IMG/VR virus record: IMGVR_UViG_3300031669_000001
Span: 248,001 to 312,000 of that record
Strand: one strand, 5' to 3'
DNA: 64,000 bases
Made by a program: the position numbers and the translations under genes. The notes under the pieces are model-generated. The model made no database searches and was not told where the DNA came from. It worked only from the letters and a program-made list of their open reading frames with translations. Below are positions 1 through 64,000 of this stretch, one piece after another; positions within the stretch are counted from its first letter, which is position 1; each line of letters starts with the position of its first letter.

Positions 1-472
1 ATGCTTCTGCTGGTTTGCGACCAAGCAGGCGGCTGAAGAAGCCTTTGCTTTCAGTTGCAGGAGCATCATCTTCAGGCAGGTAGCCGAAGAGTTGAAGTGC
101 TTGACGAAGAGCTGGAGCATACTGAGTGCCACCATCCCATGGACCGCAACCGACGACGTTCTTGGCGATGAAGTTTGTGTAGTTCTTTTCAGTGACGGAA
201 CCGACGTGTTCGCTGCTATTTGCAAATGCGATAGTGTCCAGTTTCTTGTCAGGATCAAACAGCATACCCCATGGAGTCAGACGCTCCAGAAGTAGCTCAG
301 TGATCGCAGGTTCACTACGGTGAGACTGGTGTGCGTCGACAAATGATCCACTCACATCAAGGATAAAGCACAGCTCCATGACTGGTGGTGTAGTGATGCC
401 GGCTTTGGCCAGGCAGAGAGTGAGAGACTTCTTAGTCTCGTTCAGTTTTTCGAGGTTGAGTTGTAGTGCCAT
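1..472 (-). CDS. vWA-domain protein (TerF-associated vWA type), runs off the window start
   Basis: Not in the ORF track. Manual translation from ATG at 472: MALQLNLEKLNETKKSLTLCLAKAGITTPPVMELCFILDVSGSF...LFDPDKKLDTIAF...GGTQYAPAL. MIDAS DxSxS motif, open to base 1, within the Ter cluster. Confidence 0.8.
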   Translation of the reverse strand, partial: MALQLNLEKLNETKKSLTLCLAKAGITTPPVMELCFILDVSGSFVDAHQSHRSEPAITELLLERLTPWGMLFDPDKKLDTIAFANSSEHVGSVTEKNYTNFIAKNVVGCGPWDGGTQYAPALRQALQLFGYLPEDDAPATESKGFFSRLLGRKPAEA

Positions 473-474
473 GA

Positions 475-1473
475 TTAAATTGCTCCTTTTGATGTTGCAC
501 GAATTTCTTCAAGCTTGTTTTTGGCGAGGATCCTGTTAGACTCATCATTTAGATAATTCAGAGTCGTTACGGAGATCCAACTGGGTATGGTAGTCAAGAC
601 GGTATCAATCAACAATGCATTGATATTCTTCATAGACTGAACTACCGTTGAAGACATTAACTTCATCTCCAACAAATTGTTCCAGCTCTTAGTTAGGGAC
701 ACTAACCTCATATCGATCATGTCACGTTCATCCTGAGGACGAATCCTCGAGAGAATGTTGTTTGCCAAGATCAAAATTCTAACGTTGTTCTCAGTTTCAA
801 GAATTTTGTTAACGAGATCAGACATCTCTTTTGTGGCTGGTTCTAATTGCGTACTTACCGTTCTTAAAATTGTTACACACTTCTCCAACTGGTTTACATT
901 ATCTTCAAACTTCGTATCGCTATGCATGAAGTTGAAGATGCCCTTTGATTCAAACCACTCATACAACCGGTCAATCAGTTCATTGACGCGGTTTAACATA
1001 GATCTTGCATCGACGAAAGCTCTTGTTTTAGAAAGCTCCATGAATTGCGAAGCTAACCGTGCGGCCTCTTTTTGCTCATCGATACCAAAATCACTCCAAT
1101 CCCTGGATGCACCTTTTGCTGGAAGATTTCTTACTAACAACTCTCTCGCAGCGTTTAGATCTTTATCATCAGAAGTTGGATCTGCAAGCTTCAACTCTGC
1201 TAATGTTGGAATATCAACTACTACACGTTCACCTTTTAAAGCATTGGCTGGAGCAAAAGAAGTTGGAGCTGCTTGCTTTCTTTCTACCGGCGCGACAGGA
1301 TCCTTTTTCGGCGCAGTTTTTGGCAACGCGTTGGGTTTGAAAGATGGTCCCGTCGAAGAACCTACAATCGTAGGACTACTAGATCCAGTATAACCTATAG
1401 AGGTAGGACCAATCTGTGGTCCTACCGGTGCAGATTTTACCGCTCCAGCCAATGATGTAGGTTTGAAATCCAC
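475..1473 (-). CDS. TelA/KlaA-like toxic-anion-resistance coiled-coil protein
   Basis: Low-complexity Pro/Ser N-terminus, then a helical domain (DFGIDEQKEAARLASQF...) resembling TelA; Ter-cluster context. Confidence 0.5.
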   Translation of the reverse strand: MDFKPTSLAGAVKSAPVGPQIGPTSIGYTGSSSPTIVGSSTGPSFKPNALPKTAPKKDPVAPVERKQAAPTSFAPANALKGERVVVDIPTLAELKLADPTSDDKDLNAARELLVRNLPAKGASRDWSDFGIDEQKEAARLASQFMELSKTRAFVDARSMLNRVNELIDRLYEWFESKGIFNFMHSDTKFEDNVNQLEKCVTILRTVSTQLEPATKEMSDLVNKILETENNVRILILANNILSRIRPQDERDMIDMRLVSLTKSWNNLLEMKLMSSTVVQSMKNINALLIDTVLTTIPSWISVTTLNYLNDESNRILAKNKLEEIRATSKGAI

Positions 1474-1475
1474 GT

Positions 1476-2117
1476 TTAGGAGAAGTGACCAAGTACTTCG
1501 TTGAAGTCTTGGTCGAAGCCGACCGCCATTGGGTAGAACGAGATGGTGTTTGTTGGATCGATGATGATGGATCCCATTTGCACACCGACAAACTCGCCGA
1601 ATTGAGCAGACAGATTAGCGTCAAACACTGACTTGCCGTCGCCATCCTCGATGATAACGCGAGGGTTGGTAACATGCTTGAACTTGCTGGTACCACTTTG
1701 TGGGTGGATCATCGCGATCAGCGGGATTTCGATGGCGCTGTTGGCCTTTGGAGTCAGCTTTGATGGATCGATCAGGACGAATTCGTCATCTTCACCGTCA
1801 TCATCACCACCTTCGAGAGCATCCGCGCTGTGGATCAGAGCGCCGCCGTGAATTTGGAATGTGCCATCAGCTGCTTTGTCCAAGGTACCGACGATGTCGC
1901 CTTTGATCTTTCGCTTGACATTGTACGTGGAAAGGATGTCATCGAAGCTTTCAACTGTAGCGGCGGTGCCGTCATTTGTGCACAGGAATGCATGGAGATC
2001 CAGGTCGGTGTTACCGCCCCAGGACAAGCGCACCTTGAAACGTTCAGTCTTTTTCAGGTTCAGAGACAGTTTAGCTGGTTTGTCGCCGGCTTTGGTGAGG
2101 TTCATTGTTAGTGCCAT
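1476..2117 (-). CDS. terD: TerD-family stress protein
   Basis: LSWGGNTDLDLHAF, HSADALEGGDDDGEDDE and terminal GFDQDFNEVLGHF match TerD/TerA-family motifs. Confidence 0.8.
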   Translation of the reverse strand: MALTMNLTKAGDKPAKLSLNLKKTERFKVRLSWGGNTDLDLHAFLCTNDGTAATVESFDDILSTYNVKRKIKGDIVGTLDKAADGTFQIHGGALIHSADALEGGDDDGEDDEFVLIDPSKLTPKANSAIEIPLIAMIHPQSGTSKFKHVTNPRVIIEDGDGKSVFDANLSAQFGEFVGVQMGSIIIDPTNTISFYPMAVGFDQDFNEVLGHFS

Positions 2118-2134
2118 TTTCTGTACTTCCCTTC

Positions 2135-3340
2135 TTAGTTTAATTTAACGGTGCTAGTGCGGGCACCAAGAGCCGCGATGTTTTGGCGAGCTTCGCCGAA
2201 CACCTTTCTTGCTTCTTCGAACGATGCCTTGTTTGTAGCCTTGGCATCATCGACGATCTTCATCAGCTCAGTAGTATCAGCGACGATCTGCTTGATCTGT
2301 TCTGCCTGCATCATGCGATTTTTGCCTGGTGCGGTAGCAGAGTCGGTGACTACTTGCTGCATGAGCTTGCTACGAACTGCAAGCAAATTGTTATCCAAGT
2401 CGGCAGACTGTTGAGACAGTTGCTGTACGGAGCGGATCGCCAGAGTGCTGTTCAGAGTGATCAAAGTCATCTTGATGCTGGCAAAGCGTGTGGCGGCTGT
2501 CGTGGTCGTTTCTTGCAGGGTGATGATACCTGCATTTTGCAGTTGACTAACAACCAACGCATCGGCTGGAAGTCGAGTCAAGACACCTTCCATGGCCAGC
2601 ACTCGGCTTTCCATAGCTTGTAGCTTTTCTTCCCACTCGCGCTTGTCAGAAACGTTCCACGTGCTTGTATCAACAGCTTGGGCTTTTGCAAGTGCAAGCT
2701 GTCCTTGATAGGTGGCGCCGACGAACTGTTTGTAGTTTGTGAAATATGTTTCGCGAAGCTTGCCCATTATGATCAGTTCATTTTCGAGGTTGGCCTGTTC
2801 AGTTTTGAGTTCAGCTTCCATCTTCGTGATGACGTTCGTCAAGGTGCCGCTCTTGCCAGAGATGAGAACGCGGGTGCTTTCCAGGAAATCATTCTTGAGC
2901 TTGGCGAGCTTCTTCTTTGACAAGAAACCAATGAGGCGATCCATGAACGGAAGCTTGTCATCGAGAACTTTTGCAGCTAGTCCTGGAAGATCTTCCTTGG
3001 ACACCTGCTCGTTGAAGGTGCTAACGAGGTTGAACAGGCGCGGCGCATCCGCGTGATTGATTCGATCCAGGAAACCATTGAGCGCGTTGTTCAAGCCTTG
3101 GTCGACGTCAGAGTGAAAGAGGGCGATGTCACGCATGCTCAACAATTTGATGTCGGGCACTTGCGTTTCAATCGTTGCACGATCTTCTGGGCTCAGCAAC
3201 TGAGCAACAGATATTTGACTCGCAGATACCGCCACCGCCTGGGTTCCAGTCTGAACGGCTGGAACCGGTGCAACTGATGCTGGCGCGAAGAAATCTGTCT
3301 TGACCACTGTGGGCGTGATTGTTTGTGTTTGGTCGTCCAT
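2135..3340 (-). CDS. telA: TelA-family toxic anion resistance protein (start reassigned to MDDQTQ at 3340)
   Basis: Long coiled coil with conserved TTTAATRFASIKMTL; start follows directly on the upstream stop at 3342. Confidence 0.7.
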   Translation of the reverse strand: MDDQTQTITPTVVKTDFFAPASVAPVPAVQTGTQAVAVSASQISVAQLLSPEDRATIETQVPDIKLLSMRDIALFHSDVDQGLNNALNGFLDRINHADAPRLFNLVSTFNEQVSKEDLPGLAAKVLDDKLPFMDRLIGFLSKKKLAKLKNDFLESTRVLISGKSGTLTNVITKMEAELKTEQANLENELIIMGKLRETYFTNYKQFVGATYQGQLALAKAQAVDTSTWNVSDKREWEEKLQAMESRVLAMEGVLTRLPADALVVSQLQNAGIITLQETTTTAATRFASIKMTLITLNSTLAIRSVQQLSQQSADLDNNLLAVRSKLMQQVVTDSATAPGKNRMMQAEQIKQIVADTTELMKIVDDAKATNKASFEEARKVFGEARQNIAALGARTSTVKLN

Positions 3341-3341
3341 G

Positions 3342-4355
3342 TTATTTCCCTTCAAGTACGATTGCGTTACGGTTTGAGATGATTGAGCTGATGAGAGCCA
3401 GAATGATGAAGCCTGCACCAATCAAACCTGTAACCAGCTCGGGAATTTCATACATCGTTCCTACAAACATGATGATCGCGAGGGTGCCGATGGCGTAGAA
3501 AGCGCCGTGTTCCAAGTATTTGAACTCACTCAGCGTGCCTTTGTCGACGAGCATCAGCGTCAACGATCGAACGAACATAGCACCGATGCCGAGGCCGAGA
3601 GCGATGATGAAGATGTTGTTGGTGATAGCAAAGGAGCCGATGACACCGTCAAATGAGAAGCTTGCATCCAAGACTTCCAAGTAGATGAACGCTCCAAGAC
3701 CAGCTTTAGCGAGTCCTACGACCGCGTCATCTGCTTCCAGGAATTCACCGAGCCATTCGACCAGAACGAAACCAGCTACACCCATCATACCAGCAGCTAA
3801 GAAGCCATTGACTTCCGCGACAGGTAGAAACTTGGAGACGATGAAGACTGTAACCAACGTGACCGCGATCTCGGTGGCTTCCAGGCGAGGCATCCAACTT
3901 TCAACGAAGCTAATCCAGTGAACATCTTTTTCAGAGTCAAAGAAGAACTTCAACGCAACCATCATCAGGAACGCGCCGCCGAAGCCAGCTATCAGAACGT
4001 GAGCGCCGGTAAGAGTTGAAGCATACAGTGCAGGATGATAAATTGCCATGTCCAGAGCGGCCAGTGGGCTAACAGAAGAAACTACAGATACGATCAGAAG
4101 AGGGAAGATAACGCGCATACCAAAGACGGCGATAACCATACCCCATGTAATGAAACGTTTGCGCCAGATGGGATCCATCGTGTTGAGTTGCTTGGCGTTG
4201 ACGACGGCATTGTCGAAGGAGAGAGAAACTTCCAGGATACCCAGAATGCCGACGATAATGGCAGCTTGGATGCCTCCGAGGAAGAGCGCAGCTGTGGCGA
4301 GAGCCACCACCGTAAAGGCCATAGAGCCTTTGAAGTAGTTCAGAAAGTTATTCAC
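3342..4355 (-). CDS. TerC-like integral membrane protein (DUF475 type)
   Basis: LEVSLSFDNAVVNA, YLEVLDASFSFDGVIGSFA and YLEHGAFYAIG motifs; multiple TM segments; GTG start. Confidence 0.85.
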   Translation of the reverse strand: MNNFLNYFKGSMAFTVVALATAALFLGGIQAAIIVGILGILEVSLSFDNAVVNAKQLNTMDPIWRKRFITWGMVIAVFGMRVIFPLLIVSVVSSVSPLAALDMAIYHPALYASTLTGAHVLIAGFGGAFLMMVALKFFFDSEKDVHWISFVESWMPRLEATEIAVTLVTVFIVSKFLPVAEVNGFLAAGMMGVAGFVLVEWLGEFLEADDAVVGLAKAGLGAFIYLEVLDASFSFDGVIGSFAITNNIFIIALGLGIGAMFVRSLTLMLVDKGTLSEFKYLEHGAFYAIGTLAIIMFVGTMYEIPELVTGLIGAGFIILALISSIISNRNAIVLEGK

Positions 4356-4430
4356 AGATTTTCCTTTGTTGTTGACGCTACCCTTTAGAGAGGTGGGTAG
4401 TATATCCTCTTTGCTTTAACTGTAGAATGA

Positions 4431-4459
4431 ATTATAACTTAGACTACAGGGAAAGTAAA
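4431..4459 (-). promoter_or_regulatory. Early sigma70-like promoter for the Ter cluster
   Basis: TTTACT-N17-TATAAT on the minus strand. Confidence 0.8.
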
Positions 4460-4469
4460 CAACTTTGTG

Positions 4470-4477
4470 AATAAATA
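4470..4477 (+). promoter_or_regulatory. T4-like late promoter box
   Basis: AATAAATA 20 nt upstream of ATG 4497. Confidence 0.55.
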
Positions 4478-4496
4478 TGGAAGACTGGAGAACAAC

Positions 4497-4694
4497 ATGA
4501 AATTCAAAAACTTTGTAACAGAATCAAATGACGGCGTGGACGTAGTGAAGGTAACGGTACCTCTTTTGATCCGTTTACTTGAGTGGGCGCGTGAAGAAGC
4601 TAAGAACGACATCCAAATTCACGAACTTACTGAAAAGATCGTGAAGAAGAACGGCGTTCTTAACTCAGATGATTATGACTCTTTGATGTCTTGA
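4497..4694 (+). CDS. Small hypothetical protein, candidate internal head protein (MKFKNFVTES)
   Basis: GGAG RBS before ATG 4497; late box upstream; N-terminus resembles the T4 internal-protein capsid-targeting sequence. Confidence 0.6.
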   Translation: MKFKNFVTESNDGVDVVKVTVPLLIRLLEWAREEAKNDIQIHELTEKIVKKNGVLNSDDYDSLMS

Positions 4695-5191
4695 GAACCG
4701 ATACGAAGATTGTTAGCAGCTCTACCAGTCCAACCAGCCCCAAATGTAGACCAAACTGAGAGGTGACGCCAAAAGTCTAGACGCTCAGCTGTAAGAAGCA
4801 TGATTACTTGAGCTGGTTTAAAGCTCTTGATAGTTGCAACCGTAACAGGACCCACATTACCGTCGGGTGCAACACCAACAGCAGTTTGAAGATGTCTTAA
4901 AGCGGTTTGAATTCCGCTATTAACAGCAAAGTCAAAAACTTGGAATGAGATAGCTGGATCATATTGATCCATCTTACCTGCATCCCAGAAGAAAGCTTTG
5001 TAAATGACGCTCGCTTGATCACGAGTCATGTCGGCGATCGTTGTATCTGTTGGTAAAAGATTAGCACCGATAGCTTGGTGTAGAACTGGCCATGTGATAC
5101 CCCAGTTTGTTTCTCCACCAGGATCTGCTGGATTGTTTACGTAACCGCCTTCGTTGCCTATGATTCTATTGAATGCTGTTGGGTAGTCCAT
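4673..5191 (-). CDS. Endolysin, glycoside hydrolase family 108 with peptidoglycan-binding domain
   Basis: EGGYVNNPADPGGETNWGIT catalytic signature; FDFAVNSG; start reassigned to MDYPTAF at 5191. Confidence 0.9.
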   Translation of the reverse strand: MDYPTAFNRIIGNEGGYVNNPADPGGETNWGITWPVLHQAIGANLLPTDTTIADMTRDQASVIYKAFFWDAGKMDQYDPAISFQVFDFAVNSGIQTALRHLQTAVGVAPDGNVGPVTVATIKSFKPAQVIMLLTAERLDFWRHLSVWSTFGAGWTGRAANNLRIGSQDIKES

Positions 5192-5263
5192 TATTTTCCT
5201 TTGTGTTAAAAATTCTTTCCACGATTGCATCTATGGAATAGTCAAACGTTGTGATCTCTACAT

Positions 5264-5634
5264 CTACGTTAGATGGACGCTCGAACATTTTGTTAGTGTC
5301 ATCAAATCTTCCAGCGTTGTAAGGGATCCGACTTGAATAGGGCTAAACTGGGAAACAGTCGAATTTATACCTAGTTGCCCATCAACATTCAATCCCCAAC
5401 TCCAAAGAGTTCCATCAGTTTTTAATGCTAATGAATTTGTATAAGCAGCAATTGCTGACCAAGTGATTCCTGATCCTACTTGAGTAGGACTGCTTATATG
5501 AGGCCAGCCAACAGGACCAAGATTTAATCCTAGGTCACCATCTAAGTTATACTCCAAGACCATAGACCACCTACAACAGGACCTAGGCTAGGTTTTACTG
5601 CACTTCCAATCCCTATAAAAAATGAACTAAACAT
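5264..5634 (-). pseudogene. Frameshifted, truncated RCC1/BLIP-II-repeat protein
   Basis: ATG 5634 overlaps the upstream TAA and reads [27 protein letters not shown]. The RCC1 consensus continues (YNLDGDLGLN...DGTLWSWGLNVDGQLG) only after a frameshift at about 5552-5556. Only about 2 repeats remain. Confidence 0.7.
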
Positions 5635-8360
5635 TATGCCACTCCATGTTTGCTTAATCCAAACCATACATGTGTAGAATCTACAACATAGAATGTAAGT
5701 AAGTTAACTGCACTGGCAGTGGTAGACACCGTAGGTATTGTTCCATCATTAGAAATCCAATTGGTGTCAAAGGTTAAGGTCGAAGGTGTTGCATTTTGTG
5801 TGATAGCAATTTGTCCACTTGTCCCAGCTACTGCATTTGTTGGGTTGCTCAATACCTGTGAAGTTGTAGCTTGCAGAGCCAATGAGAAGTTATTCGTTAA
5901 ACTTAAATTCACGGCAACCGCATTTGCTGCAACTGAAAGAGCTGTCACGGCAAACGATTGTGTAGCGGTGAAAGTTTCCACATTTGCGAGATATGCCACA
6001 CCAGCAGGTACTACACCTGTTGGACCTGTTGGGCCTTCAAGACCTGTAGGACCTGTAGGACCTTCTATACCAGCCGGACCTGTAGCTCCATCTGCACCAG
6101 TTGGACCAGTGAGTGAAGGACCGGTAGGACCGTCTAAACCTGTAGGACCGGTAGGACCGTCTAAACCTGTAGGACCGGTAGGACCGTCTAAACCTGTAGG
6201 ACCGGTAGGACCGTCTAAACCTGTAGGACCGGTAGGACCGTCTAAACCAGTAGGACCACCAGCTGGGCCTGTAGCTCCAGTAGGACCAGTTACGAATGAG
6301 TCGGCACCTGTAGGACCTGTAGCACCTTCAAGACCTGTAGGACCAGTTACGAATGAATCTGCACCCGTAGCACCAGTTGGACCAGTGAGTGAAGGACCGG
6401 TAGGACCGTCTAAACCTGTAGGACCGGTAGGACCGTCTAAACCTGTAGGACCACCAGCTGGGCCTGTAGCTCCAGTAGGACCAGTTACGAATGAGTCGGC
6501 ACCTGTAGGACCTGTAGCACCTTCAAGACCTGTAGGACCAGTTACGAATGAATCTGCACCCGTAGCACCAATAGGACCTGTAGGACCTGTAGCACCTTCA
6601 AGACCAGTAGGACCAGTTACGAATGAGTCGGCACCTGTAGGACCTGTAGCACCTTCAAGACCTGTAGGACCAGTTACGAATGAATCTGCACCCGTAGCAC
6701 CAATAGGACCTGTAGGACCTGTAGCACCTTCAAGACCTGTAGGACCAGTTACAAATGAGTCGGCACCAGTTGCACCAGTTGCACCTATAGCTCCAGTAGG
6801 ACCAGTTACGAATGAGTCTGCACCTGTAGGACCTGTTGGACCGTCTAAACCTGTAGGACCTGTAGCACCTTCAAGACCTGTTGGGCCTGTAGGACCACCA
6901 GCTGGACCTGTTGGGCCTTCAAGACCTGTAGGACCTGTAGGGCCACCAAACGCACCTGTAGGACCAACTTCGCCCGTAGGACCCGTAGCACCTTCTAGAC
7001 CAGTAGCTCCAGTAGCTCCAGTAGCGCCAGTGTTACCTAAATTACCTTGAGGACCTGTAGGGCCGGTTACGAATGAGTCTGCACCAGTAGGACCGGTAGG
7101 ACCGCCGAATGGACCTTGAGGACCTGTAGGACCTATCGCGCCAGTAGCGCTGTTAGCACGGATAGTTCCATAAGAAGATGCGCTCCAACCTGTAAAGACA
7201 GATTCTGTGTTCAGATAGATTGTAGTTGGAACAGCCAGAACATATCTCTTTGTTGTCAGAGGAACTTCATAGATTGTAGTGAACGTTGTATTAGTAAAGT
7301 CTTGTGCGTTAGTTTGAAAGTTAAATCCATTGCCTGTACCAATCACCGCGCTTGTAGAATTTGAAGCTCCAGAGAGCGTAGTTACAGATGCACCAGCTGA
7401 AATTGGAGATTCATTTGCAGTACCTGTACCTGTACCGGGACCTGTAGCAACGAAAGTTGTTCCAGATAAACTATCTGTTGCGCCTATCAAAGTAAAATCT
7501 GTATTGCCTGGACTTGCAATTGTGTAAGAATATCCAGTTACAAAAGAACCAGCTGTTACTATTGGAGCAACAAATTGGTAACCTACGAAACCTGAAATAT
7601 CCCACGAACCCGCTGATAGTGAGATGCTTGTAATGTTCGCAGTTAAACCTGATGTCAATGTAACAGGAACAGATATGACAGATTCTACGTAGATACCATC
7701 ACCTGTTGCGCCTGTAGGACCAGTAATTGACAATCCATCTGCACCAGTAGGACCTGTAGGTCCTTCGAGACCCGTAGGACCTGTTACAAAAGAGTCAGCA
7801 CCAGTAGGACCAGTAATAGCTAGACCATCAGGACCTGTAGGACCTGTTACAAAAGAGTCAGCACCAGTAGGACCAGTAGGACCACCAAATGCACCTGTAG
7901 GACCAACATCTCCTGTAGGACCTGTAATCGAAGGACCAGTAGGACCAGTAACTGAAGGACCTGTAGGACCACCAGGTCCTACAAAACCAGATTTGATAGA
8001 ACCATCAAGCTGCATAACTGAGAAGCCGTCTGTGTCAATGTAAGCTAGAGTTTCACTAGATTGAAGAGTTATCTTGCAAAGAACGTATGTGATAGCGTTA
8101 TCGTTGACTTGTAAAGTCACTACGATCGGTGCCGTATCCGCGTTGTAGATAGTGAGAGCTTTTAACTGTCTTTGAGTAGCTGCTGCAGGTGCAGTTACCA
8201 TTGGTTGAGCTATTGTAGAGCCGATGTTTCCATCAGAGCTCAGTGGAGTAAATGTTGTGCTTGTGATGTCAACGTAGCTAGCTGTCCAAGGTATGGAAGC
8301 TCCTGGAAGAGATCCTAAGAAGATCTCAAGAGATTTAGTAGTTGTATCAAAAATGATCAT
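5634..8360 (-). CDS. Collagen-like (Gly-Pro-Thr) tail/whisker fibre protein, 908 aa
   Basis: Two long G-X-Y tracts (GPT, GAT, GLE) separated by globular domains; C-terminal fibre-tip-like domain. Confidence 0.85.
6118..6252. repeat. 27-bp tandem repeat x5 inside the collagen gene
   Basis: ggaccggtaggaccgtctaaacctgta units (encode TGLDGPTGP). Confidence 0.9.
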
Positions 8361-8361
8361 A

Positions 8362-9729
8362 TTAGACTCTCAGTGAAATAAGTGTTAGTACTTGTTGTTG
8401 ATTTGCAGATGACGGTCCTGTAGGTCCTGTTATTGATGGTCCTGCAGGACCTGTAGAACCTGCTGGACCAGTTGGTCCTTCTACATTCGAAGCTGCTCCA
8501 GTAGGTCCCGTTATCGATGGTCCTGTAGCGCCTGTAGGTCCAACTGAACCAACAGGACCGGCGCTTCCAGGTAATCCAGCAACACCTTGAGGACCTGTTG
8601 CGCCTTTTACACCGGCGGGTCCGATAGCGCCAGGCGCACCAACAGGTCCTGTAGGTCCCGCTACACCAGCTCCTGTAGGTCCTGTAATTGATATGCCAGC
8701 GGGACCTGTTGCACCAACCTGTCCAATGGCACCAGCGGGACCTGTAGGACCGTCAACGCTTCTACCGACAGAGTAAGATGCATTCGTTGTCAGTAATACA
8801 GTCTGAGCGCTTAAAATTATAGCAACTTGCTGAGATATTAAGTTAGACGCTAAAGGTGCAGTTTGTGTTAACTCGCCTATAGATCTTGGAGAAGTATCTG
8901 CGTATAAAACTTTACCTTGAGTTAAATCCCAATTCCAATTAGAATTGTAAACTACGCCACCTGTTATTATCTTTGCTGCCTGACCATACGTTAAATTTAC
9001 ATCTACGATACCGATGATAGGGTGTATTAAATCTGCGCCATCTGCTACGCTGATAGTACCTTCACTTTTAACTGAAACACAGTAGAAAGCTGGTATAGAT
9101 TCAGCGGCTATAGACTGAATTTCTAGATCAACAGGAACAGAGTAATTACCTTGATCAACAGCAACAGGTGACGCTGTCGTTAGGAAGTTTCCATTGATCG
9201 TTTTGATTCCCGATCCATCGCTGCCTCGTAGGATGTAACCAGCTGCAACATCATTAGTTGTATCTGGTCCAAGTCCAACTTGAGTTCCCAAAGGTTCAAA
9301 TGTAAAGCTCGATCCACCATTGAAGGAACCTGCAAAGACTCTACACTTTTCTACCCACTGACTTCCACTCCACACCTTCATAATGAATGTGTTTAGATCA
9401 TACCAATGTTGATCTACTGCCGGCGCTGTTGGAGTCACGCTCGATGTTATAGGATCATAAATCGTGTAACTTCTAGTGATGAGACCTGTCGCTAAGTCGA
9501 TATCCCAATAGAGATAGAATGGAGCAGAACCACTGAATGGACCCCAAGCATTTGCAACCGAAGAAACTTCATTGATCAGGTAATTTGCCTGACCGTACGT
9601 AACCGTTACGATGACAGGCGTCGTCGGCGTAGCTAAGATTTGAACGTACGTGCCATTATAGTCAAGGAAAGATGGACTTCCATTAACTATCGGTGCTGTA
9701 ACTATACCTTGCCTGAAATTTAATTTCAT
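8362..9729 (-). CDS. Virion protein with C-terminal collagen-like tract
   Basis: About 120 aa of G-X-Y repeats at the C-terminus; late box upstream; co-transcribed with 5634-8360. Confidence 0.75.
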
Positions 9730-9754
9730 GTTTATCCTAATTACTTGTTAGGAG

Positions 9755-9762
9755 TATTTATG
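9755..9762 (-). promoter_or_regulatory. Late promoter box
   Basis: CATAAATA upstream of 9729. Confidence 0.6.
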
Positions 9763-9799
9763 ATTTTCAACAAAATGGTTGCATTACTGGTCAGTAAGT

Positions 9800-10414
9800 T
9801 TACTTCAAAGCCAAGAATTGAGCGAGAGTAAGTCCAGGAGTAGTCGTCAAGCTTCTAGCAGCTGCAGCCCAAACGGCGTCAGGAACGGTGCTTAGATCGC
9901 CTGTAACAACATTTTGGTTCTGCACGACGGTGTTGATAACAGAGCTTACCTGCGCAGCATAAACAGGATTTAGATTTGCATCGTAGTATGCAGTCGTATA
10001 ATTGTCTGAGAACAACACCCCAGATATCGCAACCTTCGTTATATCTACAACCAACTTCCAACCATTTATGAGGAAGTAAACGTCGCCTGTAAATCCACCT
10101 GGGATAGGATCTAGACCATTGTACCGTATTGCATATAGATATTCAGTGTTAGGTGACAACGTTAACCATTTTACCCACGCAGAATAGACATCGGTTCTAA
10201 TGTTTAAGGCAGTAACGCCAGGGTTTACAGTGATGAGCTTATTGGGACCATCAAATGTGACCTTTTCGTATAGTTGCCAATCTGTCATTCTAGCTAAGAC
10301 AACTCCACCGTCAATTGAATTTATCGCGAATACAACCGATGGATCTATGGGACACGCATCGCCAACGATCACCGCGCTGTACAGATCTTTAGGGAAGTTG
10401 AAAATTTGCGTCAT
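9800..10414 (-). CDS. Putative virion structural protein
   Basis: 204-aa ORF in the fibre block, preceded by GATAAATA. Confidence 0.55.
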   Translation of the reverse strand: MTQIFNFPKDLYSAVIVGDACPIDPSVVFAINSIDGGVVLARMTDWQLYEKVTFDGPNKLITVNPGVTALNIRTDVYSAWVKWLTLSPNTEYLYAIRYNGLDPIPGGFTGDVYFLINGWKLVVDITKVAISGVLFSDNYTTAYYDANLNPVYAAQVSSVINTVVQNQNVVTGDLSTVPDAVWAAAARSLTTTPGLTLAQFLALK

Positions 10415-10445
10415 AAAATACCAGAATAGTTTACTACATTCTGTG

Positions 10446-10453
10446 TATTTATC
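10446..10453 (-). promoter_or_regulatory. Late promoter box
   Basis: GATAAATA upstream of 10414. Confidence 0.6.
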
Positions 10454-10454
10454 G

Positions 10455-11150
10455 TTAATCTGACTTTAACCCATAACGGAGAAGATCTGCTTTGGAAACT
10501 GTGCGCTTCCAGATAATGTTGGTAACTGTTGGACGATGCCGATCAGCGATGATCTCGACTTTAACGTGAAACCAAACATTATCAATCTTCTCGAACTTGA
10601 GACCATCAACTTCACGGCGTGTTGAGGCAAGCTTTTCCTTATGCTCGATCGCCCATCTTTTATTGCGAGCACGGTAAGATTCAGAGTTTTTGGATTTGCA
10701 GAGGATGCCAGAGATTGGATGAACGAAAAGATCACCATTGTTGATGGTAGATCCGCCGTTATAAGCGTCGCAGTAGCAGATGTAACCTGCATCGCTGATG
10801 TAGGTGTGGATCTCTACTTTATCGAGGAAGATAGATTTGAGATCGAGAGCTTTTGCTGCTGAGGTTTTGCAGATGGAAACTATCTCGGAATAGACTTCAT
10901 CCCAAGGTTTACCAACGCGAGATTCGATGAAACGTTTAGCTGTTTTATAGGCAAAGCGGTGTGATTTACCTTCCCAACCAACTTCTTTGGAACGGATAGG
11001 ATTGATACGACCAGAAAATTGATCGTCAACGTTGAGATCTTCATCGAGCTTGAAGTGCTTAGCACGGCGATAATCGTTAGAAAGGGTACGATAATACCCT
11101 ACACCAGCCCGAGCGGGCTCAGTGATAATTTTGGACATGTCATGACGCAT
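10455..11150 (-). CDS. Hypothetical basic protein
   Basis: 231-aa ORF with AAGGAG RBS and its own early promoter. Confidence 0.7.
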   Translation of the reverse strand: MRHDMSKIITEPARAGVGYYRTLSNDYRRAKHFKLDEDLNVDDQFSGRINPIRSKEVGWEGKSHRFAYKTAKRFIESRVGKPWDEVYSEIVSICKTSAAKALDLKSIFLDKVEIHTYISDAGYICYCDAYNGGSTINNGDLFVHPISGILCKSKNSESYRARNKRWAIEHKEKLASTRREVDGLKFEKIDNVWFHVKVEIIADRHRPTVTNIIWKRTVSKADLLRYGLKSD

Positions 11151-11229
11151 GATGTTTCTCCTTTAGGTTTAAATCGTCATGGCATTTCCTTTCTTAGTGT
11201 AGTTGAATGATTTATATTTAGAGATGAGC

Positions 11230-11258
11230 ATTATAACTTAGAATTTGTAGAATGTACA
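11230..11258 (-). promoter_or_regulatory. Early promoter
   Basis: TGTACA-N17-TATAAT. Confidence 0.7.
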
Positions 11259-11389
11259 CATTTATTGACATTATGGAAATTAAAGAAGAAGCATTTACAC
11301 CGTTATTGACATCTTGATGTAGAATGTACACATTTATTGACATTATGGAAATTAAAGAAGAAGCATTTACACCGTTATTGACATCTTGA
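11246..11389. repeat. Perfect 72-bp tandem duplication (2 copies), each with two TTATTGACAT boxes
   Basis: 11246-11317 is identical to 11318-11389; boxes at 11262, 11303, 11334, 11375. Confidence 0.95.
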
Positions 11390-11406
11390 TTGATAACCTA
11401 CTCAAT

Positions 11407-11428
11407 AAAAAGGGACCTTCGGGTCCCT
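11407..11428 (-). terminator. Intrinsic terminator of the thyX transcript
   Basis: AGGGACC-CGAA-GGTCCCT followed by a T-tract on the minus strand (cTTCGg loop on plus). Confidence 0.8.
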
Positions 11429-11527
11429 CGGTTTGCTGGCAAACCGTAATTGCACAATACGCGAAAGAATTTTACCTCTCTCCGTGCAACCGAAGGTTTA
11501 TTGTAACACCTCGGTGCCCATTGTACA

Positions 11528-12298
11528 TTATTTGCCAGCCAAATACAGCTCATAAGTGCGAGGGAACTGCTTCTGAATCAGTTCACCTACTGCATCTGCA
11601 TACTGACGAATTTCCCATTGAGCTGCAGGTGCCTGCCGCAACGTCAAGAATGCAAGCCAATTGCGAAGATTTGCGCTGGCTCTCATTCGAGAATAACGTG
11701 CAACAGGCACTGGAAGACGAGCGAGTTCCTTTGGAATTCCAGCTTCAATTCCCTGCTCATAGATCGATTGGCAATTTTCGTAGCAAATCTCAAGAGTTGA
11801 TCTCCAATCTTTTGCTTCCTGCTCAGTTAACGCCTTACCTGTTCCTTGAGCTTGCTTGTTGGTAGTTGTAGTGTTTGCACCTAACATCAATCGTTCGATC
11901 GAAGGGATGTAGTTCTCGTCTGGAAGAGGGATGTAGCGAGCTGACATCTCATTGTAGCTCTGCGTGCGATGACGGTGCCATTCACGGAACACGAAGATAG
12001 GAGCCTTGACTTCGATTACCATACCAGCCATTTCAAATGGAGTGGAGTGCTTGTTGTTGTAGAGGAAAGCAAGAAGCTTTTCATCTCCTGGAGTATCGTG
12101 ATCACACGTACAACGACGACTTATCGCCTCGAGGTGAGGAAGGTTGGAAGAGAGTCTACATGCCTTGGAATGATTTGGACCCCATCCAAGGAATCCTTTT
12201 CCAGTTGACATGCGTGCTGCCTCGATGATGCTTTCATCGCTTCCCCAATGATCGATAAAGCTAACGTAACCTTGGTCTAACACATCTAATTTCTTCAT
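11528..12298 (-). CDS. thyX: Flavin-dependent thymidylate synthase ThyX
   Basis: REWHRHRTQSYNEMSARY ThyX motif; HSTPFE; NLRNWLAFL; QWEIRQYA. Confidence 0.95.
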   Translation of the reverse strand: MKKLDVLDQGYVSFIDHWGSDESIIEAARMSTGKGFLGWGPNHSKACRLSSNLPHLEAISRRCTCDHDTPGDEKLLAFLYNNKHSTPFEMAGMVIEVKAPIFVFREWHRHRTQSYNEMSARYIPLPDENYIPSIERLMLGANTTTTNKQAQGTGKALTEQEAKDWRSTLEICYENCQSIYEQGIEAGIPKELARLPVPVARYSRMRASANLRNWLAFLTLRQAPAAQWEIRQYADAVGELIQKQFPRTYELYLAGK

Positions 12299-12594
12299 TT
12301 ATTTTCTCTCTTAAAGTGAATGTAAGTTGCTTCTATTCCATTTTTGCGCCGTTGGATTTCAATTTCAACGTCATATCTAGGGGTTACTTCTCCTAGGCTG
12401 ACTTCATCAAATTCCGTTGAAACCGCTTGAACTATGAAAGTCTCGTTGAAGTAATCAAATTCAATTCGGATTGGAATGATCTTTGCATAGATCTTTTGAA
12501 TGATAGCGGGATTTTGTTCTAGAATCTGATTTGTGTAGGCGATAGTTCCTATTCGCCTTTCAATGAGAACGTTTGAATCGAGTTGTAATGACAT
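12295..12594 (-). CDS. Hypothetical protein
   Basis: ORF with AGGAG RBS; overlaps the thyX start by 4 nt. Confidence 0.65.
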   Translation of the reverse strand: MSLQLDSNVLIERRIGTIAYTNQILEQNPAIIQKIYAKIIPIRIEFDYFNETFIVQAVSTEFDEVSLGEVTPRYDVEIEIQRRKNGIEATYIHFKRENK

Positions 12595-12635
12595 AAAATG
12601 ACTCCTTAGAATATAGGAGTCATTCTATCACAGAC

Positions 12636-12989
12636 TTACTTAGTTGAACATTTTTCCACGGTGGTTCGTGAACCCAACCTGAAAAATTGATTCCTGATAG
12701 CGATCGCTTCCTCGAAGGATAGTTCGCTCTTGATGACAGCTGGAAGCTGAGAGATGACATCATTAACCTCATTGAAATTCTGCCCATTGAGGTCTTTGAT
12801 TAGGTTGATGGTATTTAACGTGCTGTGCCCAAAGGAATGCATCAACACTTCAAATTTATTTTGAGAACTTTCATCAAGGAAAGCTTCATACTGCCTAGCG
12901 ATCGCTATCACCCACTCGCCTTGATTTCTCTCAACGTTGGGTGATAGAGTTTGGACAGCCAAGCTTAACGCCAGCTGCTTGTTGTTCAC
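12636..12989 (-). CDS. Protein with ribosomal protein bL12 (L7/L12) C-terminal-domain-like region
   Basis: NTINLIKDLNGQNFNEVNDVISQLPAVIKSELSFEEAIAIRNQFFRLGSRTTVE parallels the bL12 CTD pattern (VIK.VR.LTGLGLKEAK..VE..P..IKE.VS.EEA..IK..LEEAGA.VE). Confidence 0.6.
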   Translation of the reverse strand: MNNKQLALSLAVQTLSPNVERNQGEWVIAIARQYEAFLDESSQNKFEVLMHSFGHSTLNTINLIKDLNGQNFNEVNDVISQLPAVIKSELSFEEAIAIRNQFFRLGSRTTVEKCSTK

Positions 12990-13561
12990 ACAGATCCTTT
13001 GCCGATCAGCGAGTGATTGTAGCTGAGACCGTTAAACTTCCAGTCAAGACGCTTCGAGAGTTCCTTCTTCAGGAGGCCGAGGTCGGCGAGAATGGTTGTT
13101 TGTGTTTGTGGATCGTCGTTCAGCTTGGAGTCAGAGTAACGAACGGTGTTGCTGAGGATGACCTGAACTTTGACGTCAGTTCCACCGGAGTTGTACTCGA
13201 AGTCTGGAGTACGCACAGCGGACACGCGGAAGCCGCGACGATTTTTAACGCGTGACTTTTCAGCCCAGTGTTTTAACACTTCGCGAAGCGAAGATTTGAC
13301 TGCGCGAACTTCGAACTTATCAGTGATGCTCAACTTTACCTTGAGATCGACGATCTGCAGCGTGTCTTTTGGATCATGTGCTACCGAGATCATGCCGCTG
13401 AAGTCGGAGTCGGTCAGCATCGCTACGATCGCTTCAGATTGTGTTTGCGCGACACATTCCTTGAATGTTGATTTATCAGCGATGACACCTGTCGGTGAAT
13501 CGAAGCTTTCAACTTCGGCATCGAATCCACGGATCACGAAACTTTTCTTTGGTTTGCTCAT
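12986..13561 (-). CDS. Hypothetical protein
   Basis: 191-aa ORF, 4-nt overlap with the downstream gene. Confidence 0.65.
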   Translation of the reverse strand: MSKPKKSFVIRGFDAEVESFDSPTGVIADKSTFKECVAQTQSEAIVAMLTDSDFSGMISVAHDPKDTLQIVDLKVKLSITDKFEVRAVKSSLREVLKHWAEKSRVKNRRGFRVSAVRTPDFEYNSGGTDVKVQVILSNTVRYSDSKLNDDPQTQTTILADLGLLKKELSKRLDWKFNGLSYNHSLIGKGSV

Positions 13562-13612
13562 TTTCTTTTTTCCTTTTGCTAGGTTGTACTACGAAATTTT
13601 CTCATTTAATGC

Positions 13613-14077
13613 TCATTTTGCCCTATACCCTACTCTTAGATTTGCAGGAACGTGAGACATGATCCACTTGTCCATACCATTTCCCACCTTTTCACCAATT
13701 TGATCCATTTCAAACACAGCGAATCCATCCATCTCTGGAAAGTTAGGACCTTTCAGATTCTCTACCATTGAGATACACTTCATGATCCGAGTGTCGATCT
13801 TTTCAACCTCGATGTAATAGAGGTGAAGGTCTTTCTTATTATCGTAATCGTGCTGACCGAGATCGATTACCGAATCGATACCAAAGAAGATTTCCAAACC
13901 TGTCTCTTCAAATAGTTCACGCTTCGCAGCTGCGAAGTGATCTTCACCTTCATCAGCGGCACCTTTTGGAAGATCCCACCTATTTCCAGTGTTTGTTGGA
14001 TGACAGAGTAGCCAGCCGCTAGGAAAACCGTTCTTTGTTTCTGCTATGATGAATCCACAACTGCATTTATTTTTCAA
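13613..14077 (-). CDS. nudE: Nudix hydrolase, T4 NudE-like
   Basis: RWDLPKGAADEGEDHFAAAKRELFEETG Nudix box; KDLHLY and PEMDGF segments as in NudE. Confidence 0.85.
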   Translation of the reverse strand: MKNKCSCGFIIAETKNGFPSGWLLCHPTNTGNRWDLPKGAADEGEDHFAAAKRELFEETGLEIFFGIDSVIDLGQHDYDNKKDLHLYYIEVEKIDTRIMKCISMVENLKGPNFPEMDGFAVFEMDQIGEKVGNGMDKWIMSHVPANLRVGYRAK

Positions 14078-14103
14078 GATGATCTTTCTTTAGAATTTCG
14101 TCT

Positions 14104-14132
14104 ATTATATCACAAGTAGAATTCAATGTTAA
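14104..14132 (-). promoter_or_regulatory. Early promoter
   Basis: TTAACA-N17-TATAAT with TGTGA extension. Confidence 0.7.
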
Positions 14133-14139
14133 CTTTCTT

Positions 14140-14328
14140 TCATGAAGTCTGCCTATAGTCTTCTGGCGCCAACACTTCATTGAGACTACTCAAGACGAAA
14201 TCTTCAACCTCTACCAGATGCTGATCAACTTGCTTAAGAAGATCTTGCGCGGCCTCTTCAGAAACACAATGTCCACTTAAGCCAGACATCGAGATGATAT
14301 TTCGAATTGCTGCAATGTTGTCTCTCAT
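14140..14328 (-). CDS. Hypothetical protein
   Basis: 62-aa ORF, ATGA overlap with the upstream gene. Confidence 0.55.
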   Translation of the reverse strand: MRDNIAAIRNIISMSGLSGHCVSEEAAQDLLKQVDQHLVEVEDFVLSSLNEVLAPEDYRQTS

Positions 14329-14579
14329 CCGAAGATGTTCTCACAGATGTCACAAAGGTCGAAGAATGGATCTCGTCTGATTTCTTTTGAATCAGGCAGC
14401 GCCATCCAAAATGTATTCAACATCGAGACAAGTTTGTCATCGTCAAATTCACTCTGATCAATAGACGCGGTGCTCATGTTATACTTACCCAAGACCTTCA
14501 GGTATAGATCGATGTAATACTTTTCCGAGAAGATCTTATCTTGAAGGTTTATTGCAGCTCGTTGAATTTCTGTAGTCAT
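14325..14579 (-). CDS. Hypothetical protein
   Basis: 84-aa ORF coupled to the PARP stop. Confidence 0.6.
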   Translation of the reverse strand: MTTEIQRAAINLQDKIFSEKYYIDLYLKVLGKYNMSTASIDQSEFDDDKLVSMLNTFWMALPDSKEIRRDPFFDLCDICENIFG

Positions 14580-15922
14580 TATTTTTCCTCGAACTCGATG
14601 AGGTATCGAATGTTGACTTGACTGTTTCGATACACTATCATCTCATTGTTCATCACACCGCTCTTGCCAGCTTCTGCAAATGTAGAATCATAACCAGCTT
14701 TTGGCAGTGACTCATAAGAGCTCCGGGGTGTGTAATGTTTACCCATTGCGAAGTCGACTAAGAACATGAAGCAGTTCTTGTCTGTCGCACCGCGATCCCA
14801 ATAACCACGCGCGTAGTTCAACGCCTTGGTAGACTGATCTGAACCGTAGATACCATCGCCGAACATCCGGCCTGTTACCTGGAACGAACCACTCTTTGGT
14901 GGGCAGAAGAGACCGCTCTTCAGGATCGACAGCACGTTGAACACGCGAGTACCGTGCCAAAGCATTTGAATGTTTGGCAGCTTAGCACCATCTTTATCAA
15001 ATGCAGCTTTGCGCTCTGACATGTTCACTTCGTAGAAGCGAATCGGCTTCATGTTCTTTGACTCATGCCGATTGTTGATGCTGTCAAAGAACATTTTTTC
15101 AATCTTTGCAATCATGATCTTATCGCTGAGAATCTTCAAGTCTGCGTTGAAGATATTTGGAGTTGTAGCGAGAGTCGTTTGAACTGCAGAGGTCTTCGCA
15201 GCAGTAACGCGAGCTTCGGCGAGATCAGCAGATGCATCCAATTGATCGAGTAGGGTGCTTTGACTCTGCAGCGTGTTGTGACCTGAGAAGAATTCTTTGT
15301 GCCAGCCGCGCCGATGCCCGACTGTCTGAGGAACGAGCATCAAGTAAGTATTGAGGTTCTCGATGAATTGCTTGTCATCAAACTTTTGCTTCGCGACAAA
15401 CTTGTCCATCGCGTCGAGGGTTGCACGTGCCTGTTTCACGGTGTCCTTAGTGATCACGCCGATTGGAGTTGAAATGATACCTGTCGTCAAGTCGATGTCC
15501 ATCTGACCACCAGAAGCTTTGACCAACTCATGTCTGTTAGCTTCGACGAGACGTTCGATAAGCTTTGATAGCTCAGTGTCACCGCCGCCGAGTTGTTGCT
15601 TGGCAGCTTCACGAACAACGGCCTTAGACATAGCAGGCCCTGTAGGAGCGATGTCAGCTTTCTCAGCGAGGATGGCGATTTCACGGTATGGCGGCTTGTA
15701 GGTTGCAGAACCTTCTTTACCGCTTCCCTTCAGCTTTTCGCGAATTTTTGCATCGAGCTGCTTGCGCGTCATATGCTTTGGATCATCTTCATTGCGAGTC
15801 TTTCCAACTCGACCGTAGATAACGGTAACCATCTCAGTGTCAGTGTCGTACTTGTATTCCCAGAACTTGTTGTTGTTGTTAAGCGCGTCGGCGCACACGA
15901 ATTTCTTATGTTCGATTGTCAT
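14579..15922 (-). CDS. Poly(ADP-ribose) polymerase-like protein (WGR + regulatory + catalytic domain)
   Basis: N-terminal NNNKFWE...YGRVG (WGR-like); catalytic H-Y-E triad in LWHGT, FGDGIYGS...KALNY and NNEMIVY; terminal YLIEF. Confidence 0.9.
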   Translation of the reverse strand: MTIEHKKFVCADALNNNNKFWEYKYDTDTEMVTVIYGRVGKTRNEDDPKHMTRKQLDAKIREKLKGSGKEGSATYKPPYREIAILAEKADIAPTGPAMSKAVVREAAKQQLGGGDTELSKLIERLVEANRHELVKASGGQMDIDLTTGIISTPIGVITKDTVKQARATLDAMDKFVAKQKFDDKQFIENLNTYLMLVPQTVGHRRGWHKEFFSGHNTLQSQSTLLDQLDASADLAEARVTAAKTSAVQTTLATTPNIFNADLKILSDKIMIAKIEKMFFDSINNRHESKNMKPIRFYEVNMSERKAAFDKDGAKLPNIQMLWHGTRVFNVLSILKSGLFCPPKSGSFQVTGRMFGDGIYGSDQSTKALNYARGYWDRGATDKNCFMFLVDFAMGKHYTPRSSYESLPKAGYDSTFAEAGKSGVMNNEMIVYRNSQVNIRYLIEFEEK

Positions 15923-16100
15923 GCTGCTTCCTTGAGTTTGATTGATAAGATAACGCTGCGATCATACGCGATAGCCACTTTATTTCTGGCCTCTTTTCAG
16001 AGTATGCAGCACGAATTAAAGTCCTGACACCCATCAATCGCTTGTTTATCGCATCAAATTCTCTGAACTTTATTTCAAAATTGTCTGGATTGTTATTCAT
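15906..16100 (-). CDS. Hypothetical protein (start MNNNPD)
   Basis: Fills the gap between neighbours with short overlaps. Confidence 0.5.
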   Translation of the reverse strand: MNNNPDNFEIKFREFDAINKRLMGVRTLIRAAYSEKRPEIKWLSRMIAALSYQSNSRKQHDNRT

Positions 16101-16485
16101 CGTCACTTCCCTTCTTAATCGCATCCTCGATTTTATCCCAGCTGGATCCGATTAACACCATGCTGAGAATGACGATCACTCCTAAGAACCAATGGTCGTA
16201 CCATACGAGAACTCCAGCGAGCACCAAGTCGGTGTAGTTGAACAGCTTTGACAACTTTGAACGTGAAGATTTAGCCTTGACTAACATCTCCTTGCCCGTG
16301 TCAGTGGTGATCGCGATGCTGCTGAAGAATAATATCCAGATAAAAAACACCATCAAGTTGTAAGCGCCTGCAACATTCTTGACAATTGCAAAGTAGACCA
16401 GCACCCACATGATAACGTTGTAGACTGTCTGTTTTAGTTCTCTCATTTGTTTTCCTTTGGAAATTGTAAACGCGTCATTCATCAA
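16093..16485 (-). CDS. Hypothetical membrane protein
   Basis: 3-4 hydrophobic segments. Confidence 0.65.
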   Translation of the reverse strand: MMNDAFTISKGKQMRELKQTVYNVIMWVLVYFAIVKNVAGAYNLMVFFIWILFFSSIAITTDTGKEMLVKAKSSRSKLSKLFNYTDLVLAGVLVWYDHWFLGVIVILSMVLIGSSWDKIEDAIKKGSDDE

Positions 16486-17701
16486 GCTCCGCGGTGGTCT
16501 GCAAAAGGTTCAATTGACGTAAGCCAAATTGTTCACGTAGGTAGTTGCGTTCGTAGAAGCCATTGTAGTCTGGCTCCTTGCCGTCCTTCTTGTTCATGAT
16601 CAGCTTGAAGAAAGGATGGTTGTAGCCTTGCGAACCGTAAAGCAACGCAAGCTCTTTCTTTGTCTTGTTACAAACAAGTTCAAAGATGTCATTGACTGTC
16701 CAGATGATCGCATCTATCTCAGCAACCACTCGAGTTTCGATGGCGTTGATCTCGGTGATATCGCAACCTTCACCAACCAGTACCGACTTTAAGTCATCCA
16801 GAGTTTCATTCAACACCATCTCAGCGATGTCACGTTCGCGCAGGAAGGTCATTGCTTTGTGACGCTCCATGTACCAAGCAGTTTTTACCTTCAACATTTC
16901 ACCGCTTTCAAACTGAACTACTACGCCTTCAACATCTGTAGTTTCTTCAATGTAGCGCTTAACGCCCTCGGGATTGTCAAACATCTTCTTGAGGTGATCG
17001 AGTTCAGTTACAACAGGGATATAAAACGATTTTGCAGTTACTTCCAACTCTGCGGTCTTAAAGTATTCACCTGTAACGTTGTGACGAATGTGCAACAAGG
17101 TCAATGAATCGTGCTTGTAACCTATGACTATCCGTGCAACTGGGGAAGTCCACTCGAAGATAGCAGTGAGATCATTCTCAACGCACCAATTGCAAAAATC
17201 GCCGTAGCGTGGATAGGCAAAGGAGGAAGAGAGGAGAAAGGAAGGAGAAGGAGTTGCAGTTTCAGCTAACATCAAGAAGCCCTTAGCTTGGTGTGCAACG
17301 TCAGACACGTAGCTCTTCTTTGACTTTAAATCAAAGTTGAGGTTACTTGGCCATAATTTGTCTGTATTCTTTACAGCGACTGTGTGGATCATTGAACCGT
17401 CGCGCTTGTCCATCACGCGAACAACCTTGGACCAGTCGATATTCTCAAAGAGCACATCTTGATTCTGATTCAGGTTGCTAAATTTGTGAAGTGGGCGGGC
17501 AATTACTTTGCCGTCTTTGAATACGATGCCGCGAGCTTCACGAGAGTACATCTCGTCGAAGGTACCATCGCAAGAGACGATGTAGGAACAAACGACAGTT
17601 CCATTATCTTGGTCCATGAAGCGAATTTCAGGCTTGTGAGCGACAGCCTGACGCATTGCCAAGTCATCAGTAAGAACTGGAAATACCAAATCGTTGCTCA
17701 T
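16475..17701 (-). CDS. rnlA: RNA ligase 1 (T4 Rnl1-like)
   Basis: EARGIVF, RPLHKFSNLN, motif I KRDGSMI, FEWTSP..RIV, EGVVVQF...LKVKTAWY. Confidence 0.9.
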   Translation of the reverse strand: MSNDLVFPVLTDDLAMRQAVAHKPEIRFMDQDNGTVVCSYIVSCDGTFDEMYSREARGIVFKDGKVIARPLHKFSNLNQNQDVLFENIDWSKVVRVMDKRDGSMIHTVAVKNTDKLWPSNLNFDLKSKKSYVSDVAHQAKGFLMLAETATPSPSFLLSSSFAYPRYGDFCNWCVENDLTAIFEWTSPVARIVIGYKHDSLTLLHIRHNVTGEYFKTAELEVTAKSFYIPVVTELDHLKKMFDNPEGVKRYIEETTDVEGVVVQFESGEMLKVKTAWYMERHKAMTFLRERDIAEMVLNETLDDLKSVLVGEGCDITEINAIETRVVAEIDAIIWTVNDIFELVCNKTKKELALLYGSQGYNHPFFKLIMNKKDGKEPDYNGFYERNYLREQFGLRQLNLLQTTAELDE

Positions 17702-17727
17702 CTTTGCTCCAATCTTTAAGATGAGTC

Positions 17728-17756
17728 ATTATATCACCAGTCCTACTGAAAGTAAA
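17728..17756 (-). promoter_or_regulatory. Early promoter
   Basis: TTTACT-N17-TATAAT. Confidence 0.85.
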
Positions 17757-17875
17757 CAGTTATATGTAGTTTATTCGTTATCCATGATGAAACGTGGGTA
17801 ATAATGATAATCTACAAATGTCATCTTTGATAAGATTTTTGATAGTCCAATATGATCACTTAGTGGATGCATACA

Positions 17876-17906
17876 AACTTTCGCAGGATATTTTCCTGCG
17901 AAAGTT
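17876..17906. terminator. 13-bp inverted repeat, probable terminator
   Basis: aactttcgcagga-tattt-tcctgcgaaagtt, downstream of the 17932 microprotein. Confidence 0.6.
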
Positions 17907-17931
17907 GAATTATAAATGATGTAACAAAACA

Positions 17932-18003
17932 TTATTTTGCAGGAACTGGTTGTTTCTTTGGCTTTTTCTTTTCTTTGGTGCTGCGTTGTTGACCTTTTGC
18001 CAT
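17932..18003 (-). CDS. 23-aa lysine-rich microprotein MAKGQQRSTKEKKKPKKQPVPAK
   Basis: Below the ORF-track cutoff; GAGGA RBS 7 nt upstream; starts 2 nt after the nuclease stop. Confidence 0.7.
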   Translation of the reverse strand: MAKGQQRSTKEKKKPKKQPVPAK

Positions 18004-18005
18004 GA

Positions 18006-18779
18006 TTATTTCCTCTTTTGTTTTGCTTGTATTAACCAAGCTTGATAGTTAGCAACTGTGGTTTTGTCGAGACTTGGATCAAACTTGATTCCAGTAACAG
18101 CTTCAATCGCCTCCAAGTTTACAACAAATTTTGATAGGTCGTGTTCAGGCTCGTTAGGCATCATGAATGCGATTGACTTTCCAGTCTGAGCATCGATCAT
18201 GATCTTCCACAGTGAGCTTGGAACCCAAACTTTATCCTTACCGATCGTAGGTGGATTGATGGTCTTGTAGACTGGACCTGTGATGACGTAGACACCAGCT
18301 GGATGGCTCTTCGTGTAGCCTCGAATGTAAGTTTCCATTTGCTTCCAGATAACCTCATTGTTTTTGTAATTTTGAGGCACCATGTTGGACATGAAGAACG
18401 ACTCATGAACGCAAACTTCACACGCGCTGAAGTCTTGATCTGGGGTCATGTGACCGCGATCGCATCTTCCGCCGTTACACATGGAATGCACGTAATCTTT
18501 TGGAGAAGATTGATGACTTGGATCGATGGCTGGATCTACTCTAAAGTCATTGCTTCTCTTCATCTTTCCAGTGTGATTAGCTGCGAGAAATTCAGTCGTG
18601 TAGATAGGATTTCTGCTCGTCCAAGAGTAGGCGACGGCGTATTCTTTGTGGCAGATATACTGGTCAGCGTTGATAACTGGGGCTGACTTGTAAGTTAGCT
18701 GTTTGCAGGAATCATCAATAGGATTTGCAAACGCGGTGGTTGCTGCAAGCAGCAAGAATAGAGAAAGTAGTTTCTTCAT
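18006..18779 (-). CDS. Exported DNA/RNA non-specific endonuclease (NucA/Serratia-type)
   Basis: Signal peptide MKKLLSLFLLLAATTAFA; DRGHMTP active-site motif; SFFMSNMVPQ; YVITGP. Confidence 0.9.
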   Translation of the reverse strand: MKKLLSLFLLLAATTAFANPIDDSCKQLTYKSAPVINADQYICHKEYAVAYSWTSRNPIYTTEFLAANHTGKMKRSNDFRVDPAIDPSHQSSPKDYVHSMCNGGRCDRGHMTPDQDFSACEVCVHESFFMSNMVPQNYKNNEVIWKQMETYIRGYTKSHPAGVYVITGPVYKTINPPTIGKDKVWVPSSLWKIMIDAQTGKSIAFMMPNEPEHDLSKFVVNLEAIEAVTGIKFDPSLDKTTVANYQAWLIQAKQKRK

Positions 18780-18788
18780 ATTGTACCT

Positions 18789-19379
18789 TTAAATTGTGAT
18801 TTGAAAGATGTTGTCGATTTTGTTGTAGAGATTATTTATTCCCAACGTTTTGTCATTTAGGATGACAAAATCACTATCTTCATGAGTGATACCAGCTTCT
18901 GATGCATGTTGATACTTTTCATCTCGCACGAGATTAGGAACTATGATGTAGATCAAGATTGAATCTGGTTGCGATCTAACCCAGTCTGCCTCATTCTGAA
19001 AGCGAACGTCGGTGATGATCGTCTTAAAACCTTCAGCTGCGTTCTTTTTAACCTCAAGCTCAGCTCGCCTTATCCAAATATCATCACGAACCATCTGCCT
19101 ACCGAATTCAGTACCGAGAAGTTGAAACATTCTGCGAGGTGTTAACCCACCGCCCCAGAATTCATCTTCGGCTTCTTTGAGAATTCTGTCTTCGAGCTGT
19201 TCATCGCTAAAGCCAAACATGATCTGACATGCTCGTTTTACTGGATTTGCAAAAGCGTAACGCTTCCACCTCGGTGGTCCTGAGATAGTTTTATCCATAG
19301 CGCTGATGTAGTTCGCGACTGTATCTTTTCCACCGTTTAAAGGCCCGTGGATGCCTATCAATTTGGGAATTTTGTTCAT
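18789..19379 (-). CDS. Deoxynucleoside monophosphate kinase (T4 gp1-like)
   Basis: GIHGPLNGGKDT, FANPVKR, TPRRMFQLLGTEFGR, IITDVRFQNEA, HASEAG. Confidence 0.9.
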   Translation of the reverse strand: MNKIPKLIGIHGPLNGGKDTVANYISAMDKTISGPPRWKRYAFANPVKRACQIMFGFSDEQLEDRILKEAEDEFWGGGLTPRRMFQLLGTEFGRQMVRDDIWIRRAELEVKKNAAEGFKTIITDVRFQNEADWVRSQPDSILIYIIVPNLVRDEKYQHASEAGITHEDSDFVILNDKTLGINNLYNKIDNIFQITI

Positions 19380-19585
19380 AAGAGTGAAAAGAAGGACTTG
19401 ACTAGATCAGAAAGGCTGTAAACTACGCCTACGATTAAGAACCAGATTCCGAGGATACTTGCTGCGATGTTGAAGAGCGTTTGATTTTCAGAAGAGTTTT
19501 TCACCACTGAACTTTGACTCGTTCTCAATATCAAGAACATGATAATTACAGCGATGATGATTGCAGCGTTGAAAAAAGAAAACAT
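19376..19585 (-). CDS. Small membrane protein
   Basis: Two TM segments. Confidence 0.55.
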   Translation of the reverse strand: MFSFFNAAIIIAVIIMFLILRTSQSSVVKNSSENQTLFNIAASILGIWFLIVGVVYSLSDLVKSFFSLL

Positions 19586-19614
19586 TCAAATCCCCTAAAA
19601 TTATTCTAGGGAAG

Positions 19615-19643
19615 ATTATAACATTGCGCTGTTAACTTGTACA
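19615..19643 (-). promoter_or_regulatory. Early promoter
   Basis: TGTACA-N17-TATAAT. Confidence 0.7.
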
Positions 19644-19650
19644 TTTGCCC

Positions 19651-19956
19651 CTAGTAATCTGGCTTCCGCTTTTTGTGTGAATGACGAATGACGAATGGCT
19701 CTAAGGTGAATTCTTCTTTGAGACCAAATTCTTTGATTTGTTCATCAGTAAGTCTTCCAATGATCGGATCTTCTTCTACTTTGATCTTTGGATTTGCAGG
19801 AATACAGATTGCTTTCCTACTTCTATTAGGATAGATTCCGTATTGATGTGATCGATAAATGCAGTCCTGTTGTGTTTCGAAGCTGCTAGCGAATTCTGGC
19901 ACTAGAGTTCTACCGTATAGCACAAAGATGATCAGGACTGTGTTCATAGGAGTCAC
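19651..19956 (-). CDS. Hypothetical protein
   Basis: 101-aa ORF. Confidence 0.5.
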   Translation of the reverse strand: MTPMNTVLIIFVLYGRTLVPEFASSFETQQDCIYRSHQYGIYPNRSRKAICIPANPKIKVEEDPIIGRLTDEQIKEFGLKEEFTLEPFVIRHSHKKRKPDY

Positions 19957-20049
19957 CAGAGCTTACCACATAATTTTGTTATATGGTACTATGTCTTAGT
20001 TTTGAGAGTGACGCAGAGATGATTCTGTCGGGTTGATTTATTATTCAAA

Positions 20050-20214
20050 TCAATTACTTGGTTTAGCTGGTGAACATTTCAGATTATCTATCCAAGCAGA
20101 GCTGACTGTTGTTCCATGTAGTCTGCATTGAGTCTGTATGTCATGTTCATGTGAGTACGCACCAATGTAAAGTAGCGAGATAGCAACGGCAGTGAACAGA
20201 AAAATTTTCATCAT
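20050..20214 (-). CDS. Small exported protein (54 aa, MMKIFLFTAVAISLLYIGAYS...)
   Basis: Manual translation; GGAG RBS; signal-like N-terminus, two Cys. Confidence 0.55.
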   Translation of the reverse strand: MMKIFLFTAVAISLLYIGAYSHEHDIQTQCRLHGTTVSSAWIDNLKCSPAKPSN

Positions 20215-20221
20215 TTTCTCC

Positions 20222-20557
20222 TTACCAACTAATCTCGATCATCAGCTCGTCTCCGCGATCGAGATTAAAATGTTTCATCAGCCCAGCGTTAAACTGTCTG
20301 AGCACCTCTTCATCCTCATCCTCATCCTCAATTACACAGTAATCTACCGTGCAGTCATTTCCTGGAAAGTCGATGCAATCCAATACATTATTAACCCATA
20401 TCCTGTCATAGCCTTCATGCGCTACAATGTACATCGCAACCTTGAAGAACTCATAAACTGTTACGACCTTTGGCTCTGGCTTGTCGCACATAGGGCAGTA
20501 TTGGACGTAATGCATTTCCATTTTACCGCCGCATTTGGGGCATTGATCGTAATTCAA
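20222..20557 (-). CDS. Zn-ribbon hypothetical protein
   Basis: CPKC and CPMC pairs. Confidence 0.6.
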   Translation of the reverse strand: MNYDQCPKCGGKMEMHYVQYCPMCDKPEPKVVTVYEFFKVAMYIVAHEGYDRIWVNNVLDCIDFPGNDCTVDYCVIEDEDEDEEVLRQFNAGLMKHFNLDRGDELMIEISW

Positions 20558-21933
20558 AATTTTAACTCCATCAATTCACGACGGTACATCTTCGGCGCGG
20601 TGTCTGATTCCAGGTTTTGCAGCTTCTTGCGCTCTGCTTCAAGCTTCTTCAGCAGCTCTTCCACGTTATCTTTCGTCAGAGTCCAGATTGACATTCCAAG
20701 CAGACGTTCTGGTTGAGTGAACGCGTTCACCGTTAACAGCTCGAGAAGTTCTTTCTTTCCAGCGTTGCGGAACTCTTGAGTGCGAGCGAGGTAGAACTCA
20801 ATGAAGCGAACAACCTCTTCAAGCCAAACGATCTGTGCTTTCGTTATCTCGATTTGCTTGCTGCGACGATCTTCGTAACGCTCTAGACGCCAAGTTACAA
20901 AAGCTGCCAGAAGCTTCTCGACAGACTCATACTTCTCGATGACTCCGTCAGGATTCCACACCGTCAGATTTTCTGTGTCGCGAGCTTCAAGCTTCAAGAG
21001 CTTTAGTATCTCGGCATTCTCAAGCATTGTGGTGGTACGTGGAGCTTTGATGATGAAGTCAAAGCCATTGTCGTCCGACGCGTTCTTGAAGCTCTTGATG
21101 ATCTCTTTATCCTCAAGCTTGAAGAGAATTTCTTCATACTTGTCACTTTGGACTCCAACGGGAAGCTCAACAACTCTGATCTCAGTGGTGTTGACTTTCT
21201 CGAAGACTCCAGTAACCTTCACTTGATTGTTTGTCTTGTCACGTTCAACCTTGCCGATGAAATCACTCCACCAAGGTACGAGTTCACCATCTGTAAGCTT
21301 CTTGCCGTCGATCAACTTGATCACTGCATGCTTCAGATCGTCAGGCTTGTAGGCGAAGATTCGAGTAGCGTGCCCGGTACCCATACCTTCTGCACCATTC
21401 AGAAGAACAACTGGTAGAATAGGGATGAAGTATTTTGGCTCTATCTTGATGTCACCAACCTTGCGCTGCTCGAGGATGATGTCATCTTCTTTCTTGAAGA
21501 TCTTGCGGAAGTTTTCATGAATCTTCGTTTCGATGTAACGAGGAGCAGAAGCTCCATGAGAACGGCGAGAACCGAACTGTCCATCAGGAACGAGGAAGTT
21601 CATGTTGTTGCTACCTGCAAAGTCTTGCGCGAGACCGACGATGGTACCTTGCATTGAACCGATACCATGATGGTAGTCTGTACATGCAGCACATGATGCC
21701 GAGACTCGCTCGACGGTGATCAGTCCTGCATTTTCACCACGATCGAGCATACCCCATAGAGCTTTGCGTTGTGCTTCCTTGAAGCCATCGCCGATGAATG
21801 GAATTCCACGAACGTTGCTGTGAGCGCTGTAAAGACGAAGCGAGTTATTGAAGAAGTCATGTGCTGACATCTCAACAAGCTTTGCTGCATTAAGACCAAA
21901 ATCTAAAAGAGGTTTACTCAAAAGAATCTCCAT
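20554..21933 (-). CDS. Type II DNA topoisomerase medium subunit (T4 gp52 / GyrA-like)
   Basis: DGFKEAQRKAL, YHHGIGS, GQFGSR...ASAPRYI (catalytic Tyr), LLNGAEGMGTGHAT. Confidence 0.95.
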   Translation of the reverse strand: MEILLSKPLLDFGLNAAKLVEMSAHDFFNNSLRLYSAHSNVRGIPFIGDGFKEAQRKALWGMLDRGENAGLITVERVSASCAACTDYHHGIGSMQGTIVGLAQDFAGSNNMNFLVPDGQFGSRRSHGASAPRYIETKIHENFRKIFKKEDDIILEQRKVGDIKIEPKYFIPILPVVLLNGAEGMGTGHATRIFAYKPDDLKHAVIKLIDGKKLTDGELVPWWSDFIGKVERDKTNNQVKVTGVFEKVNTTEIRVVELPVGVQSDKYEEILFKLEDKEIIKSFKNASDDNGFDFIIKAPRTTTMLENAEILKLLKLEARDTENLTVWNPDGVIEKYESVEKLLAAFVTWRLERYEDRRSKQIEITKAQIVWLEEVVRFIEFYLARTQEFRNAGKKELLELLTVNAFTQPERLLGMSIWTLTKDNVEELLKKLEAERKKLQNLESDTAPKMYRRELMELKF

Positions 21934-22099
21934 AAGTTCCGTTATTCATTACATCTTCGATTGCAACCATAGTCTCATCATCGATGCAAAGCTTCTTCTG
22001 CTCTAAGCTTCTACAATCTCTACAAGAACAGTTGCGATGCTTTCTTGCCGCCTTTTCAGCGTCAGATAAGACAATATAATTTCCATTGATGTCAAACAT
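21914..22099 (-). CDS. Small Cys-containing hypothetical protein (start MFDING)
   Basis: GGAGG RBS; promoter at 22119-22147. Confidence 0.55.
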   Translation of the reverse strand: MFDINGNYIVLSDAEKAARKHRNCSCRDCRSLEQKKLCIDDETMVAIEDVMNNGTYGDSFE

Positions 22100-22118
22100 A
22101 TAACCTCCGTAATGAGTA

Positions 22119-22147
22119 ATTATATCACAGTTCAACGCGAATTGAAA
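22119..22147 (-). promoter_or_regulatory. Early promoter
   Basis: TTTCAA-N17-TATAAT with TGTGA. Confidence 0.6.
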
Positions 22148-22389
22148 CACTTTTTACGAATGATTGGATGACCTTTCAACCGAATCAAGAATCTTCTGAG
22201 GCTCTTGTAGCGTAACCATCTAGAGTTCATCTTCAAATCAACGCCAGGTTCAAACTTGATGTAGCCTTTGTAGTACTCAATGTACGGCCTTTTAACGTAC
22301 GTCATCTTTCTCGCAGAAAGCCCTATAGCTTTCTGCGTTGTTGTTCTCGCACGTAAAATTAACCTGCGTTTGATTCGACGACGTTTCAT
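22132..22389 (-). CDS. Basic hypothetical protein
   Basis: 85-aa Arg/Lys-rich ORF. Confidence 0.5.
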   Translation of the reverse strand: MKRRRIKRRLILRARTTTQKAIGLSARKMTYVKRPYIEYYKGYIKFEPGVDLKMNSRWLRYKSLRRFLIRLKGHPIIRKKCFNSR

Positions 22390-22544
22390 CTTCCTTGGTT
22401 ATTTGCTTTGTTCATACCAAGTATTGCAGCGTACAGAATAACTCCAATGCCAGCAGTTGTCAACCCTCCGCTTATTGAGTTTCCCGATAATCCAAGACCT
22501 ACTGACAGTAGGGTGAGTCCAACAAAGTATATGAGAGTCAACAT
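22386..22544 (-). CDS. 52-aa two-TM membrane protein
   Basis: Manual translation MLTLIYFVGLTLLSVGLGLSG...; ATGA coupling to the next gene. Confidence 0.55.
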   Translation of the reverse strand: MLTLIYFVGLTLLSVGLGLSGNSISGGLTTAGIGVILYAAILGMNKANNQGR

Positions 22545-22546
22545 GA

Positions 22547-22882
22547 TTACTCCGATTTAAGTTCAAATTCTTCTAGAAAAACATCAACGACTGGAGGATT
22601 GGTAACAGGACCATCGCTCTGCATTACGTGGGTGTCTGTTTGAGATGTGTTGTTGGCAAAGCGAACATCATACTCACATACCCTATCAGCATAAACACCA
22701 CAGTAAACTTTTACCACTTGGCCTTTAGCATTCGTTAAAACGCTGCGAACGAAATCACCGCGATGCCACTTTGGAATTGGGTCTGGGGTGTTATCGCAGC
22801 CAGACAATGCACCCAAAATGCAGATGAGTGCTATGAAGGGTATGTAGTATCGAGGAGTATCTACCATCTCATGTAATGTCAT
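22547..22882 (-). CDS. Putative lipoprotein
   Basis: Hydrophobic segment ending in LSGC lipobox. Confidence 0.6.
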   Translation of the reverse strand: MTLHEMVDTPRYYIPFIALICILGALSGCDNTPDPIPKWHRGDFVRSVLTNAKGQVVKVYCGVYADRVCEYDVRFANNTSQTDTHVMQSDGPVTNPPVVDVFLEEFELKSE

Positions 22883-22898
22883 TTTGATTCCTTTTGTT

Positions 22899-23219
22899 TC
22901 ATGAATAGAAAAGTCTGAAGTAGCGTTTTTTGTCGCTGTTTATCAAATACGTCAGAGGCGCGATATCTTCCCATAAGACACCAGAAGGATCGTGAATTTC
23001 ATCACGCTTATCAGGAAACAATATCCTGCAGATTTGGCGTATTTGTCCGATCGTAGTCGTTTCAGGAACGATAATAGCGGCACTCTCATTGAATGAGATC
23101 AAGGTAATGCAGATACCATCAGGCATGATGCCGAGAACGTATTTTGTTCGGAGAAGCTTATTAGCTTCTTCCAAATCAAAGAACATTCCCTCTCTAGTTT
23201 CTAGTGTAATCTTGCTCAT
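22899..23219 (-). CDS. Hypothetical protein
   Basis: 106-aa ORF coupled to the topoisomerase stop. Confidence 0.6.
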   Translation of the reverse strand: MSKITLETREGMFFDLEEANKLLRTKYVLGIMPDGICITLISFNESAAIIVPETTTIGQIRQICRILFPDKRDEIHDPSGVLWEDIAPLTYLINSDKKRYFRLFYS

Positions 23220-25150
23220 TATTCAAAGCTGCTGAAGTAGTTAATATTGTTTAGCCATTCTTTGCGCTCGTCTGCTTGACTTCCACGGAAGGCGAGTTCT
23301 AATCCCTTGAAGTCTACATCTTCGAGCTTGCCAACTCGGCAGAGGTAGCTCTCACGATTTTCCAGAATCTGTTTGAATCGTGCGGTCTTGAACTTACCAA
23401 GTCCTTTGAAACGAGCAGCTTCATGCTTAGGAGCAGTCTTGGCCCACTCTTCGTAGGATTCGTCAGTCATGAACTCGATCTCCTTACCCTTGACCGTTGC
23501 AATGACCAGCGGGGTGTTCATGCGGTATATGATGCCGAGTTCGAAGAGCTCTGGCCAGAAGTAAGCGAAGAAGTTTATGAGCAGAGAACCAACGTGGAAG
23601 CCGTCCAAGTCTTGGTCGGACAAGATGATGATCTTACCGAACCGAAGGTCTTTCACGCTCTTGACTGGAACACCAATCTTCAAGCCTGTGATCTTCAGGA
23701 TGCTCTTGATCTCGTTGTTGCCGTTGTCTTCTTTTTCCTTATCTTTTTTCTTACCGCCGATTACTCGCTTCAAGTCCACATCCATGACGTTCAACGGTTT
23801 CCCCTTTAACGCGAAGCTGCCAATGTAAGGGTTCTTTCCGCGAGCTTCATGAATTGACTTACGAGCTGAGTCACCTTCTGTCAGGTAGAGTTCGCAAAGG
23901 TGACGGTGATGATCTTCCATCGCGTCAGAGAACTTGTCAACGCGCCGCGGGTTACCCTTGTCGATGTCCTTGCTAAGTTCTTTCAATTGACGCATCTCTT
24001 CAGCTTTAGCTTTCGCTTCTGCCCAAAGCAGAACGCGATCAACGATGCCAGAATCGATGACTCGCTTGATAAACTTGTCCGTTGGTTCCCATGCAGTCTT
24101 GTATTCTTTGATCTCGGTGATCAGATTTTCTTTGGTCTGCGAATCATAGCGAGGGCGAACTATTGACGCGTTGATGAACACCTGCATGTGAGCTTGAATT
24201 TGAGTAGGGATAACGTCAATCTTGTGCTTCTTGTTGATGTACTCACGGAGTTTCACTGCGATCTGAGACCAGACGTAAAATAGGTGGGTACCACCTTGCA
24301 AAGTCTCCGTAGTGTTGACGAATGAGACGTGCTGAAATCCATCGTCAGAAGCCGCAACACCGATCTGCCAGTTACCATTATCGTCATACTCAAACTTGTC
24401 AGTGTAGAGGCTGATGTAATCTTTGAATGAAGCGATCCGGATCTGTTCGCCGTTAAGATACACCTTCAGCTTAGGATTACACCCAGCTACATCGTAGACT
24501 CTCTTCACGAGTTTGCTATAGTTGTCATCATCAAGCTTGGTATCTATGTGGGCGTAATCTGGTGTGTAGGTAATCTTGGTGAAGCCTTTACCATTACCAT
24601 CAGTGATCTTTGGATCGGTCTTATCCATCATGTTGTTAGTCCAAGTTTGCTTGAACTTCTTCTTGCCGTCAGAAGATTCAACGGTGAAGGATGTGGAGAA
24701 GATGTTGGTGAGAGATGCACCTTCACCATTTTGGCCTGCGCCTGTTGAGTCTTCAGTATCGTCGAAGTTTGAACCTGAACGCAGGTAACCAAAGATCAGA
24801 GTTGGGACGTACTCGTCATATTCTTTATGCTTGACGACTGGAATTCCACCATTATCCCAAACCGTTATCTCGCCTGTAGGCTGATCAATGTCAACTTTGA
24901 TGACGTCCAGGTGCTTTCCTTCTGGACGCTTTGAGTGATCGACTGCGTTTGAGATGACTTCATCGAAAAGCTTGATGAGGCCAGGATTGTAGGTTATCTC
25001 TCGCTTGGTCATAGATGAACCATTCAGGATCACCCAAGATTCAGCTGTGTGGGGTTTGACTGAGCCAATGTATCGACCTGGTCGAATCAGAACATGCTCA
25101 ACATCTGAGAGTTTACGATATGTAGTTTCAATTGTTTTATTTTTTGTCAT
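23219..25150 (-). CDS. Type II DNA topoisomerase large subunit (T4 gp39+gp60 equivalent, GyrB-like)
   Basis: RPGRYIGS, FDEVISNAVD, GQNGEGA ATP lid; TEGDSA; TOPRIM SDQDLDGFHV; RFKGLG. Confidence 0.95.
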   Translation of the reverse strand: MTKNKTIETTYRKLSDVEHVLIRPGRYIGSVKPHTAESWVILNGSSMTKREITYNPGLIKLFDEVISNAVDHSKRPEGKHLDVIKVDIDQPTGEITVWDNGGIPVVKHKEYDEYVPTLIFGYLRSGSNFDDTEDSTGAGQNGEGASLTNIFSTSFTVESSDGKKKFKQTWTNNMMDKTDPKITDGNGKGFTKITYTPDYAHIDTKLDDDNYSKLVKRVYDVAGCNPKLKVYLNGEQIRIASFKDYISLYTDKFEYDDNGNWQIGVAASDDGFQHVSFVNTTETLQGGTHLFYVWSQIAVKLREYINKKHKIDVIPTQIQAHMQVFINASIVRPRYDSQTKENLITEIKEYKTAWEPTDKFIKRVIDSGIVDRVLLWAEAKAKAEEMRQLKELSKDIDKGNPRRVDKFSDAMEDHHRHLCELYLTEGDSARKSIHEARGKNPYIGSFALKGKPLNVMDVDLKRVIGGKKKDKEKEDNGNNEIKSILKITGLKIGVPVKSVKDLRFGKIIILSDQDLDGFHVGSLLINFFAYFWPELFELGIIYRMNTPLVIATVKGKEIEFMTDESYEEWAKTAPKHEAARFKGLGKFKTARFKQILENRESYLCRVGKLEDVDFKGLELAFRGSQADERKEWLNNINYFSSFE

Positions 25151-25179
25151 TTTCTCACATTTCTATAGCTAAGATGTGT

Positions 25180-25209
25180 ATTATATCACAAATCGCGTTA
25201 AAAGGTAAA
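25180..25209 (-). promoter_or_regulatory. Early promoter
   Basis: TTTACC-N18-TATAAT with TGTGA. Confidence 0.7.
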
Positions 25210-25821
25210 TTTATTTTGGTTGACATTTATGTCTACCATCATTCCGAGCTCTCTTGCTTCATCCCTGAGATATCGACCTTCATCTTTTGTTGAATCTCTG
25301 TAGTAAGGTTTTGCATCTTTCCACAGTAACTGCTGATCAACAACGTTGCTGTCGATTAGTAGCCAAGGTACTATGAACTTTCTACCATCATTTTCTTTCA
25401 CGTAGAAGGAGATGATGTAGTCGTACTTTTTCCAGTAAGTGAAGAGCTGATCATCCATGCTCTTGCTGCTAAAGCAGAACAGGAATGGGAAGCTTTTACC
25501 TTTAAACTTGATCTCGCACTTTGCGCCTTCAACTTCAACGTCCCAGTAGAACTGTTTAGTTTTTGGTTCATCATTGTGAACAACGTTGACACCCGCATCC
25601 TTCAACGCGTTGTAGATACCATGTTCTCCAAGCTCTCCGACTTGAGTAGATCGAATGACATCTTTTAGCGATCGTGCGTCACTTCCATATTGCGCGTAGA
25701 AGATCTTTGACTTCTCAAGAACTTCAGCTTCAAACGCTGGATCGCTTTCGATGTCAGTTACGTCAATCGGTTTGGAAAGCACCTCTCGGATGAGAAGCGC
25801 CGTTGGATGATCAAGCTTCAT
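25198..25821 (-). CDS. denB: T4 endonuclease IV (DenB)-like PD-(D/E)XK nuclease
   Basis: VIRSTQVGELGEHGI...QFYWDV...KCEIK parallels the T4 DenB pattern (IERCRIAVYAEF...YAWDV...RVEVK) as recalled; not aligned computationally. Confidence 0.6.
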   Translation of the reverse strand: MKLDHPTALLIREVLSKPIDVTDIESDPAFEAEVLEKSKIFYAQYGSDARSLKDVIRSTQVGELGEHGIYNALKDAGVNVVHNDEPKTKQFYWDVEVEGAKCEIKFKGKSFPFLFCFSSKSMDDQLFTYWKKYDYIISFYVKENDGRKFIVPWLLIDSNVVDQQLLWKDAKPYYRDSTKDEGRYLRDEARELGMMVDINVNQNKFTF

Positions 25822-26390
25822 CTTGCGAGTGGGCAGGATTTCATCATCGTTAGGAATCTACCTTCTGAGCTTTCTTTCGCGTAACGAGCCTTGATAACTC
25901 CATCCTTAACGAAGAAGTAATCCTCTTCGAGGTTGCCTGGGAGATAAAAGCCATTGTCGTACTCGCGGAAGGTATTGAACTGATCTGACATTCCAGTACC
26001 GTCTCCTAGAGAAGTTTCATGGACAAGATCTTTAGCTCTACGATAGGTGACAGCGTCGTAGATTTCTTCTGGCAAAATGATTCCCACGCCAGTCATGATT
26101 CCTTCTAGCGAGATGTCGTCTTCATAGAATGGTGCGTATGGAGCAACAAAGCTGAAGTCGTCAGCTTCTGCGTCCAAGAATTCCAGAATAGTTTTTGTAC
26201 CAATGCTTGGACCACCGTTCAAGACGATCATCGTCTTGTGGTTTTCAGCCCAATTGTAGATGAGAGAAGATTTATCGAAGTCGTACTTGTACTTGACAAA
26301 CATGTCACCCAGAACGTGACCTGACTGGATTCCCTGTTGGATGCTTGAGAGGTAGAAGTTGATGAAGGTGTATAGTCGAAGTTCGCTCAT
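25818..26390 (-). CDS. Conserved phage protein, possible divergent PTH2-like fold
   Basis: SSIQQGIQSGH...W..NHKTMIVLNGG resembles the PTH2 AQxxHA...W...KIVL layout. Confidence 0.35.
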   Translation of the reverse strand: MSELRLYTFINFYLSSIQQGIQSGHVLGDMFVKYKYDFDKSSLIYNWAENHKTMIVLNGGPSIGTKTILEFLDAEADDFSFVAPYAPFYEDDISLEGIMTGVGIILPEEIYDAVTYRRAKDLVHETSLGDGTGMSDQFNTFREYDNGFYLPGNLEEDYFFVKDGVIKARYAKESSEGRFLTMMKSCPLAR

Positions 26391-26476
26391 GGTCTTTTTT
26401 ATGATTTAAGAGTGTTTGAAGGTGTTTGAAGCCGTCATCAAGAATCTTGTCCTTATCAGGACCATCAGGATGAGAC

Positions 26477-26677
26477 TCAAGAGTCTTCAACCATTCTTTG
26501 TAGATTTTTTTCTTCAGAAACTCGTGTTGTTTGCTTCTTGTGAGTTGACTGTTTTCCTGCAAATGATCTGCTTAGTGCTCTCGAAAAAGCTTCATTCATA
26601 CGCAACATTCTTTTCTTTGCTGCTTCGTTTGCTTCTTGAAAAGCATTAAGTTCTTCGTTTTTCTTTTGAGAATCCAT
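26477..26677 (-). CDS. Hypothetical protein (start MDSQKK)
   Basis: GGAGG RBS; promoter at 26750. Confidence 0.55.
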   Translation of the reverse strand: MDSQKKNEELNAFQEANEAAKKRMLRMNEAFSRALSRSFAGKQSTHKKQTTRVSEEKNLQRMVEDS

Positions 26678-26749
26678 AATACCTCCAAATATGCAAAATA
26701 CGCATAGGAAAATCATAATAGACTAATTGATGGGGTCATTCATGCGACG

Positions 26750-26778
26750 ATTATAACACAGTACTCGTGAACAGTACA
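26750..26778 (-). promoter_or_regulatory. Early promoter
   Basis: TGTACT-N17-TATAAT. Confidence 0.75.
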
Positions 26779-26781
26779 ATG

Positions 26782-27225
26782 TTATTTGTAGAGCGCGATT
26801 TCTGCTTTAAGAGCTGCGATTTCTTTTTTAGTTTTCTCATCTTGAGGCTTAGTCTTTAATTCTTTCAACTTGCCCATCAGATAATCAACTTCATCTACAT
26901 TCTTGGTTTCGCCACCTTTTTTAACAGGAAGACCGCGCTTTACCTCTGTAGAACCGACTGGGTGATAAACATACTCTTGATATTCTTGCTTGCCTGACTT
27001 GAAGGCTTTCTTCTCAGTCTTATCGTTAACCTTATTGAAGACTACACCATGAACAACAAATTGTCTGATTCCATCTTTGCTCTTGAAGGAGTGGATGGAA
27101 GGCTTCTGAATGGAAAGGATGTTTTCATTTGGCTTGAATTTTTCACGAATAGCAGCGTCAAGCTCTGACATCTTGCTTTCTTCTAGAGTTTCAGATGCTT
27201 CTAGTAAAGTCTTTAGGATTGACAT
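26782..27225 (-). CDS. Lys/Glu-rich late protein, candidate internal head protein
   Basis: MSILKTLLEASETLEES with L-x-E motifs; perfect TATAAATA upstream. Confidence 0.6.
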   Translation of the reverse strand: MSILKTLLEASETLEESKMSELDAAIREKFKPNENILSIQKPSIHSFKSKDGIRQFVVHGVVFNKVNDKTEKKAFKSGKQEYQEYVYHPVGSTEVKRGLPVKKGGETKNVDEVDYLMGKLKELKTKPQDEKTKKEIAALKAEIALYK

Positions 27226-27250
27226 GGAGTACCTCTAAGTTTGATTGAGG

Positions 27251-27258
27251 TATTTATA
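27251..27258 (-). promoter_or_regulatory. Late promoter (perfect T4 consensus)
   Basis: TATAAATA. Confidence 0.75.
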
Positions 27259-27517
27259 GGAAGAATGGGGAATACTCTATCCCCCAACCATGCTCTAGGT
27301 CAAGACTTGCATCTTTGTAAGCTTGCCCAAAGTTTGAATTTCCAGACTGAGTCATTCTAAAAATTTGATCCTTTTTGATTTCTCGAATGCTAACCTCTAC
27401 CCACTCACCATCTTGAAAAATTTCAAAAACGGATTTATTGGTTGTAGGCTTTTTCTTTTTAACGTCAACATTCTTAACATCAATCGGTACAATCTTTTGC
27501 TCTGTTTTTGTGATCAT
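27254..27517 (-). CDS. Hypothetical protein
   Basis: 87-aa ORF. Confidence 0.55.
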   Translation of the reverse strand: MITKTEQKIVPIDVKNVDVKKKKPTTNKSVFEIFQDGEWVEVSIREIKKDQIFRMTQSGNSNFGQAYKDASLDLEHGWGIEYSPFFL

Positions 27518-27520
27518 GAT

Positions 27521-28210
27521 TTAATCCTTAAATGTGTAAGAGAGTCTGGTCAGACCGCCGCTGATGCGCTCCAGCTTTAGATTTTCACGTTTGAGATGCC
27601 CATAGAATACAGGCAACATCACATGACGATCTAAGATGAGGTACTTTTTAGTTCCTACAGGGCCAGCGAGAAGATCTTCAAAGTACTTTTCCTCTGATCT
27701 CTTGTAAGCAACTGGACAGGCAACCTTCAGTTCCTCTATCTTGCTCTTGCTAATGTTGGCAAAGTTCTGAGGAATCAAAAGCTTCTTGGATCTCTCTGCC
27801 TTCTCGAATAGCTTCAGTGTTCGATAGAAGTACTTCAGCGAGGCTGGAACCTCATCGATTCCAAGCATGAAGTTGGTGTACTTCTCGCCCTCACGCTGCG
27901 CGCTTTTGATCTCAAAGACCGGTTCACCATTCACGAAGCAATCTATTGAACTTGATGATCCACCCAACTCAATGTCATCAAAGATGAAGTATACCAATAC
28001 CTCACCTCGACCTAACCTTGAACCAAGGTGTGGGACGTTTCCGTGAATATCGTATAGAGCAGATGCAAAGGTTGGAAAATCAGCGATGAAGTTTGTGATC
28101 GTTGAAACTAATTTGTCATCATCAAACTTCGTGCAATGTGAGAGTGGATCATCCTTACCATTGAAGTGCTTCAGTAATCTTTCCCGAATTTGCTTCTTCA
28201 AGTTATTCAA
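27521..28210 (-). CDS. Putative PD-(D/E)XK nuclease-like protein
   Basis: GRGEVL...SSIDC...FEIK spacing is typical of restriction-endonuclease folds. Confidence 0.4.
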   Translation of the reverse strand: MNNLKKQIRERLLKHFNGKDDPLSHCTKFDDDKLVSTITNFIADFPTFASALYDIHGNVPHLGSRLGRGEVLVYFIFDDIELGGSSSSIDCFVNGEPVFEIKSAQREGEKYTNFMLGIDEVPASLKYFYRTLKLFEKAERSKKLLIPQNFANISKSKIEELKVACPVAYKRSEEKYFEDLLAGPVGTKKYLILDRHVMLPVFYGHLKRENLKLERISGGLTRLSYTFKD

Positions 28211-28514
28211 TGATACCTGCGTTGTATGTTACAAATATTCGGTACGCGATATTCGTTTCATTGTATATCGCTTTTGGAGTCACCTCGAAGATTTCTCTTG
28301 GCTCTTCACGCTGCCAAGTCTCGAATTCTTCCGTGGTGCGAAATACCTTCATTCCTACTAGGCTTCTGCGGATTTTAGGCGAGTCTGATGGAATAGCTTG
28401 TTCGTGAATCTTGGCGAAGTCTGTATTTTCGTCAACTACGATTACTGTAGGTTCAGGATAACCAGAGCTGGATTCTGTCCAAGAGTCAAGGGATGGTGTT
28501 GTTTCGTTTGTCAT
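28203..28514 (-). CDS. Hypothetical protein
   Basis: 103-aa ORF. Confidence 0.55.
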   Translation of the reverse strand: MTNETTPSLDSWTESSSGYPEPTVIVVDENTDFAKIHEQAIPSDSPKIRRSLVGMKVFRTTEEFETWQREEPREIFEVTPKAIYNETNIAYRIFVTYNAGIIE

Positions 28515-28534
28515 GTTTTATTCCTTACGCAGAT

Positions 28535-29251
28535 TTATATTTTTATTTTATCATCTTCCGTAAGAAATTTACATTTTTCAAAATGCCATTGGTTCATGGT
28601 ATTTTTGGATATTTCTCGTTTACAATGAGGACATTGAATTTTCAGGTGGGATGCAGCTATCATCTTTTTCATCTGTTCAGGAGATGAAGTATTTTTACGT
28701 TCTTTATTTGAAGCAATAATACTTTCACGATGATTGGTGGATATAATGCGCTTCTCTCCTTTACGATGTTTACCTTTGCCGCCGATAGACATTTTAGTGA
28801 GTGTCTCAACAGAACGATTTTGTTGAGCTAACGACATTTTGGTACGAGTTTCAACAGAAATGTTTTGTTTAGCGATCTTCATTCTTGCACGTGATTCGGC
28901 AGAATGTTTTCGTCCTGTCATTTTAGCGATCGTTTCCGCGGTATGCCCTGAACTACCACCCCAGATTCCATTTTCAGGCATTAAATTAAGCCATAAATCT
29001 GATTTCACAATGTCTTGATGTTCACTAAACATTAGCGCAAACTTTGTGAGCTCTTCCTGCTCAGTGAACAGACAATACCAAAGAGTCTCTACATACTCGC
29101 GACCATGTTTCTTAATATGACGTTTCCAACGTTTCCCTGATCCAAGGTATTGGAATTTAGAAAGATCACCCGTAGTCTTACCGAAATAACACTTTCCTGT
29201 GATAGAATGCAGCTTGATATAAAGATAGGTAGGTCTAAAGTTAATCGTTAT
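28535..29251 (-). mobile_element. Free-standing GIY-YIG-like homing endonuclease with NUMOD3-type repeats; non-AUG start
   Basis: The frame is open 73 codons upstream of the annotated ATG: (I)TINFRPTYLYIKLHSITGKCYFGKT...YLGSGKRWKRHIKKHG. C-terminus has HTAETIAKM/HSAESRARM repeats and CPHC. Confidence 0.75.
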
Positions 29252-29783
29252 TGATCTCCAAAATCAGATTAAAGCCCTCACTACGAGACGGAGCGACATA
29301 CGAATTGAACATGTTCTTCAGCACAAAAGGAGGGATTACTTTCCCCGTCAAGGCTGCACGTGCATCAAGACGAGCTTGCAACACCTTGTCATCGCAGGTG
29401 AAGTTCAGACAAATCTTGTTGTACGAGTCTGGTACTACGGCAAGTTTCGACGTGCGAGCCTTGCGACCCATGTTTGTTTGATCGTGGAAGATGTTCTTGC
29501 GAGCTAGGATAGCTTTAGCGATCTGCTCTTCCATCTCACGCTTAACCTTCTTCTGATTCACTTTGTGAAAAGCTTCGGAGTACGTCAACCCCATCTTCGC
29601 AGCTTCGATTTCGACTAGGTCGTCCGTCGATGCCAAGATGAATGGATTACACGCACCGTTAGATTCTTCTTGAAGTTTCTTCAAGAATGTAGATTTGCCT
29701 ACACCAGGAGCGCCGACCATCATGACGTATGACGGTGTTTGCCATTCCTGAAGTAAACGCTGGATTGCTGTAGATGGTTTCAT
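29241..29783 (-). CDS. P-loop kinase (polynucleotide kinase / AAA_33 type)
   Basis: MMVGAPGVGKST, STDD, DQTN...R, R...TGK.IP...EGF. Confidence 0.85.
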   Translation of the reverse strand: MKPSTAIQRLLQEWQTPSYVMMVGAPGVGKSTFLKKLQEESNGACNPFILASTDDLVEIEAAKMGLTYSEAFHKVNQKKVKREMEEQIAKAILARKNIFHDQTNMGRKARTSKLAVVPDSYNKICLNFTCDDKVLQARLDARAALTGKVIPPFVLKNMFNSYVAPSRSEGFNLILEINND

Positions 29784-29789
29784 ACAGGC

Positions 29790-29818
29790 ATTATATCAAA
29801 GTGTAACGTGAAAGTAAA
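29790..29818 (-). promoter_or_regulatory. Early promoter
   Basis: TTTACT-N17-TATAAT. Confidence 0.85.
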
Positions 29819-30334
29819 CTAAAGTTTGAGTTTCTTCAGTTCTTTGATCGTCTTAGCAGCGCTGACGTGTAGAATTCCTATTCCACCTGCAGCTACCCAA
29901 GGATCAATGGACTTGGAACGATCGTCTATCAGAATAGAATGTTCGTTTGCATACTTTGACTTTTCCTTAGACTGTCTTACAAACAGCGCTCTCTTAGCAG
30001 CTTCGTATCCGAGGTGCTTCTTTACCCACTCTCGCTTTTCTTCAGCTGCCCTTGGAGTGTGTCCTGTCGAAGATAGGACAATCGGATCATACTTCTTAAT
30101 GTGATTCCAAAGCACCATAGCGTCTGGCATTAAGTCCATGTGCTCGAAGAACTTTTTACCAGAACGAGCTCTCTTGTCAAGCTCCTTAAAGAATTCACTC
30201 GTCTCTCTATCGTCGGCCTTGTCGAGATCGATGCCAGTAACTTCTTTAGCCTTCTTCATGAAGTCTGCCAAGACTCCATCTAGGTCCACGTAGACGGTGT
30301 AGTGATTTGGATTTAAGATTTCCGTAAGCTTCAT
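29819..30334 (-). CDS. HAD-superfamily 5'(3')-nucleotidase-like phosphatase with MKLTEIL N-terminus
   Basis: YVDLDGVLADF motif I; LSST; KREWV; ILIDDR motif IV. Confidence 0.85.
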   Translation of the reverse strand: MKLTEILNPNHYTVYVDLDGVLADFMKKAKEVTGIDLDKADDRETSEFFKELDKRARSGKKFFEHMDLMPDAMVLWNHIKKYDPIVLSSTGHTPRAAEEKREWVKKHLGYEAAKRALFVRQSKEKSKYANEHSILIDDRSKSIDPWVAAGGIGILHVSAAKTIKELKKLKL

Positions 30335-30618
30335 CTTGTTTTTAGAACCTTTAATGTATGACTGAACGAAGAACCCTTCGCGTGCATGTGATCTTTGACG
30401 GCTTTCTTAATTGAATCTTTGAACTTTCCAGGGATGACCTCATCAAAATCTCCATCAAAGAAGTGCCAGCTTCCCTGATCTTCATCCTTTGGAAGAGTTG
30501 CGTGATGATCACCAGGCGCGTACTCTACGGATGAATTTCTATTGAGGGTGTAGGTGTTCTTTCCACCCGGAACTAGAGGAAAGCCTACTTTTCTTTGAAC
30601 TATTTCTGTAAGCTTCAT
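30331..30618 (-). CDS. Hypothetical protein with MKLTEIV N-terminus
   Basis: Shares the first 6 residues (MKLTEI) with the neighbouring HAD gene. Confidence 0.6.
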   Translation of the reverse strand: MKLTEIVQRKVGFPLVPGGKNTYTLNRNSSVEYAPGDHHATLPKDEDQGSWHFFDGDFDEVIPGKFKDSIKKAVKDHMHAKGSSFSHTLKVLKTR

Positions 30619-30721
30619 GCTACCACCACAGGGTGAAGGATTGAGCGATTATAGGCGCTGACGAGTTGAAGTTTGTAATTTTTTGGAATAAAAGAAACAC
30701 GAGATCATCCTAAGTGATGAT

Positions 30722-30955
30722 CTATTTACTCTTTCTATTCCTTCGACGAGATTTTTGGGATAGCTTGCGCAGTCGCTTGCGATTTGATGGTTTCGGTTTG
30801 CCTATAGGTCCTACATAATCCTGCACGCTGCCATTTATGATGTTGTCGTCATCGTTCCTGATTCTTAATGGATAGATAGGAACATCTTCGTAGATTGGAG
30901 GCGCACAAACTACTGACGCGATAGCTAACATTGCTAGAGTTTTTTGAATTGTCAT
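30722..30955 (-). CDS. Hypothetical protein; its 3' end contains an AGTAAATA late-like box (30723-30730)
   Basis: 77-aa ORF with a basic tail. Confidence 0.5.
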   Translation of the reverse strand: MTIQKTLAMLAIASVVCAPPIYEDVPIYPLRIRNDDDNIINGSVQDYVGPIGKPKPSNRKRLRKLSQKSRRRNRKSK

Positions 30956-31401
30956 TCTGCTACCCTATCAATGCTTTCGAGAAATTTTGTTTGTAAGATG
31001 TGACGGATTGAATAGACAGCTTCAATGTATGCAAATCGATAAGGATATGAACGAGTGTGATACTTGACGCGAGTGCTGAGAGAAGCGTTGAGGTAAACTT
31101 TCTTTAACTTCTTTGCAGCCTCTATTGCAGCGTCGAGACATTCTGAGTGCAAAACGCGGACTAAACGATCTTCCTCACTCATCGGGTTAAATGTGCCGTA
31201 GACTCGCTTGATTCTCTCGATTGTTTTTGAGGCCTTAAGCTCTGCAATTTCAGCTTCAAGTTCCTCGATTCGACTCAACAGTTGATAACGTTCTGATTCT
31301 TGTTGCTCACATTCCTGAACAGCGGCCGCACCGTGTCGTGGGCAATCTGGATCTTCCGCGATGAAGCGTCCACCAATTTGATAGCATTCACAACTGTCCA
31401 T
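30952..31401 (-). CDS. Hypothetical protein (CxC...CPxH N-terminus)
   Basis: 149-aa ORF after the promoter at 31431. Confidence 0.6.
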   Translation of the reverse strand: MDSCECYQIGGRFIAEDPDCPRHGAAAVQECEQQESERYQLLSRIEELEAEIAELKASKTIERIKRVYGTFNPMSEEDRLVRVLHSECLDAAIEAAKKLKKVYLNASLSTRVKYHTRSYPYRFAYIEAVYSIRHILQTKFLESIDRVAE

Positions 31402-31430
31402 GTTACTCTCTGCTCAATTTCGATGGAGTA

Positions 31431-31458
31431 ATTATATCACAGGTGTGAAAAAAGTAAA
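31431..31458 (-). promoter_or_regulatory. Early promoter
   Basis: TTTACT-N16-TATAAT; shares TGATATAATTACTCCATC with 32324. Confidence 0.75.
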
Positions 31459-31461
31459 CAG

Positions 31462-31764
31462 TTAAATGCTGCTTTCTTCTTTGAGAGGTCGGCGATATTC
31501 ATCGAGACCGATGCGTCGAAGATTTGAGTAATCATTGAGCATAAAGGCCAGCATTAAAATTGCAACGTAAGAATACAGAGCAAAATCTTTGATGAAGTGA
31601 CCATTGACTCCTAGAATTTTGAGAAGTGGAATAGAGATCAACAAGTGACCGCCCAACAAAACTCCAAAGATTCGAAAAATGTCATTGTACCAGAGCCAGA
31701 TCCAAGCCCGCTTTAGCTTGTTGGTTTCTGGTACCAATTCATTGCCGTAATAATCTACGTCCAT
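31462..31764 (-). CDS. Membrane protein (start MDVDYY)
   Basis: Two TM segments. Confidence 0.5.
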   Translation of the reverse strand: MDVDYYGNELVPETNKLKRAWIWLWYNDIFRIFGVLLGGHLLISIPLLKILGVNGHFIKDFALYSYVAILMLAFMLNDYSNLRRIGLDEYRRPLKEESSI

Positions 31765-31801
31765 TATTTTGGTCCTTCTGCGATCTTGGATAGTTTGAGT
31801 G

Positions 31802-32293
31802 TCATACACATATCTCCACGAATTCCACGCCGTCAACTTTCTGAACTGCGATGTACTTGCTGATCTTACGATCTTCGTAGTAGGTTCCGAAAGCATTATT
31901 GGGGGTTTCTTGCAAAACAGATACGTTCAATGGCAAATTTTTGCCGGCTTCACGACGGATAACTTCCAGGTGAGCGATGAGCTCATCAAGGGTTTCGACG
32001 TCATTTGTTTCCTTGTCATCTACTGCACACTTGGCACATGCGTTATTGACGCCGTGCTCATCTGCACAGCTAACTGGAGTGTCGTATTTTTCAATGACAT
32101 AGTCGCTCCAGCCTGGAATAGGCTGTGCAAGATTGGCTTGATCCCAACCGCGATACCAATGTTCAGCGGCCTTCAAAGAATCGGGTGTAGAATCTTTACC
32201 TTCAGGCAATAAAATTTCAATTGGAACCAAGCGAACCCTTCCAGCCTTAAATGCTCTTTGACCGGCTAAACGATACGAGTCGAAAGTTGACAT
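31802..32293 (-). CDS. Hypothetical protein (start MSTFDS)
   Basis: GGAGG RBS; promoter at 32324. Confidence 0.6.
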   Translation of the reverse strand: MSTFDSYRLAGQRAFKAGRVRLVPIEILLPEGKDSTPDSLKAAEHWYRGWDQANLAQPIPGWSDYVIEKYDTPVSCADEHGVNNACAKCAVDDKETNDVETLDELIAHLEVIRREAGKNLPLNVSVLQETPNNAFGTYYEDRKISKYIAVQKVDGVEFVEICV

Positions 32294-32323
32294 GTGAACC
32301 TCCAATCAATTTATGATGGAGTA

Positions 32324-32351
32324 ATTATATCATAGTGCAGCAGAAAGTAAA
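32324..32351 (-). promoter_or_regulatory. Early promoter
   Basis: TTTACT-N16-TATAAT. Confidence 0.75.
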
Positions 32352-32564
32352 TCAATTTTTAAGCTTTTTCAGCTTATTTTCACGAGCGATACGCTGCTTC
32401 TCACGCTGAACTAAGATTTCTGTCCATTCCTCTTCTGTCACGCTTGACTTCAGAATTACATCCCATGCATCTTCTGTAAGAATAGGAGTCATGATGTAAC
32501 CGCACCACCTCATCCATGGAAGGAGAGTGACGTAGGACTGTGATTCAAAGTGCCAGACTAGCAT
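32352..32564 (-). CDS. Hypothetical protein
   Basis: 70-aa ORF; start uncertain. Confidence 0.45.
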   Translation of the reverse strand: MLVWHFESQSYVTLLPWMRWCGYIMTPILTEDAWDVILKSSVTEEEWTEILVQREKQRIARENKLKKLKN

Positions 32565-32932
32565 TTGACGAATCCATAACGAATCAACATGATAGGACTC
32601 GATCCGTCAGACCACTTACAATCAACCTTGATAGCAAGCTGATTGAATCTTTTTGCTCCGCGATTAGCATCGAAGTACATTTCCTCCTCTACCCAATCGC
32701 TAACCCATGTCAGATTGTTATCGTGAATGATCTGATCTGACCTTGACAGGCTTAGCTTGAGATGTCCACACCAAACTTCAACGAGATTATAACCATCATC
32801 TCGTATCGTAACGTAGAATCTGTTCAGTCTAATCTTGACAACTTCGTAAAGTTGTCCTACTCGCAGTCTAGGTGGTTTATCGAAGTAAGGCATCGATGTC
32901 AGCGTAACTGGAGAACCGATTTCCAAGTTCAT
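32558..32932 (-). CDS. Hypothetical protein
   Basis: 124-aa ORF coupled to the CoaE-CoaD stop. Confidence 0.55.
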   Translation of the reverse strand: MNLEIGSPVTLTSMPYFDKPPRLRVGQLYEVVKIRLNRFYVTIRDDGYNLVEVWCGHLKLSLSRSDQIIHDNNLTWVSDWVEEEMYFDANRGAKRFNQLAIKVDCKWSDGSSPIMLIRYGFVKC

Positions 32933-34020
32933 TTGTGAACGTCCTTGAGCTTTTCAAGAACACACTTTGAAACGTAAGGAGCTGCAACTCTCTCCCACTC
33001 TCGAAGCGCTAAGGCCCCCTTGATCAGAGAAGAACTAATCTCTATCAGTTCACGAGGCGTCATCAAGAAGATCGTTTCAATCTCAGGCGCTATCTTCTTC
33101 TGAAGAAGGTTCAATTGATTTTCATACTCAAGGTCTGTAGCGCCTCGAAGTCCCCTGAAGATAAACTTTGCGCCTGAGTTTGCTGCGTAACTAACGATCA
33201 GTTCGTCGGATGGAATGAAGTCGATTGTGACTCTCGCCATTTGTTCAGGTGACAGGACTTCTTGTAACGTGCACTTTACTAGCTGCGATCTCGTCTCATC
33301 ATCGAAAAGGTATTTCTTAGATGGGTTTGATGCTACAGCGACGATGATATAGTCCACTATATCAAGCGCTCTTTGAATGACCCAGGTGTGTCCCAGTGTA
33401 ATCGGATCGAATGATCCAGACACTATACCGATCTTCTTTCCCTTCAGCTGCTTCTTACGCATGAGGTCAAGAGCTTTCTTTATCTCCAATTGAAGATAAT
33501 TTTCTTCATGTATCGCTCTTATTCCATTGTAGATTATCGCATCGCTAACCGCAAATCTATGTTCGTCTGTAGTTTGAGATTCCATGATAGCCAAAATTTG
33601 ATCTTGTGATCGTCCATCTCTATCACTCACTCGCTGAATCTGTAAGCTAGGGGGAGACACCACTGAGATTACAAAGTCAAACCTTGAAATCAACGTTGGA
33701 GCGTTCTCAACTAATAACGGGAACTCTAGGATAAAGTCATTCCTTTGCATAAGAGTTTCAATCTTCCTAGAGATTATGTCATGAAAGATGAATTCAAGCT
33801 CTTTCATCGCTTGCTTATCTGCAAAAACAATATCACGTATCTTTAATCGATCGCTTGTTCCAAATTCCAGCCTTAAAGCGCTGCATATTTCTGGATTATC
33901 ATACGCATCCCTTACAAATTCATCTATGCTAAAGACGTGATGATTTGGAAGAGCGTCAGCTAACAACTGACATACTGTTGATTTGCCTGAACCTATCCCA
34001 CCTGTTACTACGATCTTCAT
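32929..34020 (-). CDS. coaE-coaD: Fusion of dephospho-CoA kinase (CoaE, N-terminal) and phosphopantetheine adenylyltransferase (CoaD, C-terminal)
   Basis: MKIVVTGGIGSGKSTV...RDIVFAD...PLLVE...QIQRVSDRDG...SQ (CoaE); GSFDPITLGH, NPSKKYLF, FRGLRGATDLEYE, ISSSLIK (CoaD). Confidence 0.9.
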   Translation of the reverse strand: MKIVVTGGIGSGKSTVCQLLADALPNHHVFSIDEFVRDAYDNPEICSALRLEFGTSDRLKIRDIVFADKQAMKELEFIFHDIISRKIETLMQRNDFILEFPLLVENAPTLISRFDFVISVVSPPSLQIQRVSDRDGRSQDQILAIMESQTTDEHRFAVSDAIIYNGIRAIHEENYLQLEIKKALDLMRKKQLKGKKIGIVSGSFDPITLGHTWVIQRALDIVDYIIVAVASNPSKKYLFDDETRSQLVKCTLQEVLSPEQMARVTIDFIPSDELIVSYAANSGAKFIFRGLRGATDLEYENQLNLLQKKIAPEIETIFLMTPRELIEISSSLIKGALALREWERVAAPYVSKCVLEKLKDVHK

Positions 34021-34307
34021 GATATTTTTACCTCGAATGAAGTTTTGATTTCAGCTGGTGTTACCTTCAGCGCCAAAAAGTTCTTGTCACCATAAGTAGC
34101 AGATAAACGTTTTTTGATCTCATCTTCCCATTCTTGCTTTTCGGTGTACGCAACGTACTCTAAAAAGTGTTCTGTTGAAGCTGGATATCCGTGACCTGGA
34201 AAGTCAATGCTTCTCTGATCGCCTGGTATCGAGACAGAACGATTCTCGATGATCGCGTAGTGCTCTGTCTTTGGCACTTCACTTGTGTTATGGCAATATT
34301 TTATCAT
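34017..34307 (-). CDS. Hypothetical protein
   Basis: 96-aa ORF. Confidence 0.6.
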   Translation of the reverse strand: MIKYCHNTSEVPKTEHYAIIENRSVSIPGDQRSIDFPGHGYPASTEHFLEYVAYTEKQEWEDEIKKRLSATYGDKNFLALKVTPAEIKTSFEVKIS

Positions 34308-34681
34308 GGCTTTTTAGGTGGTGCTTTAATTGGTTTTGGTGTAGGACGATAATCAAAAATTTCATCTTTCGATGGAACAACTTCACAATCATCAAACCAG
34401 AAGCGGCTCAAACATCCTTTCTCGGTTCTCGGCTCCGTCAAGCTAACGTGATCGATGCTCTGGTCTGTATATCTTTTTGATGGTGCTGACCAAAGAGATA
34501 ATTTTCCGTCTTCATCAATGCAACCTGGTGCATATTCCCAATAAGTTTGTCTCCAGATGTATTGACCATTGCTAAGCATCGTCCACGGCCACCAGGCGTA
34601 ATGCTCTACGCCATAAATTTGTTCACGAAGCTCTAGTTGTCTTTCATAATGCTGCTGTTCAGTTGTTTTACCAAAGATCAT
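34304..34681 (-). CDS. Hypothetical protein
   Basis: 125-aa Trp-rich ORF. Confidence 0.55.
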   Translation of the reverse strand: MIFGKTTEQQHYERQLELREQIYGVEHYAWWPWTMLSNGQYIWRQTYWEYAPGCIDEDGKLSLWSAPSKRYTDQSIDHVSLTEPRTEKGCLSRFWFDDCEVVPSKDEIFDYRPTPKPIKAPPKKP

Positions 34682-35016
34682 TTTATTTCCTTTTCTGATT
34701 CTTTTGTTTCCTTTTCTGATTCTTCTGTCAATTCTTCAACTGATTCCTGCATCTCTTCGATCGTCTCGTTGACTTCTTCCATTGAAGATTTCACCTCTGT
34801 AAGCTCTACACCTTGGAGATTTACGGTTAACTGCAGGAAAAGCATTTGATAGATCGCCTCTAGCGATACTAACGTAGTGAGAACTAACAGGATATGATCA
34901 CGTCTGGATACGTCAAATAAGAACCACAGCCCCATTCCAGTGAAGAAGATGGTGTGTAGAATGATGGATTGAGTGGTGCCGATCCACTGAGTTATCTTTT
35001 TTGCTAAAGCTTCCAT
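34678..35016 (-). CDS. DUF1003-like membrane protein with acidic coiled-coil tail
   Basis: ITQWIGT..IILHTIFF...LLVLTTLVSLEAIYQMLFL. Confidence 0.65.
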   Translation of the reverse strand: MEALAKKITQWIGTTQSIILHTIFFTGMGLWFLFDVSRRDHILLVLTTLVSLEAIYQMLFLQLTVNLQGVELTEVKSSMEEVNETIEEMQESVEELTEESEKETKESEKEIK

Positions 35017-35024
35017 TTTCCATC

Positions 35025-35342
35025 CTAGTAAAGATTTTCTGAGAAGAGATTACCACCATTCAAGGTGTCACCACCACATCTTCTAAAAATTTGACCGTTC
35101 TTCTCCGCTATCACCCACGCTTCTTCACGAGTATGAAAGTCACCAAATTGATCTATGAATCCTTGAATAACTCGTTGTCGTTCTTTTTCTTCTTTCCAAC
35201 GATCTCCTAACAAGGCTATCTGCTCTCTCATCGTAGAATCATAGTGACGTGGACCAATTACAACAACGTCACCACACGCGCAAGCTGCACAAACTATCCT
35301 AGGTTCTGCCTTGCCTTCCCAATGTTCAGATCTTTTGATCAT
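35025..35342 (-). CDS. Conserved phage hypothetical protein
   Basis: GPRH...QGFIDQFGDFHTREEAW...LFSENLY. Confidence 0.6.
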   Translation of the reverse strand: MIKRSEHWEGKAEPRIVCAACACGDVVVIGPRHYDSTMREQIALLGDRWKEEKERQRVIQGFIDQFGDFHTREEAWVIAEKNGQIFRRCGGDTLNGGNLFSENLY

Positions 35343-35484
35343 TTTGGATGGAGAACTTCATCCATGACCATAAATGTTATGAAGGGACTTAAGAACACTC
35401 CGAGCTGTGCACCTATATCTCCATTGTTAAACATCACAAAGCAAAAGTAAACTATCCATGGAATAAAAGTAGCTATCAAAATCT

Positions 35485-35808
35485 TCATGTCTTCCTTACC
35501 CCTTGTTCCCATTTAGTTAACTTTTCAAGTGCTCTGAACTGTAGCAGCATTTCGATTTCTTCGTTTGACCACTCGCTATCTTTGTACATCAGGTGAATGA
35601 TGTCGACGACTGCTGCTATCACATCGACACACTCACCAATGATTCCATCAGGGCCCGGTTGCCGATTCTTGTGACCGCTAACGATTGCAATCTCTGTTGC
35701 AAGTTCTCCTACTTCTTCCATGAGCGTCATCAAGACGTCGCGAGGATCACGACCATTCTTTATCTTGTCGCTTGTTTCTAGAACTTGCGTTATCAGCGTG
35801 TTTGTCAT
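35485..35808 (-). CDS. MazG-like nucleotide pyrophosphohydrolase
   Basis: LMEEVGELA...IIGECVDVI acidic helical motif. Confidence 0.75.
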   Translation of the reverse strand: MTNTLITQVLETSDKIKNGRDPRDVLMTLMEEVGELATEIAIVSGHKNRQPGPDGIIGECVDVIAAVVDIIHLMYKDSEWSNEEIEMLLQFRALEKLTKWEQGVRKT

Positions 35809-35809
35809 G

Positions 35810-36613
35810 TTAGTTTTTTATAGGTCCATAGCAAAATGAATGTTGTGGAGAACATTTCTCTGGCGCGTCATACGGTTTGAACGTAGGGTCAGGTATTGGG
35901 TAGTTTGTTTCAGTCTGGTGAACCGCGTTACCGTCAAACATCTGTCCACACGTCTCAGAAACTTTTTCAGCTGAACCTACAGCGCCACTACATTGATCAT
36001 TCAACGCTTTTATCTTTGCTTCAAAATCTTTGATGCGCTGTACTAGAGCGTAATACTTTTTGAAATATTCTTTGCCCCTCGCATTTTCCGCGTAGCCTTT
36101 AACATCAAACTCTTTTACTGCTTGATTGAGAGTGGCTGCATCTTGATTGATAGTATCTCGTTCAGCGTTGACTTTGCTGGCTTCATCATCAACCTTTACC
36201 TTCCACTCATTGACTTTGTCAATCATTGGCTGTATTCTGGATCTTTCGCTGCTGCACCAGTTGTACGTGTTTTGATCAACTGTCCCGCTGCACGTTCCGT
36301 TGTAAGAGTCGGCCTGTTGATTCACGTCTTTCGCGTAAGCACGTTGCTGCTTGATTTCAGCAGCAACCTGATCGGTCCATGCATTGTGCGTAGCAAGATC
36401 TTTTTCATGGGTTGTGACTGCGCGCATGAGCAAATCTGCTGTGTCAAGTTGATGAGCTTGTTCGCTTTGAAGTTTTGTTCCTTCTTTATTCAAGATGTTG
36501 ATGTCTCGAATCGCGTCATGAATTGACGCGACGTATAGGCTTGCATTGGGAGCTGCGATCGCACATGTAATCGATCCCAGCAACAGAACTACGGCTGCTA
36601 TAATGTATTTCAT
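35810..36613 (-). CDS. Exported coiled-coil protein
   Basis: Signal peptide MKYIIAAVVLLLGSITCAIA; heptad repeats; Cys pairs. Confidence 0.65.
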   Translation of the reverse strand: MKYIIAAVVLLLGSITCAIAAPNASLYVASIHDAIRDINILNKEGTKLQSEQAHQLDTADLLMRAVTTHEKDLATHNAWTDQVAAEIKQQRAYAKDVNQQADSYNGTCSGTVDQNTYNWCSSERSRIQPMIDKVNEWKVKVDDEASKVNAERDTINQDAATLNQAVKEFDVKGYAENARGKEYFKKYYALVQRIKDFEAKIKALNDQCSGAVGSAEKVSETCGQMFDGNAVHQTETNYPIPDPTFKPYDAPEKCSPQHSFCYGPIKN

Positions 36614-36656
36614 TTTATTCTCCTACTAAAATACGGTTTAATCTTCCTAAGATAGG

Positions 36657-36689
36657 ATGTCTGGCGGTAAACCGCGGACCGCCAGACAT
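36657..36689. terminator. 12-bp GC-rich inverted repeat after nadV
   Basis: atgtctggcggt-aaaccgcgg-accgccagacat. Confidence 0.55.
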
Positions 36690-36693
36690 TTTC

Positions 36694-38178
36694 TTACGCG
36701 TAGGTGGTATCTGCCCGTGCCCAAGACTGTACTTCATCGAAGTCTTGGAAGCGTTTTTGCGCACCATCTTTTGACCACAATCTCCAGCCAGGACCATCAA
36801 CGAAGAAGGAAGCTGGGTTGGCAGTGCAATCACGAACCTCCAACTCACCGCTTTCCAGTTCGAAAGGACGAACCAAACCACGCAGAGACTTCTTGCCCAG
36901 GTCGGTGATTGGTTCTTTAACCAAAGACCTCCAACCGTTTGCATCCATCATCGCGATTGCCTTCATGCTGAAGCTGAAGTCATCGCGAGCACCTTCGTGG
37001 GTAACACCAGCACCCATACCCAAGGTCAGGCTGTCCATGCTGTAACCTTTGCTAGTGAATCCTTCCAGCACTGGCTCGATGGTGTTGATGCGGATTCCAT
37101 CACCTTGGATGACGGCGGTGCAAGGTGCCAAGACCTTGTAACCGGCTGCATTCTTGTGGACACCGAAGGTATCTTCGATGTCCTTTGCGACCCGCGCCGG
37201 CTCAACAGTTGCATCGCCAGAGTCAGGACGCATGACCATCACACCACCACTGTTCTCGATCTCTTCGCGGAAGGTTTCACCCATGTACTCACGAACGAAG
37301 CGGCGAGCATTGTAGGTGTCGATAACGACGCTCAACAGTGGGATGCCTATGCCGCGCTTAGTACGAGCAACAACGGCGTGCAGGCGTTTCACTGCCATCT
37401 TCGCGGCGCCGAAGTCATCACGCTTGTCAGCGTCGCTGTGCGCGCACATTACGCTGTGCTCAGTAGCTTCAACGCTTGAGGTGTATGGCTTGTTGGAGAA
37501 AACGGTGTTCTTGTTGAACAGAGCTTTGATGTAACTGTTTGCGCGAGTGCAATCGCTACCATCGAACATCGCTGCGTGAGCGATACCCGCGATGACAGCA
37601 GCTTCATCTGGACTGTCTGCACCACGATCGCCGAAGTTGTGCAGCTTGTAATTCAGCATTCCCATGTTGGCGCCGGTCTTCTGCATGTACTTGGCGATGA
37701 TGATGCGAGCTGCGCGGCAGGTACTTGCTACGGTAGACATCTTCCAGACGGTGCATTGAACGACAGTCTCGACATAAGTAGGCAACCAGGCAAAGAGATC
37801 GTGAGTATTGACGATACCCAGCACTGGAGTTTGAGGCTTGACGATACGACCTTCTTCAACTGCCCATACTTCCAGCGGCAGCTTGCCGTCCAAATAGTCG
37901 ACCATGTACTGCCAGTCGGCGCGGTTGAATTCGTATCCTTGTTGGGTGATTTCGATATCAGCTTCATCGACCATCCACTGTTCGATGCGCACTGAAGCCA
38001 AAAAGTTTGCTACGTAGGTTTGACCCATCGCGACGATCTTATCTGCGTACTTGCTGGGTTTACGTGGAACGATAGCTGCGTAAGAACGCAGAGTTCCGTC
38101 GGGCAATTCTTGCCAGTGACCAGCTTTGTAGCTGTCGCAGGCCAGAATAAAGTTGAAGCGCTTTATCATTTGTAACAT
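36694..38178 (-). CDS. nadV: Nicotinamide phosphoribosyltransferase
   Basis: DSYKAGH, LHNFGDRG, EATEHSVM, SVVIDTYN, VMRPDSGD, VIQGDG, GMGAG, KEPITDLGKKS. Confidence 0.95.
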   Translation of the reverse strand: MLQMIKRFNFILACDSYKAGHWQELPDGTLRSYAAIVPRKPSKYADKIVAMGQTYVANFLASVRIEQWMVDEADIEITQQGYEFNRADWQYMVDYLDGKLPLEVWAVEEGRIVKPQTPVLGIVNTHDLFAWLPTYVETVVQCTVWKMSTVASTCRAARIIIAKYMQKTGANMGMLNYKLHNFGDRGADSPDEAAVIAGIAHAAMFDGSDCTRANSYIKALFNKNTVFSNKPYTSSVEATEHSVMCAHSDADKRDDFGAAKMAVKRLHAVVARTKRGIGIPLLSVVIDTYNARRFVREYMGETFREEIENSGGVMVMRPDSGDATVEPARVAKDIEDTFGVHKNAAGYKVLAPCTAVIQGDGIRINTIEPVLEGFTSKGYSMDSLTLGMGAGVTHEGARDDFSFSMKAIAMMDANGWRSLVKEPITDLGKKSLRGLVRPFELESGELEVRDCTANPASFFVDGPGWRLWSKDGAQKRFQDFDEVQSWARADTTYA

Positions 38179-38224
38179 GTCAATCTCCTTGACGTTGTGG
38201 TTAAAAAGCGGAGTCTATCTCCAC
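38176..38224 (-). promoter_or_regulatory. Structured 5' leader of nadV (AUAGA hairpin, CAACGU, SD-sequestering hairpin)
   Basis: GTGGAG-ATAGA-CTCCGC TTTTTAACCA CAAC GTCAA-GGAGA-TTGAC ATG. Confidence 0.65.
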
Positions 38225-38323
38225 TTGGTGGTTACTACTCTTTACTGCCTCTTCTATCAGATGCACCCGCGTTGAACATCAAGATCAACGCAACTGCAAC
38301 TAAATAAATTCCAAACCAAATCA

Positions 38324-38683
38324 TTACAGCCCCATAAACTTTGTGATTAGGTAGAACGGCCAAACTTTTTCCCAAAGCAAATGTTCAAGTGGGAATCCCA
38401 TCGTTAAACCTGCCCAGAATTGCCAGTTCATCAACATCGTTTTGCAACTGTGGTAACACTTTATAGCGAAACCTCGATCATCTATATGATAGTGAGGTTC
38501 TTGTGGGATGTAATCAGCTCTCATAATTTTAGGTGGGGCTGGAATTCTTCCAGCCTTTATTAGCTCTTGTTCCATTACATCCAAGGCTTCTCTACTCAAT
38601 TTTTCACCTCTGCAAACACTACATGAACACGTAAAAGAATGTTGTGTGCCAAATAGAGTCGTACTGCGAGCTGTGTCAATCAC
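38324..38683 (-). CDS. Hypothetical membrane protein
   Basis: C-terminal WQFWAGLTMGFPLEHLLWEKVWPF. Confidence 0.6.
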   Translation of the reverse strand: MIDTARSTTLFGTQHSFTCSCSVCRGEKLSREALDVMEQELIKAGRIPAPPKIMRADYIPQEPHYHIDDRGFAIKCYHSCKTMLMNWQFWAGLTMGFPLEHLLWEKVWPFYLITKFMGL

Positions 38684-38853
38684 AATGATGTCCTCTTCTT
38701 AACTCTTACGTTCTGCGTCTTCAGCAGCTCTTGAAATTCTTTCTTGATGTCATCACATGACTTGTTTGCTTCGGTGTACACGACATCGTAGAATCGATAT
38801 TTTCCACCGGTGCTACCGTTTTTCGGTACAAACTTGATCTCATAGAATGGCAT
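38680..38853 (-). CDS. Hypothetical protein (start MPFYEI)
   Basis: 57-aa ORF. Confidence 0.45.
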   Translation of the reverse strand: MPFYEIKFVPKNGSTGGKYRFYDVVYTEANKSCDDIKKEFQELLKTQNVRVKKRTSL

Positions 38854-38870
38854 TTGAAGTATTATAACAC

Positions 38871-39113
38871 CTATTCTAATGGAAGTACATACCTTTTTTG
38901 GAACTGGAATCCTTCTCCGCGAAGGTAACATCCAAGATATGGACCTCTTTGACCTGGATCACGAGGGAAACCTTCTTCGAACAGCTTAACTTCTCCATAT
39001 CCAAGAGAGTTCAGCCAAGTTTGAAGTTGATCTTTAGTCAAGATATAGTCGTCAAGGTCTTGCCACTCTGTAACGGGAGTATCACAAAACACTCGACGAC
39101 TCTGGTACGTCAT
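38871..39113 (-). CDS. Hypothetical protein
   Basis: 80-aa ORF coupled to the ATP-grasp stop. Confidence 0.55.
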   Translation of the reverse strand: MTYQSRRVFCDTPVTEWQDLDDYILTKDQLQTWLNSLGYGEVKLFEEGFPRDPGQRGPYLGCYLRGEGFQFQKRYVLPLE

Positions 39114-39922
39114 CTCTCCATCCCTTCCAACGCCATCACTATCTCCATCACGTTTCCTGCGTAGAAGCCAGATGCATTGATGGTGTTGATCTCTACTATC
39201 TTCATGCCGTCAGGAGTCTCACAGACGTCAAGTACGTAAGCTCTGTGCGGTTGCCATGCACTCGTTGTCATGCTCAAGGTGATATCACCAAAGCGGATAA
39301 CTTGGGCTGCAAACCAACGCACCGCGTCATCAACGACAGGTGAATAGATCACGCGATTGCCTCTTTTGTAAAGAGAGGCTGTAACAATTTTCTTATCGAC
39401 TATCCAAAAACGGTACTCAGCAAAGATCTTCTTTGGAGTGCAGACTTGGACGAGAGTGCTAGGCATTAAGCTGTTACCGTAGTCCAGTTCCAACACGCAA
39501 ACGTTACGCTGCCAATCCTGAAATTCTTCCCACTCAAAGACCCGGCCAGCGAAGACCTTCGAGTCCTCGATAGGACGAATGAACCGCGGCTCATCATCAG
39601 TCCAATGCACGTCTTTGAACTGAACAACTTTAGCGTCAGCGTTCAGCATCATGTCACCCCAATGCTGCAATTGAATCTCAAAGTTGATAGGCTCGAGATC
39701 ATACACTCCTGGGTTCCAGTTGTTTGCCTTTGCTGCATGACGCATCGAGTATGATCCAAAGCAGATAACTTTGTCCTGCTTGGGTTCAGCGGGCGGTACC
39801 AACTCACCGATGAAGGGTACTACCTTGTGAATAGAGTATGGAATCTTGAAGCGATCCAGCGTTCCAACCAAGTTATCCCACTCGGCTTCATTGAACAAAT
39901 TTGTTTGTAAAATCCAGTGCAT
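39110..39922 (-). CDS. ATP-grasp domain protein (DUF4343/R2K-like)
   Basis: FIRP...K.F.G.V; EYRFWIV; YVLDV...KIVEIN..NASGFY. Confidence 0.8.
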   Translation of the reverse strand: MHWILQTNLFNEAEWDNLVGTLDRFKIPYSIHKVVPFIGELVPPAEPKQDKVICFGSYSMRHAAKANNWNPGVYDLEPINFEIQLQHWGDMMLNADAKVVQFKDVHWTDDEPRFIRPIEDSKVFAGRVFEWEEFQDWQRNVCVLELDYGNSLMPSTLVQVCTPKKIFAEYRFWIVDKKIVTASLYKRGNRVIYSPVVDDAVRWFAAQVIRFGDITLSMTTSAWQPHRAYVLDVCETPDGMKIVEINTINASGFYAGNVMEIVMALEGMER

Positions 39923-39986
39923 TAGCAGAATACCGAGTAGATCATCATTAACAACGAAATCGTTACGAAGATTGTGATGAAGAGTT

Positions 39987-40223
39987 TCATCCTAGTTTCC
40001 TTAACATGTTTGCGACGCTGTCCTTTGGAATGCAATCTGGGTCGCTCTTTCCACTAGCGACGAGGTTATCAATTCCTCTTTCAATGATCATCTTCCGGCC
40101 AATTGTGTTCATTGCCCGCATCGCGGTGAATATTCTTTCTGTTGTGATGGAGTTGTGACGCTTTGGATCTAGTCCATTAGCTTCATTGTAAATTTGCGTC
40201 AGCTCTTCATTTGTGAACAACAT
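39987..40223 (-). CDS. Hypothetical protein
   Basis: 78-aa ORF. Confidence 0.55.
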   Translation of the reverse strand: MLFTNEELTQIYNEANGLDPKRHNSITTERIFTAMRAMNTIGRKMIIERGIDNLVASGKSDPDCIPKDSVANMLRKLG

Positions 40224-40255
40224 CTTTCAATCCTTTCAATCCTCTGGGATCGTGT

Positions 40256-41413
40256 TCATAATTTCCCCAGCATGTACTCGATGATGAAGTAGTGATCTTC
40301 GAAGAACATCTCAGGGCTCTTCATCACTTCATCCAATGGAACCCACCAGGCCTTCTCAGCATCATCGTCACCCTTAACCTTCGGCAGCGATATCTTGCCG
40401 TCTACTACGAAGTCAGGCAGCTTAAACAAAAATCCCTTGGTGACAGTGCGACCGCGTAAGGAACGTTCAGGATAATCGAAGTCTTCTTTGAAGATCATCG
40501 AGCTGCGCAGAATCGGTTCAGGAACCTTGATGCGAGTCTCTTCACGCAGTTCACGGATTGCAGCTTCAAACAATCGTTCTTTGGGGTTCAAGAAGCCTCC
40601 AGGCAGCGCCCACAAACCTTTTCCAGGACGGCTACGACGTTTAACCAGCAGCACGTGACCAGTTTGGATGACGATTGAATCAACCGTCTGGAAGATTGGT
40701 TCGTAGCGAAGACCGGGATCATTTTGACCATAAGTTCCAGGATCACGTGGTATGTTCGGTTTACGATACTCGATGTTGAAGAGATGCTCTTCACGCAGGT
40801 TGTCGTAGAATGGAGTCTCTTCGAAAGCGCGAAGCTCATTAATCGTTTCAGCTGGCAAGAATGCGTTCAATAACAATTCTGCGTGGTTAGCGGTGATCTC
40901 GTTGCCATCGAATGAACGGCCAAAGTAGATTTCACGGACTGCGGTGGCGGTCAAGAAGCGACTGACTTCCATATTTTCATCGACCATGTCAGCGATGAAG
41001 TTAGGAAAGTACTTCAAGTAGAACGTTGAGGAATCACGATCAGCACCAGTGATTCTGATCTCAATGTCTTTGGGATTGAGTTTGACTTGCTCAGCGCTAT
41101 CAACGAACTCGTTGATCACCTTGTTAACGTTTGCTATCCAAAGTTGATCATTGTAGGGGAAGTCTCGAATGCCACGCACTGATACCGGTGCATTTTTAGC
41201 GTGTGGAGTCCAAGGACGAGATGCCCACTTATCAATGACGCTTGCACGTTCTTCAAACGTCCAGGGATTTTTGGGATTTCTTGCTTGATTGATGGAACCG
41301 ATGAGGACCAGCACAGCGTCCGAGCGCTCACGTGCTCGCTTCAGAACTTCTGCATGTCCATTGTGGAATGGGGAAAATCGACCGATGTACACGGTCAGTA
41401 CAAACTTAGCCAT
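40256..41413 (-). CDS. natV: Bifunctional NMN adenylyltransferase / ADP-ribose pyrophosphatase (NadM-Nudix, NatV)
   Basis: YIGRFSPFHNGH, KNPWTFEER, D.PYNDQLW; Nudix box GLWALPGGF...E.L.EAAIRELREET; DDAEKAWW; FFEDH. Confidence 0.95.
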   Translation of the reverse strand: MAKFVLTVYIGRFSPFHNGHAEVLKRARERSDAVLVLIGSINQARNPKNPWTFEERASVIDKWASRPWTPHAKNAPVSVRGIRDFPYNDQLWIANVNKVINEFVDSAEQVKLNPKDIEIRITGADRDSSTFYLKYFPNFIADMVDENMEVSRFLTATAVREIYFGRSFDGNEITANHAELLLNAFLPAETINELRAFEETPFYDNLREEHLFNIEYRKPNIPRDPGTYGQNDPGLRYEPIFQTVDSIVIQTGHVLLVKRRSRPGKGLWALPGGFLNPKERLFEAAIRELREETRIKVPEPILRSSMIFKEDFDYPERSLRGRTVTKGFLFKLPDFVVDGKISLPKVKGDDDAEKAWWVPLDEVMKSPEMFFEDHYFIIEYMLGKL

Positions 41414-41457
41414 AAGAGCTCCTCTTACGTTGGAAAGTGTGAACGTCTATCGTTCAC
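41411..41457 (-). promoter_or_regulatory. Structured 5' leader of natV (AUAGA hairpin, CAACGU, SD-sequestering hairpin)
   Basis: GTGAACG-ATAGA-CGTTCAC ACTTTC CAACG TAAGAG-GAG-CTCTTA TG. Confidence 0.65.
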
Positions 41458-41468
41458 TGCATATTTAC

Positions 41469-41497
41469 ATCTTAACACATATTTGAGAAAAAGTACA
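41469..41497 (-). promoter_or_regulatory. Early promoter for natV
   Basis: TGTACT-N17-TAAGAT. Confidence 0.65.
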
Positions 41498-41704
41498 CTA
41501 GATTGTCCATTCTTTTTCAAATTTGTTTGCATCTGACTTCAACTTAAATCTGAACTGCCACATGTCAGATGCTAGAGTTTTCCACTCGAGATGCCTTGTT
41601 CCGACATTTTCATTACACCACCTACCCATCTCTATGCGAATGTCAAGATCGTCAGGTATGATGTTCACCTGATGTCGCATTGGAGTTGTGTATCTGCAGG
41701 TCAT
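41498..41704 (-). CDS. Hypothetical protein
   Basis: 68-aa ORF. Confidence 0.5.
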   Translation of the reverse strand: MTCRYTTPMRHQVNIIPDDLDIRIEMGRWCNENVGTRHLEWKTLASDMWQFRFKLKSDANKFEKEWTI

Positions 41705-41949
41705 AGAGCTGACAACATACCTGCAATTTCTTTTATCTGTTCGAAAGCATGAACAATCTCATTCTCACGATCCATATCTGTCGTTAACTCTTTAACCTTA
41801 TCAAGATCAAGAATGTTCTCCATGATCTCAGAATATTCTGAAGCTGTAATTTGATTGCTTTGAAAGGCTGACATCGCGTTGATTGTAAGATTTGCAGCGC
41901 TTTTGATGATTGGATCTGCTGAACGAAGATAGTTACTGAGAATAGTCAT
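41701..41949 (-). CDS. Hypothetical helical protein
   Basis: 82-aa ORF coupled to the lipoprotein gene. Confidence 0.6.
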   Translation of the reverse strand: MTILSNYLRSADPIIKSAANLTINAMSAFQSNQITASEYSEIMENILDLDKVKELTTDMDRENEIVHAFEQIKEIAGMLSAL

Positions 41950-42340
41950 TGTGTTTGCCTCCTACGGCCTTTACTATTTCTAGCAGAGAGGATTGTTGAA
42001 CTTGCAGCTTCAACTTACAATACATCTCTGTAGGTGGTGGAGCATTTCCAGTATAAGATTTGATCATTTCATCTAAGTCTGCTTTGACTATCTCCGTAGC
42101 TTGTATCAGATTCTTTTCACCGCCATGATATTGATCGTAGATAAGGGCTTCATCCAAAGAAGTGATTACTTCATGGATGTTATTGACTATGCTTGATGAA
42201 TCACTACAGTCGGTATTAGAAAGCTGAACAGAAGCTTTCACGTATTTATCGTACAACACGTTATCAAACGGCTGTGGAAGTACCGTACAACCAGCTAACA
42301 ATAAGAGGAGAAAATATTTCACAGTGAAACAATTTGCCAC
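41933..42340 (-). CDS. Putative lipoprotein
   Basis: YFLLLLLAGC lipobox. Confidence 0.65.
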   Translation of the reverse strand: MANCFTVKYFLLLLLAGCTVLPQPFDNVLYDKYVKASVQLSNTDCSDSSSIVNNIHEVITSLDEALIYDQYHGGEKNLIQATEIVKADLDEMIKSYTGNAPPPTEMYCKLKLQVQQSSLLEIVKAVGGKHNDYSQ

Positions 42341-42573
42341 TTGAAAACTGAGTTCTCAATCACTCCACGGCTCAAAGTTATCTCTGCATCTTCTCGATTT
42401 GAAACTATCGTGAATGAGTCACAAGATCTGAGAAGCTCTTGAATGTTATCTCTTTCTTCTGCGGCTTCTTCCGATGAAGAAAATAACCCAGTAGCGCTAC
42501 CTTCAAATTCTCCTACTTTACTGTACACATGAACATGTACCAAGTAGCCATGTTCTACGTCAAGATCATCCAT
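42319..42573 (-). CDS. Hypothetical protein
   Basis: 84-aa ORF with GAGG RBS. Confidence 0.55.
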   Translation of the reverse strand: MDDLDVEHGYLVHVHVYSKVGEFEGSATGLFSSSEEAAEERDNIQELLRSCDSFTIVSNREDAEITLSRGVIENSVFKWQIVSL

Positions 42574-42582
42574 AAAAATTCC

Positions 42583-43293
42583 TCAGTTAACGATTCGTGA
42601 AGTGTTTGGTTGAAGCGTGTTACGTCTATTTAAACTTCCATCAGAATCCTTGAACCACGTCGTGTACATGATCTGTTGACTCATTGTCTGTAGTTCATTA
42701 AATGCGTGGATTACAACTTCAAGTAACTTTTCAGGAGCTACAAAATTTCCAGATCCATCGTTGACGTCAAGCAAAAGTTTGTGCTTTACCTGGGACTTCT
42801 CAAACGCTCTAATGAAGTCCATCTGTTCTTCATCCTTCTTATCGAAGTTGAATGATAACCCATCGTCCTTGATGAAATCGAAAGATGAAGTGTGAAGAAG
42901 AACCAACAACGTGTTATCCAGAAAAGCTGGATAATTTTGCTCTAAGTTGAAAACGTAATCACCTGAATAACCGCGGTAGCGATGAGAATAAACTGCTTCT
43001 CCGAGGTGAGCCCTGTTCATGATAAATGGAACATCAGTAGACAGCAGCTTCATCATGTCAATGAAAGAAGCTGCTTGATACAGTTTTTGTGCCAAAGATT
43101 TAACGTTTGCCCCATCATAATCATCCGGAACATTCAGGACTTGTCTAGCCTGCTTCACGTAATGATCTAGAATTTCAGGCTTTTGATAATGGATCTCTTG
43201 GAAGAACCCTAAGCGATTTTTGATGCCACTTATGAGCGTGTTCTTTCCAAGGCGATCGATGCCTTCGATTATGATAGAATTTAGCATTGTCAA
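42583..43293 (-). CDS. Thymidylate-kinase-like dNMP kinase
   Basis: IIIEGIDRLGKNT P-loop; IMNRAHLGEAVYS..YRGY. Confidence 0.8.
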   Translation of the reverse strand: MTMLNSIIIEGIDRLGKNTLISGIKNRLGFFQEIHYQKPEILDHYVKQARQVLNVPDDYDGANVKSLAQKLYQAASFIDMMKLLSTDVPFIMNRAHLGEAVYSHRYRGYSGDYVFNLEQNYPAFLDNTLLVLLHTSSFDFIKDDGLSFNFDKKDEEQMDFIRAFEKSQVKHKLLLDVNDGSGNFVAPEKLLEVVIHAFNELQTMSQQIMYTTWFKDSDGSLNRRNTLQPNTSRIVN

Positions 43294-43653
43294 TTACATC
43301 TTTGTGCCAGGGCGTGCAAGCTTGATGTTGGATGTTTGTTCCAGGTAACCATCTTCAACAGCTTTTTCTGCTGGGTAAACGGCAGCTGCACAATTTGTGA
43401 GGTTGATGGTGAACATTCCATCTTGATTTCCGAGAGACCACGGGAAGAAGGCGATAGCCATTTCATTCTTGTTGATCTGTTGTGCAGTGATACCGCGAAC
43501 TTTTTCAATCGTGATGTTGCCTTCTGGTTCCCAAGGACCTTTACCAGTGAATTGATAACCATCTTCTGAACCACCAAGCAGTACCTTTTTGTCTTCAACC
43601 ACGCGACCTAGAATTTCTTCACCACTGTTCAAACGTACGCATACTACTTTCAT
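43294..43653 (-). CDS. Sm-like-fold phage protein
   Basis: VCVRLNSGEEILGRV...FFPW pattern of small beta-barrel proteins in T4-like phages. Confidence 0.55.
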   Translation of the reverse strand: MKVVCVRLNSGEEILGRVVEDKKVLLGGSEDGYQFTGKGPWEPEGNITIEKVRGITAQQINKNEMAIAFFPWSLGNQDGMFTINLTNCAAAVYPAEKAVEDGYLEQTSNIKLARPGTKM

Positions 43654-43686
43654 ATATTTCTCCTGTTATTTGTTTGTTGTATTTTA

Positions 43687-43812
43687 TGTCGGCGCGAGCA
43701 GGATGCCGGTATTCACTTCGCTAATCTCGCGCTGCTCGGGCGTGGCATCTTTTTCCTCGACGATGCGCTGCACATCGCCCTGTGCGTCGCGCACGATGCG
43801 TCCGTAGCCGTG
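43687..43812 (-). pseudogene. glmU: 126-bp internal fragment of a bacterial glmU gene
   Basis: Alternative frame reads [42 protein letters not shown], matching GlmU GYGRI...IVE.KDA..EQ..I.E.NTGI. 80/126 GC; 32/42 codons end in G/C. Confidence 0.9.
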
Positions 43813-44683
43813 ATGTGAGCCAACGCGTAAATTCAAACTCTTGAGGGATAGCTTCGAATTGACAAGCTCTCAAGAACTTAACTTCCGCTGGACCACTGAT
43901 AGGAGGACAAGAAATTTCCTCATAGGGATCTTTTTTGGTAGTTGGTAACGACAGAAAGTTTTCTCTATTTTCGATTGTCGATCCTGTGATCTTCTCAAGA
44001 AGCTCGAAGTGTCGTTCGTAAACGTGAAAAGAATCTGCAGAGTGATGATAGTTACCGTACTTCAACTCTGGATAAAATTCACGCAATGCATTGAGCACCA
44101 TCTCATGAGTAAAACTGAAAGCTGGAGCATCATTTGCCATTCCATAGACAGAATCCTGTGAACGCATCCTAACGCTCATGTTCAGAAAGTTTTCACGAAT
44201 CCTGAAGTTTAGCGCGTATGTACAAGGGACGTCATTAGTGTCGCTAAGAAGATGATCTCTGCTTAGAATCGATATAGAAGCTCTGCGAGAATCTTTGTCA
44301 TTCTTTAACTGATTGACGACGTTGTCAAATTGACTTACGGGAGTATCTCTGAAGATATATTGCCCGTAGTTTGAGTTTATGGATCCATCACGATTGATGA
44401 GATTGCCCCACATCTTTGCAAAGTCTGCTATGGAAGTATCAAACTTGTCACCTTTCAGGTACCAGAGAAATTCTCTCTTGACGTAGTCTAACTTGAAGCC
44501 GCGAGATGCAAAGCTTGTGAATCGGACGAAAGGTGGAAGGTTGTAGGTATAGTTTTCTATTTCAATGGACTTTTGACCTCGAGGAGATACTCTCTTTCCT
44601 CTTGCAATTAAGTCTTCATAGATGTTTCTAAATGTTGATTCGCTACTGACTACATTATCGTTGTGGTGTCCTGCATTTGACAT
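43721..44683 (-). CDS. Thymidylate-synthase-fold enzyme, probable dCMP hydroxymethylase/modifying enzyme
   Basis: DSRRA, DVPCT catalytic Cys, [13 protein letters not shown] (Asp in place of the ThyA Asn), SFHVYERH. The last ~29 aa derive out of frame from the glmU insert. Confidence 0.75.
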
Positions 44684-44839
44684 TATTCATCCCATCCTGG
44701 ATAAGGACCTAGTTTTATTGTTCTTGATTGATTTCCATCTTGCCTATTTTGGTATGTCGGGTATTTGAGGCATTATTTCAGGTGTTCTAAAGCATTCATT
44801 TGAATTTCCTTGATGTCGATCATTTCCATGATTTGATCA

Positions 44840-44868
44840 ATTATAACTTCACTGTAGCAAGAAGTAAA
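44840..44868 (-). promoter_or_regulatory. Early promoter for the ThyA-fold/kinase operon
   Basis: TTTACT-N17-TATAAT. Confidence 0.8.
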
Positions 44869-44880
44869 TTATTCCTACAT

Positions 44881-45984
44881 TTATTTTGACAAAGATTTTG
44901 ATAGATTTTTTGATAATTCATCTTCAATCAATTTAACATTTTTAATCAATCGGGCATCAGTTGGCTCAAATTCAAGTGCTTTTTTTGCCAAAGTCAATGA
45001 TTCTTCTTTAAGACCTAAATTATAAGCTGCTATAGCACAATAATCATAAGGAAAAGAATACCAAGCGGCGGGCTCACAAATATACGACATCGGCTTCTCG
45101 GTGATCTGCAACATTCGTTTCATGGCAAAGTAGAGACCATGCCAATTTTGCATCTGATAGTAAGTTTTTCCAAGGTCTAACCATGGCTCACGTTCACCAA
45201 TAGCTTCAGCGCACGCTTTCAAACCCCAAATTTCAGCTTGCTTAACGTCACCCTTTTCAAGGTAGCATCTAGATAGGAATCTCATAGAAGCGCAACGCTC
45301 AGCATCCCACTTAGCACGTGGAAGAGATAGATGTCGCTTCAATTCATCGATAGCTTTGTCATACTGTTTGTAGTACATGTATTCTCGACCGAGATAGTGA
45401 GAATTTCTGTCATCTTCAGGTTCATCTCTACAACCCATCTCCAATAGAGGTAGGTAACTTCCTCTAGACTTTGTTTTATCAGGATAATGAAAGAGCGTGA
45501 AGTCATGACAGTAAGTTTGAACTTCTTTGATGTCATAGTTGTGAAGAACTTCATGGACAGGTTTTACCCAACGATAACCTTTGCGAGAGTGAATCTTGTC
45601 ATACCAAAAAGTGGTCCCAGGTCTACCATCTGGAAGAGTGTTCCAGACGTATTGATAGCGAAGTCTAGTTGTTTCAGGAGTCCATGCTTTTTCGATCGCA
45701 GCTCTCCAACCTGGTGTAAGAACCTCATCAAGATCGATACAGACGCAGACGTCTACATCTTCTGGAACGAACTGTAATGATGCATTACGAGGAATGTCAA
45801 ACCTCCACGGCTTCATCTCGATCGAGTGAACTATCGCACCTTCATCCCGAAGCATCTGTACTGTGTTGTCTGTTGATCCGGTGTCAGCAACCACGATAAG
45901 GTCAGCTTCATCTTTGATAGAAGCCATGAAGCGCTTTACAAACTTTTCCTCATTCTTACAGATTGTGTAAACTGCTATCTTCAT
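44881..45984 (-). CDS. GT2 glycosyltransferase with TPR-like C-terminus
   Basis: AVYTICKNEE, VVADTGSTD.T, FDIPRN, IDLDE (DxD), VHE; helical TPR-like tail. Confidence 0.9.
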   Translation of the reverse strand: MKIAVYTICKNEEKFVKRFMASIKDEADLIVVADTGSTDNTVQMLRDEGAIVHSIEMKPWRFDIPRNASLQFVPEDVDVCVCIDLDEVLTPGWRAAIEKAWTPETTRLRYQYVWNTLPDGRPGTTFWYDKIHSRKGYRWVKPVHEVLHNYDIKEVQTYCHDFTLFHYPDKTKSRGSYLPLLEMGCRDEPEDDRNSHYLGREYMYYKQYDKAIDELKRHLSLPRAKWDAERCASMRFLSRCYLEKGDVKQAEIWGLKACAEAIGEREPWLDLGKTYYQMQNWHGLYFAMKRMLQITEKPMSYICEPAAWYSFPYDYCAIAAYNLGLKEESLTLAKKALEFEPTDARLIKNVKLIEDELSKNLSKSLSK

Positions 45985-47000
45985 TTTGCTTCCTTTATCT
46001 GCTTTGTAAGTTGATCAAATCTTGTTCCCCAACAACCTGCGTTATATTCGTAGCCGTATGTACGCTCTGTGATCTTTGCTGCACGTTCCATTGTAGCAAC
46101 AGCATCTGATTGTCGACCAGCTTCAAGATAAGTTTGTGCTAGATAAACAACGTATTCACGAACCTTAGGTGCATGCTTGACTACGTTCATCATGTTCATG
46201 ATCGCCGAATCATAATCCTTCTGACGCTTGTTGATTCCAGAGAGTTGATAATGTAGAAAGGCCTTATCAGAATCAGGTAATGTGAGAGCATGCTCAATCG
46301 CTTCTGCCGCTTCTCGATAGAAACCTGCGTTGATATATTCACCTGCTAGAAATGAAAATGTCTTCCAACGCTTCTTATCTTCGATAGCAGACTGTTTAAG
46401 CATCGTAAGATAACTTCCTCTATTCTTTGAGGTGTCTGGTTTTTGAGTCATTTGAATGTCTTTGAGCCACCTAACTTCATCAGGCGTACCATCACACTTA
46501 ACAATATGTTCGTGAACAGGAAGCTTCCACATATAACCATGTCGAGTGTGAATTCTTTCATGCCAATGTTCACTTACATTGCTGTTAGTTGTCTGCCAAT
46601 CCCAGATCGTTCTGAACCTGTGGTGATAACGATCATGTGGTTTACCTCTAGCTGCGATATCTTCCTCAACTGCAGTCTTTAAGATTTGGTACCAACCAGG
46701 CTCCAGCATCTCATCTGCATCAATGGAAACGCAAATATCAACATCACTTGGTAATGACATGAGAGCTGTATTGCGCGCATCGTCGAAACGCCACGGACTA
46801 ACGAATATATTTTTGACGATAAGATTTTTATGTTCTTTGCTTAAATCTGCTAAAATGTCGATTGTCTCATCTTTTGATCCAGTATCACAAATTACGATGG
46901 AATCAGCTTCTTTTATCGATTCATAACAACGTTTTATGAATTCTTTTTCATCTTTGCAGATCATGTAAATGCCTATCTTTACTGTCATTAAATTCTCCAT
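45981..47000 (-). CDS. GT2 glycosyltransferase with TPR-like C-terminus (paralogue)
   Basis: GIYMICKDE, ICDTGSKD.T, WRFDDARN, SIDADE, VHE. Confidence 0.9.
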   Translation of the reverse strand: MENLMTVKIGIYMICKDEKEFIKRCYESIKEADSIVICDTGSKDETIDILADLSKEHKNLIVKNIFVSPWRFDDARNTALMSLPSDVDICVSIDADEMLEPGWYQILKTAVEEDIAARGKPHDRYHHRFRTIWDWQTTNSNVSEHWHERIHTRHGYMWKLPVHEHIVKCDGTPDEVRWLKDIQMTQKPDTSKNRGSYLTMLKQSAIEDKKRWKTFSFLAGEYINAGFYREAAEAIEHALTLPDSDKAFLHYQLSGINKRQKDYDSAIMNMMNVVKHAPKVREYVVYLAQTYLEAGRQSDAVATMERAAKITERTYGYEYNAGCWGTRFDQLTKQIKEAK

Positions 47001-47001
47001 G

Positions 47002-47009
47002 CATAAATA
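47002..47009 (+). promoter_or_regulatory. Late promoter box
   Basis: CATAAATA upstream of 47067. Confidence 0.6.
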
Positions 47010-47066
47010 TAGAAATGATTGTATCTCATCTTAATGAATTTGAACATTTTCTAGAAAGCGTCGTCG

Positions 47067-51299
<4,233 letters not shown>

Positions 51300-51300
51300 C

Positions 51301-52185
51301 ATGCCATTCTTATCTACTTTCGGCACGGCATCTGTTGGAGGTTTTCGTAAAAATAATTTACTGAAACTTCCTTCAAGTATTACATATTTGATTGTTGCAG
51401 GTGGAGGCGGCGGTGCTAAAGATAATTATTCTGGTGGTAGAGGTGCTGGAGGCGGTGGTGCTGGTGGATTATTGACGGGTGTAACATCCATTTCTCCCGC
51501 TACTTCATACCCTATAACAGTGGGAGCTGGTGGAGCTGGAGCAAATTCTTTAAATGGTTCAAATGGAACGAATTCTGTTTTTAATTCATTCATTGCGATA
51601 GGAGGCGGTGGAGGCGGTGGAGATAATAGTTCAGGAACACCTTACAATGGTTTAGCAGGAGGTTCAGGAGGCGGTGCAAGTCAGGGATCACCAGGTCAAA
51701 CAGGTGGAGCAGGAACAGCTGGTCAAGGAAATGCAGGCGGTAACTCTCCAACAAATTCTCCACCATACTGTGGAGCTGGTGGAGGTGGAGCTGGTGCCGT
51801 TGGATCCAACGGAGGATCATCAATAGGTAATGGAGGTATAGGATTATCGAGTTCTATAAGTGGAGTGTCGACGTACTATGCAGGCGGTGGTGGAAGTAAC
51901 AGCGGTCAAGGCGCAACCCCAGGTACTGGAGGAACCGGCGGAGGAGGAACCGGCGGACTTTATGGCGGTAGTGTAAATGGCATTTCAGGTACTGCAAACA
52001 CTGGTGGAGGCGGTGGAGGTGGAGCTTACGGTGGTAACGGTGGTAACGGTGGTTCAGGCATTGTTATCTTAAGCTTCTCTAATAATAGCTCTTTACCAAC
52101 TAATGTAACAGGATCTCCAACGATAACAAATGTCGGTGGAAATTACATCTACACCTGGACTACTAACGGTTCCATACAATGGTAA
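51301..52185 (+). CDS. Glycine-rich virion protein
   Basis: YLIVAGGGGG...GGGGAGG...GNGGSGIVIL pattern. Confidence 0.75.
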   Translation: MPFLSTFGTASVGGFRKNNLLKLPSSITYLIVAGGGGGAKDNYSGGRGAGGGGAGGLLTGVTSISPATSYPITVGAGGAGANSLNGSNGTNSVFNSFIAIGGGGGGGDNSSGTPYNGLAGGSGGGASQGSPGQTGGAGTAGQGNAGGNSPTNSPPYCGAGGGGAGAVGSNGGSSIGNGGIGLSSSISGVSTYYAGGGGSNSGQGATPGTGGTGGGGTGGLYGGSVNGISGTANTGGGGGGGAYGGNGGNGGSGIVILSFSNNSSLPTNVTGSPTITNVGGNYIYTWTTNGSIQW

Positions 52186-52188
52186 AAT

Positions 52189-52196
52189 CATAAATA
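52189..52196 (+). promoter_or_regulatory. Late promoter box
   Basis: CATAAATA upstream of 52213. Confidence 0.6.
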
Positions 52197-52212
52197 AGTC
52201 AAGGAACTCAAT

Positions 52213-54351
52213 ATGACAGTAACTAGCACAACTTTAGGCCCTAACACTGTAAACATCAACATCTCTGGTGAGTATAATGTTGGAAATATCATCAACGCGA
52301 TAGACAACGTGTTGACTACTCATAGTTGGGCCCAATTTGATCTCATCACTCCAACAAATGCATCCTACGCATACCAACGAATCTACAGGTCAACAAACGT
52401 AGATGGCACTTTCAAGTACATGCAGCTCTTCTTCTATCCCTGGAAACACAAGATCTTCATCGATTTCTTTGAGTCGTGGAACGCGACTACTCACGTCGGT
52501 ACAAATCAATGTTACATGGGTCCAATGGACATAGGTGCTAGCATAGATTATGGACAAACAGCTTGTAATATCTTAATCATGGCAAATTCTCATTGGTGCG
52601 TGATGATGTCAAGCTTCACATTGTCATATTCATCAATGACAGCAGATGCTCAATTTGGGCCTTGGGTCGGTTGCTTTGAAGTAACAAGAGACGCGTTAGA
52701 AGATACAATAGCTAATGGAATTCCATGTTGGTTTGCTACTACATCTTTAAAGTTGGCGAACGGTGGAACTACTGGAAACAATGGAACAATTCTTGAGAGC
52801 GGGTACAATGGAACCGCGCAATTTGCAGTGAGCTTTCCACGCACAAGCTTAGGAACAGGATACACTGCATCTATGCACTCTGGTTCAGTGACGCCTTATT
52901 TTAGCTCTGGTTGTCCAAATAACAATGCATCAATAGGTGCAATCCTTGGTAACGTGCTAGGTACGGCTTCAGCATTTTTTAATAATGGTGGAAATTATGC
53001 TTGGGATTTTACTAAAAAGATAGCAAGCTTGTTTAGAGTTAACGTTGGCGCTGAACTTCATGGAACAGTGATCGGTGCAAAGTTGATGTCTAATCAATTT
53101 TCTACTCAGGCAAAGGTAACGATGCCTCTTGATGCAAATTACATTTACAGCTCAGTTGGAACGCCCACGGATCATGTAGTGTTACCTCTTCAAGTTCAAA
53201 CTTATCGACAGTTAACTATCAACAATCTTCATCAATATAATACAATCAGCGCTGTAGGATTTTCAAATTCATCGATGACTTACTTCAAAAATATCTTCCT
53301 AGCACCAAATGGATATTATTATGTTTGCACGGGTGCATCGATCTACAAGATAAATCCGATATCAGTGCAAACGCTCGTCATCAGTGGGTTACCTGGTAAC
53401 TTGATAGATTCCTGTTTTGACGGTCGTTACATTTATACAGTTTCTAACTCTGCTAATGGAAGCGTTTATACCATTGACACCCAAAACTTTGACTCTGTCA
53501 TCACCAATACAACGGTGGGTGCAAATTTAACGCCTTATAGCATCTGCTGCGATGACGTAAACATTTGGGTAGGTTGTAGAAATTCCGTTGGACCTGCCAT
53601 CAATGTTGTCCAAATTACAAAATCTTCGCCAACAGCGGTAGCTTTTACTACCGCCTGTGCAAATTCTGCATCGGTTTCTTACCCTCTAACCGTGATACCT
53701 GATAATGATGGAAATTGCTTCACAATTGGATCACAGAATATTTGGACAAGTAATAATACTAATGTCCAAAATTATTCTTGGAAGATAGCCCCAGGTGGTA
53801 CTACAACGTCTCTATCTAGCGGCGTGTGGAGCCAGATGTGTGGTCAAATGTTAGTAGGTCCAAGAAAGATTTTAACCTTTGGCGCGTCAACGTACTCAAA
53901 CTTTAATTTAATGCTTGTATCATCGCAAACTTTGTCAACAGATACTCTTACACAAAGCACTAGCATTTGTATGCAAACGTCAGGTTCAAACTATTTCACG
54001 AATACAGTAGGCGGTAATAATACAACTACAGGTAATCTTCAAACGATGGCATTAAATCACCCGATAAAGTTGAGCACGTATGGAAGTACAGTCCTGCTCA
54101 ATCAAAGTGGTGGTACCTATGGAACTGCTATGTACGTAAATACTGCAGTCAACTCAAACTTAGTGTTCAACACTCAAACTTATTTGAATGATCAAACTGT
54201 CCAGAGTTGGCAAGGTTTTGGAGAGATGAAGTACAATCAATGGTTTGGATTGAGTGGAAATGGTGGTGGCTCGCTGGTCGCAGTTTATAACATTTTTAGA
54301 GCAGACGACATCAACAGTTACGCATCAGGAAGAATGATCTTACCGTATTAA
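52213..54351 (+). CDS. Putative receptor-binding/fibre protein A (beta-propeller-like middle)
   Basis: Asn/Thr/Ser-rich; DGRYIY and ICCDDVNIWVG repeats; paralogue of the next gene. Confidence 0.6.
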   Translation: MTVTSTTLGPNTVNINISGEYNVGNIINAIDNVLTTHSWAQFDLITPTNASYAYQRIYRSTNVDGTFKYMQLFFYPWKHKIFIDFFESWNATTHVGTNQCYMGPMDIGASIDYGQTACNILIMANSHWCVMMSSFTLSYSSMTADAQFGPWVGCFEVTRDALEDTIANGIPCWFATTSLKLANGGTTGNNGTILESGYNGTAQFAVSFPRTSLGTGYTASMHSGSVTPYFSSGCPNNNASIGAILGNVLGTASAFFNNGGNYAWDFTKKIASLFRVNVGAELHGTVIGAKLMSNQFSTQAKVTMPLDANYIYSSVGTPTDHVVLPLQVQTYRQLTINNLHQYNTISAVGFSNSSMTYFKNIFLAPNGYYYVCTGASIYKINPISVQTLVISGLPGNLIDSCFDGRYIYTVSNSANGSVYTIDTQNFDSVITNTTVGANLTPYSICCDDVNIWVGCRNSVGPAINVVQITKSSPTAVAFTTACANSASVSYPLTVIPDNDGNCFTIGSQNIWTSNNTNVQNYSWKIAPGGTTTSLSSGVWSQMCGQMLVGPRKILTFGASTYSNFNLMLVSSQTLSTDTLTQSTSICMQTSGSNYFTNTVGGNNTTTGNLQTMALNHPIKLSTYGSTVLLNQSGGTYGTAMYVNTAVNSNLVFNTQTYLNDQTVQSWQGFGEMKYNQWFGLSGNGGGSLVAVYNIFRADDINSYASGRMILPY

Positions 54352-54363
54352 CAGGAGCAACAA

Positions 54364-56442
54364 ATGACAATAACAAGTACCAGCATCGGCACAAACTCCA
54401 TCGACATCAACATAAACGGTGAGTTAAACTCTGGCGGAATCATCACTGCAGTAGACGCAGCTCTTGTAGCTCAAGGATGGGCACAATTCGACTTGATCAC
54501 CCCTACTGGCGCGGCTTTCGCATACCAACGAATCTACAGGTCAACGAACATTGATGGAAGCACCTACAAGTACATGCAGCTCTTCTTCTATCCTTCAGAA
54601 ACAAAAATCTTCATCGATTTCTTTGAGTCGTGGAACGCGACTACTCACGTCGGTACAAATCAATGCTTTTGGGGTCCGATGGACGTAGGTGCATTTGTAC
54701 AATATTCTTACGCGCTGTGTGACATCATCATCTTGGTATCCCCTCGGTGGGTAGTGTTCCAAACTTTCATTAACAATGAACCAGGACCTTGGGTAGGTGC
54801 TTTTGAATGTGAACGTGATGCGCCTGAAGATACTCTGTTAGCAGGATTCCCTGCATGGTTTGCAACAACTTCTTACATGTTGGGAAGTGGCGCTTCTTGT
54901 TACGGTCTTGAATCTGGCGTAGCTGGACAAGCTTCATATAGTGTAGCTTTTCCAAGAAACAATTATGGAACGGGATACTTGGCATCGATGTATTCTGGAG
55001 TAACTACACCTTATTATGGATCTGGTTCAGTGAGTACAGCAAATCCAGCTACGTGGGCAAGTAATCTCGCTTCATCTACAGCATCATTTGGAAATTACGC
55101 GTGGAATACCGCTAATAAAATTGTTTGTGCATTTAGACCTCGCGTTCAAGCTGAGATTCATGGACGTGCGATAGGACCAAAAATTACAGGCGGTGCTTAT
55201 TCTATCTACAACAAGATAAACATGAACGTAGATGCAAGTTACATGTGGGTATCTACAGGTGGAACATCAACGGATCATTGGGTTCTTCCTCTTCACAATT
55301 TTACATATCGCGGTCCAACACAAACTGTAAACATTCCTCATGCCAGCCTCACGATGATTACAAATTCTACAACGATGTACAGGAAGATTTATCTTGCACA
55401 AAATGGATATTATTACGCGTTGGCAATCACTGGAGCTCTACATAAGATCAATGTAACTACTTTAGTATTGAGCGTTGTTGCAAGCACTGGTAACTTGACA
55501 GATATATGTTATGATGGACAGTACATCTGGGGTGCAGTGTACGCTGCAAATGGAACATTAATGCAGATAGATACCAATAACTCTGATACAGTTACTATAG
55601 GGGCTGCAGTTGGAGCATCAATGTCGCCTGTATCCATCGCATGTGATGATACAAATATTTGGATTGGTTGTTATTTCGCTGGGCAAGCAAAGGTGGTGCA
55701 GATAGTAAAAGCTACACCATCTGCCGTCGCTTTTACAACATCTTTAACTGGTGCTACCTCAACTCCTTATCCAATATCTATCATCGTAGATAATGATGGA
55801 AATGCTATGGTTGGAACATCTAATATCTTTTCTAGTGCAAGTCAAAATTTTGGTATAACTTACACTAACTTTTTCCAAGTTAAACCAGGTGGAACACAAG
55901 TAGCTTTTGGTTTGACTGGACAAGCAGATTGTCAAGGTGTTTTGATGATTGCACCAAGAAAATGTTTGTTAGTTGATCAATCAAACACTAATAATTCTTC
56001 TACTTCATTGTCAGCATATACAGTAAGCACTGATACTAGCACCTTAAGCATCAACATAATTCAAACGCTAGTAGCAGTTAGCAGTTTGAATAATACTCTT
56101 CAATGGTGTGCTAATACAATATCTAATACTAATATGAAGATTAGCATGATAGGTGGAATTCCAAATTGCATGTTTGCATCTACTCAAGGTTTAACAAACT
56201 TAGGTACATTTTATGTTAACACTCCAATTCACGGTAATGTACCTATAACAGCTATCGCTACTTATATTGATTTAGTTTCATCAGAAATAACCACTCCCGT
56301 TTGGGGTGAATTTAAGTACAACATGTACTATGGAACTAATAACGTAAATCTTTACGTTTCGACCAGCGTCTGGCGCGCTGATGATGGATATGCTACAACG
56401 GTCGGCGCGGTTGGTGCTGGTCGATTGTTGTTGCCAGTATAA
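54364..56442 (+). CDS. Putative receptor-binding/fibre protein B (paralogue of 52213)
   Basis: Shared YQRIYRSTN.DG..KYMQLFFYP...IFIDFFESWNATTHVGTNQC block and overall domain order. Confidence 0.6.
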   Translation: MTITSTSIGTNSIDININGELNSGGIITAVDAALVAQGWAQFDLITPTGAAFAYQRIYRSTNIDGSTYKYMQLFFYPSETKIFIDFFESWNATTHVGTNQCFWGPMDVGAFVQYSYALCDIIILVSPRWVVFQTFINNEPGPWVGAFECERDAPEDTLLAGFPAWFATTSYMLGSGASCYGLESGVAGQASYSVAFPRNNYGTGYLASMYSGVTTPYYGSGSVSTANPATWASNLASSTASFGNYAWNTANKIVCAFRPRVQAEIHGRAIGPKITGGAYSIYNKINMNVDASYMWVSTGGTSTDHWVLPLHNFTYRGPTQTVNIPHASLTMITNSTTMYRKIYLAQNGYYYALAITGALHKINVTTLVLSVVASTGNLTDICYDGQYIWGAVYAANGTLMQIDTNNSDTVTIGAAVGASMSPVSIACDDTNIWIGCYFAGQAKVVQIVKATPSAVAFTTSLTGATSTPYPISIIVDNDGNAMVGTSNIFSSASQNFGITYTNFFQVKPGGTQVAFGLTGQADCQGVLMIAPRKCLLVDQSNTNNSSTSLSAYTVSTDTSTLSINIIQTLVAVSSLNNTLQWCANTISNTNMKISMIGGIPNCMFASTQGLTNLGTFYVNTPIHGNVPITAIATYIDLVSSEITTPVWGEFKYNMYYGTNNVNLYVSTSVWRADDGYATTVGAVGAGRLLLPV

Positions 56443-56443
56443 C

Positions 56444-56722
56444 ATGATCAACGTTACTACTTACGTTACTGATACAGTTGAAGATTTTGCTGCGATAATT
56501 GTCACAGGTGAATTTTCACACAGTTTACAGTGGATTTTTGCAAACGGGGCGTCATTAAATATACAAGGAATCAGTGACTTTATAAATTTAGCGATTACAC
56601 CAGATGCAGCTCAAGCCGTTGCTCGTCCGATAGGAACAGGTTTCTTTGGAAGAGTTGCGGAAACTGTATCAGATTTGATAACTGGAACAGGTGCGGGTGT
56701 GCTGACACAAAGATGGTCTTAA
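56444..56722 (+). CDS. Hypothetical protein (start MINVTT)
   Basis: 92-aa ORF after the fibre stop. Confidence 0.55.
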   Translation: MINVTTYVTDTVEDFAAIIVTGEFSHSLQWIFANGASLNIQGISDFINLAITPDAAQAVARPIGTGFFGRVAETVSDLITGTGAGVLTQRWS

Positions 56723-56739
56723 ATTAAAGAGGAGAAAAT

Positions 56740-56925
56740 ATGGCAATATCTTACGATCAAGCAAAAACTATGATGAATGTACCATACATCTATTACGATG
56801 TTCCTGCAACTTATAACCCGATTCAACATCACTACATGATTTATGATGGTACAAAAATCATACTCGGTTTTGCGCAATCAGAAGATGCATTAGCAAGCTA
56901 TCAACTTCAAGCTCCACCTCCTTAA
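56740..56925 (+). CDS. Hypothetical protein
   Basis: GAGGAG RBS. Confidence 0.6.
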   Translation: MAISYDQAKTMMNVPYIYYDVPATYNPIQHHYMIYDGTKIILGFAQSEDALASYQLQAPPP

Positions 56926-57755
56926 AGCGAGGTTGGAACCTTGAGCTTCTTGTTTTTGATTCCTAAATGAGCCTGCTTGAGAATGTCCTCATACTTTTCA
57001 GCGTGAAGAAATTTAGGGGACCTGATGGCCTTGAGAGTGCCTTCAAAGGTCGATACTTGTTTAGGTGTTACTCCGGGACCAAACATCAACTTGGTCACCT
57101 TCGTTGGATCATCTGACACTACTTTCTTTTCAATCGTAGCAAAGTTCTTTCCTACCTTACCCTTCACGTTTACTCTAGACCTAACACCAACCATCAAACC
57201 TCTAGCGAGATCGTAGAAGTAACGCTTCACTTCTAGAGGCTCTCCCTTGTCGTCTTTCTTAAGGATTGTTTGTGGCATGTACTTCGCGATCGCGAAGAAG
57301 AGTTCGTTGCGCTGAGCACCTTTAAGACCATCTGCAAGATCTACAGGGTTAGCTTGATAGGACCACTCTGCGAAGTTGATGTTGTTGACAGGCATCAAGT
57401 CAACCTGTACGAGCTTGTCACCAACCGGGTACGCGAAGGAGAATACTCCAATGCCCTTCATGATTCTGGATGAGTGATTTCCCGCCAGCTCTTTTAGATG
57501 TTCATCGATGACGTTAGGATCACACTCGACCGCAACATCTAGATCTCCAGAGAGATCTGAATCTTGAGGTTTCTTTCCTGCAGAACCAATCAGCTTCACC
57601 TTGCTAGGTGATAGGCTTAGGATCGATTGAATGTTCTTGATAAGTTCAGGAGCAACCTCACGAACTTCAGCTTGAGTGATCTCTGATACCCCCTTCAAGG
57701 CTTTGCCCCCTTCTGTGAGGAGTGAGGGTGATTGGCATAATTCGAGTAGCTTCAT
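56922..57755 (-). CDS. Pol-beta-superfamily nucleotidyltransferase with L-x-E N-terminal tag
   Basis: LIGSAGKK...SGDLDVAVE and third Asp in VQVDLM; MKLLEL...LLTE-GG. Confidence 0.75.
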   Translation of the reverse strand: MKLLELCQSPSLLTEGGKALKGVSEITQAEVREVAPELIKNIQSILSLSPSKVKLIGSAGKKPQDSDLSGDLDVAVECDPNVIDEHLKELAGNHSSRIMKGIGVFSFAYPVGDKLVQVDLMPVNNINFAEWSYQANPVDLADGLKGAQRNELFFAIAKYMPQTILKKDDKGEPLEVKRYFYDLARGLMVGVRSRVNVKGKVGKNFATIEKKVVSDDPTKVTKLMFGPGVTPKQVSTFEGTLKAIRSPKFLHAEKYEDILKQAHLGIKNKKLKVPTSL

Positions 57756-57761
57756 GTAATC

Positions 57762-57769
57762 TATTTATC
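57762..57769 (-). promoter_or_regulatory. Late promoter box
   Basis: GATAAATA 7 nt upstream of ATG 57755. Confidence 0.65.
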
Positions 57770-57832
57770 TGCAAACCAACACCTCCAACCAAAACACTGA
57801 CCTCTAGATACAGAGATAAGTTGAAACCATTT

Positions 57833-58192
57833 TTAATAGGAATCAGCACAAATGTTGAATGCTTGAGCGTAAGGGATTCGATAGAGCTTGCAGATTTCAT
57901 CAAGCGCGAACTTTGGAGTGTTACCTTCTTGAATGTATTCCTTGTAGTCCATCACTATCTTGTGAATGGATGATGGAAGTAAATTTCGGAATTCAGGCTC
58001 ATCATCGCTCATCTTGTGAGTTTGTTTGCCACCTATTTGATTGACCAATTTCCTCGGACGACCTCTGGTCTTCTTTACATCATTTGATTCTATCGGGTGA
58101 TCGTGATCCCGAAAAGGTTTTCCAAGAATGTCAGCCCATAAAAGAGCTGAAACGTGAGGGCGAGAGGTGTCTATTGCAGTATCTTCTGTCAT
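57833..58192 (-). CDS. Hypothetical protein with AT-hook-like RGRPRK
   Basis: 119-aa ORF. Confidence 0.5.
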   Translation of the reverse strand: MTEDTAIDTSRPHVSALLWADILGKPFRDHDHPIESNDVKKTRGRPRKLVNQIGGKQTHKMSDDEPEFRNLLPSSIHKIVMDYKEYIQEGNTPKFALDEICKLYRIPYAQAFNICADSY

Positions 58193-58281
58193 TGTAATCT
58201 TTCTTATGGATTTAGTTATTCCAACTTCGTGGATTTACTCAACCGAGAGAATTTGCTGCTAGGTGAGCTGGAGGTGATGCG

Positions 58282-58551
58282 TTAAATCAGATGGTGTAAT
58301 TGTGCTTTTGCTATCATGTCAGAGATAACTTTTTCACCTTTGAATACTTTCTTTAAAAGCTCGTCAGCTTCGTGATGTTCACGAGTAGCGATCAAATATG
58401 CATGATAGACAGCTAAAGTGTCAAAGCAAGATGGTCTTAGGATCTGTGCGGTCTTAGTATTGACTAATGCTTTTTCTTCTAGGTTAATCTTGATGTGACA
58501 CATTCCAATTATTCTCATATTTGCTGACGAAATGCAATTGTTGAATTTCAT
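58282..58551 (-). CDS. Hypothetical protein (start MKFNNC)
   Basis: 89-aa ORF. Confidence 0.45.
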   Translation of the reverse strand: MKFNNCISSANMRIIGMCHIKINLEEKALVNTKTAQILRPSCFDTLAVYHAYLIATREHHEADELLKKVFKGEKVISDMIAKAQLHHLI

Positions 58552-58599
58552 TTCGTCAGCACGCTGGCGAACCAACGTGCTAGTTGTTAGATTTCTTTA

Positions 58600-58936
58600 A
58601 TAAGGTAGAAAGCTTTCACCCTCTATTCTAAACCTCAGGCAACAATTAAGCTGCCAGAGCCAGAGCTCCGTTTGCGTCGTTTGCATTTACATGCTTGTCA
58701 GATTTACGGTCTGTACTCACCGAGTTGTAAAATTAAGGTACGTCCCTACTCAATCGAAACCAGGTACACCCCCATTAGGGGGCACTAGTTACTTTGATCC
58801 GACCTGGGTTCAGGTGTTAATGCGAATCAGGGAGCTCTAGTGCTCGGTGGAGGTGGGGAGAATCGAACTCCCGTCTTGCGCAGCTTTCGCTTTTTCCTTT
58901 CAGCAGTTTCCTGCCATACAACCATCTTTACTACTT
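58600..58936 (-). ncRNA. ssrA: Circularly permuted (two-piece) tmRNA gene; outer ends approximate
   Basis: The T-arm GGGAG-TTCGATT-CTCCC and acceptor strand CACCTCC-A-CC (58875-58846) come BEFORE the 5' strand GGGGGTG-TACCTGGTTTCGA (from 58773). G3:U wobble present; pk1-like CGGT/ACCG + CAG/CTG; tag ORF 58684-58646 ANDANGALALAA*. Confidence 0.93.
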
Positions 58937-58942
58937 GAATCC

Positions 58943-58971
58943 ATTATAACAAATTGATACATGAAAGTACA
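58943..58971 (-). promoter_or_regulatory. Promoter of the tmRNA gene
   Basis: TGTACT-N17-TATAAT. Confidence 0.8.
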
Positions 58972-59195
58972 TTATTTATTTGCGGGCTTTTGATTCCAAT
59001 AGATAGTTGCGAGCGTGAGAAGAACACCCACACCCATTCCTAGGAAAAAAGCTGTGGAGTAGCACAGCACATACTCTAAAATGATTTCCACGTTAAGCTC
59101 CAGCGATCAGAATAGCAAATATTACGAATGCAATGAAGAAATGACCTGTCACCAGGAATAGGAGCGCTAGGACTGCTAGGATCTGGACAGTATTT

Positions 59196-59750
59196 CTACT
59201 CATTTGTTTCTCCATAAAGTGTGTTAGGTAAACCTTTGCGTTGAAGCTTTGCACGAGAACGAGCAATCAACGTTTCTGCTGTCGTTGGGTCCTTAACATC
59301 TCCAATAGTAATTGGTTTTACAGTCAAAACTTTCTTGACTTTCCTGTCCATGGATCCAACGATTCTTTGTTGCTTGTGTTTCAGCAGAGTTACCTCTCTG
59401 CATCGTCTAACTACGCTCTTGAGCTCGCCTATCAGAACGTTAGACATCAAGTTAATAGAAAGAGCGTCAGGCATCTCACAGCCGCCGCTACCAATGTACA
59501 TCTCTTCGCGAAGCAGATTATCGGCGGTGTCTTCGATGTCGAGGCGCAGCTTACTCGATATGAAGTTGAGAGTTTTTACGCTCAACATTCCAGCCTCAGC
59601 TGCGCGGACAGCGTCGGCCATGATTGCTTGGACGCTATGAATCTTCACTGAAAGCTTTCTCGTGTACTTTGGATCATTGAGAAAGTTCAATCTGTCTGCT
59701 AGGTAGATCGCAGCTGGTGTCTTACCAAAGGTGTGCTTATCTAGATTCAT
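59196..59750 (-). CDS. Hypothetical protein
   Basis: 184-aa ORF in a coupled operon. Confidence 0.6.
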   Translation of the reverse strand: MNLDKHTFGKTPAAIYLADRLNFLNDPKYTRKLSVKIHSVQAIMADAVRAAEAGMLSVKTLNFISSKLRLDIEDTADNLLREEMYIGSGGCEMPDALSINLMSNVLIGELKSVVRRCREVTLLKHKQQRIVGSMDRKVKKVLTVKPITIGDVKDPTTAETLIARSRAKLQRKGLPNTLYGETNE

Positions 59751-60055
59751 TTTACTTGTGCCGTAAATTTTTGTGCTTTTGTTTGGAGTTCCTGAGCAAA
59801 TGCATTTTGATTCATTCCAGCTATCTCAATGTGTAGCTCACATTTAGCGCCTGTTTCTGCATCAAGAACTTCGTCGACGCTGTGGATTCTTCCTTCATTT
59901 TTCTCAACAAACAAGAAGTAGCTAAACAGCATCTCTAAAAATTCATCCTTCTTGCTACCAAGCACGCTGAATACGATGACAAGATCGTTTGCCTTTGGTG
60001 CAGGCTTCATCAAAGTTAACTTGATGAATTTTTCCTCATCATTTTTCCAGCTCAT
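59747..60055 (-). CDS. Hypothetical protein
   Basis: 102-aa ORF. Confidence 0.6.
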   Translation of the reverse strand: MSWKNDEEKFIKLTLMKPAPKANDLVIVFSVLGSKKDEFLEMLFSYFLFVEKNEGRIHSVDEVLDAETGAKCELHIEIAGMNQNAFAQELQTKAQKFTAQVK

Positions 60056-60813
60056 TTCTTTCCCTTTATAGGCTTTGGTATCGTTACTTTACGAACAGGT
60101 TTCACTTTACGCTGTGATCTAAAGGCGCTAGCTATAGTATCAGATGAGCTCCTTACTGGTGAACCTGTTGAGCTGTATTGTTCACCAGTTTCCAAGTCAA
60201 CTATCACGTATTTTCCTGGACAATCAGTCGTGATTATGATGTCGACTTCATGATCTAACCCCTCGATGACATTACCAGTCAAGAGCTTCCGCTGTAAACC
60301 TCCGCTAGCTTTGAGAGCTGATCTTGACGCTTGTACGCCTTCAAGCATCGTGTCAATCTGTGTTTTGTTACAAACTTCTTCTGTGATAAGCCTGCGAAGC
60401 TTCGTTGAATCCATAGCTTTAACGAACGTTTCTGGCAAATCAGCTGGGCCAGATGCTACATATCGTCCAGAGGCGGTGATCGTTGGCTGATTATTCACCT
60501 TGATCTTACCTAGAACATCGAGAGCCTTTTTAAGTGCAAGCTCTTTCGTTATAACTTCACGAACCTCAACCTTCACTTTACACGCTGTGTTGAAGAGCTT
60601 GGTAACCCTGATGCGAAGCTCTTTCATAAGATCTGTGTTCTGGTAGTTCACAGAATATTTGTAGCTTGGATTTACAGAAAATTGTGCAGACTTAAAAGCC
60701 GGCCAAAAATCAATGGTGGATAGCTTTCCCGATGTCATTTGCTTGTACATGTTGTCAGCAACTTGCTGTAGTTCGTTTTCTGTCCACTTAAACTTATGCG
60801 CAGTCTTCGTCAT
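60052..60813 (-). CDS. Hypothetical protein
   Basis: 253-aa ORF. Confidence 0.65.
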   Translation of the reverse strand: MTKTAHKFKWTENELQQVADNMYKQMTSGKLSTIDFWPAFKSAQFSVNPSYKYSVNYQNTDLMKELRIRVTKLFNTACKVKVEVREVITKELALKKALDVLGKIKVNNQPTITASGRYVASGPADLPETFVKAMDSTKLRRLITEEVCNKTQIDTMLEGVQASRSALKASGGLQRKLLTGNVIEGLDHEVDIIITTDCPGKYVIVDLETGEQYSSTGSPVRSSSDTIASAFRSQRKVKPVRKVTIPKPIKGKK

Positions 60814-61144
60814 CTTCTTTTTCTCCGGGAGTTAAAAAGTTGTTCCAGCAAAGTTTCATTTCTTCGTTAAACTCTAACGTTTCGACGTTGAATGGGATTA
60901 TCTCTAGAGTCTCCAAATCAAGTCTATCAAACCTAATACCCATCAACTCAGCAGCGTAAACAGGAATAGGTCCATCAAAGATTCCATTATGTTCAGGAAC
61001 GAAGTCGATTTGGCACTTATCACACCAAAGATGCTTCGCGTATTCTGACCACTGTGTGTTCTCATTACCACACTTACAAGGTGCTATGTCATACTTTCTT
61101 GGTGGCTGAACGTAGCACCAAGTTCGCTTAATCAGCTCTGCCAT
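60794..61144 (-). CDS. Zn-finger-like hypothetical protein
   Basis: CKC...WSEY..HLWCDKC. Confidence 0.6.
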   Translation of the reverse strand: MAELIKRTWCYVQPPRKYDIAPCKCGNENTQWSEYAKHLWCDKCQIDFVPEHNGIFDGPIPVYAAELMGIRFDRLDLETLEIIPFNVETLEFNEEMKLCWNNFLTPGEKEDDEDCA

Positions 61145-61581
61145 GTGGCGATGACGTCTTTCGCGATGCGCGCAGCGAGTCCGCCGTCATAACGACCCTC
61201 GTATTTGAACTTTAGAATCTTGAGCATCTCACCCATTGGCTTATTGGCAACGTCGAAGCCATTCACCTTGACGATGTCGATCAGAATTTCACGAATCTTT
61301 TCTTCGGTGAGTTGTGCAGGCAGGAAAGAATTGATCAGCTCTTTTTCAGTCGTAGCATCAACGAAGCGCTCATCACCTTCTGCAAGTAGAGGAAGAATTT
61401 GATCGAGGTTCTTGATGAACTTCTTTATCACGGCAATTGTTTCTGCATCGGTCGTTTCGCGACCTTCGTTCTTACCAACCATAGTTGCTTCAGAAAGAAG
61501 TGTGATCAGAGAAGCTGCCTTCTTGGATTCGCGATTTTTGCGCGCTGTGATAGACGCGGCTTTAATGTCATCGAGAATCAT
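61132..61581 (-). CDS. GatB/YqeY-domain protein
   Basis: IKAASITARK...LLSEA...VIKKFIK...FLPAQLTEE...MGEMLK...GRYDG. Confidence 0.85.
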   Translation of the reverse strand: MILDDIKAASITARKNRESKKAASLITLLSEATMVGKNEGRETTDAETIAVIKKFIKNLDQILPLLAEGDERFVDATTEKELINSFLPAQLTEEKIREILIDIVKVNGFDVANKPMGEMLKILKFKYEGRYDGGLAARIAKDVIATWQS

Positions 61582-61769
61582 ATCGCGACAGCGTCTGCGT
61601 GAATCTTGCCAGGGAATTTTCCTGTTTGTGTGATGTGAATTCCGCGCTCTTTCAGCTCACGAGTCTTTTCAACCCATTGATGACGAAGGTTACGAGTGAC
61701 GCGGGATTTGCCGTAGAGAATTTGAGATTGTTTGACAAGCGCTTTTATAGAGTTCATTTTCGTTCTCAT
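61578..61769 (-). CDS. Hypothetical basic protein
   Basis: 63-aa ORF after the promoter at 61786. Confidence 0.55.
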   Translation of the reverse strand: MRTKMNSIKALVKQSQILYGKSRVTRNLRHQWVEKTRELKERGIHITQTGKFPGKIHADAVAI

Positions 61770-61785
61770 CTAAATTAGATGAGCT

Positions 61786-61813
61786 ATTATAACACAGAGA
61801 TCCAAAAAGTACA
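61786..61813 (-). promoter_or_regulatory. Early promoter
   Basis: TGTACT-N16-TATAAT. Confidence 0.7.
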
Positions 61814-61817
61814 CAAG

Positions 61818-61847
61818 AAAAAGCCCCAGTCTCTTGGCGACTGAGGC
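61818..61847 (-). terminator. Intrinsic terminator
   Basis: GCCTCAGTC-GCCAAGA-GACTGGGGC followed by TTTT. Confidence 0.75.
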
Positions 61848-61879
61848 GCTGCCACGTTCCAAAGCCTTAGGCAAAGGAA

Positions 61880-62272
61880 CTATTTAAATACCGAGAGTGA
61901 AGCCTTTGCTTTTAGACCTTCATCGTTAGCGCTCTTGATGATCTTGTCGTTCTTCAAGACTACCACGTTAACTAGCTTGTACATCCCCTTCGACGCACCA
62001 CTTTGATCGTGAACGCCATGAAATTCTTTACCGATATCCTTTACGTAGCTGTCATAGGCATTACCTGAGCTAGAGATGAAAGCGAAGCGATTCTTTTCAT
62101 CAGGCTTCTTGCAGACTAGAATCGTATCTTCGCTATCTTTCCACTCTGAAGCTGCGGTGATAATATCTACCGTACGACGACCGTAAAGTGCCATGGTGGC
62201 AGGAAGAATTACCCAATCACGAACTCCATAACGACGCTCGTTGAGAGTTAAAAGCTCTAGAAGTAAGTTCAT
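61880..62272 (-). CDS. Hypothetical protein with MNLLLELLTLNE N-terminus
   Basis: Coupled to the DUF3175-like gene; L-x-E tag. Confidence 0.6.
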   Translation of the reverse strand: MNLLLELLTLNERRYGVRDWVILPATMALYGRRTVDIITAASEWKDSEDTILVCKKPDEKNRFAFISSSGNAYDSYVKDIGKEFHGVHDQSGASKGMYKLVNVVVLKNDKIIKSANDEGLKAKASLSVFK

Positions 62273-62763
62273 TTTGAAGCTTCCAGCGTTTCTAAGGCGC
62301 TCTTGAGAACAGCCTTACGATCAGCTGAAAGATTTTTACCTGCACGGTTGATGTAGAAGTTTAATGCAGATACAGCACCCTTCTTATCAGCGTGAGATGA
62401 CTTTAACCATTTAACGATAGCCGATGCAGAACCGTCAGCAAACAGTCCTTCTGGAGGATGCTTTTTGGTTTTAACGTCGCCAGACCACTTCAGCTCCATC
62501 AATTGTTCTAATGAAAGATCATCTTCCATGGATTCGTGAAGGCGCTTTTTAGCAGCTTCCAAAGTTGCCTTGCGATCAGCTGAGAGCTTCTTGCCGGCGC
62601 GGTTGATGTAGAAGTTGAGAGCGCCCATTGCGCTCTTAAGATCTTTGTGGGACGACTTCAACCAAGATGCGATCTCAGCAGCAGATCCAGTTGCAAAAAG
62701 ATCTTCAGGTGGGTGCTTCTTTGTCTTGACGTCGCCAGACCATTTTAATTCGGATAGTAACAT
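62269..62763 (-). CDS. Tandem DUF3175-like domain protein
   Basis: Two ~75-aa copies of ELKWSGDVKTKKHPPE.LFA.GSA...AL NFYINRAGK.LSADRKA.LE. Confidence 0.7.
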   Translation of the reverse strand: MLLSELKWSGDVKTKKHPPEDLFATGSAAEIASWLKSSHKDLKSAMGALNFYINRAGKKLSADRKATLEAAKKRLHESMEDDLSLEQLMELKWSGDVKTKKHPPEGLFADGSASAIVKWLKSSHADKKGAVSALNFYINRAGKNLSADRKAVLKSALETLEASK

Positions 62764-62785
62764 GATGGTGATCTCCTTATGCGCT

Positions 62786-62793
62786 TATTTACT
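62786..62793 (-). promoter_or_regulatory. Late-like promoter box
   Basis: AGTAAATA upstream of the AAGGAG RBS of 62763. Confidence 0.45.
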
Positions 62794-62818
62794 ATAGGGA
62801 GATCGAAACGCGAAAAAT

Positions 62819-63211
62819 TTACAGCAACTTAAGGTGCCCAGTTATCGCGTTAATCTTATCATTCTCTGCAGGACCAACAGAAATGCATGTATTGGTTGGA
62901 ACTCCACTGAATTCTGTTAACCCACTATCAGTGATCAGCGAGCAGGTTATTCCAGCAGCTTTAGCCTTCTCTAATAGTTCAAGAAGCTCGGCTTCACTGT
63001 TAACACCGCAACAGATCTTCTTGAACACTCCTTTCATGAGCCACTCATCCATCTCAGGCGTAAGTGGGATCATGAGGTAACGTGCTCCTCCATTGGCAAC
63101 AAAAACACTTCCACTATCAACAACGGGTTTCATAGAAGCGTGAGAACCTTGGGCTACCATCTTACCCTTGCGCATGTTGAGGTCGGTCCTCATTACAATG
63201 ACCTGTTTCAT
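62819..63211 (-). CDS. pth2: Peptidyl-tRNA hydrolase, Pth2 type
   Basis: MKQVIVMRTDLNMRKGKMVAQGSHA, KKIC..V.SE.EL, ITDSGLTE, TC..VGP, ITGHLKLL. Confidence 0.95.
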   Translation of the reverse strand: MKQVIVMRTDLNMRKGKMVAQGSHASMKPVVDSGSVFVANGGARYLMIPLTPEMDEWLMKGVFKKICCGVNSEAELLELLEKAKAAGITCSLITDSGLTEFSGVPTNTCISVGPAENDKINAITGHLKLL

Positions 63212-63522
63212 TCGTATGAATCTGCCTGTACGAGGATAACTTGGAATTGATTTTTACCAAGCTTGATGTTAACGCATGAATCACCAACTATCAGCTTTGT
63301 GCCGTCCCAACCTTTCTTGCGAAGTCTAACTCCACGCTGAATCTCATCCCAGCGCTCGCGTTTTTCCCTCACAAACTTTCTATTTCCTTCTCGGTTTATC
63401 TCGGCACTTTTCTCAGGATTCTTACGGCGCCAGCGAGCATTTGCTTTTCCACCCGGAGTTTCAGGACGTATTTCGCCTTTACGAGGGCGGCCTTTTTTGT
63501 AGCCAGTAGGTTTGTAAGCCAT
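63208..63522 (-). CDS. Basic protein with AT-hook-like KKGRPRK
   Basis: 104-aa ORF with its own promoter. Confidence 0.55.
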   Translation of the reverse strand: MAYKPTGYKKGRPRKGEIRPETPGGKANARWRRKNPEKSAEINREGNRKFVREKRERWDEIQRGVRLRKKGWDGTKLIVGDSCVNIKLGKNQFQVILVQADSYE

Positions 63523-63542
63523 TTTTGTACTTTCAAAAGAAA

Positions 63543-63581
63543 TAGGGTGTTCATTATATCATGAACACCCTACAGAGTAAA
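63543..63581 (-). promoter_or_regulatory. Early promoter whose -10 lies in a 12-bp inverted repeat (also terminator-like)
   Basis: TTTACT-N17-TATAAT; arms tagggtgttcat (63543-63554) / atgaacacccta (63561-63572); minus-strand TTTCTTTT follows. Confidence 0.75.
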
Positions 63582-63587
63582 ATTTAT

Positions 63588-63809
63588 TTACGGTTGAATG
63601 CGAAAGAATCTTACGTTGGTGAGAATTTGACCATTTGAGGTGCTGAACAAACTTCCATAACCTTCGTAACGACAGTCTTTGAAGAGGGTTCTACCGTCTG
63701 TAATGACGGTGAATCTACTCTGTCTTTGACCGTGAACTCCATGTAGTTCAAAGTCAATTGGAGTTCCTACTGGATATTCTTTGTCGATCTCTAGTATAAT
63801 TTTTGTCAT
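63588..63809 (-). CDS. Hypothetical protein
   Basis: 73-aa ORF. Confidence 0.55.
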   Translation of the reverse strand: MTKIILEIDKEYPVGTPIDFELHGVHGQRQSRFTVITDGRTLFKDCRYEGYGSLFSTSNGQILTNVRFFRIQP

Positions 63810-63813
63810 TTTT

Positions 63814-64000
63814 TTATTCGCAGCTTTGAGCTACAGCTTCAAGTTGAGCTTCATAGCCTTTACGAATTTCTATCTCGGCTAAAGCTTTCTTCGTTTTGAC
63901 GAAGACGTCATCCTTTACGTCACCGGTATCTGTCAAGGGCATGACAGGTTTAGGTGGCAAAGTTACCTTGCAAGGAACCGTAACTAAAACATTGTGATCG
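63814..64000 (-). CDS. Probable o-spanin (Rz1-like), 3' part only
   Basis: Manual translation ...VTVPCKVTLPPKPVMP...KKALAEIEIRKGYEAQLEAVAQSCE*; Pro-rich then helical, as in outer-membrane spanins. Confidence 0.6.
   Translation of the reverse strand, partial: DHNVLVTVPCKVTLPPKPVMPLTDTGDVKDDVFVKTKKALAEIEIRKGYEAQLEAVAQSCE

Follow-up and report, generated by a model that had tools for sequence, protein, structure and literature searches.

The window, a stretch of 64,000 nucleotides, belongs to an uncultured IMG/VR genome that is known from its sequence alone: the complete 345-kb genome of a jumbo myophage with T4-type head genes, whose kin include Ralstonia phage RsoM2USA, Xanthomonas phage XacN1, and Agrobacterium phage Atu_ph07. 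The phage encodes a T4-type (gp21-like) prohead protease, a T4-type capsid protein, and a homologue of the gp55-like late sigma factor. Gene starts are those called by a home-made gene caller. Seven genes of the window (Table 1) had been described as unrelated genes sharing similar N-terminal peptides; all seven peptides are found as written at their coordinates, and BLAST detects no similarity between the proteins beyond this tag.

Table 1. Tagged genes of the window and associated upstream features
Feature	Position	Strand	Leader	Remarks
Late-promoter box, GAATAAATA-type, ATAAATA core	4470..4477	+		good box; 20 nt before ATG 4497
65-aa acidic protein	4497..4694	+	MKFKNFVTE, residues 1-9 (4497-4523), then S	
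147-aa basic protein, pI 9.3	26782..27225	-	MSILKTLLE/ASETLEE/S, residues 1-9 and 1-16 (27178-27225)	kind similar to T4 internal protein
Late box, perfect TATAAATA	27251..27258	-		26 nt upstream of ATG 27225
Terminator-like hairpin	27266..27286	-		directly upstream of 27251 late box
HAD/NT5C 5'(3')-deoxyribonucleotidase, 171 aa	29819..30334	-	starts MKLTEIL	Pfam NT5C, phrog_2643
Orphan, 95 aa	30331..30618	-	starts MKLTEIV	
Terminator-like hairpin with T-run	30702..30723	-		overlaps the box cited at 30723
Nucleotidyltransferase, 277 aa, Pol-beta-like fold	56922..57755	-	MKLLELCQSPSLLTE, residues 1-15 (57711-57755), then GG	
GATAAATA box	57762..57769	-		consensus; ends 6-7 nt before ATG 57755
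130-aa basic protein	61880..62272	-	MNLLLELLTLNE, residues 1-12 (62237-62272), then R	
DUF3175 tandem protein, 164 aa	62269..62763	-	MLLSEL, residues 1-6 (within 62743-62763)	two domains
AGTAAATA	62786..62793	-		one base off consensus; 23 nt upstream of ATG 62763; then AAGGAG

The leader of the 147-aa basic protein mimics the N-terminus of the scaffold protein of the same phage, which opens with the motif of the tagged proteins and is kept as M[DEN]E[IL]L[KQ]KLLE[AS] across about 40 relatives. Against a PSSM derived from the scaffold N-termini of relatives, the basic protein scores 14 bits and is the top non-scaffold match in the genome, where 0.03 such matches are expected. Residues M1, S2, L4, L7, L8, and E9 as well as E16 and S17 are invariant in six homologues, with a variable linker separating the two groups. 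An alignment of the nucleotidyltransferase with 51 homologues (n=52) displays M[KR][LF]x[ED][FIL]… leaders of variable length with a near-invariant E-G-G end; in the AF2 model, pLDDT is <50 at residues 1-16 and about 97 elsewhere. The 130-aa protein, for which a search for a fold match found none, has a conserved domain from DW.ILPATMALY onward and low AF2 confidence over residues 1-19. Its 36 homologues differ in leader length and sequence, and the form M[KR][LI]x[ED]L[LF]…xE is always kept.

Beyond its leader, the 65-aa acidic protein consists of a small uncharacterised domain of the PLLIRLLEWAREEAK type, which is widespread (1432 representative homologues); leaders of the MKxFKxFxxE type, varying in length, are frequent on standalone copies, and other copies begin at the domain itself. 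The tandem protein matches Pfam DUF3175 in two stretches (E 8.6e-24), with the domain starting at residue 8, and the duplication also copied the leader, giving the internal LMEL ahead of the second domain. In the relative G001, the orthologue has a single domain, an 18-aa leader starting MKLIDILSE, and a GATAAATA box. The HAD phosphatase had been counted among the cargo, a proposal that is weakly supported: neither this gene nor its upstream neighbour, the orphan, is preceded by a late box, the region upstream of the orphan contains a terminator and a sigma70-like -10 element, and the orthologues in G001, G003, and RsoM2USA lack the tag. Among four more distant homologues, one starts MKLNEV.

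The rule by which the tag was first defined, L-x-E near the N-terminus, comes close to background: with the Glu of [LI]xE at residues 3-15, it is matched by 80 of 432 predicted proteins (18.5%), compared with 10.6-16.7% in equal-sized internal windows. The observation survives in the peptides themselves and in a sharper motif. In the window phage genome, [LI]xE[LIFM][LIVFM] has 16 matches that start at residue 3-4, 1.8 being expected (8.7-fold, P 1.4e-10). In the same test, control motifs carrying K, Q/N, or R instead of the Glu show no enrichment, and D (7 versus 1.5) or S/T (9 versus 2.2) at this position leaves a modest one. [LI]xE[SAGT] with the Glu at 7-10 is found in 17 proteins of this genome, about three times the internal rate. 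Across all six frames, MKLxE[IL]-type strings occur 15 times within ORFs of at least 35 codons, and 13 of these lie on the first ATG of the ORF. About 28 genes carry the tag by a strict regex. The enrichment recurs in two related phages of 350-360 kb, with 16 versus 1.8 in G001 (and 34 versus 7.7, P 3e-12, for [LI]xE[SAGT] with the Glu at 7-12) and 9 versus 1.3 in G003. As a positive control, the same statistic retrieves IPII, IPIII, gp21, gp22, and gp24 from T4. In the clade, the tag follows the consensus M-[KR]-[LIFW]-x-[EDQ]-[LI]-[LF]-x-E, with the variants MxILxELLxLxE and MKxFKxFLxE. The leaders are short, amphipathic, and variable in length, usually ending in hydrophobic-x-Glu, and precede the conserved domains of three families at differing lengths; some, e.g., MKLTEI, lack a small-residue cleavage context downstream. 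The tag is shared at the amino-acid level, lies outside the folded domain, and is common to the scaffold. In the head module, the capsid protein also retains ALLE-G near its N-terminus, and in the close relatives L013, L014, and L017 the interval between protease and scaffold holds variable small tagged genes.

The preliminary description also placed the tagged genes behind late promoters. ATAAATA, the functional late consensus, has 74 genomic copies, 43 of which lie 5-60 nt before a same-strand start; when position 2 holds any other base, 13 of 69 copies do so, like background. Among the five boxes cited, those at 4470, 27251, and 57762 match the consensus and those at 30723 and 62786 deviate from it. 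With the strict tag definition, the tag is enriched behind late promoters both genome-wide (9/45 versus 19/505, OR 6.4, P 1.6e-4) and within the window (3/8 versus 2/91, P 0.003), and canonical late boxes precede the orthologues of tagged genes in G001. Since a terminator-like hairpin adjoins its late box, the gene of the 147-aa protein forms a separate late transcription unit. The box of the nucleotidyltransferase gene is atypically close to the start, the usual distance being 16-60 nt; upstream of the G001 orthologue, a terminator is followed by CATAAATA about 26 nt from the start and by a Shine-Dalgarno site. The AGTAAATA at 62786, which corresponds in position to the GATAAATA box of the G001 orthologue, is possibly a weak late promoter. 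The AGTAAATA at 30723 was rejected as a late promoter because it shares bases with the preceding gene's stop codon and with one arm of a terminator hairpin and is followed by a sigma70-like TATAAT. Sigma70-like sites, to which most metabolic genes had been assigned, are not enriched as a class in 24001-44000 (31 found, 32.3 expected). A site of the TTTACT-N16/17-TG-TATAAT type recurs visibly in the same interval.

The occurrence of tagged proteins in particles is borne out in two relatives. Two virion proteins of RsoM2USA, ORF89 and ORF132, start MKTFKQFL (PMC8504454). In Atu_ph07, the tag predicts virion membership: with a regex composed after the virion N-termini had been seen, 19 of 23 tagged proteins belong to the published proteome of the virion (OR 36, P 5e-14), and 13 of these 19 are paralogues. 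A rule fixed in advance gives a weaker, still strong association (OR 5.9, P 1.4e-8), and when families are counted instead of proteins, 7 of 11 belong to the virion (P 1.8e-4). The Atu_ph07 virion family gp54-62 has a tagged homologue in the window phage (genome positions 174999-175829). The homology of another virion protein, gp65, to the window nucleotidyltransferase begins at residue 16 of the latter and runs onward; gp65 starts at the GG, exactly at the predicted cleavage site of that enzyme. As tagged proteins are mostly found in the virions of a related phage, the tag is probably a packaging address. However, 95 of 114 Atu_ph07 virion proteins are untagged, as are the virion-associated chitinase and lipase of XacN1, and the tag therefore represents one route into the particle among others.

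The closest known system is the capsid-targeting sequence (CTS) of the T4 internal proteins IPI, IPII, and IPIII (Mullaney & Black 1996; reviewed in PMC9026906). In both systems, N-terminal leaders of about 10 aa ending in hydrophobic-x-Glu are attached to otherwise unrelated, mostly small basic proteins, a gp21-type protease is present, the N-termini of scaffold and vertex or capsid proteins are similar, and the carrier genes are late-expressed and poorly conserved among relatives; T4 MKTYQEFIAE aligns with MKFKNFVTE, MKLKEFLLE, and MKTFKQFLSE of the clade. Despite these similarities, the mature proteins lack sequence homology to T4 internal proteins, the clade consensus is shifted (MKLxELLxE) with leaders of about 5 to 20 aa, and the window phage, as judged from its genome, has far more carriers, enzymes among them. 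T4 Alt sets an example of an injected enzyme, as the candidate nucleotidyltransferase cargo may be: this ADP-ribosyltransferase is packaged, trimmed at its termini by gp21, and injected (PMC9026906, PMC5694885). Its leader MELITELFDE fits the MxLLxELLxLxE variant found on the 130-aa protein and on small head-module genes of relatives, whereas its fold is unlike that of the nucleotidyltransferase and Alt is also processed C-terminally. The phiKZ-like giants phiKZ, 201phi2-1, and SPN3US, whose ejection and inner-body proteins carry propeptides (PMC5694885, PMC10052503), likewise package dozens of proteins with paralogous cargo families, and a homologous prohead protease processes these after Glu. 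They differ in the motif (S/A/G-x-E), in propeptides often >100 residues long, and in belonging to another phage lineage with a virion RNA polymerase and a phage nucleus.

Taken together, it seems likely, with a probability of roughly two in three, that the tag works like the T4 capsid-targeting sequence, so that cargo would enter the prohead and be cut after Glu by the gp21-like protease. The packaged-cargo proposal retains the shared tag, the late boxes of strictly tagged genes, the T4-type protease, the scaffold N-terminus, and the virions of kin, and loses the L-x-E rule, two boxes, and probably the HAD phosphatase. Alternatively, the tag might be an assembly address elsewhere (tail, baseplate, or whisker) or a chaperone handle, which need be neither cleaved nor injected. 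Virion proteomics covers the particle as a whole, and the large tagged gp53-63 cluster of Atu_ph07 could be another structure; the authors of that study describe whisker-like structures and regard CDS 31-76, which comprise most tagged virion proteins, as 'unique structural proteins'. In RsoM2USA, moreover, the window-phage homologue of the gp54-62 family sits among neck and tail genes. This alternative is nevertheless rather unlikely given that the scaffold and the small variable genes next to it bear the tag, that the end of the tag is the P3-hydrophobic/P1-Glu pattern of T4-type proteases, and that similar propeptides occur on T4 Alt, gp24, and the internal proteins, all located inside the head (PMC9026906).

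Considerably less probable is that the conserved start reflects selection on expression, acting on translation initiation or on the mRNAs of late proteins made in abundance, or recombination shuffling 5' ends. A Shine-Dalgarno site is not obvious in several tagged genes, the first 18 nucleotides of the adjacent MKLTEI genes are identical at 15 positions, and modular shuffling is a known trait of T4-type phages. However, Leu, Lys, and Glu codons differ freely between tagged genes, capsid, sheath, and portal, the most abundant late proteins, are untagged, and selection on expression explains neither the hydrophobic-x-Glu end nor length changes that keep the pattern. Least credible of all is a functionless product of chance and the usual make-up of N-termini (Lys at position 2, amphipathic first helices): the loose rule is near background and some matches plainly belong to the fold, as in T4 lysozyme (MNIFEML) and in a P-loop kinase (42583-43287, MLNSIIIEG), yet the sharper motif is strongly enriched, much less so with E replaced, the enrichment is repeated in three other genomes, leader length varies ahead of conserved domains, and most tagged Atu_ph07 proteins are in the virion.

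If the tag does serve for capsid targeting, the leader would attach to the scaffold/protease core during its assembly and the tagged protein would be enclosed in the prohead, its probable location being the head interior and not another part of the virion. Cleavage after Glu by the gp21-like protease would then free the mature protein inside the head. The proposed cargo set is well supported for the 147-aa basic protein, the nucleotidyltransferase, and the 130-aa protein, which are likely cargo; the acidic protein and the DUF3175 protein, moderately supported, are less certain, and the two weakly supported MKLTEI genes, the HAD phosphatase and its neighbour, probably do not encode cargo. Mature proteins could exit the head together with the DNA, and any cargo injected in this way may act ahead of phage transcription or against host defence.

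A short N-terminal peptide of the type M-[KR]-h-x-[ED]-[LI]-h-x-E is shared by otherwise unrelated proteins of the phage. In the preliminary description, seven genes of the window had been proposed to encode packaged, injected cargo, marked by an N-terminal L-x-E tag combined with a late promoter. All seven peptides read as described there, and the proteins are mutually unrelated, BLAST similarity being absent outside the leader. The L-x-E rule as originally worded is near chance, whereas a sharper N-terminal motif is strongly enriched. An [LI]xE string with its Glu at residues 3–15 occurs in 18.5% of proteins as compared with 10.6–16.7% in equal-sized internal windows, and within the window alone the rule holds for 19/100 genes. 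Because this statistic and a first test of a loosely defined tag against the late box (OR 2.3, p 0.08) were uninformative, sharper definitions were adopted; some of the regular expressions were written after data inspection, and tests fixed in advance are given alongside. In the focal genome, to which the window belongs, [LI]xE[LIFM][LIVFM] from residue 3 or 4 has 16 occurrences, where positions 21–200 would predict 1.8 (P 1.4e-10). Enrichment disappears in this genome when the Glu is replaced by K, Q/N or R and is modest with D or S/T. Strings of [LI]xE that have Glu at 7–10 and a small residue after it occur at about three times the internal rate (n=17), and in a six-frame scan of ORFs of at least 35 codons, 13 of 15 MKLxE[IL]-type strings lie on the ORF's first ATG. 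The Leu, Lys and Glu codons vary freely across tagged genes, so that conservation of the tag is at the protein level. About 28 proteins are predicted as cargo in the focal genome by the strict regular expression.

The source genome, of which the window takes up bases 248001–312000, is complete (345,069 bp, direct terminal repeats, 42.8% G+C), and its 551 genes were called by a simple home-made procedure based on codon usage and ribosome-binding sites, for which reason individual start sites can be wrong. It encodes a Peptidase_S77 prohead protease (genome 125213–125854; PF03420, 94.9 bits; also a PHROG head maturation protease, E 1e-56), a gp23-type major capsid protein (PF07068, 311.6 bits) and a homologue of the XacN1 protein annotated by its authors as a late sigma factor. 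When 20 kb of the window was compared with GenBank phages by megablast, no match was obtained, and relatives were recovered only via the capsid gene at low stringency; the nearest named phages by this gene are Ralstonia phage RsoM2USA (344 kb), Xanthomonas phages XacN1 and Xoo-sp13, and Stenotrophomonas phages. Two complete metagenomic relatives, G001 (360 kb) and G003 (350 kb), were compared as whole genomes. The sharper motif recurs in G001 (16 versus 1.8 expected, P 1e-10; for [LI]xE[SAGT] with Glu at 7–12, 34 versus 7.7, P 3e-12) and in G003 (9 versus 1.3). In RsoM2USA, [LI]xE[LIFM] is found 47 times against 5.4 expected, mostly in one tandem family of about 50 paralogues. This family occupies 175–200 kb of MG752970 (locus L096) as tandem arrays of ~195-aa proteins, nearly all starting M[KR]LxEI; weak homologues lie at 288–303 kb of G001, and none was found in the focal genome.

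The main content of the window consists of nucleotide/NAD metabolism genes, topoisomerase II, RNA ligase, a PARP-like protein and collagen-like fibre genes. The domain architecture of the PARP-like protein is that of a eukaryote-like poly(ADP-ribose) polymerase, here in a phage. By sequence, the nicotinamide phosphoribosyltransferase and the NMNAT-Nudix type fusion are predicted to be an NAD+ salvage pair, a type of gene pair reported to be used by phages against NAD-depleting defences. Two thymidylate synthase genes, one ThyX and one ThyA-like, occur together in this one window. The three large collagen-repeat proteins are probably fibres; late boxes at 9762 and 47002 directly precede two of their genes, and a gene for a glycine-rich domain adjoins one.

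Features of the window and of the surrounding genome (window coordinates unless marked genome)
Feature	Position (strand)	N-terminus	Upstream signal	Assignment and remarks
4497 protein	4497–4694	MKFKNFVTE-S	ATAAATA box 20 nt upstream	remainder is a small uncharacterised domain
27225 protein	26782–27225	MSILKTLLE-ASETLEE-S	hairpin, then perfect TATAAATA	147 aa, basic, pI 9.3
HAD protein (30334)	29819–30334	MKLTEI		PF06941, E 2.2e-9, over cut-off; phrog_2643, E 4.5e-34; DxDGV motif included
30618 protein	30331–30618	MKLTEI
57755 protein	56922–57755			predicted nucleotidyltransferase
62272 protein	61880–62272
DUF3175 protein (62763)	62269–62763	MLLSEL		two tandem copies; PF11373, E 8.6e-24
TerD-domain protein	1476–2117 (-)
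Collagen-repeat proteins	5634–8360 (-); 8362–9729 (-); 47067–51299 (+)			triple-helix repeats
Glycine-rich domain	51301–52185
ThyX thymidylate synthase	11528–12298 (-)
ThyA-like thymidylate synthase	43721–44683 (-)
PARP-like protein	14579–15922 (-)			447 aa; WGR, PARP regulatory and PARP catalytic domains (PF05406, PF02877, PF00644)
Non-specific DNA/RNA endonuclease	18006–18779 (-)	signal-peptide-like, MKKLLSLFLLLAATTAFA	ATAAATA late box at 18840, 54 nt upstream	Endonuclease_NS, E 2e-44
Dephospho-CoA kinase/cytidylyltransferase fusion	32929–34020 (-)
Nicotinamide phosphoribosyltransferase	36694–38178 (-)			NAMPT_N + NAPRTase
Cytidylyltransferase-like/NUDIX fusion	40256–41413 (-)			NMNAT-Nudix type
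Run of small genes (locus L005)	genome 88914–98854	nearly all tagged		outside window; about a dozen, co-directional
Cytidylyltransferase-like protein	genome 140515–141147 (+) (L008:2515–3147)	MKLSQIFE-AS	ATAAATA box	GGRFQPF motif, phrog_395
Homologue of 13-member Atu_ph07 family	genome 174999–175829	MKLRSLIEE-A		outside window

Among the seven candidates, four have an (L/I)-x-E leader end, namely LLE-9 and LEE-16 in the 27225 protein, LTE-15 in 57755, LNE-12 in 62272 and VTE-9, with Val at P3, in 4497; in 30334, 30618 and 62763 it is marginal (only L-x-E-5). The same four belong to families in which leaders of variable length and sequence precede invariant domain starts, that is, the leader is separable, and six of the seven candidates have a pI of 9–9.6. 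In six homologues of the 27225 protein (62–91% identical), M1 S2 L4 L7 L8 E9 and E16 S17 are invariant, whereas the linker that joins these two blocks varies and carries an indel; this two-site leader resembles that of T4 IPII (IAE-10, KLE-19). No homologue was found in five related genomes; the T4 IP genes are likewise poorly conserved (PMC9026906). Family profile HMMs of the 27225 and 62272 proteins gave no match in Atu_ph07, RsoM2USA, G001, G003 or T4.

In an alignment of the 57755 protein with 51 homologues (52 sequences in all), leaders of ~8–20 residues, exemplified by MKFREFLCE, MRFKEFIMLPLLE and MKLLEIVQSPLPLLE, all run into a near-invariant E-G-G-x-A-x-K, and the AF2 model of the 57755 protein (pLDDT 93 overall) falls below 50 at residues 1–16. 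Foldseek retrieves DNA polymerases beta and lambda (E 2.5e-5, TM 0.36–0.40), and G57, S58, D71, D73 and D119 are invariant or nearly so in the 52 sequences. The modelled palm fold with its G-S…D-x-D…D residues thus points to a Pol-beta-superfamily nucleotidyltransferase, an assignment confined to superfamily level because a Pfam match is absent. A homologue, gp65 of Atu_ph07 (hhalign probability 98%, E 7e-14), is present in the Atu_ph07 virion proteome with 10 unique peptides, and its residue 2 aligns to residue 16 of the window protein, the predicted mature N-terminus. In the public annotation the gene product (258 aa, P0001) begins instead at TTG 57698, an internal codon preceded by the SD-like GAAGGGGG, which encodes the conserved E-G-G; the tag is lost, and automatic annotation can therefore hide leaders.

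For the 62272 protein, the domain start DW.ILPATMALY is common to 36 homologues, while the leaders before it differ in length and sequence (MNLLLELLTLNE, MKLYEILVE, MKLSELFEELLSE, MRLSEILVE); the AF2 model is of low confidence at residues 1–19, and a fold search gave no significant match. The first domain of the neighbouring DUF3175 protein begins at residue 8. Its G001 orthologue has a single domain, an 18-aa leader (MKLIDILSE…) and a GATAAATA box, and given this leader before the domain, a reading of the LSELKW/LMELKW repeat as part of the domain rather than as tag was dropped. The adjoining G001 gene starts MDLILELLKVE behind a late box and takes the position of the 62272 gene, yet the two proteins have no detectable similarity. 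In P0073, a metagenomic homologue of the 62272 protein (152 aa), a remnant of the DUF3175-gene start (MLLSEFKLSSDAKTENHPPEDFF) is fused in frame to the neighbour's leader and domain; the two-gene arrangement is therefore conserved and able to fuse. For the domain of the 4497 protein there are 1432 representative homologues. Leaders of the MKxFKxFxxE type (MKTFKEFLLE, MKFKKYLRE, MNFKQFLNE) precede many of the standalone copies, other copies start at the domain itself and many are embedded in larger proteins; neither Pfam nor PHROGs names the domain, larger homologues included.

The HAD protein, by profile match a predicted HAD / NT5C 5′(3′)-deoxyribonucleotidase, and its neighbour 30618 have only MKLTEI in common, with 15/18 nucleotides identical. 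Both genes follow the previous gene's stop codon, a hairpin with a T-run and TTACAA-N19-TATAAT, and a late box is absent upstream of either. HAD orthologues in G001, G003 and RsoM2USA are without the leader, and among more distant homologues one of four starts MKLNEV. Both are probably not cargo, although a minor chance is retained for them.

The ATAAATA core is present in 74 copies in the genome, 43 of them 5–60 nt upstream of a same-strand start; second-base variants are at background (13/69). With the stricter tag definition, an excess of tagged genes is seen behind late boxes, both in the genome (9/45 versus 19/505, OR 6.4, P 1.6e-4) and in the window (3/8 versus 2/91, P 0.003). Of the five boxes originally listed, those at 4470 and 27251 are sound, and that at 30723 is not a promoter. 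The box at 57762 has the correct sequence but ends 6–7 nt from the ATG, as opposed to the usual 16–60 nt; that at 62786 is one base off consensus but is the positional equivalent of the canonical G001 box. ATAAATA boxes precede 4497, 27225 and 57755, with an off-consensus one before 62763, to which 62272 is translationally coupled; such boxes would place expression at the time of head assembly. Many tagged genes belong to co-directional clusters and have no individual box, as in the genome 88.9–98.9 kb run. Leaders in this run include MKLHEL, MNLQELL, MKLFEL, MKLAILLES, MSLIKELLKLKES and MSILKELDLLSEG. Structural genes with late promoters stand immediately upstream of the run, which has the look of a variable cargo locus. 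Sigma70-like promoters, ascribed to metabolic genes in the preliminary description, are not enriched as a class in the metabolic block (31 versus 32.3 expected). A recurring type, TTTACT-N16/17-TG-TATAAT, with 10 of 12 matches and an extended -10, occupies intergenic gaps of that block at 32351, 31458, 29818 and 25209 (all on the minus strand).

The tag is shared with proteins of the head core. The 305-aa protein encoded immediately upstream of the capsid gene, a weak scaffold PHROG match, starts MDSILKKLLE-SDLLSE, and across ~40 related head modules (proteases 44–86% identical to the focal one) the scaffold N-terminus M[DEN]E[IL]L[KQ]KLLE[AS] is conserved, ALLE-G recurs close to the start of the capsid protein, and residues 8–10 of the protease read L-[IV]-E. 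The focal scaffold (MDSILKKLLE-S), protease (…MILIE-E) and capsid protein (…ALLE-G) thus have related N-termini, as do gp22, gp21 and gp24 of T4. In the head-module loci of the three closest relatives (L013, L014, L017), the interval between protease and scaffold genes holds differing sets of small genes, most with an MxILxELLxLxE-type leader. When a PSSM made solely from the relatives' scaffold N-termini was scanned over 537 focal N-termini, the 27225 protein ranked first after the scaffold itself (14 bits; 0.03 matches of at least 12 bits expected). The identical tag statistic applied to T4 as a positive control gave 12 versus 3.9 and recovered IPII and IPIII (MKTYQEFIAE-A), gp21 (…LLIE-T), gp22 (MLKEQLIAE-A) and gp24 (MAKINELLRE-S); the MxLxELF form matches T4 Alt (MELITELFDE). 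The first 10 residues of IPIII are enough for packaging, with residues 4 and 7 important to targeting and residues 8 and 10 to processing; propeptides of a similar kind are present on Alt and gp21 (PMC9026906, PMC5694885, PMC7697877). A predicted complex of protease and tag scored 0.01 and was counted neither for nor against.

Virion membership of tagged proteins was found in two relatives. Ten virion gel bands of RsoM2USA have been identified by LC-MS/MS (PMC8504454). Bands were matched by ORF number and mass, and only ORF86, ORF89 and ORF132 were taken; 'ORF257' and 'ORF38' were left out, their masses not matching the same-number locus tags. ORF89 starts MKTFKQFLSE-S and ORF132 MKTFKQFLNTLME-A with an ATAAATA box at -32; ORF86 is untagged. 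Atu_ph07 (490 kb), which has a gp21 homologue, offers a larger set (supplementary Table S5, PMC6102473), whose rows were assigned to ORFs from their molecular masses and the order of the genes (115/140 consistent); the 25 unmapped rows were counted as non-virion, which makes the test conservative. With the clade regular expression, 19/23 tagged versus 95/810 untagged proteins are in the virion (OR 36, P 5e-14), and with a T4-style rule fixed in advance ([LI]xE, Glu at 7–10) 24/55 versus 90/778 (OR 5.9, P 1.4e-8). Among the tagged Atu_ph07 proteins are gp43, gp53–63, gp561 and gp672. With the tag removed, the 19 fall into seven families, one with 13 members; at family level, 7/11 tagged families are in the virion as compared with 13.7% expected (P 1.8e-4). 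A focal homologue of the 13-member family, in which leaders are of MRWEQLTE type, is the protein at genome 174999–175829; its orthologues in G001 and RsoM2USA likewise keep a leader. Most Atu_ph07 virion proteins are untagged, and the virion chitinase and lipase of XacN1, examined as tagged cargo, lack the tag, which argues against the tag as the sole route into the particle; the XacN1 supplement contains no virion protein list. A public XacN1 virion dataset is deposited as ProteomeXchange PXD008065 (PMC5852040).

The tag behaves like the T4 capsid targeting sequence and propeptide system, with which it shares the T4-type protease and capsid protein, the leader end, the separable leader and the related N-termini of core proteins; cleavage of the leader and its sufficiency for packaging would be the biochemical features of such a system. 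The amphipathic leader would bind the scaffold/protease core while the prohead assembles, the shell would close around the leader-bound core, the protease would cut after the leader's Glu, and the mature, mostly basic proteins would stay with the DNA and could exit with it. Location inside the head, injection and any counter-defence role are likewise suggested by the T4 precedent. The focal mature proteins are not homologous to T4 IPI, IPII or IPIII; PHROG and Pfam searches with 4497, 27225, 30618 and 62272 gave no match, nor did profile HMMs of the 27225, 57755 and 62272 families against T4 ORFs. Compared with T4, the predicted cargo is unusually large and includes enzymes. A further packaged enzyme may be the cytidylyltransferase-like protein encoded at genome 140515–141147, whose G001 orthologue keeps a longer leader.

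The tag might instead address another compartment of the virion. Since virion proteomics covers the particle as a whole, the largest tagged Atu_ph07 family included, this alternative keeps some weight, although it is less likely. A signal for expression or recombination is disfavoured, as the codons vary, the most abundant late proteins are untagged and leader length changes while the pattern is kept. The statistics, together with the proteome, exclude an origin by chance or composition.

In the most far-reaching interpretation, to which a probability of about 0.4 is given, the M-[KR]-h-x-[ED]-[LI]-h-x-E address would define the packaged proteome of the entire XacN1/RsoM2USA/Atu_ph07 clade of T4-related jumbo phages. 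Each head would load two to three dozen fast-evolving cargo proteins, including a Pol-beta-type nucleotidyltransferase, a cytidylyltransferase-like protein and DUF3175 proteins. This cargo would enter the host together with the DNA, would serve in the first minute as a kit for counter-defence or takeover, and could be read from metagenome sequence. The tag is not described in the XacN1, RsoM2USA or Atu_ph07 papers or in the literature covered by a full-text search; the words 'N-terminal', 'motif' and 'paralog' are absent from the text of the Atu_ph07 paper. Were the tag an address for packaging, sequence alone would suffice to predict which proteins are packaged or injected in a large, mostly uncultured clade of 300–500-kb phages. 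The tag would then also account for a share of the 131 proteins in the virion proteome of Atu_ph07. A short peptide would also become available for placing foreign proteins into jumbo-phage heads, a use to which the T4 capsid targeting sequence has already been put. The tag would single out, from hundreds of orphan genes, those whose products act within the first minutes after infection, for which T4 IPI* and Alt, with their roles in anti-restriction and host takeover, provide the precedent.

What the first reader, a model, noticed from the sequence alone, without database searches (positions are those of the whole stretch)
14579..15922. Full-length WGR-PARP next to a Nudix gene, in a genome with its own NAD supply
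Seen: WGR-like N-terminus, helical regulatory region and intact H-Y-E catalytic triad. A NudE-like hydrolase is three genes downstream, and NadV plus NadM-Nudix lie elsewhere in the window. Established: H-Y-E PARPs make poly(ADP-ribose) and WGR domains sense DNA; bacterial and phage PARPs are uncommon. Inference: a phage ADP-ribose write/erase/recycle cycle, possibly for DNA-end signalling or modifying host defence proteins.
Basis: partly seen in the sequence, partly recalled or inferred. Interest (0 to 1): 0.62.

Follow-up and report, generated by a model that had tools for sequence, protein, structure and literature searches.

The report
Jumbo-phage PARP enzyme, loosely linked Nudix
A soil jumbo phage carries an intact PARP1/2/3-type ADP-ribosyl transferase, a rare but already catalogued phage gene, and the nearby Nudix and NAD-salvage genes look like independent modules, not a dedicated write/erase/recycle circuit.

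Summary
Window 14579-15922 (-) is a 447-aa ORF with WGR (about 1-88), helical regulatory (about 103-245) and ART (about 257-447) domains. H323/Y359/E427 are invariant in 50 relatives. The AlphaFold model aligns end to end with DNA-bound PARP1 WGR-CAT (Z 25.9). A Nudix gene is the third gene downstream, and NadV and NadM-Nudix lie 21-26 kb away. The genome is a complete 345-kb jumbo phage from soil.

- The Nudix is the T4-type nudE found in 1263 phage records; PARP is found in 16.
- The Nudix sits beside PARP in only 5 of 11 syntenic relatives and in no distant PARP phage, and it follows its own promoter-like site.
- NadV plus NadM-Nudix is the known NARP2 counter-defence pathway. A Nampt-family gene is present in 6 of 10 complete PARP phages.
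- Better eraser candidates lie elsewhere in the genome: two macrodomain proteins and one ARH. No microbial-type PARG was found.
- PARP overlaps an Rnl1 RNA-ligase unit here. In two unrelated genomes it lies one gene from a DNA ligase.

Phage PARPs of this architecture are already annotated and reviewed, but none has been tested. Verdict: new member of a known kind, moderate interest.

The parts
14579..15922 (-). PARP gene, 447 aa (WGR-HD-ART ADP-ribosyl transferase)
   Evidence: ORF. Pfam PARP, PARP_reg and WGR. PHROG 23333, E 1.4e-63. Best PDB sequence hits are PARP1/2/3. Structure Z 25.9 to the PARP1 WGR-CAT chain. dN/dS about 0.06-0.10, with dS saturated.
15659..15922 (-). WGR domain, residues about 1-88, with the motif YGR (Y36-G37-R38) and the invariant N16-N17-N18-K19
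   Evidence: Pfam WGR 22.2 bits. Model residues 1-447 align to PARP1 543-1008. G37 and R38 are invariant. Y in place of W is usual in bacterial PARPs (PMC5966428).
15188..15616 (-). Helical regulatory (HD) domain, residues about 103-245
   Evidence: Pfam PARP_reg 26.3 bits. Helices 96-244 in the model. HD+ART aligns to PARP1 663-1008.
14582..15154 (-). ART catalytic domain, residues about 257-447, with H323, Y359, E427, K366 and Y370
   Evidence: The Y-to-E spacing of 68 residues matches C. difficile PARP (H322/Y359/E428). It is 24 residues shorter than the Y896-to-E988 spacing of PARP1.
16475..17701 (-). T4 Rnl1-type RNA ligase, first gene of the overlapping unit that contains PARP
   Evidence: Pfam RNA_lig_T4_1 E 1.7e-23. 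PHROG 562. Lies upstream of PARP in 8 of 11 syntenic loci. Promoter-like site at 17756-17728.
15906..16485 (-). Two small overlapping ORFs (130 aa, probably membrane; 72 aa) between Rnl1 and PARP
   Evidence: No family hits apart from a weak PHROG match. Stop and start codons overlap on both sides.
14140..14579 (-). Two small ORFs (84 aa, phrog_7464; 62 aa) overlapping the PARP stop codon and each other
   Evidence: The 84-aa ORF is shared with L010.
14104..14132 (-). Best sigma-70-like site of the region (TTAACA-17-TATAAT, 11 of 12, with TG), in the 62-nt gap before the Nudix gene
   Evidence: This is a consensus match only. The count of such sites is not above the shuffles (19 against 14.9 +/- 3.7).
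13613..14077 (-). Nudix hydrolase, 154 aa, T4 nudE (e.1) type
   Evidence: Pfam NUDIX E 7.6e-11. PHROG 1185. tblastn finds 1263 phage records, mostly T4-like and annotated as nudix or nudE. NCBIfam gives only weak generic hits.
12986..13561 (-). Conserved 191-aa protein of unknown function, the most constant downstream neighbour of PARP in this lineage
   Evidence: Follows PARP in 9 of the 11 syntenic loci counted (window plus 10 relatives), often with overlapping stop and start codons. Small family with a WAEKSRVKNRRGFR motif; some members carry an N-terminal ACP-like domain. Confident model (pLDDT 92.6) with no convincing known fold.
36694..38178 (-). NadV / nicotinamide phosphoribosyltransferase (NARP2 component)
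   Evidence: Pfam NAMPT_N and NAPRTase. NCBIfam NF006629, 361 bits.
40256..41413 (-). NadM-Nudix bifunctional NMN adenylyltransferase / Nudix (NARP2 component)
   Evidence: Pfam CTP_transf_like and NUDIX. NCBIfam NF003786, 329.6 bits.

Best explanation
The gene encodes a catalytically competent PARP1/2/3-clade ADP-ribosyl transferase (WGR-HD-ART) of an uncultured 345-kb soil jumbo myovirus. It belongs to an already recognised family of phage and bacterial PARPs.

Inferred mechanism, by homology:
- The helical domain keeps the NAD+ site closed.
- The WGR domain binds a DNA break or 5'-phosphorylated end and releases that block.
- The enzyme then transfers ADP-ribose from NAD+ to itself and to proteins near the break. 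The product is probably an oligomer or polymer, as in the same-sized bacterial enzymes HaPARP and CdPARP.

The gene is expressed as part of a tightly overlapping unit headed by an Rnl1 RNA ligase, inside a block of nucleotide and nucleic-acid metabolism genes. It most likely serves break or end sensing during infection. The T4-type Nudix and the NARP2 NAD+ pathway are independent, widely distributed phage modules. They may incidentally clear free ADP-ribose and replenish NAD+, but they are not dedicated partners.

Shown here: gene, domains, catalytic residues, conservation, synteny and distribution. Inferred: activity, DNA dependence, chain length, targets and biological role.
For: Domains and triad.
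Full-length structural match to DNA-bound PARP1 and PARP2 WGR-CAT chains.
Purifying selection.
Large family, with at least 120 relatives at 46-97% identity, all 319-470 aa (most 430-455), several on contigs of 200-395 kb.
Annotated phage members (XacN1, Xoo-sp13, FBKp34, phi4:1).
Literature: phage PARPs listed (PMC4245714; PMC7824862 cites XacN1 BBA65562.1). HaPARP and CdPARP automodify with PAR in reactions containing activated DNA, and HaPARP is reported to require DNA (PMC4245714; PMC5966428). CdPARP has the triad at H322/Y359/E428.
Operon structure.
Nudix independence.
NARP2 as counter-defence.
Ligase linkage in three unrelated contexts: Rnl1 here, ATP-dependent DNA ligase in phi4:1 and NAD-dependent LigA in Gemmobacter.
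Against: No phage PARP has been assayed. None was found in two literature searches.
H-Y-E does not guarantee polymer synthesis.
The WGR match is at threshold by sequence (22.2 against 22.0 bits). The WGR piece alone finds nothing in the PDB by sequence.
No PARG is encoded, so polymer turnover would need another enzyme (the PF05028 search has no working control).
Ligase linkage is absent in XacN1, FBKp34 and several IMG/VR phages.
Nampt-family genes are present in 6 of 10 complete PARP phages, well above the roughly 1% reported for NARP2 in phages overall. Some functional coupling to NAD+ supply therefore cannot be excluded.
Confidence: 0.62

Rival explanations
1. PARP, the nearby Nudix and NadV/NadM-Nudix form one ADP-ribose cycle. 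PARP writes, the Nudix degrades released ADP-ribose or cuts PAR, and NARP2 rebuilds the NAD+ that PARP consumes.
For: All parts are present in one genome. PARP and Nudix are close in 5 related loci and directly abutting in L025. T4 NudE is reported to hydrolyse ADP-ribose (from memory: Xu et al. 2002). Nampt-family genes occur in 6 of 10 complete PARP phages from at least three lineages. Macrodomain and ARH genes are also in the genome.
Against: The Nudix is present in 1263 phage records that almost all lack PARP. It is lost from 6 of 11 syntenic relatives while PARP stays. Four of 10 complete PARP phages have no Nudix. It follows a separate promoter-like site. NARP2 functions without PARP. 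The genes lie 21-26 kb apart, and the erasers 60-217 kb away.
Confidence: 0.17
2. A nucleic-acid-end modifier coupled to ligases. The enzyme acts like PARP3 or PARP2 on 5'-phosphorylated DNA or RNA ends, or mono-ADP-ribosylates repair proteins. It would mark or protect breaks made by host nucleases until Rnl1 or a DNA ligase seals them.
For: PARP lies within two genes of three different ligase families in three unrelated contexts. A CCA-adding enzyme sits next to PARP in phi4:1. The genome encodes a DarG-like macrodomain fused to a 2H phosphoesterase. The best NCBIfam hit of the Nudix is RNA pyrophosphohydrolase, but it is weak.
Against: Linkage is absent in many PARP phages. Phage replication and repair genes cluster anyway. 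No biochemical data exist. The characterised bacterial homologues automodify with PAR.
Confidence: 0.12
3. An NAD+-consuming take-over or exclusion device. DNA ends from host chromosome breakdown hyperactivate PARP, which drains host NAD+ or modifies host proteins in bulk (for example RNA polymerase, as T4 Alt and Mod do). The phage buffers itself with NARP2.
For: The jumbo-phage review proposes host-protein modification by phage PARPs (PMC7824862). A non-specific endonuclease gene lies nearby. NARP2 is present.
Against: The nuclease carries a signal peptide, read directly from its sequence, so it is probably not cytoplasmic. Four of 10 complete PARP phages lack Nampt. The retained HD and WGR domains argue for regulated, local activity.
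Confidence: 0.06
4. A non-functional or decaying acquired gene.
For: None beyond the sporadic distribution of the gene.
Against: Intact ORF, invariant active site, dN far below dS, and conserved synteny.
Confidence: 0.02

Closest known systems
Annotated phage PARPs: Xanthomonas phage XacN1 ORF414 (BBA65562.1), Xoo-sp13, Stenotrophomonas CM1 and RAS14, Klebsiella FBKp34 gp111
   Same: Full-length alignment over 98-100% of the protein at 30-39% identity. Same length and the same WGR + regulatory + catalytic architecture, which the FBKp34 record states explicitly. XacN1 and relatives are jumbo T4-related phages, as is this genome.
   Different: No Nudix or Rnl1 lies beside PARP in these phages. 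XacN1 has a vWA-domain gene downstream. The window's lineage is known only from metagenomes, with no megablast match among cultured phages.
Bacterial PARPs: Herpetosiphon aurantiacus HaPARP and Clostridioides difficile CdPARP
   Same: WGR-PARP_reg-PARP_cat in roughly 430-450 aa. The triad of CdPARP lies at nearly identical positions (H322/Y359/E428 against H323/Y359/E427). Y replaces W in the WGR motif. Both enzymes automodify with PAR in reactions containing activated DNA.
   Different: Those organisms also encode a PARG that removes the polymer. This phage has no detectable microbial-type PARG. Sequence identity to those two proteins was not measured here. The closest bacterial relatives found were Gemmobacter and Paracoccus, at 43%.
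Human PARP1, PARP2 and PARP3 (clade 1 DNA-damage PARPs)
   Same: Same three C-terminal domains in the same spatial arrangement (Z 24-26, about 380 residues aligned) and the same H-Y-E triad.
   Different: No zinc fingers, BRCT or N-terminal tail. About 20% identity. The segment between the catalytic Tyr and Glu is 24 residues shorter. S904 of PARP1 is Ala here, and Y986 is Asn (read from the alignment).
T4 NudE (gene e.1) Nudix hydrolase
   Same: Similar size, a canonical Nudix box, and 34-39% identity to the homologues in T4-like phages.
   Different: Substrate untested. No curated subfamily model is reached.
NARP2 (KVP40 Nampt + Nmnat-Nudix) NAD+ reconstitution pathway
   Same: Both enzymes are present with the same domain make-up. 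Function as shown for KVP40.
   Different: Here the two genes are 2 kb apart, with an R2K ATP-grasp gene between them. Both score below NCBIfam equivalog cut-offs.

Membership tests
Clade-1 PARP (WGR-HD-ART, PARP1/2/3-like) | ART fold with the H-Y-E NAD+-binding and catalytic triad | tested here: met
   Pfam PF00644 E 2.5e-23. H323, Y359 and E427 align to PARP1 H862/Y896/E988 and are invariant in 50 sequences.
Clade-1 PARP (WGR-HD-ART, PARP1/2/3-like) | Helical regulatory (HD) domain N-terminal to the ART domain | tested here: met
   PF02877 scores 26.3 bits, 0.5 below the cut-off. Model residues 109-447 align to PARP1 663-1008 at Z 25-26.
Clade-1 PARP (WGR-HD-ART, PARP1/2/3-like) | WGR domain | tested here: met
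   PF05406 scores 22.2 bits against a cut-off of 22. Model residues 1-447 align to PARP1 543-1008 and PARP2 92-565. G37 and R38 are invariant. The WGR piece alone gives no PDB hit by sequence.
Clade-1 PARP (WGR-HD-ART, PARP1/2/3-like) | DNA-break-dependent activation | not testable with these tools
   Inferred from the architecture and from HaPARP and CdPARP.
Clade-1 PARP (WGR-HD-ART, PARP1/2/3-like) | Synthesis of poly- as opposed to mono-ADP-ribose | not testable with these tools
   H-Y-E is necessary but not sufficient, as PARP3 and PARP4 show.
Complete PAR metabolism (PARP + PARG) | A PARG encoded in the same genome | tested here: not met
   PF10021 gives no match, and its control rang in Deinococcus. 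PF05028 gives no match, but its control rang nowhere, so that search is inconclusive. Two macrodomain proteins and one ARH are present instead.
T4 NudE / ADP-ribose-active Nudix | Nudix box and homology to T4-like phage nudE | tested here: met
   Box read from the sequence. PF00293. 1263 phage hits annotated as nudix or nudE.
T4 NudE / ADP-ribose-active Nudix | Hydrolysis of ADP-ribose | not testable with these tools
   The best curated hits are weak and mixed: RppH 29.5 bits, NudE 21.5 bits, both far below their cut-offs. The best PDB hit is Chlamydia CT771.
E. coli NudE equivalog (NF008736) | Score above the curated cut-off | tested here: not met
   21.5 bits against a cut-off of 169.
NARP2 NAD+ reconstitution pathway | Nampt plus Nmnat encoded in the same phage | tested here: met
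NARP2 NAD+ reconstitution pathway | Rescue from NAD+-depleting defence systems | not testable with these tools
   Shown for the KVP40 genes.
Dedicated PARP-Nudix operon | Adjacency conserved across independent lineages | tested here: not met
   Adjacent in 5 of 11 loci of one syntenic lineage only. No Nudix lies within 8 kb of PARP in the distant phages, except one at 3 kb (G010) and one at about 7 kb on the opposite strand (G008).

The most novel reading that the evidence does not exclude
Phage and bacterial WGR-PARPs are partners of polynucleotide ligases. They sense 5'-phosphorylated breaks in DNA (or RNA) made by host defence nucleases and ADP-ribosylate the ends or the repair machinery. 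This would form a prokaryotic counterpart, perhaps a forerunner, of eukaryotic PARP-ligase break repair. The macrodomain-2H fusion and the Nudix enzymes would reverse or clear the mark.
Probability: 0.1. Interest if true: 0.72.

Novelty: new member of a known kind. Interest (0 to 1): 0.36.

Why it matters
PARPs are central to eukaryotic DNA-damage signalling, and their prokaryotic and viral relatives are thought to be close to their origin. No phage PARP has a demonstrated activity or role. This window adds a well-conserved, metagenome-wide lineage with cultured cousins (XacN1, FBKp34) in which the question could be tested. It also shifts attention from the Nudix neighbour to a recurrent PARP-ligase association. 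In practical terms, this genome's NAD+ and ADP-ribose genes are best read as several independent conflict and repair modules, not one circuit.

Tried and rejected
- Megablast of 13000-18000 against cultured phages found no match, so the lineage is known only from metagenomes.
- NCBIfam and PADLOC have no model for the PARP.
- The WGR piece alone against PDB sequences gave only chance T-cell-receptor hits.
- The 191-aa PARP neighbour was compared with the XacN1 vWA neighbour (E 0.5) and with the 185-aa PARP neighbour of Gemmobacter (hhalign probability 0.6%). It is related to neither.
- Fold searches for the 191-aa protein gave only background-level matches: Foldseek best was a de novo design, and VIA gave Z about 7 to GGDEF/palm-like folds. 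No function is assigned.
- A class-wide search for more bacterial PARP contexts found the family in only 2 of 401 alphaproteobacterial genomes sampled. That is too few to test ligase linkage.
- No RNA run holds the locus, so expression could not be checked and read laying was not used.
- Complex prediction was not run, because neighbouring genes alone are not sufficient grounds.
- The search of protein representatives was not run, because no claim here rests on an absence of relatives.
- dS is saturated, so the dN/dS values are only rough.
- A naive check found that the first and last 50 bases of the genome differ. The 'direct terminal repeats' label is that of IMG/VR and was not verified here.
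Full report
**What is there**

Window 14579-15922 (minus strand) is one uninterrupted 447-aa ORF with an ATG start and an AAGGAAG ribosome-binding site 6 nt upstream.
- Pfam finds the PARP catalytic domain (residues 274-414, E 2.5e-23), the PARP regulatory domain (133-229, 26.3 bits against a cut-off of 26.8) and WGR (12-64, 22.2 bits against 22.0).
- PHROGs places the protein in phrog_23333 over its full length (E 1.4e-63).
- phmmer against PDB sequences returns only PARP1, PARP2, PARP3 and PARP4 (best E 3e-17). The alignment puts H323, Y359 and E427 on PARP1 H862, Y896 and E988.
- In an alignment of 50 relatives at 46-88% identity these three residues are invariant. So are G37-R38 of the WGR motif (YGR here), N16-K19, K366 and Y370.
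- An AlphaFold2 model built on that alignment has mean pLDDT 80.2. It aligns over residues 1-447 with the WGR-HD-ART chain of human PARP1 bound to a double-strand break (4dqy_C, residues 543-1008, Z 25.9, 383 aligned). It also aligns with PARP2 on a DNA break (6x0m, Z 24.2).

The three-domain reading and the intact triad are therefore confirmed. Domain limits from the model are WGR about 1-88, a disordered linker 89-102, HD about 103-245 and ART about 257-447.

**The genome**

The window is bases 248001-312000 of a 345,069-bp IMG/VR virus record. IMG/VR classes it as having direct terminal repeats, and CheckV rates it 100% complete. The only run that holds the locus in full is a soil metagenome.
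- No cultured phage matches at the DNA level.
- By the topoisomerase II large subunit, the nearest named phages are Xanthomonas BUDD and X1 (48%), Ralstonia RsoM2USA (44%) and XacN1 (43%). These are distant T4-related phages, several of them jumbo.
- The PARP lies in a long minus-strand block of nucleotide and nucleic-acid metabolism genes: dNMP kinase, a non-specific endonuclease, Rnl1 RNA ligase, ThyX and topoisomerase II.

**The other parts of the observation**

- A 154-aa Nudix with a canonical Nudix box lies at 13613-14077. It is the third gene downstream of PARP.
- NadV/Nampt lies at 36694-38178 and a bifunctional NadM-Nudix at 40256-41413.

**Is the family known?**

Yes.
- tblastn finds full-length homologues (30-39% identity) in seven named phages. 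In XacN1, Xoo-sp13 and Klebsiella FBKp34 the gene is annotated as a poly(ADP-ribose) polymerase, and the FBKp34 record notes all three domains.
- A jumbo-phage review cites the XacN1 protein as a phage PARP and suggests it modifies host proteins with ADP-ribose chains (PMC7824862).
- An earlier survey lists PARPs in phages Aeh1 and Cellulophaga phi4:1 (PMC4245714).
- In the large protein collection, 3009 of the 8000 candidates scored have E <= 0.001, a count that probably also includes cellular and eukaryotic PARPs. The best 120 are 46-97% identical and nearly all of about the same length (319-470 aa, most 430-455). Several lie on contigs of 200-395 kb.
- The family is nevertheless rare in relative terms: 16 of 50,697 phage records and 2 of 401 alphaproteobacterial genomes sampled.
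- The same-sized bacterial enzymes HaPARP and CdPARP have the same architecture. CdPARP has its triad at H322/Y359/E428. Both enzymes automodify with PAR in reactions that contain activated DNA, and HaPARP is reported to need DNA for activation.
- I found no experimental study of a phage PARP.

**Is PARP tied to the Nudix?**

The evidence is weak.
1. The Nudix matches 1263 phage records, mostly T4-like, where it is annotated as nudix or nudE (34-39% identity). Almost none of these phages has a PARP. Curated models give only weak, mixed hits: RppH 29.5 bits and E. coli NudE 21.5 bits against a cut-off of 169.
2. Twenty-one IMG/VR loci and two metagenome contigs with PARP were compared with the window. 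Ten of them share the window's synteny: dNMP kinase - endonuclease - Rnl1 - PARP - [Nudix] - 191-aa protein. Counting the window itself, that makes 11 syntenic loci. The Nudix is present beside PARP in only 5 of these 11.
3. In the more distant PARP phages no Nudix lies within 8 kb of PARP, with two exceptions: one at 3 kb (G010) and one at about 7 kb on the opposite strand (G008). Of 10 complete or near-complete PARP phage genomes, 4 have no Nudix at all.
4. From Rnl1 to the 62-aa ORF after PARP, all the genes overlap stop to start. The Nudix follows a 62-nt gap that holds the best sigma-70-like site of the region.
5. The most constant downstream neighbour of PARP in this lineage is the 191-aa protein at 12986-13561 (9 of 11 loci). 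It has a confident predicted structure but no recognisable family or fold.

**Is PARP tied to the NAD+ supply?**

NadV plus NadM-Nudix is the KVP40-type pathway. It has been shown experimentally to rebuild NAD+ and to defeat the NAD+-depleting defences Thoeris and DSR2 (NARP2), and it is reported in about 1.1% of phages. That function is independent of any PARP and sufficient to explain the genes.

Nampt-family genes are nevertheless present in 6 of the 10 complete PARP phage genomes, from at least three lineages. This is a real enrichment. I treat it as compatible with some coupling but not as evidence for a dedicated cycle. The phage's own DNA ligase is ATP-dependent, so it is not an NAD+ consumer.

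**Erasers**

A Nudix can hydrolyse free ADP-ribose or cut pyrophosphate bonds, but it does not remove the modification from proteins. The genome does encode plausible erasers outside the window:
- a MacroD/YmdB-like macrodomain protein;
- a DarG-like macrodomain fused to a 2H phosphoesterase;
- an ADP-ribosyl-arginine hydrolase close to Tri1/DraG (329 bits).

They lie about 60-217 kb from PARP. No microbial-type PARG was found. The search with the eukaryotic-type PARG model has no working control.

**A better-supported association**

PARP lies within two genes of a polynucleotide ligase in three unrelated contexts, with a different ligase family each time:
- Rnl1 in the window's lineage (8 of 11 loci);
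- an ATP-dependent DNA ligase in Cellulophaga phage phi4:1, which also has a CCA-adding enzyme directly upstream of PARP;
- an NAD-dependent LigA in Gemmobacter caeni, in an overlapping PARP - 185-aa ORF - LigA arrangement.

Four further phages have a ligase 4-9 kb from PARP. In eight others the ligase is distant or was not detected. This is suggestive but not conclusive, because repair and replication genes tend to cluster in phages anyway. It does fit the known role of the WGR domain in recognising DNA breaks.

**Selection**

Against orthologues at 60-83% identity, dN is 0.14-0.33 and dS is above 2, which is saturated. dN/dS is therefore roughly 0.06-0.10. The gene is maintained by selection.

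**Conclusion**

The finding is a correct reading of a real, intact gene. It is a new, metagenome-derived member of the known phage and bacterial WGR-PARP family.

The most likely mechanism is break-activated auto- and trans-ADP-ribosylation, probably oligo or poly, inside a nucleic-acid repair and metabolism unit. The Nudix and NARP2 act as independent modules. The write/erase/recycle circuit is possible but not supported by distribution, synteny or operon structure. The open and interesting question is what a phage PARP does during infection. The ligase association is the best lead, and cultured relatives exist in which to test it.

Noticed in passing
window 58646-58905 (-): A permuted (two-piece) tmRNA gene: Rfam RF04321, 84.5 bits against a gathering score of 47. 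ARAGORN also calls a permuted tmRNA at 58555-58937, with the tag ANDANGALALAA. From my own knowledge, permuted tmRNAs are typical of alpha- and some beta-proteobacteria and cyanobacteria, which may hint at the host. The closest bacterial PARP relatives are also alphaproteobacterial (Gemmobacter, Paracoccus).
   Followed up: partly
window 12636-12989 (-): A 117-aa ORF overlapping the stop codon of the 191-aa PARP-neighbour gene carries a ribosomal protein L7/L12 C-terminal domain (PF00542, E 1.1e-7, 32.5 bits against a cut-off of 25.9). This is unusual for a phage. It is conserved in L009 (cluster c17).
   Followed up: no
window 12986-13561 (-); P0123, P0133, P0134: The 191-aa protein that follows PARP in 9 of 11 syntenic loci has a confident model (pLDDT 92.6) but no known fold or family. 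Some homologues carry an N-terminal phosphopantetheine-binding (ACP-like) domain.
   Followed up: partly
window 32929-34020 (-): A fusion of dephospho-CoA kinase (CoaE) and pantetheine-phosphate adenylyltransferase (CoaD), the last two steps of CoA synthesis, encoded by the phage. This may relate to the ACP-like fusions noted above.
   Followed up: no
G000:C1:45684-46487, 183042-183401 and 201939-202328 (outside the window; L004, L003, L002): Three ADP-ribose-removing candidates: a Tri1/DraG-like ADP-ribosyl-arginine hydrolase, a MacroD/YmdB-like macrodomain protein, and a DarG-like macrodomain fused to a 2H phosphoesterase. They could act against host ADP-ribosylating toxins or signals as readily as with the phage PARP.
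   Followed up: partly
L036 (Cellulophaga phage phi4:1) 2659-6441; L030 (Gemmobacter caeni) 5001-8919: PARP lies one gene from a DNA ligase in two unrelated genomes. The ligase is ATP-dependent in phi4:1 and an NAD-dependent LigA in Gemmobacter. This parallels the Rnl1-PARP unit in the window.
   Followed up: partly
window 18006-18779 (-): A DNA/RNA non-specific endonuclease (PF01223, E 1.9e-44) with a typical Sec signal peptide (MKKLLSLFLLLAATTAFA). This suggests a secreted or periplasmic phage nuclease.
   Followed up: no
window 11528-12298 (-) and 43721-44683 (-): Both a flavin-dependent ThyX and a ThyA-family thymidylate synthase homologue are in the same window. The ThyA-like gene may be a dNMP hydroxymethylase or similar DNA-modification enzyme.
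   Followed up: no
window 39110-39922 (-): An R2K-clade ATP-grasp (DUF4343-like) gene sits between NadV and NadM-Nudix. XacN1 has a DUF4343 gene 2 kb upstream of its PARP, and cluster c19 is shared by L005 and L023.
   Followed up: no
window 5634-8360, 8362-9729 (-) and 47067-51299 (+): Three large proteins with collagen triple-helix repeats, probably fibres. They are followed by a glycine-rich-domain protein (51301-52185) and lie near two GT2 glycosyltransferase-TPR genes (44881-47000).
   Followed up: no
window 3342-4355 (-): A TerC/DUF475 integral membrane protein (E 2.4e-100) encoded by the phage.
   Followed up: no

What the first reader, a model, noticed from the sequence alone, without database searches (positions are those of the whole stretch)
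32929..34020. CoaE-CoaD fusion: the last two steps of CoA synthesis in one phage protein, in kinase-first order
Seen: complete dephospho-CoA kinase motifs followed by complete PPAT motifs in one ORF. Established: most bacteria encode coaD and coaE separately, and eukaryotic CoA synthase has the PPAT-DPCK order. Inference: an unusual auxiliary metabolic gene boosting CoA, or making dephospho-CoA (an RNA cap substrate), or replenishing cofactor drained by a defence system, parallel to the NAD salvage nearby.
Basis: partly seen in the sequence, partly recalled or inferred. Interest (0 to 1): 0.65.

Follow-up and report, generated by a model that had tools for sequence, protein, structure and literature searches.

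The report
Jumbo-phage fused CoaE–CoaD CoA enzyme
A 345-kb soil jumbo phage encodes one protein that joins the last two enzymes of coenzyme A synthesis (kinase first); it belongs to a recurrent but undescribed phage gene family that probably turns the host's 4'-phosphopantetheine into CoA during infection.

Summary
Window 32929-34020 (-) is one 363-aa ORF. Its N-terminal half is a dephospho-CoA kinase (CoaE) and its C-terminal half a bacterial-type phosphopantetheine adenylyltransferase (CoaD). Both halves pass NCBIfam equivalog cut-offs, keep the catalytic motifs, and fold (pLDDT 93) onto solved DPCK and PPAT structures.

The genome is a complete 345-kb jumbo phage whose DNA is held by a soil metagenome run. 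The gene is not a one-off: 67 representatives (50%-identity clusters) share the architecture, and every context inspected is phage-like. Other jumbo phages carry the same two genes as an adjacent coaE->coaD pair, in two cases with an ATGA stop/start overlap. The fusion is therefore best read as a merger of a phage two-gene cassette, which explains the kinase-first order.

Five complete genomes lack PanD, CoaX and CoaB, so these phages can only convert 4'-phosphopantetheine to CoA. In the window's sub-lineage the gene lies 3-7 kb from NAMPT and NMNAT-Nudix (a NARP2-type NAD+ rebuilding pair).

Kinase-first fusions also arose separately in CPR bacteria. None was found in 401 Pseudomonadota genomes. 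The physiological role (CoA-pool maintenance or counter-defence) is untested, and I found no paper on this family. It is a new variant of a known kind, of moderate interest.

The parts
32929..34020 (-). Fused coaE-coaD gene (363 aa, P0001): bifunctional dephospho-CoA kinase / phosphopantetheine adenylyltransferase
   Evidence: ORF; Pfam; NCBIfam equivalogs both over their cut-offs; AF2 pLDDT 93.1; Foldseek matches to PPAT and DPCK
33466..34020 (-). CoaE (DPCK) domain, aa 1-185: P-loop G7-G-I-G-S-G-K13-S14, D33, lid arginines R130 and R134, Q149, N165
   Evidence: D33 aligns with the second Asp of the cellular DxD motif, which corresponds to the conserved D32 of M. tuberculosis CoaE named in PMC13629385
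33445..33498 (-). Inter-domain linker, one long helix (aa 175-192) with no disordered spacer
   Evidence: Secondary structure of the AF2 model, helix H175-192, block pLDDT 86-91
32932..33438 (-). CoaD (bacterial-type PPAT) domain, aa 195-363: G-S-F-D-P-I-T-x-G-H211, K235, R289-G-L-R292, D296, Y299-E300, S329-S-S331
   Evidence: Foldseek target TM 0.85-0.94 to E. coli, S. aureus and T. maritima PPAT; Atlas structural match TM 0.91-0.92
34017..34307 (-). Upstream 96-aa ORF of unknown function whose stop overlaps the fusion's ATG by 4 nt, so it is probably translationally coupled
   Evidence: Coordinates; no Pfam hit; a homologue lies directly upstream of the fusion in L009 and elsewhere in L003
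32558..32932 (-). Downstream 124-aa ORF of unknown function whose ATG overlaps the end of the fusion
   Evidence: Coordinates; no Pfam hit; no homologue in related loci
36694..38178 (-). Nicotinamide phosphoribosyltransferase (NAMPT), a conserved neighbour in the window's sub-lineage
   Evidence: Pfam NAMPT_N plus NAPRTase; NF006629 at 361 bits; found beside the fusion in L002, L003, L004, L008 and L009 and beside the unfused pair in L013
40256..41413 (-). Bifunctional NMN adenylyltransferase / Nudix hydrolase (NadM-type). Together with NAMPT it has the composition of the NARP2 NAD+ reconstitution pathway
   Evidence: Pfam; NF003786 at 329.6 bits, below the strict cut-off of 397; synteny; NARP2 definition in bioRxiv 10.1101/2024.02.11.579819
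29241..29783 (-). AAA_33 P-loop kinase, a conserved neighbour 2-5 kb downstream of the fusion in related phages
   Evidence: Pfam; homologues in L003, L004, L008 and L009 at 38-70% identity
29819..30334 (-). NT5C-type 5'-nucleotidase, a neighbour of the fusion or cassette in several relatives
   Evidence: Pfam; adjacent to the fusion in L004, L006, L007 and L010, and present in L056

Best explanation
The gene encodes a bifunctional enzyme for the last two steps of coenzyme A synthesis. The C-terminal PPAT domain adenylylates 4'-phosphopantetheine with ATP to give dephospho-CoA. The N-terminal DPCK domain phosphorylates the 3'-OH of dephospho-CoA with a second ATP to give CoA. It is the fused form of a coaE->coaD cassette that is characteristic of a group of T4-related jumbo phages. 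The fusion arose when the stop between two adjacent, translationally coupled genes was lost, which fixes the kinase-first order and guarantees 1:1 production of both activities. These phages carry none of the upstream steps, so the enzyme must draw on the host's 4'-phosphopantetheine, whether newly made or released by CoA and acyl-carrier-protein turnover. Its likely effect is to keep up or raise the CoA pool of the infected cell independently of host coaD and coaE expression and regulation. It would then form part of a cofactor-maintenance gene set together with the neighbouring NAD+ salvage genes. Shown here: domain identities, intact catalytic residues, the fold, recurrence in phages, the cassette and fusion states, absence of upstream genes, and synteny. 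Inferred: enzymatic activity, substrate source, effect on the CoA pool, and benefit to the phage.
For: Both halves pass equivalog-level models, and only DPCK or PPAT structures match them by sequence and by fold. The catalytic motifs of both halves are invariant across 41 homologues down to 33% identity, which indicates purifying selection on both activities. 67 representatives share the fused architecture, and all contexts inspected are phage-like. The same order occurs as separate genes in L017 and L019 (ATGA overlap), L056 (1-nt gap), L013 and L015. PanD, CoaX and CoaB were not found in five complete genomes carrying the fused gene or the adjacent coaE/coaD pair. One relative (L008) has a PanD-like gene immediately downstream of the fusion, which ties the gene to the CoA pathway. 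NAMPT is present in 5 of 5 complete genomes with the cassette and lies within 3-7 kb in the window's sub-lineage. PMC8721197 discusses the idea that CoA can be obtained with PPAT and DPCK alone from scavenged 4'-phosphopantetheine.
Against: There is no biochemical, expression or metabolite evidence: the only runs holding this DNA are soil DNA metagenomes, with none on record as RNA. The host is unknown, and hosts normally have their own coaD and coaE, so the benefit is not obvious. The kinase domain is about 10 residues shorter than cellular CoaE in the CoA-binding subdomain and lacks the first Asp of the cellular DxD motif. The linkage to NAD genes does not hold in the more distant homologues L005/L011, L006/L010, L012 and L024.
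Confidence: 0.72

Rival explanations
1. Counter-defence by cofactor reconstitution. The enzyme rebuilds CoA from 4'-phosphopantetheine after a host immune effector has cleaved or depleted CoA, in the way NARP1, NARP2 and NARP3 rebuild NAD+.
For: In the window and five relatives the gene sits 3-7 kb from NAMPT and NMNAT-Nudix, a pair with the composition of NARP2, which was shown experimentally to overcome NAD+-depleting defences (bioRxiv 10.1101/2024.02.11.579819). The phage encodes exactly the steps needed to rebuild CoA from the product of pyrophosphate-bond cleavage and nothing upstream.
Against: A full-text search found no CoA-depleting defence system, and the NARP papers do not mention CoA. 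The synteny is limited to one sub-lineage. The region is a general nucleotide and cofactor metabolism block (NT5C, thymidylate synthase-like and thymidylate kinase-like genes), so adjacency may only reflect co-regulated early genes.
Confidence: 0.12
2. The enzyme supplies dephospho-CoA as a non-canonical initiating nucleotide for 5'-capping of phage RNAs.
For: PPAT makes dephospho-CoA. The neighbouring genes raise NAD+, another known cap donor (established knowledge; not tested here).
Against: An intact DPCK domain, which consumes dephospho-CoA, is fused or directly adjacent in every phage examined, and its catalytic residues are invariant. A cap-supply function would favour PPAT alone.
Confidence: 0.03
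3. The two domains have diverged to act on a different substrate pair, for example another phospho-compound that is adenylylated and then 3'-phosphorylated. The CoA annotation would then be only a family resemblance.
For: The phage CoaD and CoaE each form clades apart from the cellular sequences sampled. The kinase's CoA-binding subdomain is shortened and one Asp of the DxD motif is lost. In P0018 the kinase half scores below the equivalog cut-off.
Against: The window protein passes both equivalog cut-offs. The PPAT residues aligned with those that contact ATP and phosphopantetheine in solved PPATs are invariant. PPAT target TM reaches 0.94. There is a PanD-like neighbour in L008.
Confidence: 0.08
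4. The single ORF is an assembly or sequencing artefact (a frameshift joining two genes) or a piece of host DNA in the contig.
For: Related phages have the genes separate, with overlapping stop and start, so a 1-nt error could mimic a fusion.
Against: The fused state recurs in 67 independent cluster representatives from many samples. The linker is a confidently modelled helix. The contig is a complete 345-kb phage genome with direct terminal repeats. The local GC of 0.425 is typical of the window.
Confidence: 0.02

Closest known systems
Eukaryotic bifunctional CoA synthase (COASY)
   Same: One polypeptide carries both PPAT and DPCK activities for the last two CoA steps. In the Atlas the eukaryotic clusters are the only other large clusters with CoaE plus CTP_transf_like.
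   Different: The domain order is reversed: PPAT comes first in COASY (established knowledge; consistent with the CoaD-first proteins P0171 and P0206). COASY proteins are longer (468-586 aa clusters), score only 0.83-0.84 by features against 0.94-0.95 for the phage clusters, and are eukaryotic rather than viral. The phage PPAT half is of the bacterial CoaD type (TIGR01510). This is an independent fusion.
Monofunctional bacterial CoaD (PPAT) and CoaE (DPCK)
   Same: Each half of the phage protein is an equivalog-level match with the same motifs and fold.
   Different: In bacteria the two are separate and usually unlinked genes: matches fell at two separate places in most of 394 Pseudomonadota genomes. 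Identity is only 27-45%. The phage domains form their own clades.
Adjacent coaE->coaD cassette of other jumbo phages (L013, L015, L017, L019, L056)
   Same: Same two genes in the same order and in the same kind of genome (complete 343-425 kb genomes with terminal repeats), at 34-45% identity.
   Different: They are two ORFs: ATGA overlap in L017 and L019, a 1-nt gap in L056, and a ~170-aa ORF in between in L015. The window has one continuous ORF with a helical linker.
Kinase-first CoaE-CoaD fusions of CPR bacteria (P0255 Candidatus Saccharibacteria; P0178 Candidatus Nomurabacteria; P0160)
   Same: Same domain order and similar length (369-371 aa), in organisms that depend on another cell.
   Different: They sit in a cellular context (FtsH, MurJ, LepA, Adk). 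Their domain scores against the phage profile are much lower (about 100 bits against 130-276). They fall in separate clades in both domain trees, which points to a separate fusion event. Some carry a third C-terminal part (573-629 aa).
NARP2 (phage Nampt + Nmnat NAD+ reconstitution pathway)
   Same: These are phage-encoded late steps of a cofactor pathway, encoded next to the CoA gene in this sub-lineage. The logic of rebuilding an ADP-containing cofactor from a late precursor is the same.
   Different: NARP2 acts on NAD+, and its counter-defence role has been shown experimentally. For CoA neither a depleting defence nor a protective effect is known.
Stand-alone phage coaD genes (Caulobacter and Brevundimonas jumbo phages, Campylobacter phages)
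   Same: These are phage-borne PPATs at 32-36% identity to the C-terminal half and are annotated as PPAT.
   Different: They have no kinase half: 0 of 50,697 phage records cover 80% or more of the query, and only 15 records match the CoaE half at all.

Membership tests
Bacterial phosphopantetheine adenylyltransferase (CoaD/PPAT, TIGR01510) | Score above the curated equivalog cut-off over the full model | tested here: met
   139.1 bits against a cut-off of 103.3; model positions 2-153 of 155 matched to aa 198-360
Bacterial phosphopantetheine adenylyltransferase (CoaD/PPAT, TIGR01510) | Nucleotidyltransferase (T/H)xGH motif and the RGLR, D-x-x-YE and ISSS ATP/substrate-binding motifs | tested here: met
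   G202-S-F-D-P-I-T-L-G-H211, K235, R289-G-L-R292, D296, Y299-E300 and S329-S-S331 are invariant or nearly invariant in 41 homologues. They align with the same motifs of T. maritima and S. aureus PPAT
Bacterial phosphopantetheine adenylyltransferase (CoaD/PPAT, TIGR01510) | PPAT Rossmann-like fold | tested here: met
   Foldseek target TM 0.85-0.94 and rmsd 1.4-2.2 A to many PPAT structures; Atlas TM 0.91-0.92
Bacterial phosphopantetheine adenylyltransferase (CoaD/PPAT, TIGR01510) | Homohexameric assembly and catalytic activity on 4'-phosphopantetheine | not testable with these tools
   A hexamer of the 363-aa protein exceeds the size limit of the complex predictor; activity needs an enzyme assay
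Dephospho-CoA kinase (CoaE/DPCK, TIGR00152) | Score above the curated equivalog cut-off | tested here: met
   88.6 bits against a cut-off of 65.55, aa 3-170; Pfam CoaE 89.3 bits
Dephospho-CoA kinase (CoaE/DPCK, TIGR00152) | Walker A P-loop, conserved Asp after strand 2, and lid arginines | tested here: met
   G7-G-I-G-S-G-K13-S14, D33, R130 and R134 are invariant or nearly invariant. D33 aligns with the second Asp of the cellular DxD motif. K14, D32 and R140 are named as the conserved residues of M. tuberculosis CoaE in PMC13629385. The first Asp of DxD is not conserved in the phage family
Dephospho-CoA kinase (CoaE/DPCK, TIGR00152) | DPCK three-domain P-loop kinase fold | tested here: met
   Foldseek target TM 0.79 to Burkholderia DPCK 4i1u and 0.65-0.70 to E. 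coli DPCK. The lower values reflect a CoA-binding subdomain about 10 residues shorter
Dephospho-CoA kinase (CoaE/DPCK, TIGR00152) | Phosphorylation of the 3'-OH of dephospho-CoA | not testable with these tools
   Needs an enzyme assay or complementation
Eukaryotic CoA synthase (COASY) | Domain order PPAT then DPCK, in a eukaryotic lineage | tested here: not met
   The order here is DPCK then PPAT. The phage clusters are distinct from the eukaryotic clusters. It works like COASY but is not a member
Phage cofactor-reconstitution counter-defence (NARP-like) | Relieves a defence system that depletes the cofactor | not testable with these tools
   No CoA-depleting defence found in the literature. 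The only evidence is synteny with a NARP2-type gene pair
Phage coaE-coaD cassette/fusion family (defined here) | Both domains fall inside the phage clades, with the kinase-first arrangement on a phage genome | tested here: met
   P0001 lies within the 66-of-67 CoaE clade (SH-like support 99) and within the CoaD clade that excludes all 79 GTDB CoaDs. It is on a complete 345-kb phage genome with terminal repeats

The most novel reading that the evidence does not exclude
The coaE-coaD cassette or fusion is a 'CoA reconstitution pathway'. Under this reading, some bacterial immune effector destroys or sequesters CoA on infection, for example by cleaving its pyrophosphate bond to 4'-phosphopantetheine and 3',5'-ADP. 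These jumbo phages would then rebuild CoA from that product with two ATP, alongside their NARP2-type NAD+ rebuilding genes. That would extend cofactor-depletion immunity and its viral countermeasure from NAD+ to CoA.
Probability: 0.1. Interest if true: 0.85.

Novelty: new variant of a known kind. Interest (0 to 1): 0.45.

Why it matters
Phage-encoded NAD+ salvage has recently been shown to be a counter-defence. This finding shows that a sizeable group of jumbo phages also carries a dedicated two-step module for the second major ADP-containing cofactor, CoA. The module is often next to the NAD+ genes and always lacks the upstream pathway. That gives a directly testable question: does CoA become limiting, or is it attacked, during infection? 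It also documents a clear case of convergent evolution. A single-chain CoA synthase arose at least three times, in eukaryotes, in CPR bacteria and in phages, and the phage case preserves the likely intermediate (an ATGA-coupled gene pair). The compact 363-aa enzyme could also be a convenient tool for making CoA analogues from phosphopantetheine derivatives.

Tried and rejected
1. Near-identical DNA in 50,697 phage records: no match. By protein, no record covers 80% or more of the query. The uncultured 462-kb phage LR756500.1, which had two matching places, has a stand-alone CoaE with no CoaD within 8 kb, so it is not a fusion.

2. I first counted all ten IMG/VR loci matching residues 1-360 as fusions, and described all five complete genomes as fusion-bearing. 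Re-inspection showed that five loci (L013, L015, L017, L019, L056, including three of the complete genomes) have two separate ORFs. That claim is withdrawn.

3. I searched five complete genomes for further CoA-related genes. PanD, CoaX and CoaB were not found. An acyl-carrier PP-binding domain was not found above its cut-off. GNAT acetyltransferases occur in only 2 of 5. There is therefore no evidence for a phage CoA-consuming pathway that would explain the need. CoaA (PRK family), CoaC, PanB, PanC and phosphopantetheinyl transferase were not searched.

4. The downstream 124-aa ORF of the window has the same length as the PanD-like gene that follows the fusion in L008. It has no Pfam hit and no similarity to it, so I treat this as coincidence.

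5. The literature held no paper on a phage DPCK/PPAT, none on CoA-depleting defence, and none on Patescibacteria DPCK fusions.

6. Expression: only two soil DNA runs hold the sequence and none is on record as RNA.

8. One context look-up (P0155) was not sent because the service was busy. One genome search failed on a handle format and was corrected.

Full report
**1. The observation**

Window 32929..34020 on the minus strand is a single 363-aa ORF with an ATG start. Pfam places CoaE at aa 3-165 (89.3 bits) and CTP_transf_like at aa 200-334 (53.2 bits). NCBIfam's equivalog models both exceed their curated cut-offs: TIGR00152 dephospho-CoA kinase scores 88.6 against 65.55, and TIGR01510 coaD scores 139.1 against 103.3. 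PHROGs knows the C-terminal half only as an 'unknown function' family (phrog_29208) and has no specific family for the kinase half.

Searched separately against all PDB sequences, the N-terminal half finds only dephospho-CoA kinases (best E 1.6e-15) and the C-terminal half only PPATs (best E 2.4e-27). An AlphaFold2 model built from 41 homologues is confident throughout (mean pLDDT 93.1, pTM 0.74). It shows two alpha/beta domains joined by one long helix at aa 175-192. Foldseek superposes the C-terminal domain on PPAT structures at target TM 0.85-0.94 and the N-terminal domain on DPCK structures at 0.65-0.79.

**2. Are both active sites intact?**

In an alignment of 41 full-length homologues (33-69% identical to the window protein), the invariant and nearly invariant columns are the catalytic ones.
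- Kinase half: the P-loop G7..G12-K13-S14, D33, R130, R134, Q149 and N165.
- PPAT half: the G-S-F-D-P-x-T-x-G-H211 motif, K235, R289-G-x-R292, D296, Y299-E300, S329-S-S331 and K334.

In an alignment with named cellular CoaE proteins, D33 lies in the column of the second Asp of their DxD motif. The first Asp is not kept in the phage family, and its CoA-binding subdomain is about 10 residues shorter. A 2026 paper on M. tuberculosis CoaE names K14, D32 and R140 as the strictly conserved residues (PMC13629385). By register from the P-loop lysine these correspond to K13, D33 and the lid arginines here. I conclude that both halves are under selection as enzymes. Activity itself is inferred.

**3. 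What genome is this?**

The window is bases 248001-312000 of a 345,069-bp IMG/VR virus record with direct terminal repeats, rated complete. It encodes T4-type topoisomerase II subunits, an RnlA-type RNA ligase and several collagen-like tail fibres.

By the topoisomerase large subunit, the nearest cultured phages are jumbo or large myoviruses of Xanthomonas, Ralstonia, Stenotrophomonas and Pseudomonas at 43-48% identity. None of these holds the fusion. The only run that holds the DNA fully is a soil metagenome. The host is unknown; a soil proteobacterium is a reasonable guess but no more than that.

**4. How common is the architecture?**

- The word-based search found 43 further proteins with both domains, all metagenomic.
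- The exhaustive profile search over 1.84 billion representatives found a graded series of kinase-first proteins. Splitting the profile into its two halves gave 67 core representatives (CoaD-half score 130-276 bits) and a separate lower tier (70-125 bits).
- The ESM Atlas has three clusters (55, 81 and 81 members) with this architecture whose commonest taxon is Uroviricota. The only other clusters with the domain pair are eukaryotic CoA synthases.
- Every context I inspected for the core family is phage-like, with dense co-directional small ORFs, RNA ligase, NAMPT, gp23-like and similar genes. Several lie on contigs of 130-360 kb.

So the gene belongs to a recurrent phage family. I found no paper that describes it.

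**5. Fusion or cassette?**

Five IMG/VR loci that matched residues 1-360 turned out to hold two ORFs in different frames, in the same coaE->coaD order.
- In L017 (343-kb complete genome) and L019 (350 kb) the coaE stop overlaps the coaD start as ATGA.
- In L056 (425 kb) the two are 1 nt apart.
- In L013 they overlap.
- In L015 a ~170-aa ORF with no Pfam hit lies between them.

Many of the stand-alone, complete ~165-175-aa CoaDs from metagenomes also fall among the phage sequences in the CoaD tree.

On a concatenated tree the five unfused pairs form two groups. They sit on the far side of a well-supported branch (SH-aLRT 95) from the main fused clade, which holds 57 of 68 core rows. At least two changes of state are needed. 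The tree is unrooted and was built with quick methods, so direction is not proven. The simplest reading is that a translationally coupled coaE-coaD pair is ancestral in these phages, and that loss of the stop merged the genes. That accounts for the kinase-first order without invoking any functional reason for it.

**6. Is it common in cells?**

- Among the best 80 loci from one genome of each of about 186,000 species, all matched only the CoaD half.
- In 401 Pseudomonadota genomes, 394 had matches, typically at two separate places, and none of the 150 best matches spanned both halves. A further 550 weaker matches were not listed.
- The lower tier of the profile search does contain cellular kinase-first fusions. 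P0160 lies between FtsH, MurJ, LepA and adenylate kinase. Its relatives are named Candidatus Saccharibacteria and Candidatus Nomurabacteria. P0181 (624 aa, with an extra C-terminal part) lies among ABC and RND transporters.
- CoaD-first fusions also exist (P0163, P0171, P0206).

In both domain trees these groups fall in several clades away from the phage family. The two genes have therefore been joined repeatedly. It cannot be judged for an unknown host.

**7. Pathway context**

Five complete genomes carrying the fusion or the cassette have no PanD, type III pantothenate kinase or CoaB. They also have no acyl-carrier domain above its cut-off. CoaA, CoaC, PanB and PanC were not searched. The module can therefore only start from 4'-phosphopantetheine.

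PMC8721197 discusses the idea that CoA can be obtained with PPAT and DPCK alone from scavenged 4'-phosphopantetheine, for reduced-genome organisms. The CPR fusions fit the same pattern. One phage relative (L008; its fusion is 47% identical and its NMNAT-Nudix 69% identical to the window's) has a PanD-like gene immediately downstream. That gene has a Pfam Asp_decarbox hit and scores 42 bits on TIGR00223, below the equivalog cut-off. This ties the fusion to CoA metabolism rather than to some unrelated chemistry.

**8. Neighbourhood**

In the window, NAMPT (36694..38178) and a NadM-type NMNAT-Nudix (40256..41413) lie 3 and 6 kb upstream on the same strand. The same trio occurs within 6-8 kb in L002, L003, L004, L008 and L009, although their fusion proteins are only 33-60% identical. 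NAMPT also lies beside the unfused pair in L013. The more distant homologues L005/L011, L006/L010, L012 and L024 lack the NAD genes nearby. Even so, all five complete genomes have an NAMPT somewhere.

Nampt plus Nmnat is the composition of NARP2, which was shown to overcome NAD+-depleting defences (bioRxiv 10.1101/2024.02.11.579819). The wider block also holds NT5C, thymidylate synthase-like and thymidylate kinase-like genes and an AAA_33 kinase, so it is a general nucleotide and cofactor region.

**9. Mechanism and role**

The best-supported account is a bifunctional enzyme. It converts host 4'-phosphopantetheine to dephospho-CoA (C-terminal domain) and then to CoA (N-terminal domain), using two ATP. 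This would maintain or raise the CoA pool of the infected cell independently of the host's own enzymes. I give this 0.72 overall; the enzymatic identity alone I would put nearer 0.85.

The rivals are:
- a NARP-like counter-defence (0.12), attractive because of the synteny but with no known CoA-depleting immunity;
- altered substrate specificity (0.08);
- dephospho-CoA supply for RNA caps (0.03), disfavoured because an intact kinase always accompanies the PPAT;
- an artefact (0.02).

**10. Verdict**

The gene works like a eukaryotic CoA synthase but is not a member of that family. It is a bacterial-type CoaE plus CoaD merged independently, in the opposite order, within a phage-specific cassette. 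I rate it a new variant of a known kind with moderate interest (0.45). Jumbo phages are known to carry cofactor genes, so a specialist would be interested rather than astonished. The conserved pairing with NAD+ rebuilding genes does open a concrete, testable question about CoA during infection.

**Limits**

- The trees are FastTree or quick IQ-TREE and are unrooted.
- Taxon names of the CPR proteins come from MAG records.
- There are no expression or biochemical data.
- Read laying, complex prediction and alternative genetic codes were not used.

Noticed in passing
window 58555..58937 (-); Rfam match 58646..58905: The phage encodes a permuted (two-piece type) tmRNA. ARAGORN gives the tag peptide ANDANGALALAA, and Rfam tmRNA_permuted scores 84.5 bits against a gathering score of 47. 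Its tag and permuted type might hint at the host lineage.
   Followed up: partly
L008:7145-7519 (+): A PanD-like aspartate 1-decarboxylase gene (124 aa; Pfam Asp_decarbox; TIGR00223 at 42 bits, below the equivalog cut-off) lies immediately downstream of the fusion in a related phage contig. It would be a second CoA-pathway gene in a phage.
   Followed up: partly
L015:4345-4863 (+): A ~170-aa ORF with no Pfam hit is inserted between coaE and coaD in one jumbo-phage relative. It splits the cassette that is ATGA-coupled in its closest relative L017 (68% identical).
   Followed up: partly
Proteins P0156, P0161, P0178, P0181, P0189, P0216, P0239, P0249 (570-630 aa); L170:3171-5045: Some bacterial (partly CPR) kinase-first CoaE-CoaD proteins carry an extra C-terminal part of about 200-250 aa with no Pfam match, giving a three-part architecture of unknown meaning.
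   Followed up: no
window 39110..39922 (-): An R2K-clade ATP-grasp protein (Pfam R2K_3, 72.6 bits) sits between NAMPT and NMNAT-Nudix. Its role is unknown.
   Followed up: no
window 43721..44683, 44881..45984, 45981..47000 (-): A thymidylate-synthase-like gene is followed by two family-2 glycosyltransferases with C-terminal TPR repeats. This could be a DNA base hypermodification or glycosylation module.
   Followed up: no
window 47067..51299 (+), 5634..8360 (-), 8362..9729 (-): Three large collagen-like tail-fibre proteins are present (PHROG tail fibre families, many repeated stretches). The local GC peak of 0.536 at 48-50 kb coincides with the largest one.
   Followed up: no
window 28535..29032 (-): A small ORF with a NUMOD3 motif, probably a homing endonuclease, lies next to the AAA_33 kinase.
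   Followed up: no
ESM Atlas clusters listed: Other kinase plus CTP_transf_like fusions exist. Guanylate kinase + CTP_transf_like occurs in Bacteroidota, and APS-kinase-like + CTP_transf_like occurs in phages and Pseudomonadota. This suggests a wider theme of kinase-nucleotidyltransferase mergers.
   Followed up: no
L002:3425-6050, L005:2418-3437; window 16475..17701 (-): RNA ligase and HD/AAA_33 (Pnkp-like) genes recur close to the fusion in relatives, and an RnlA-type ligase is in the window. An RNA-repair set appears to travel in the same genomic block.
   Followed up: no
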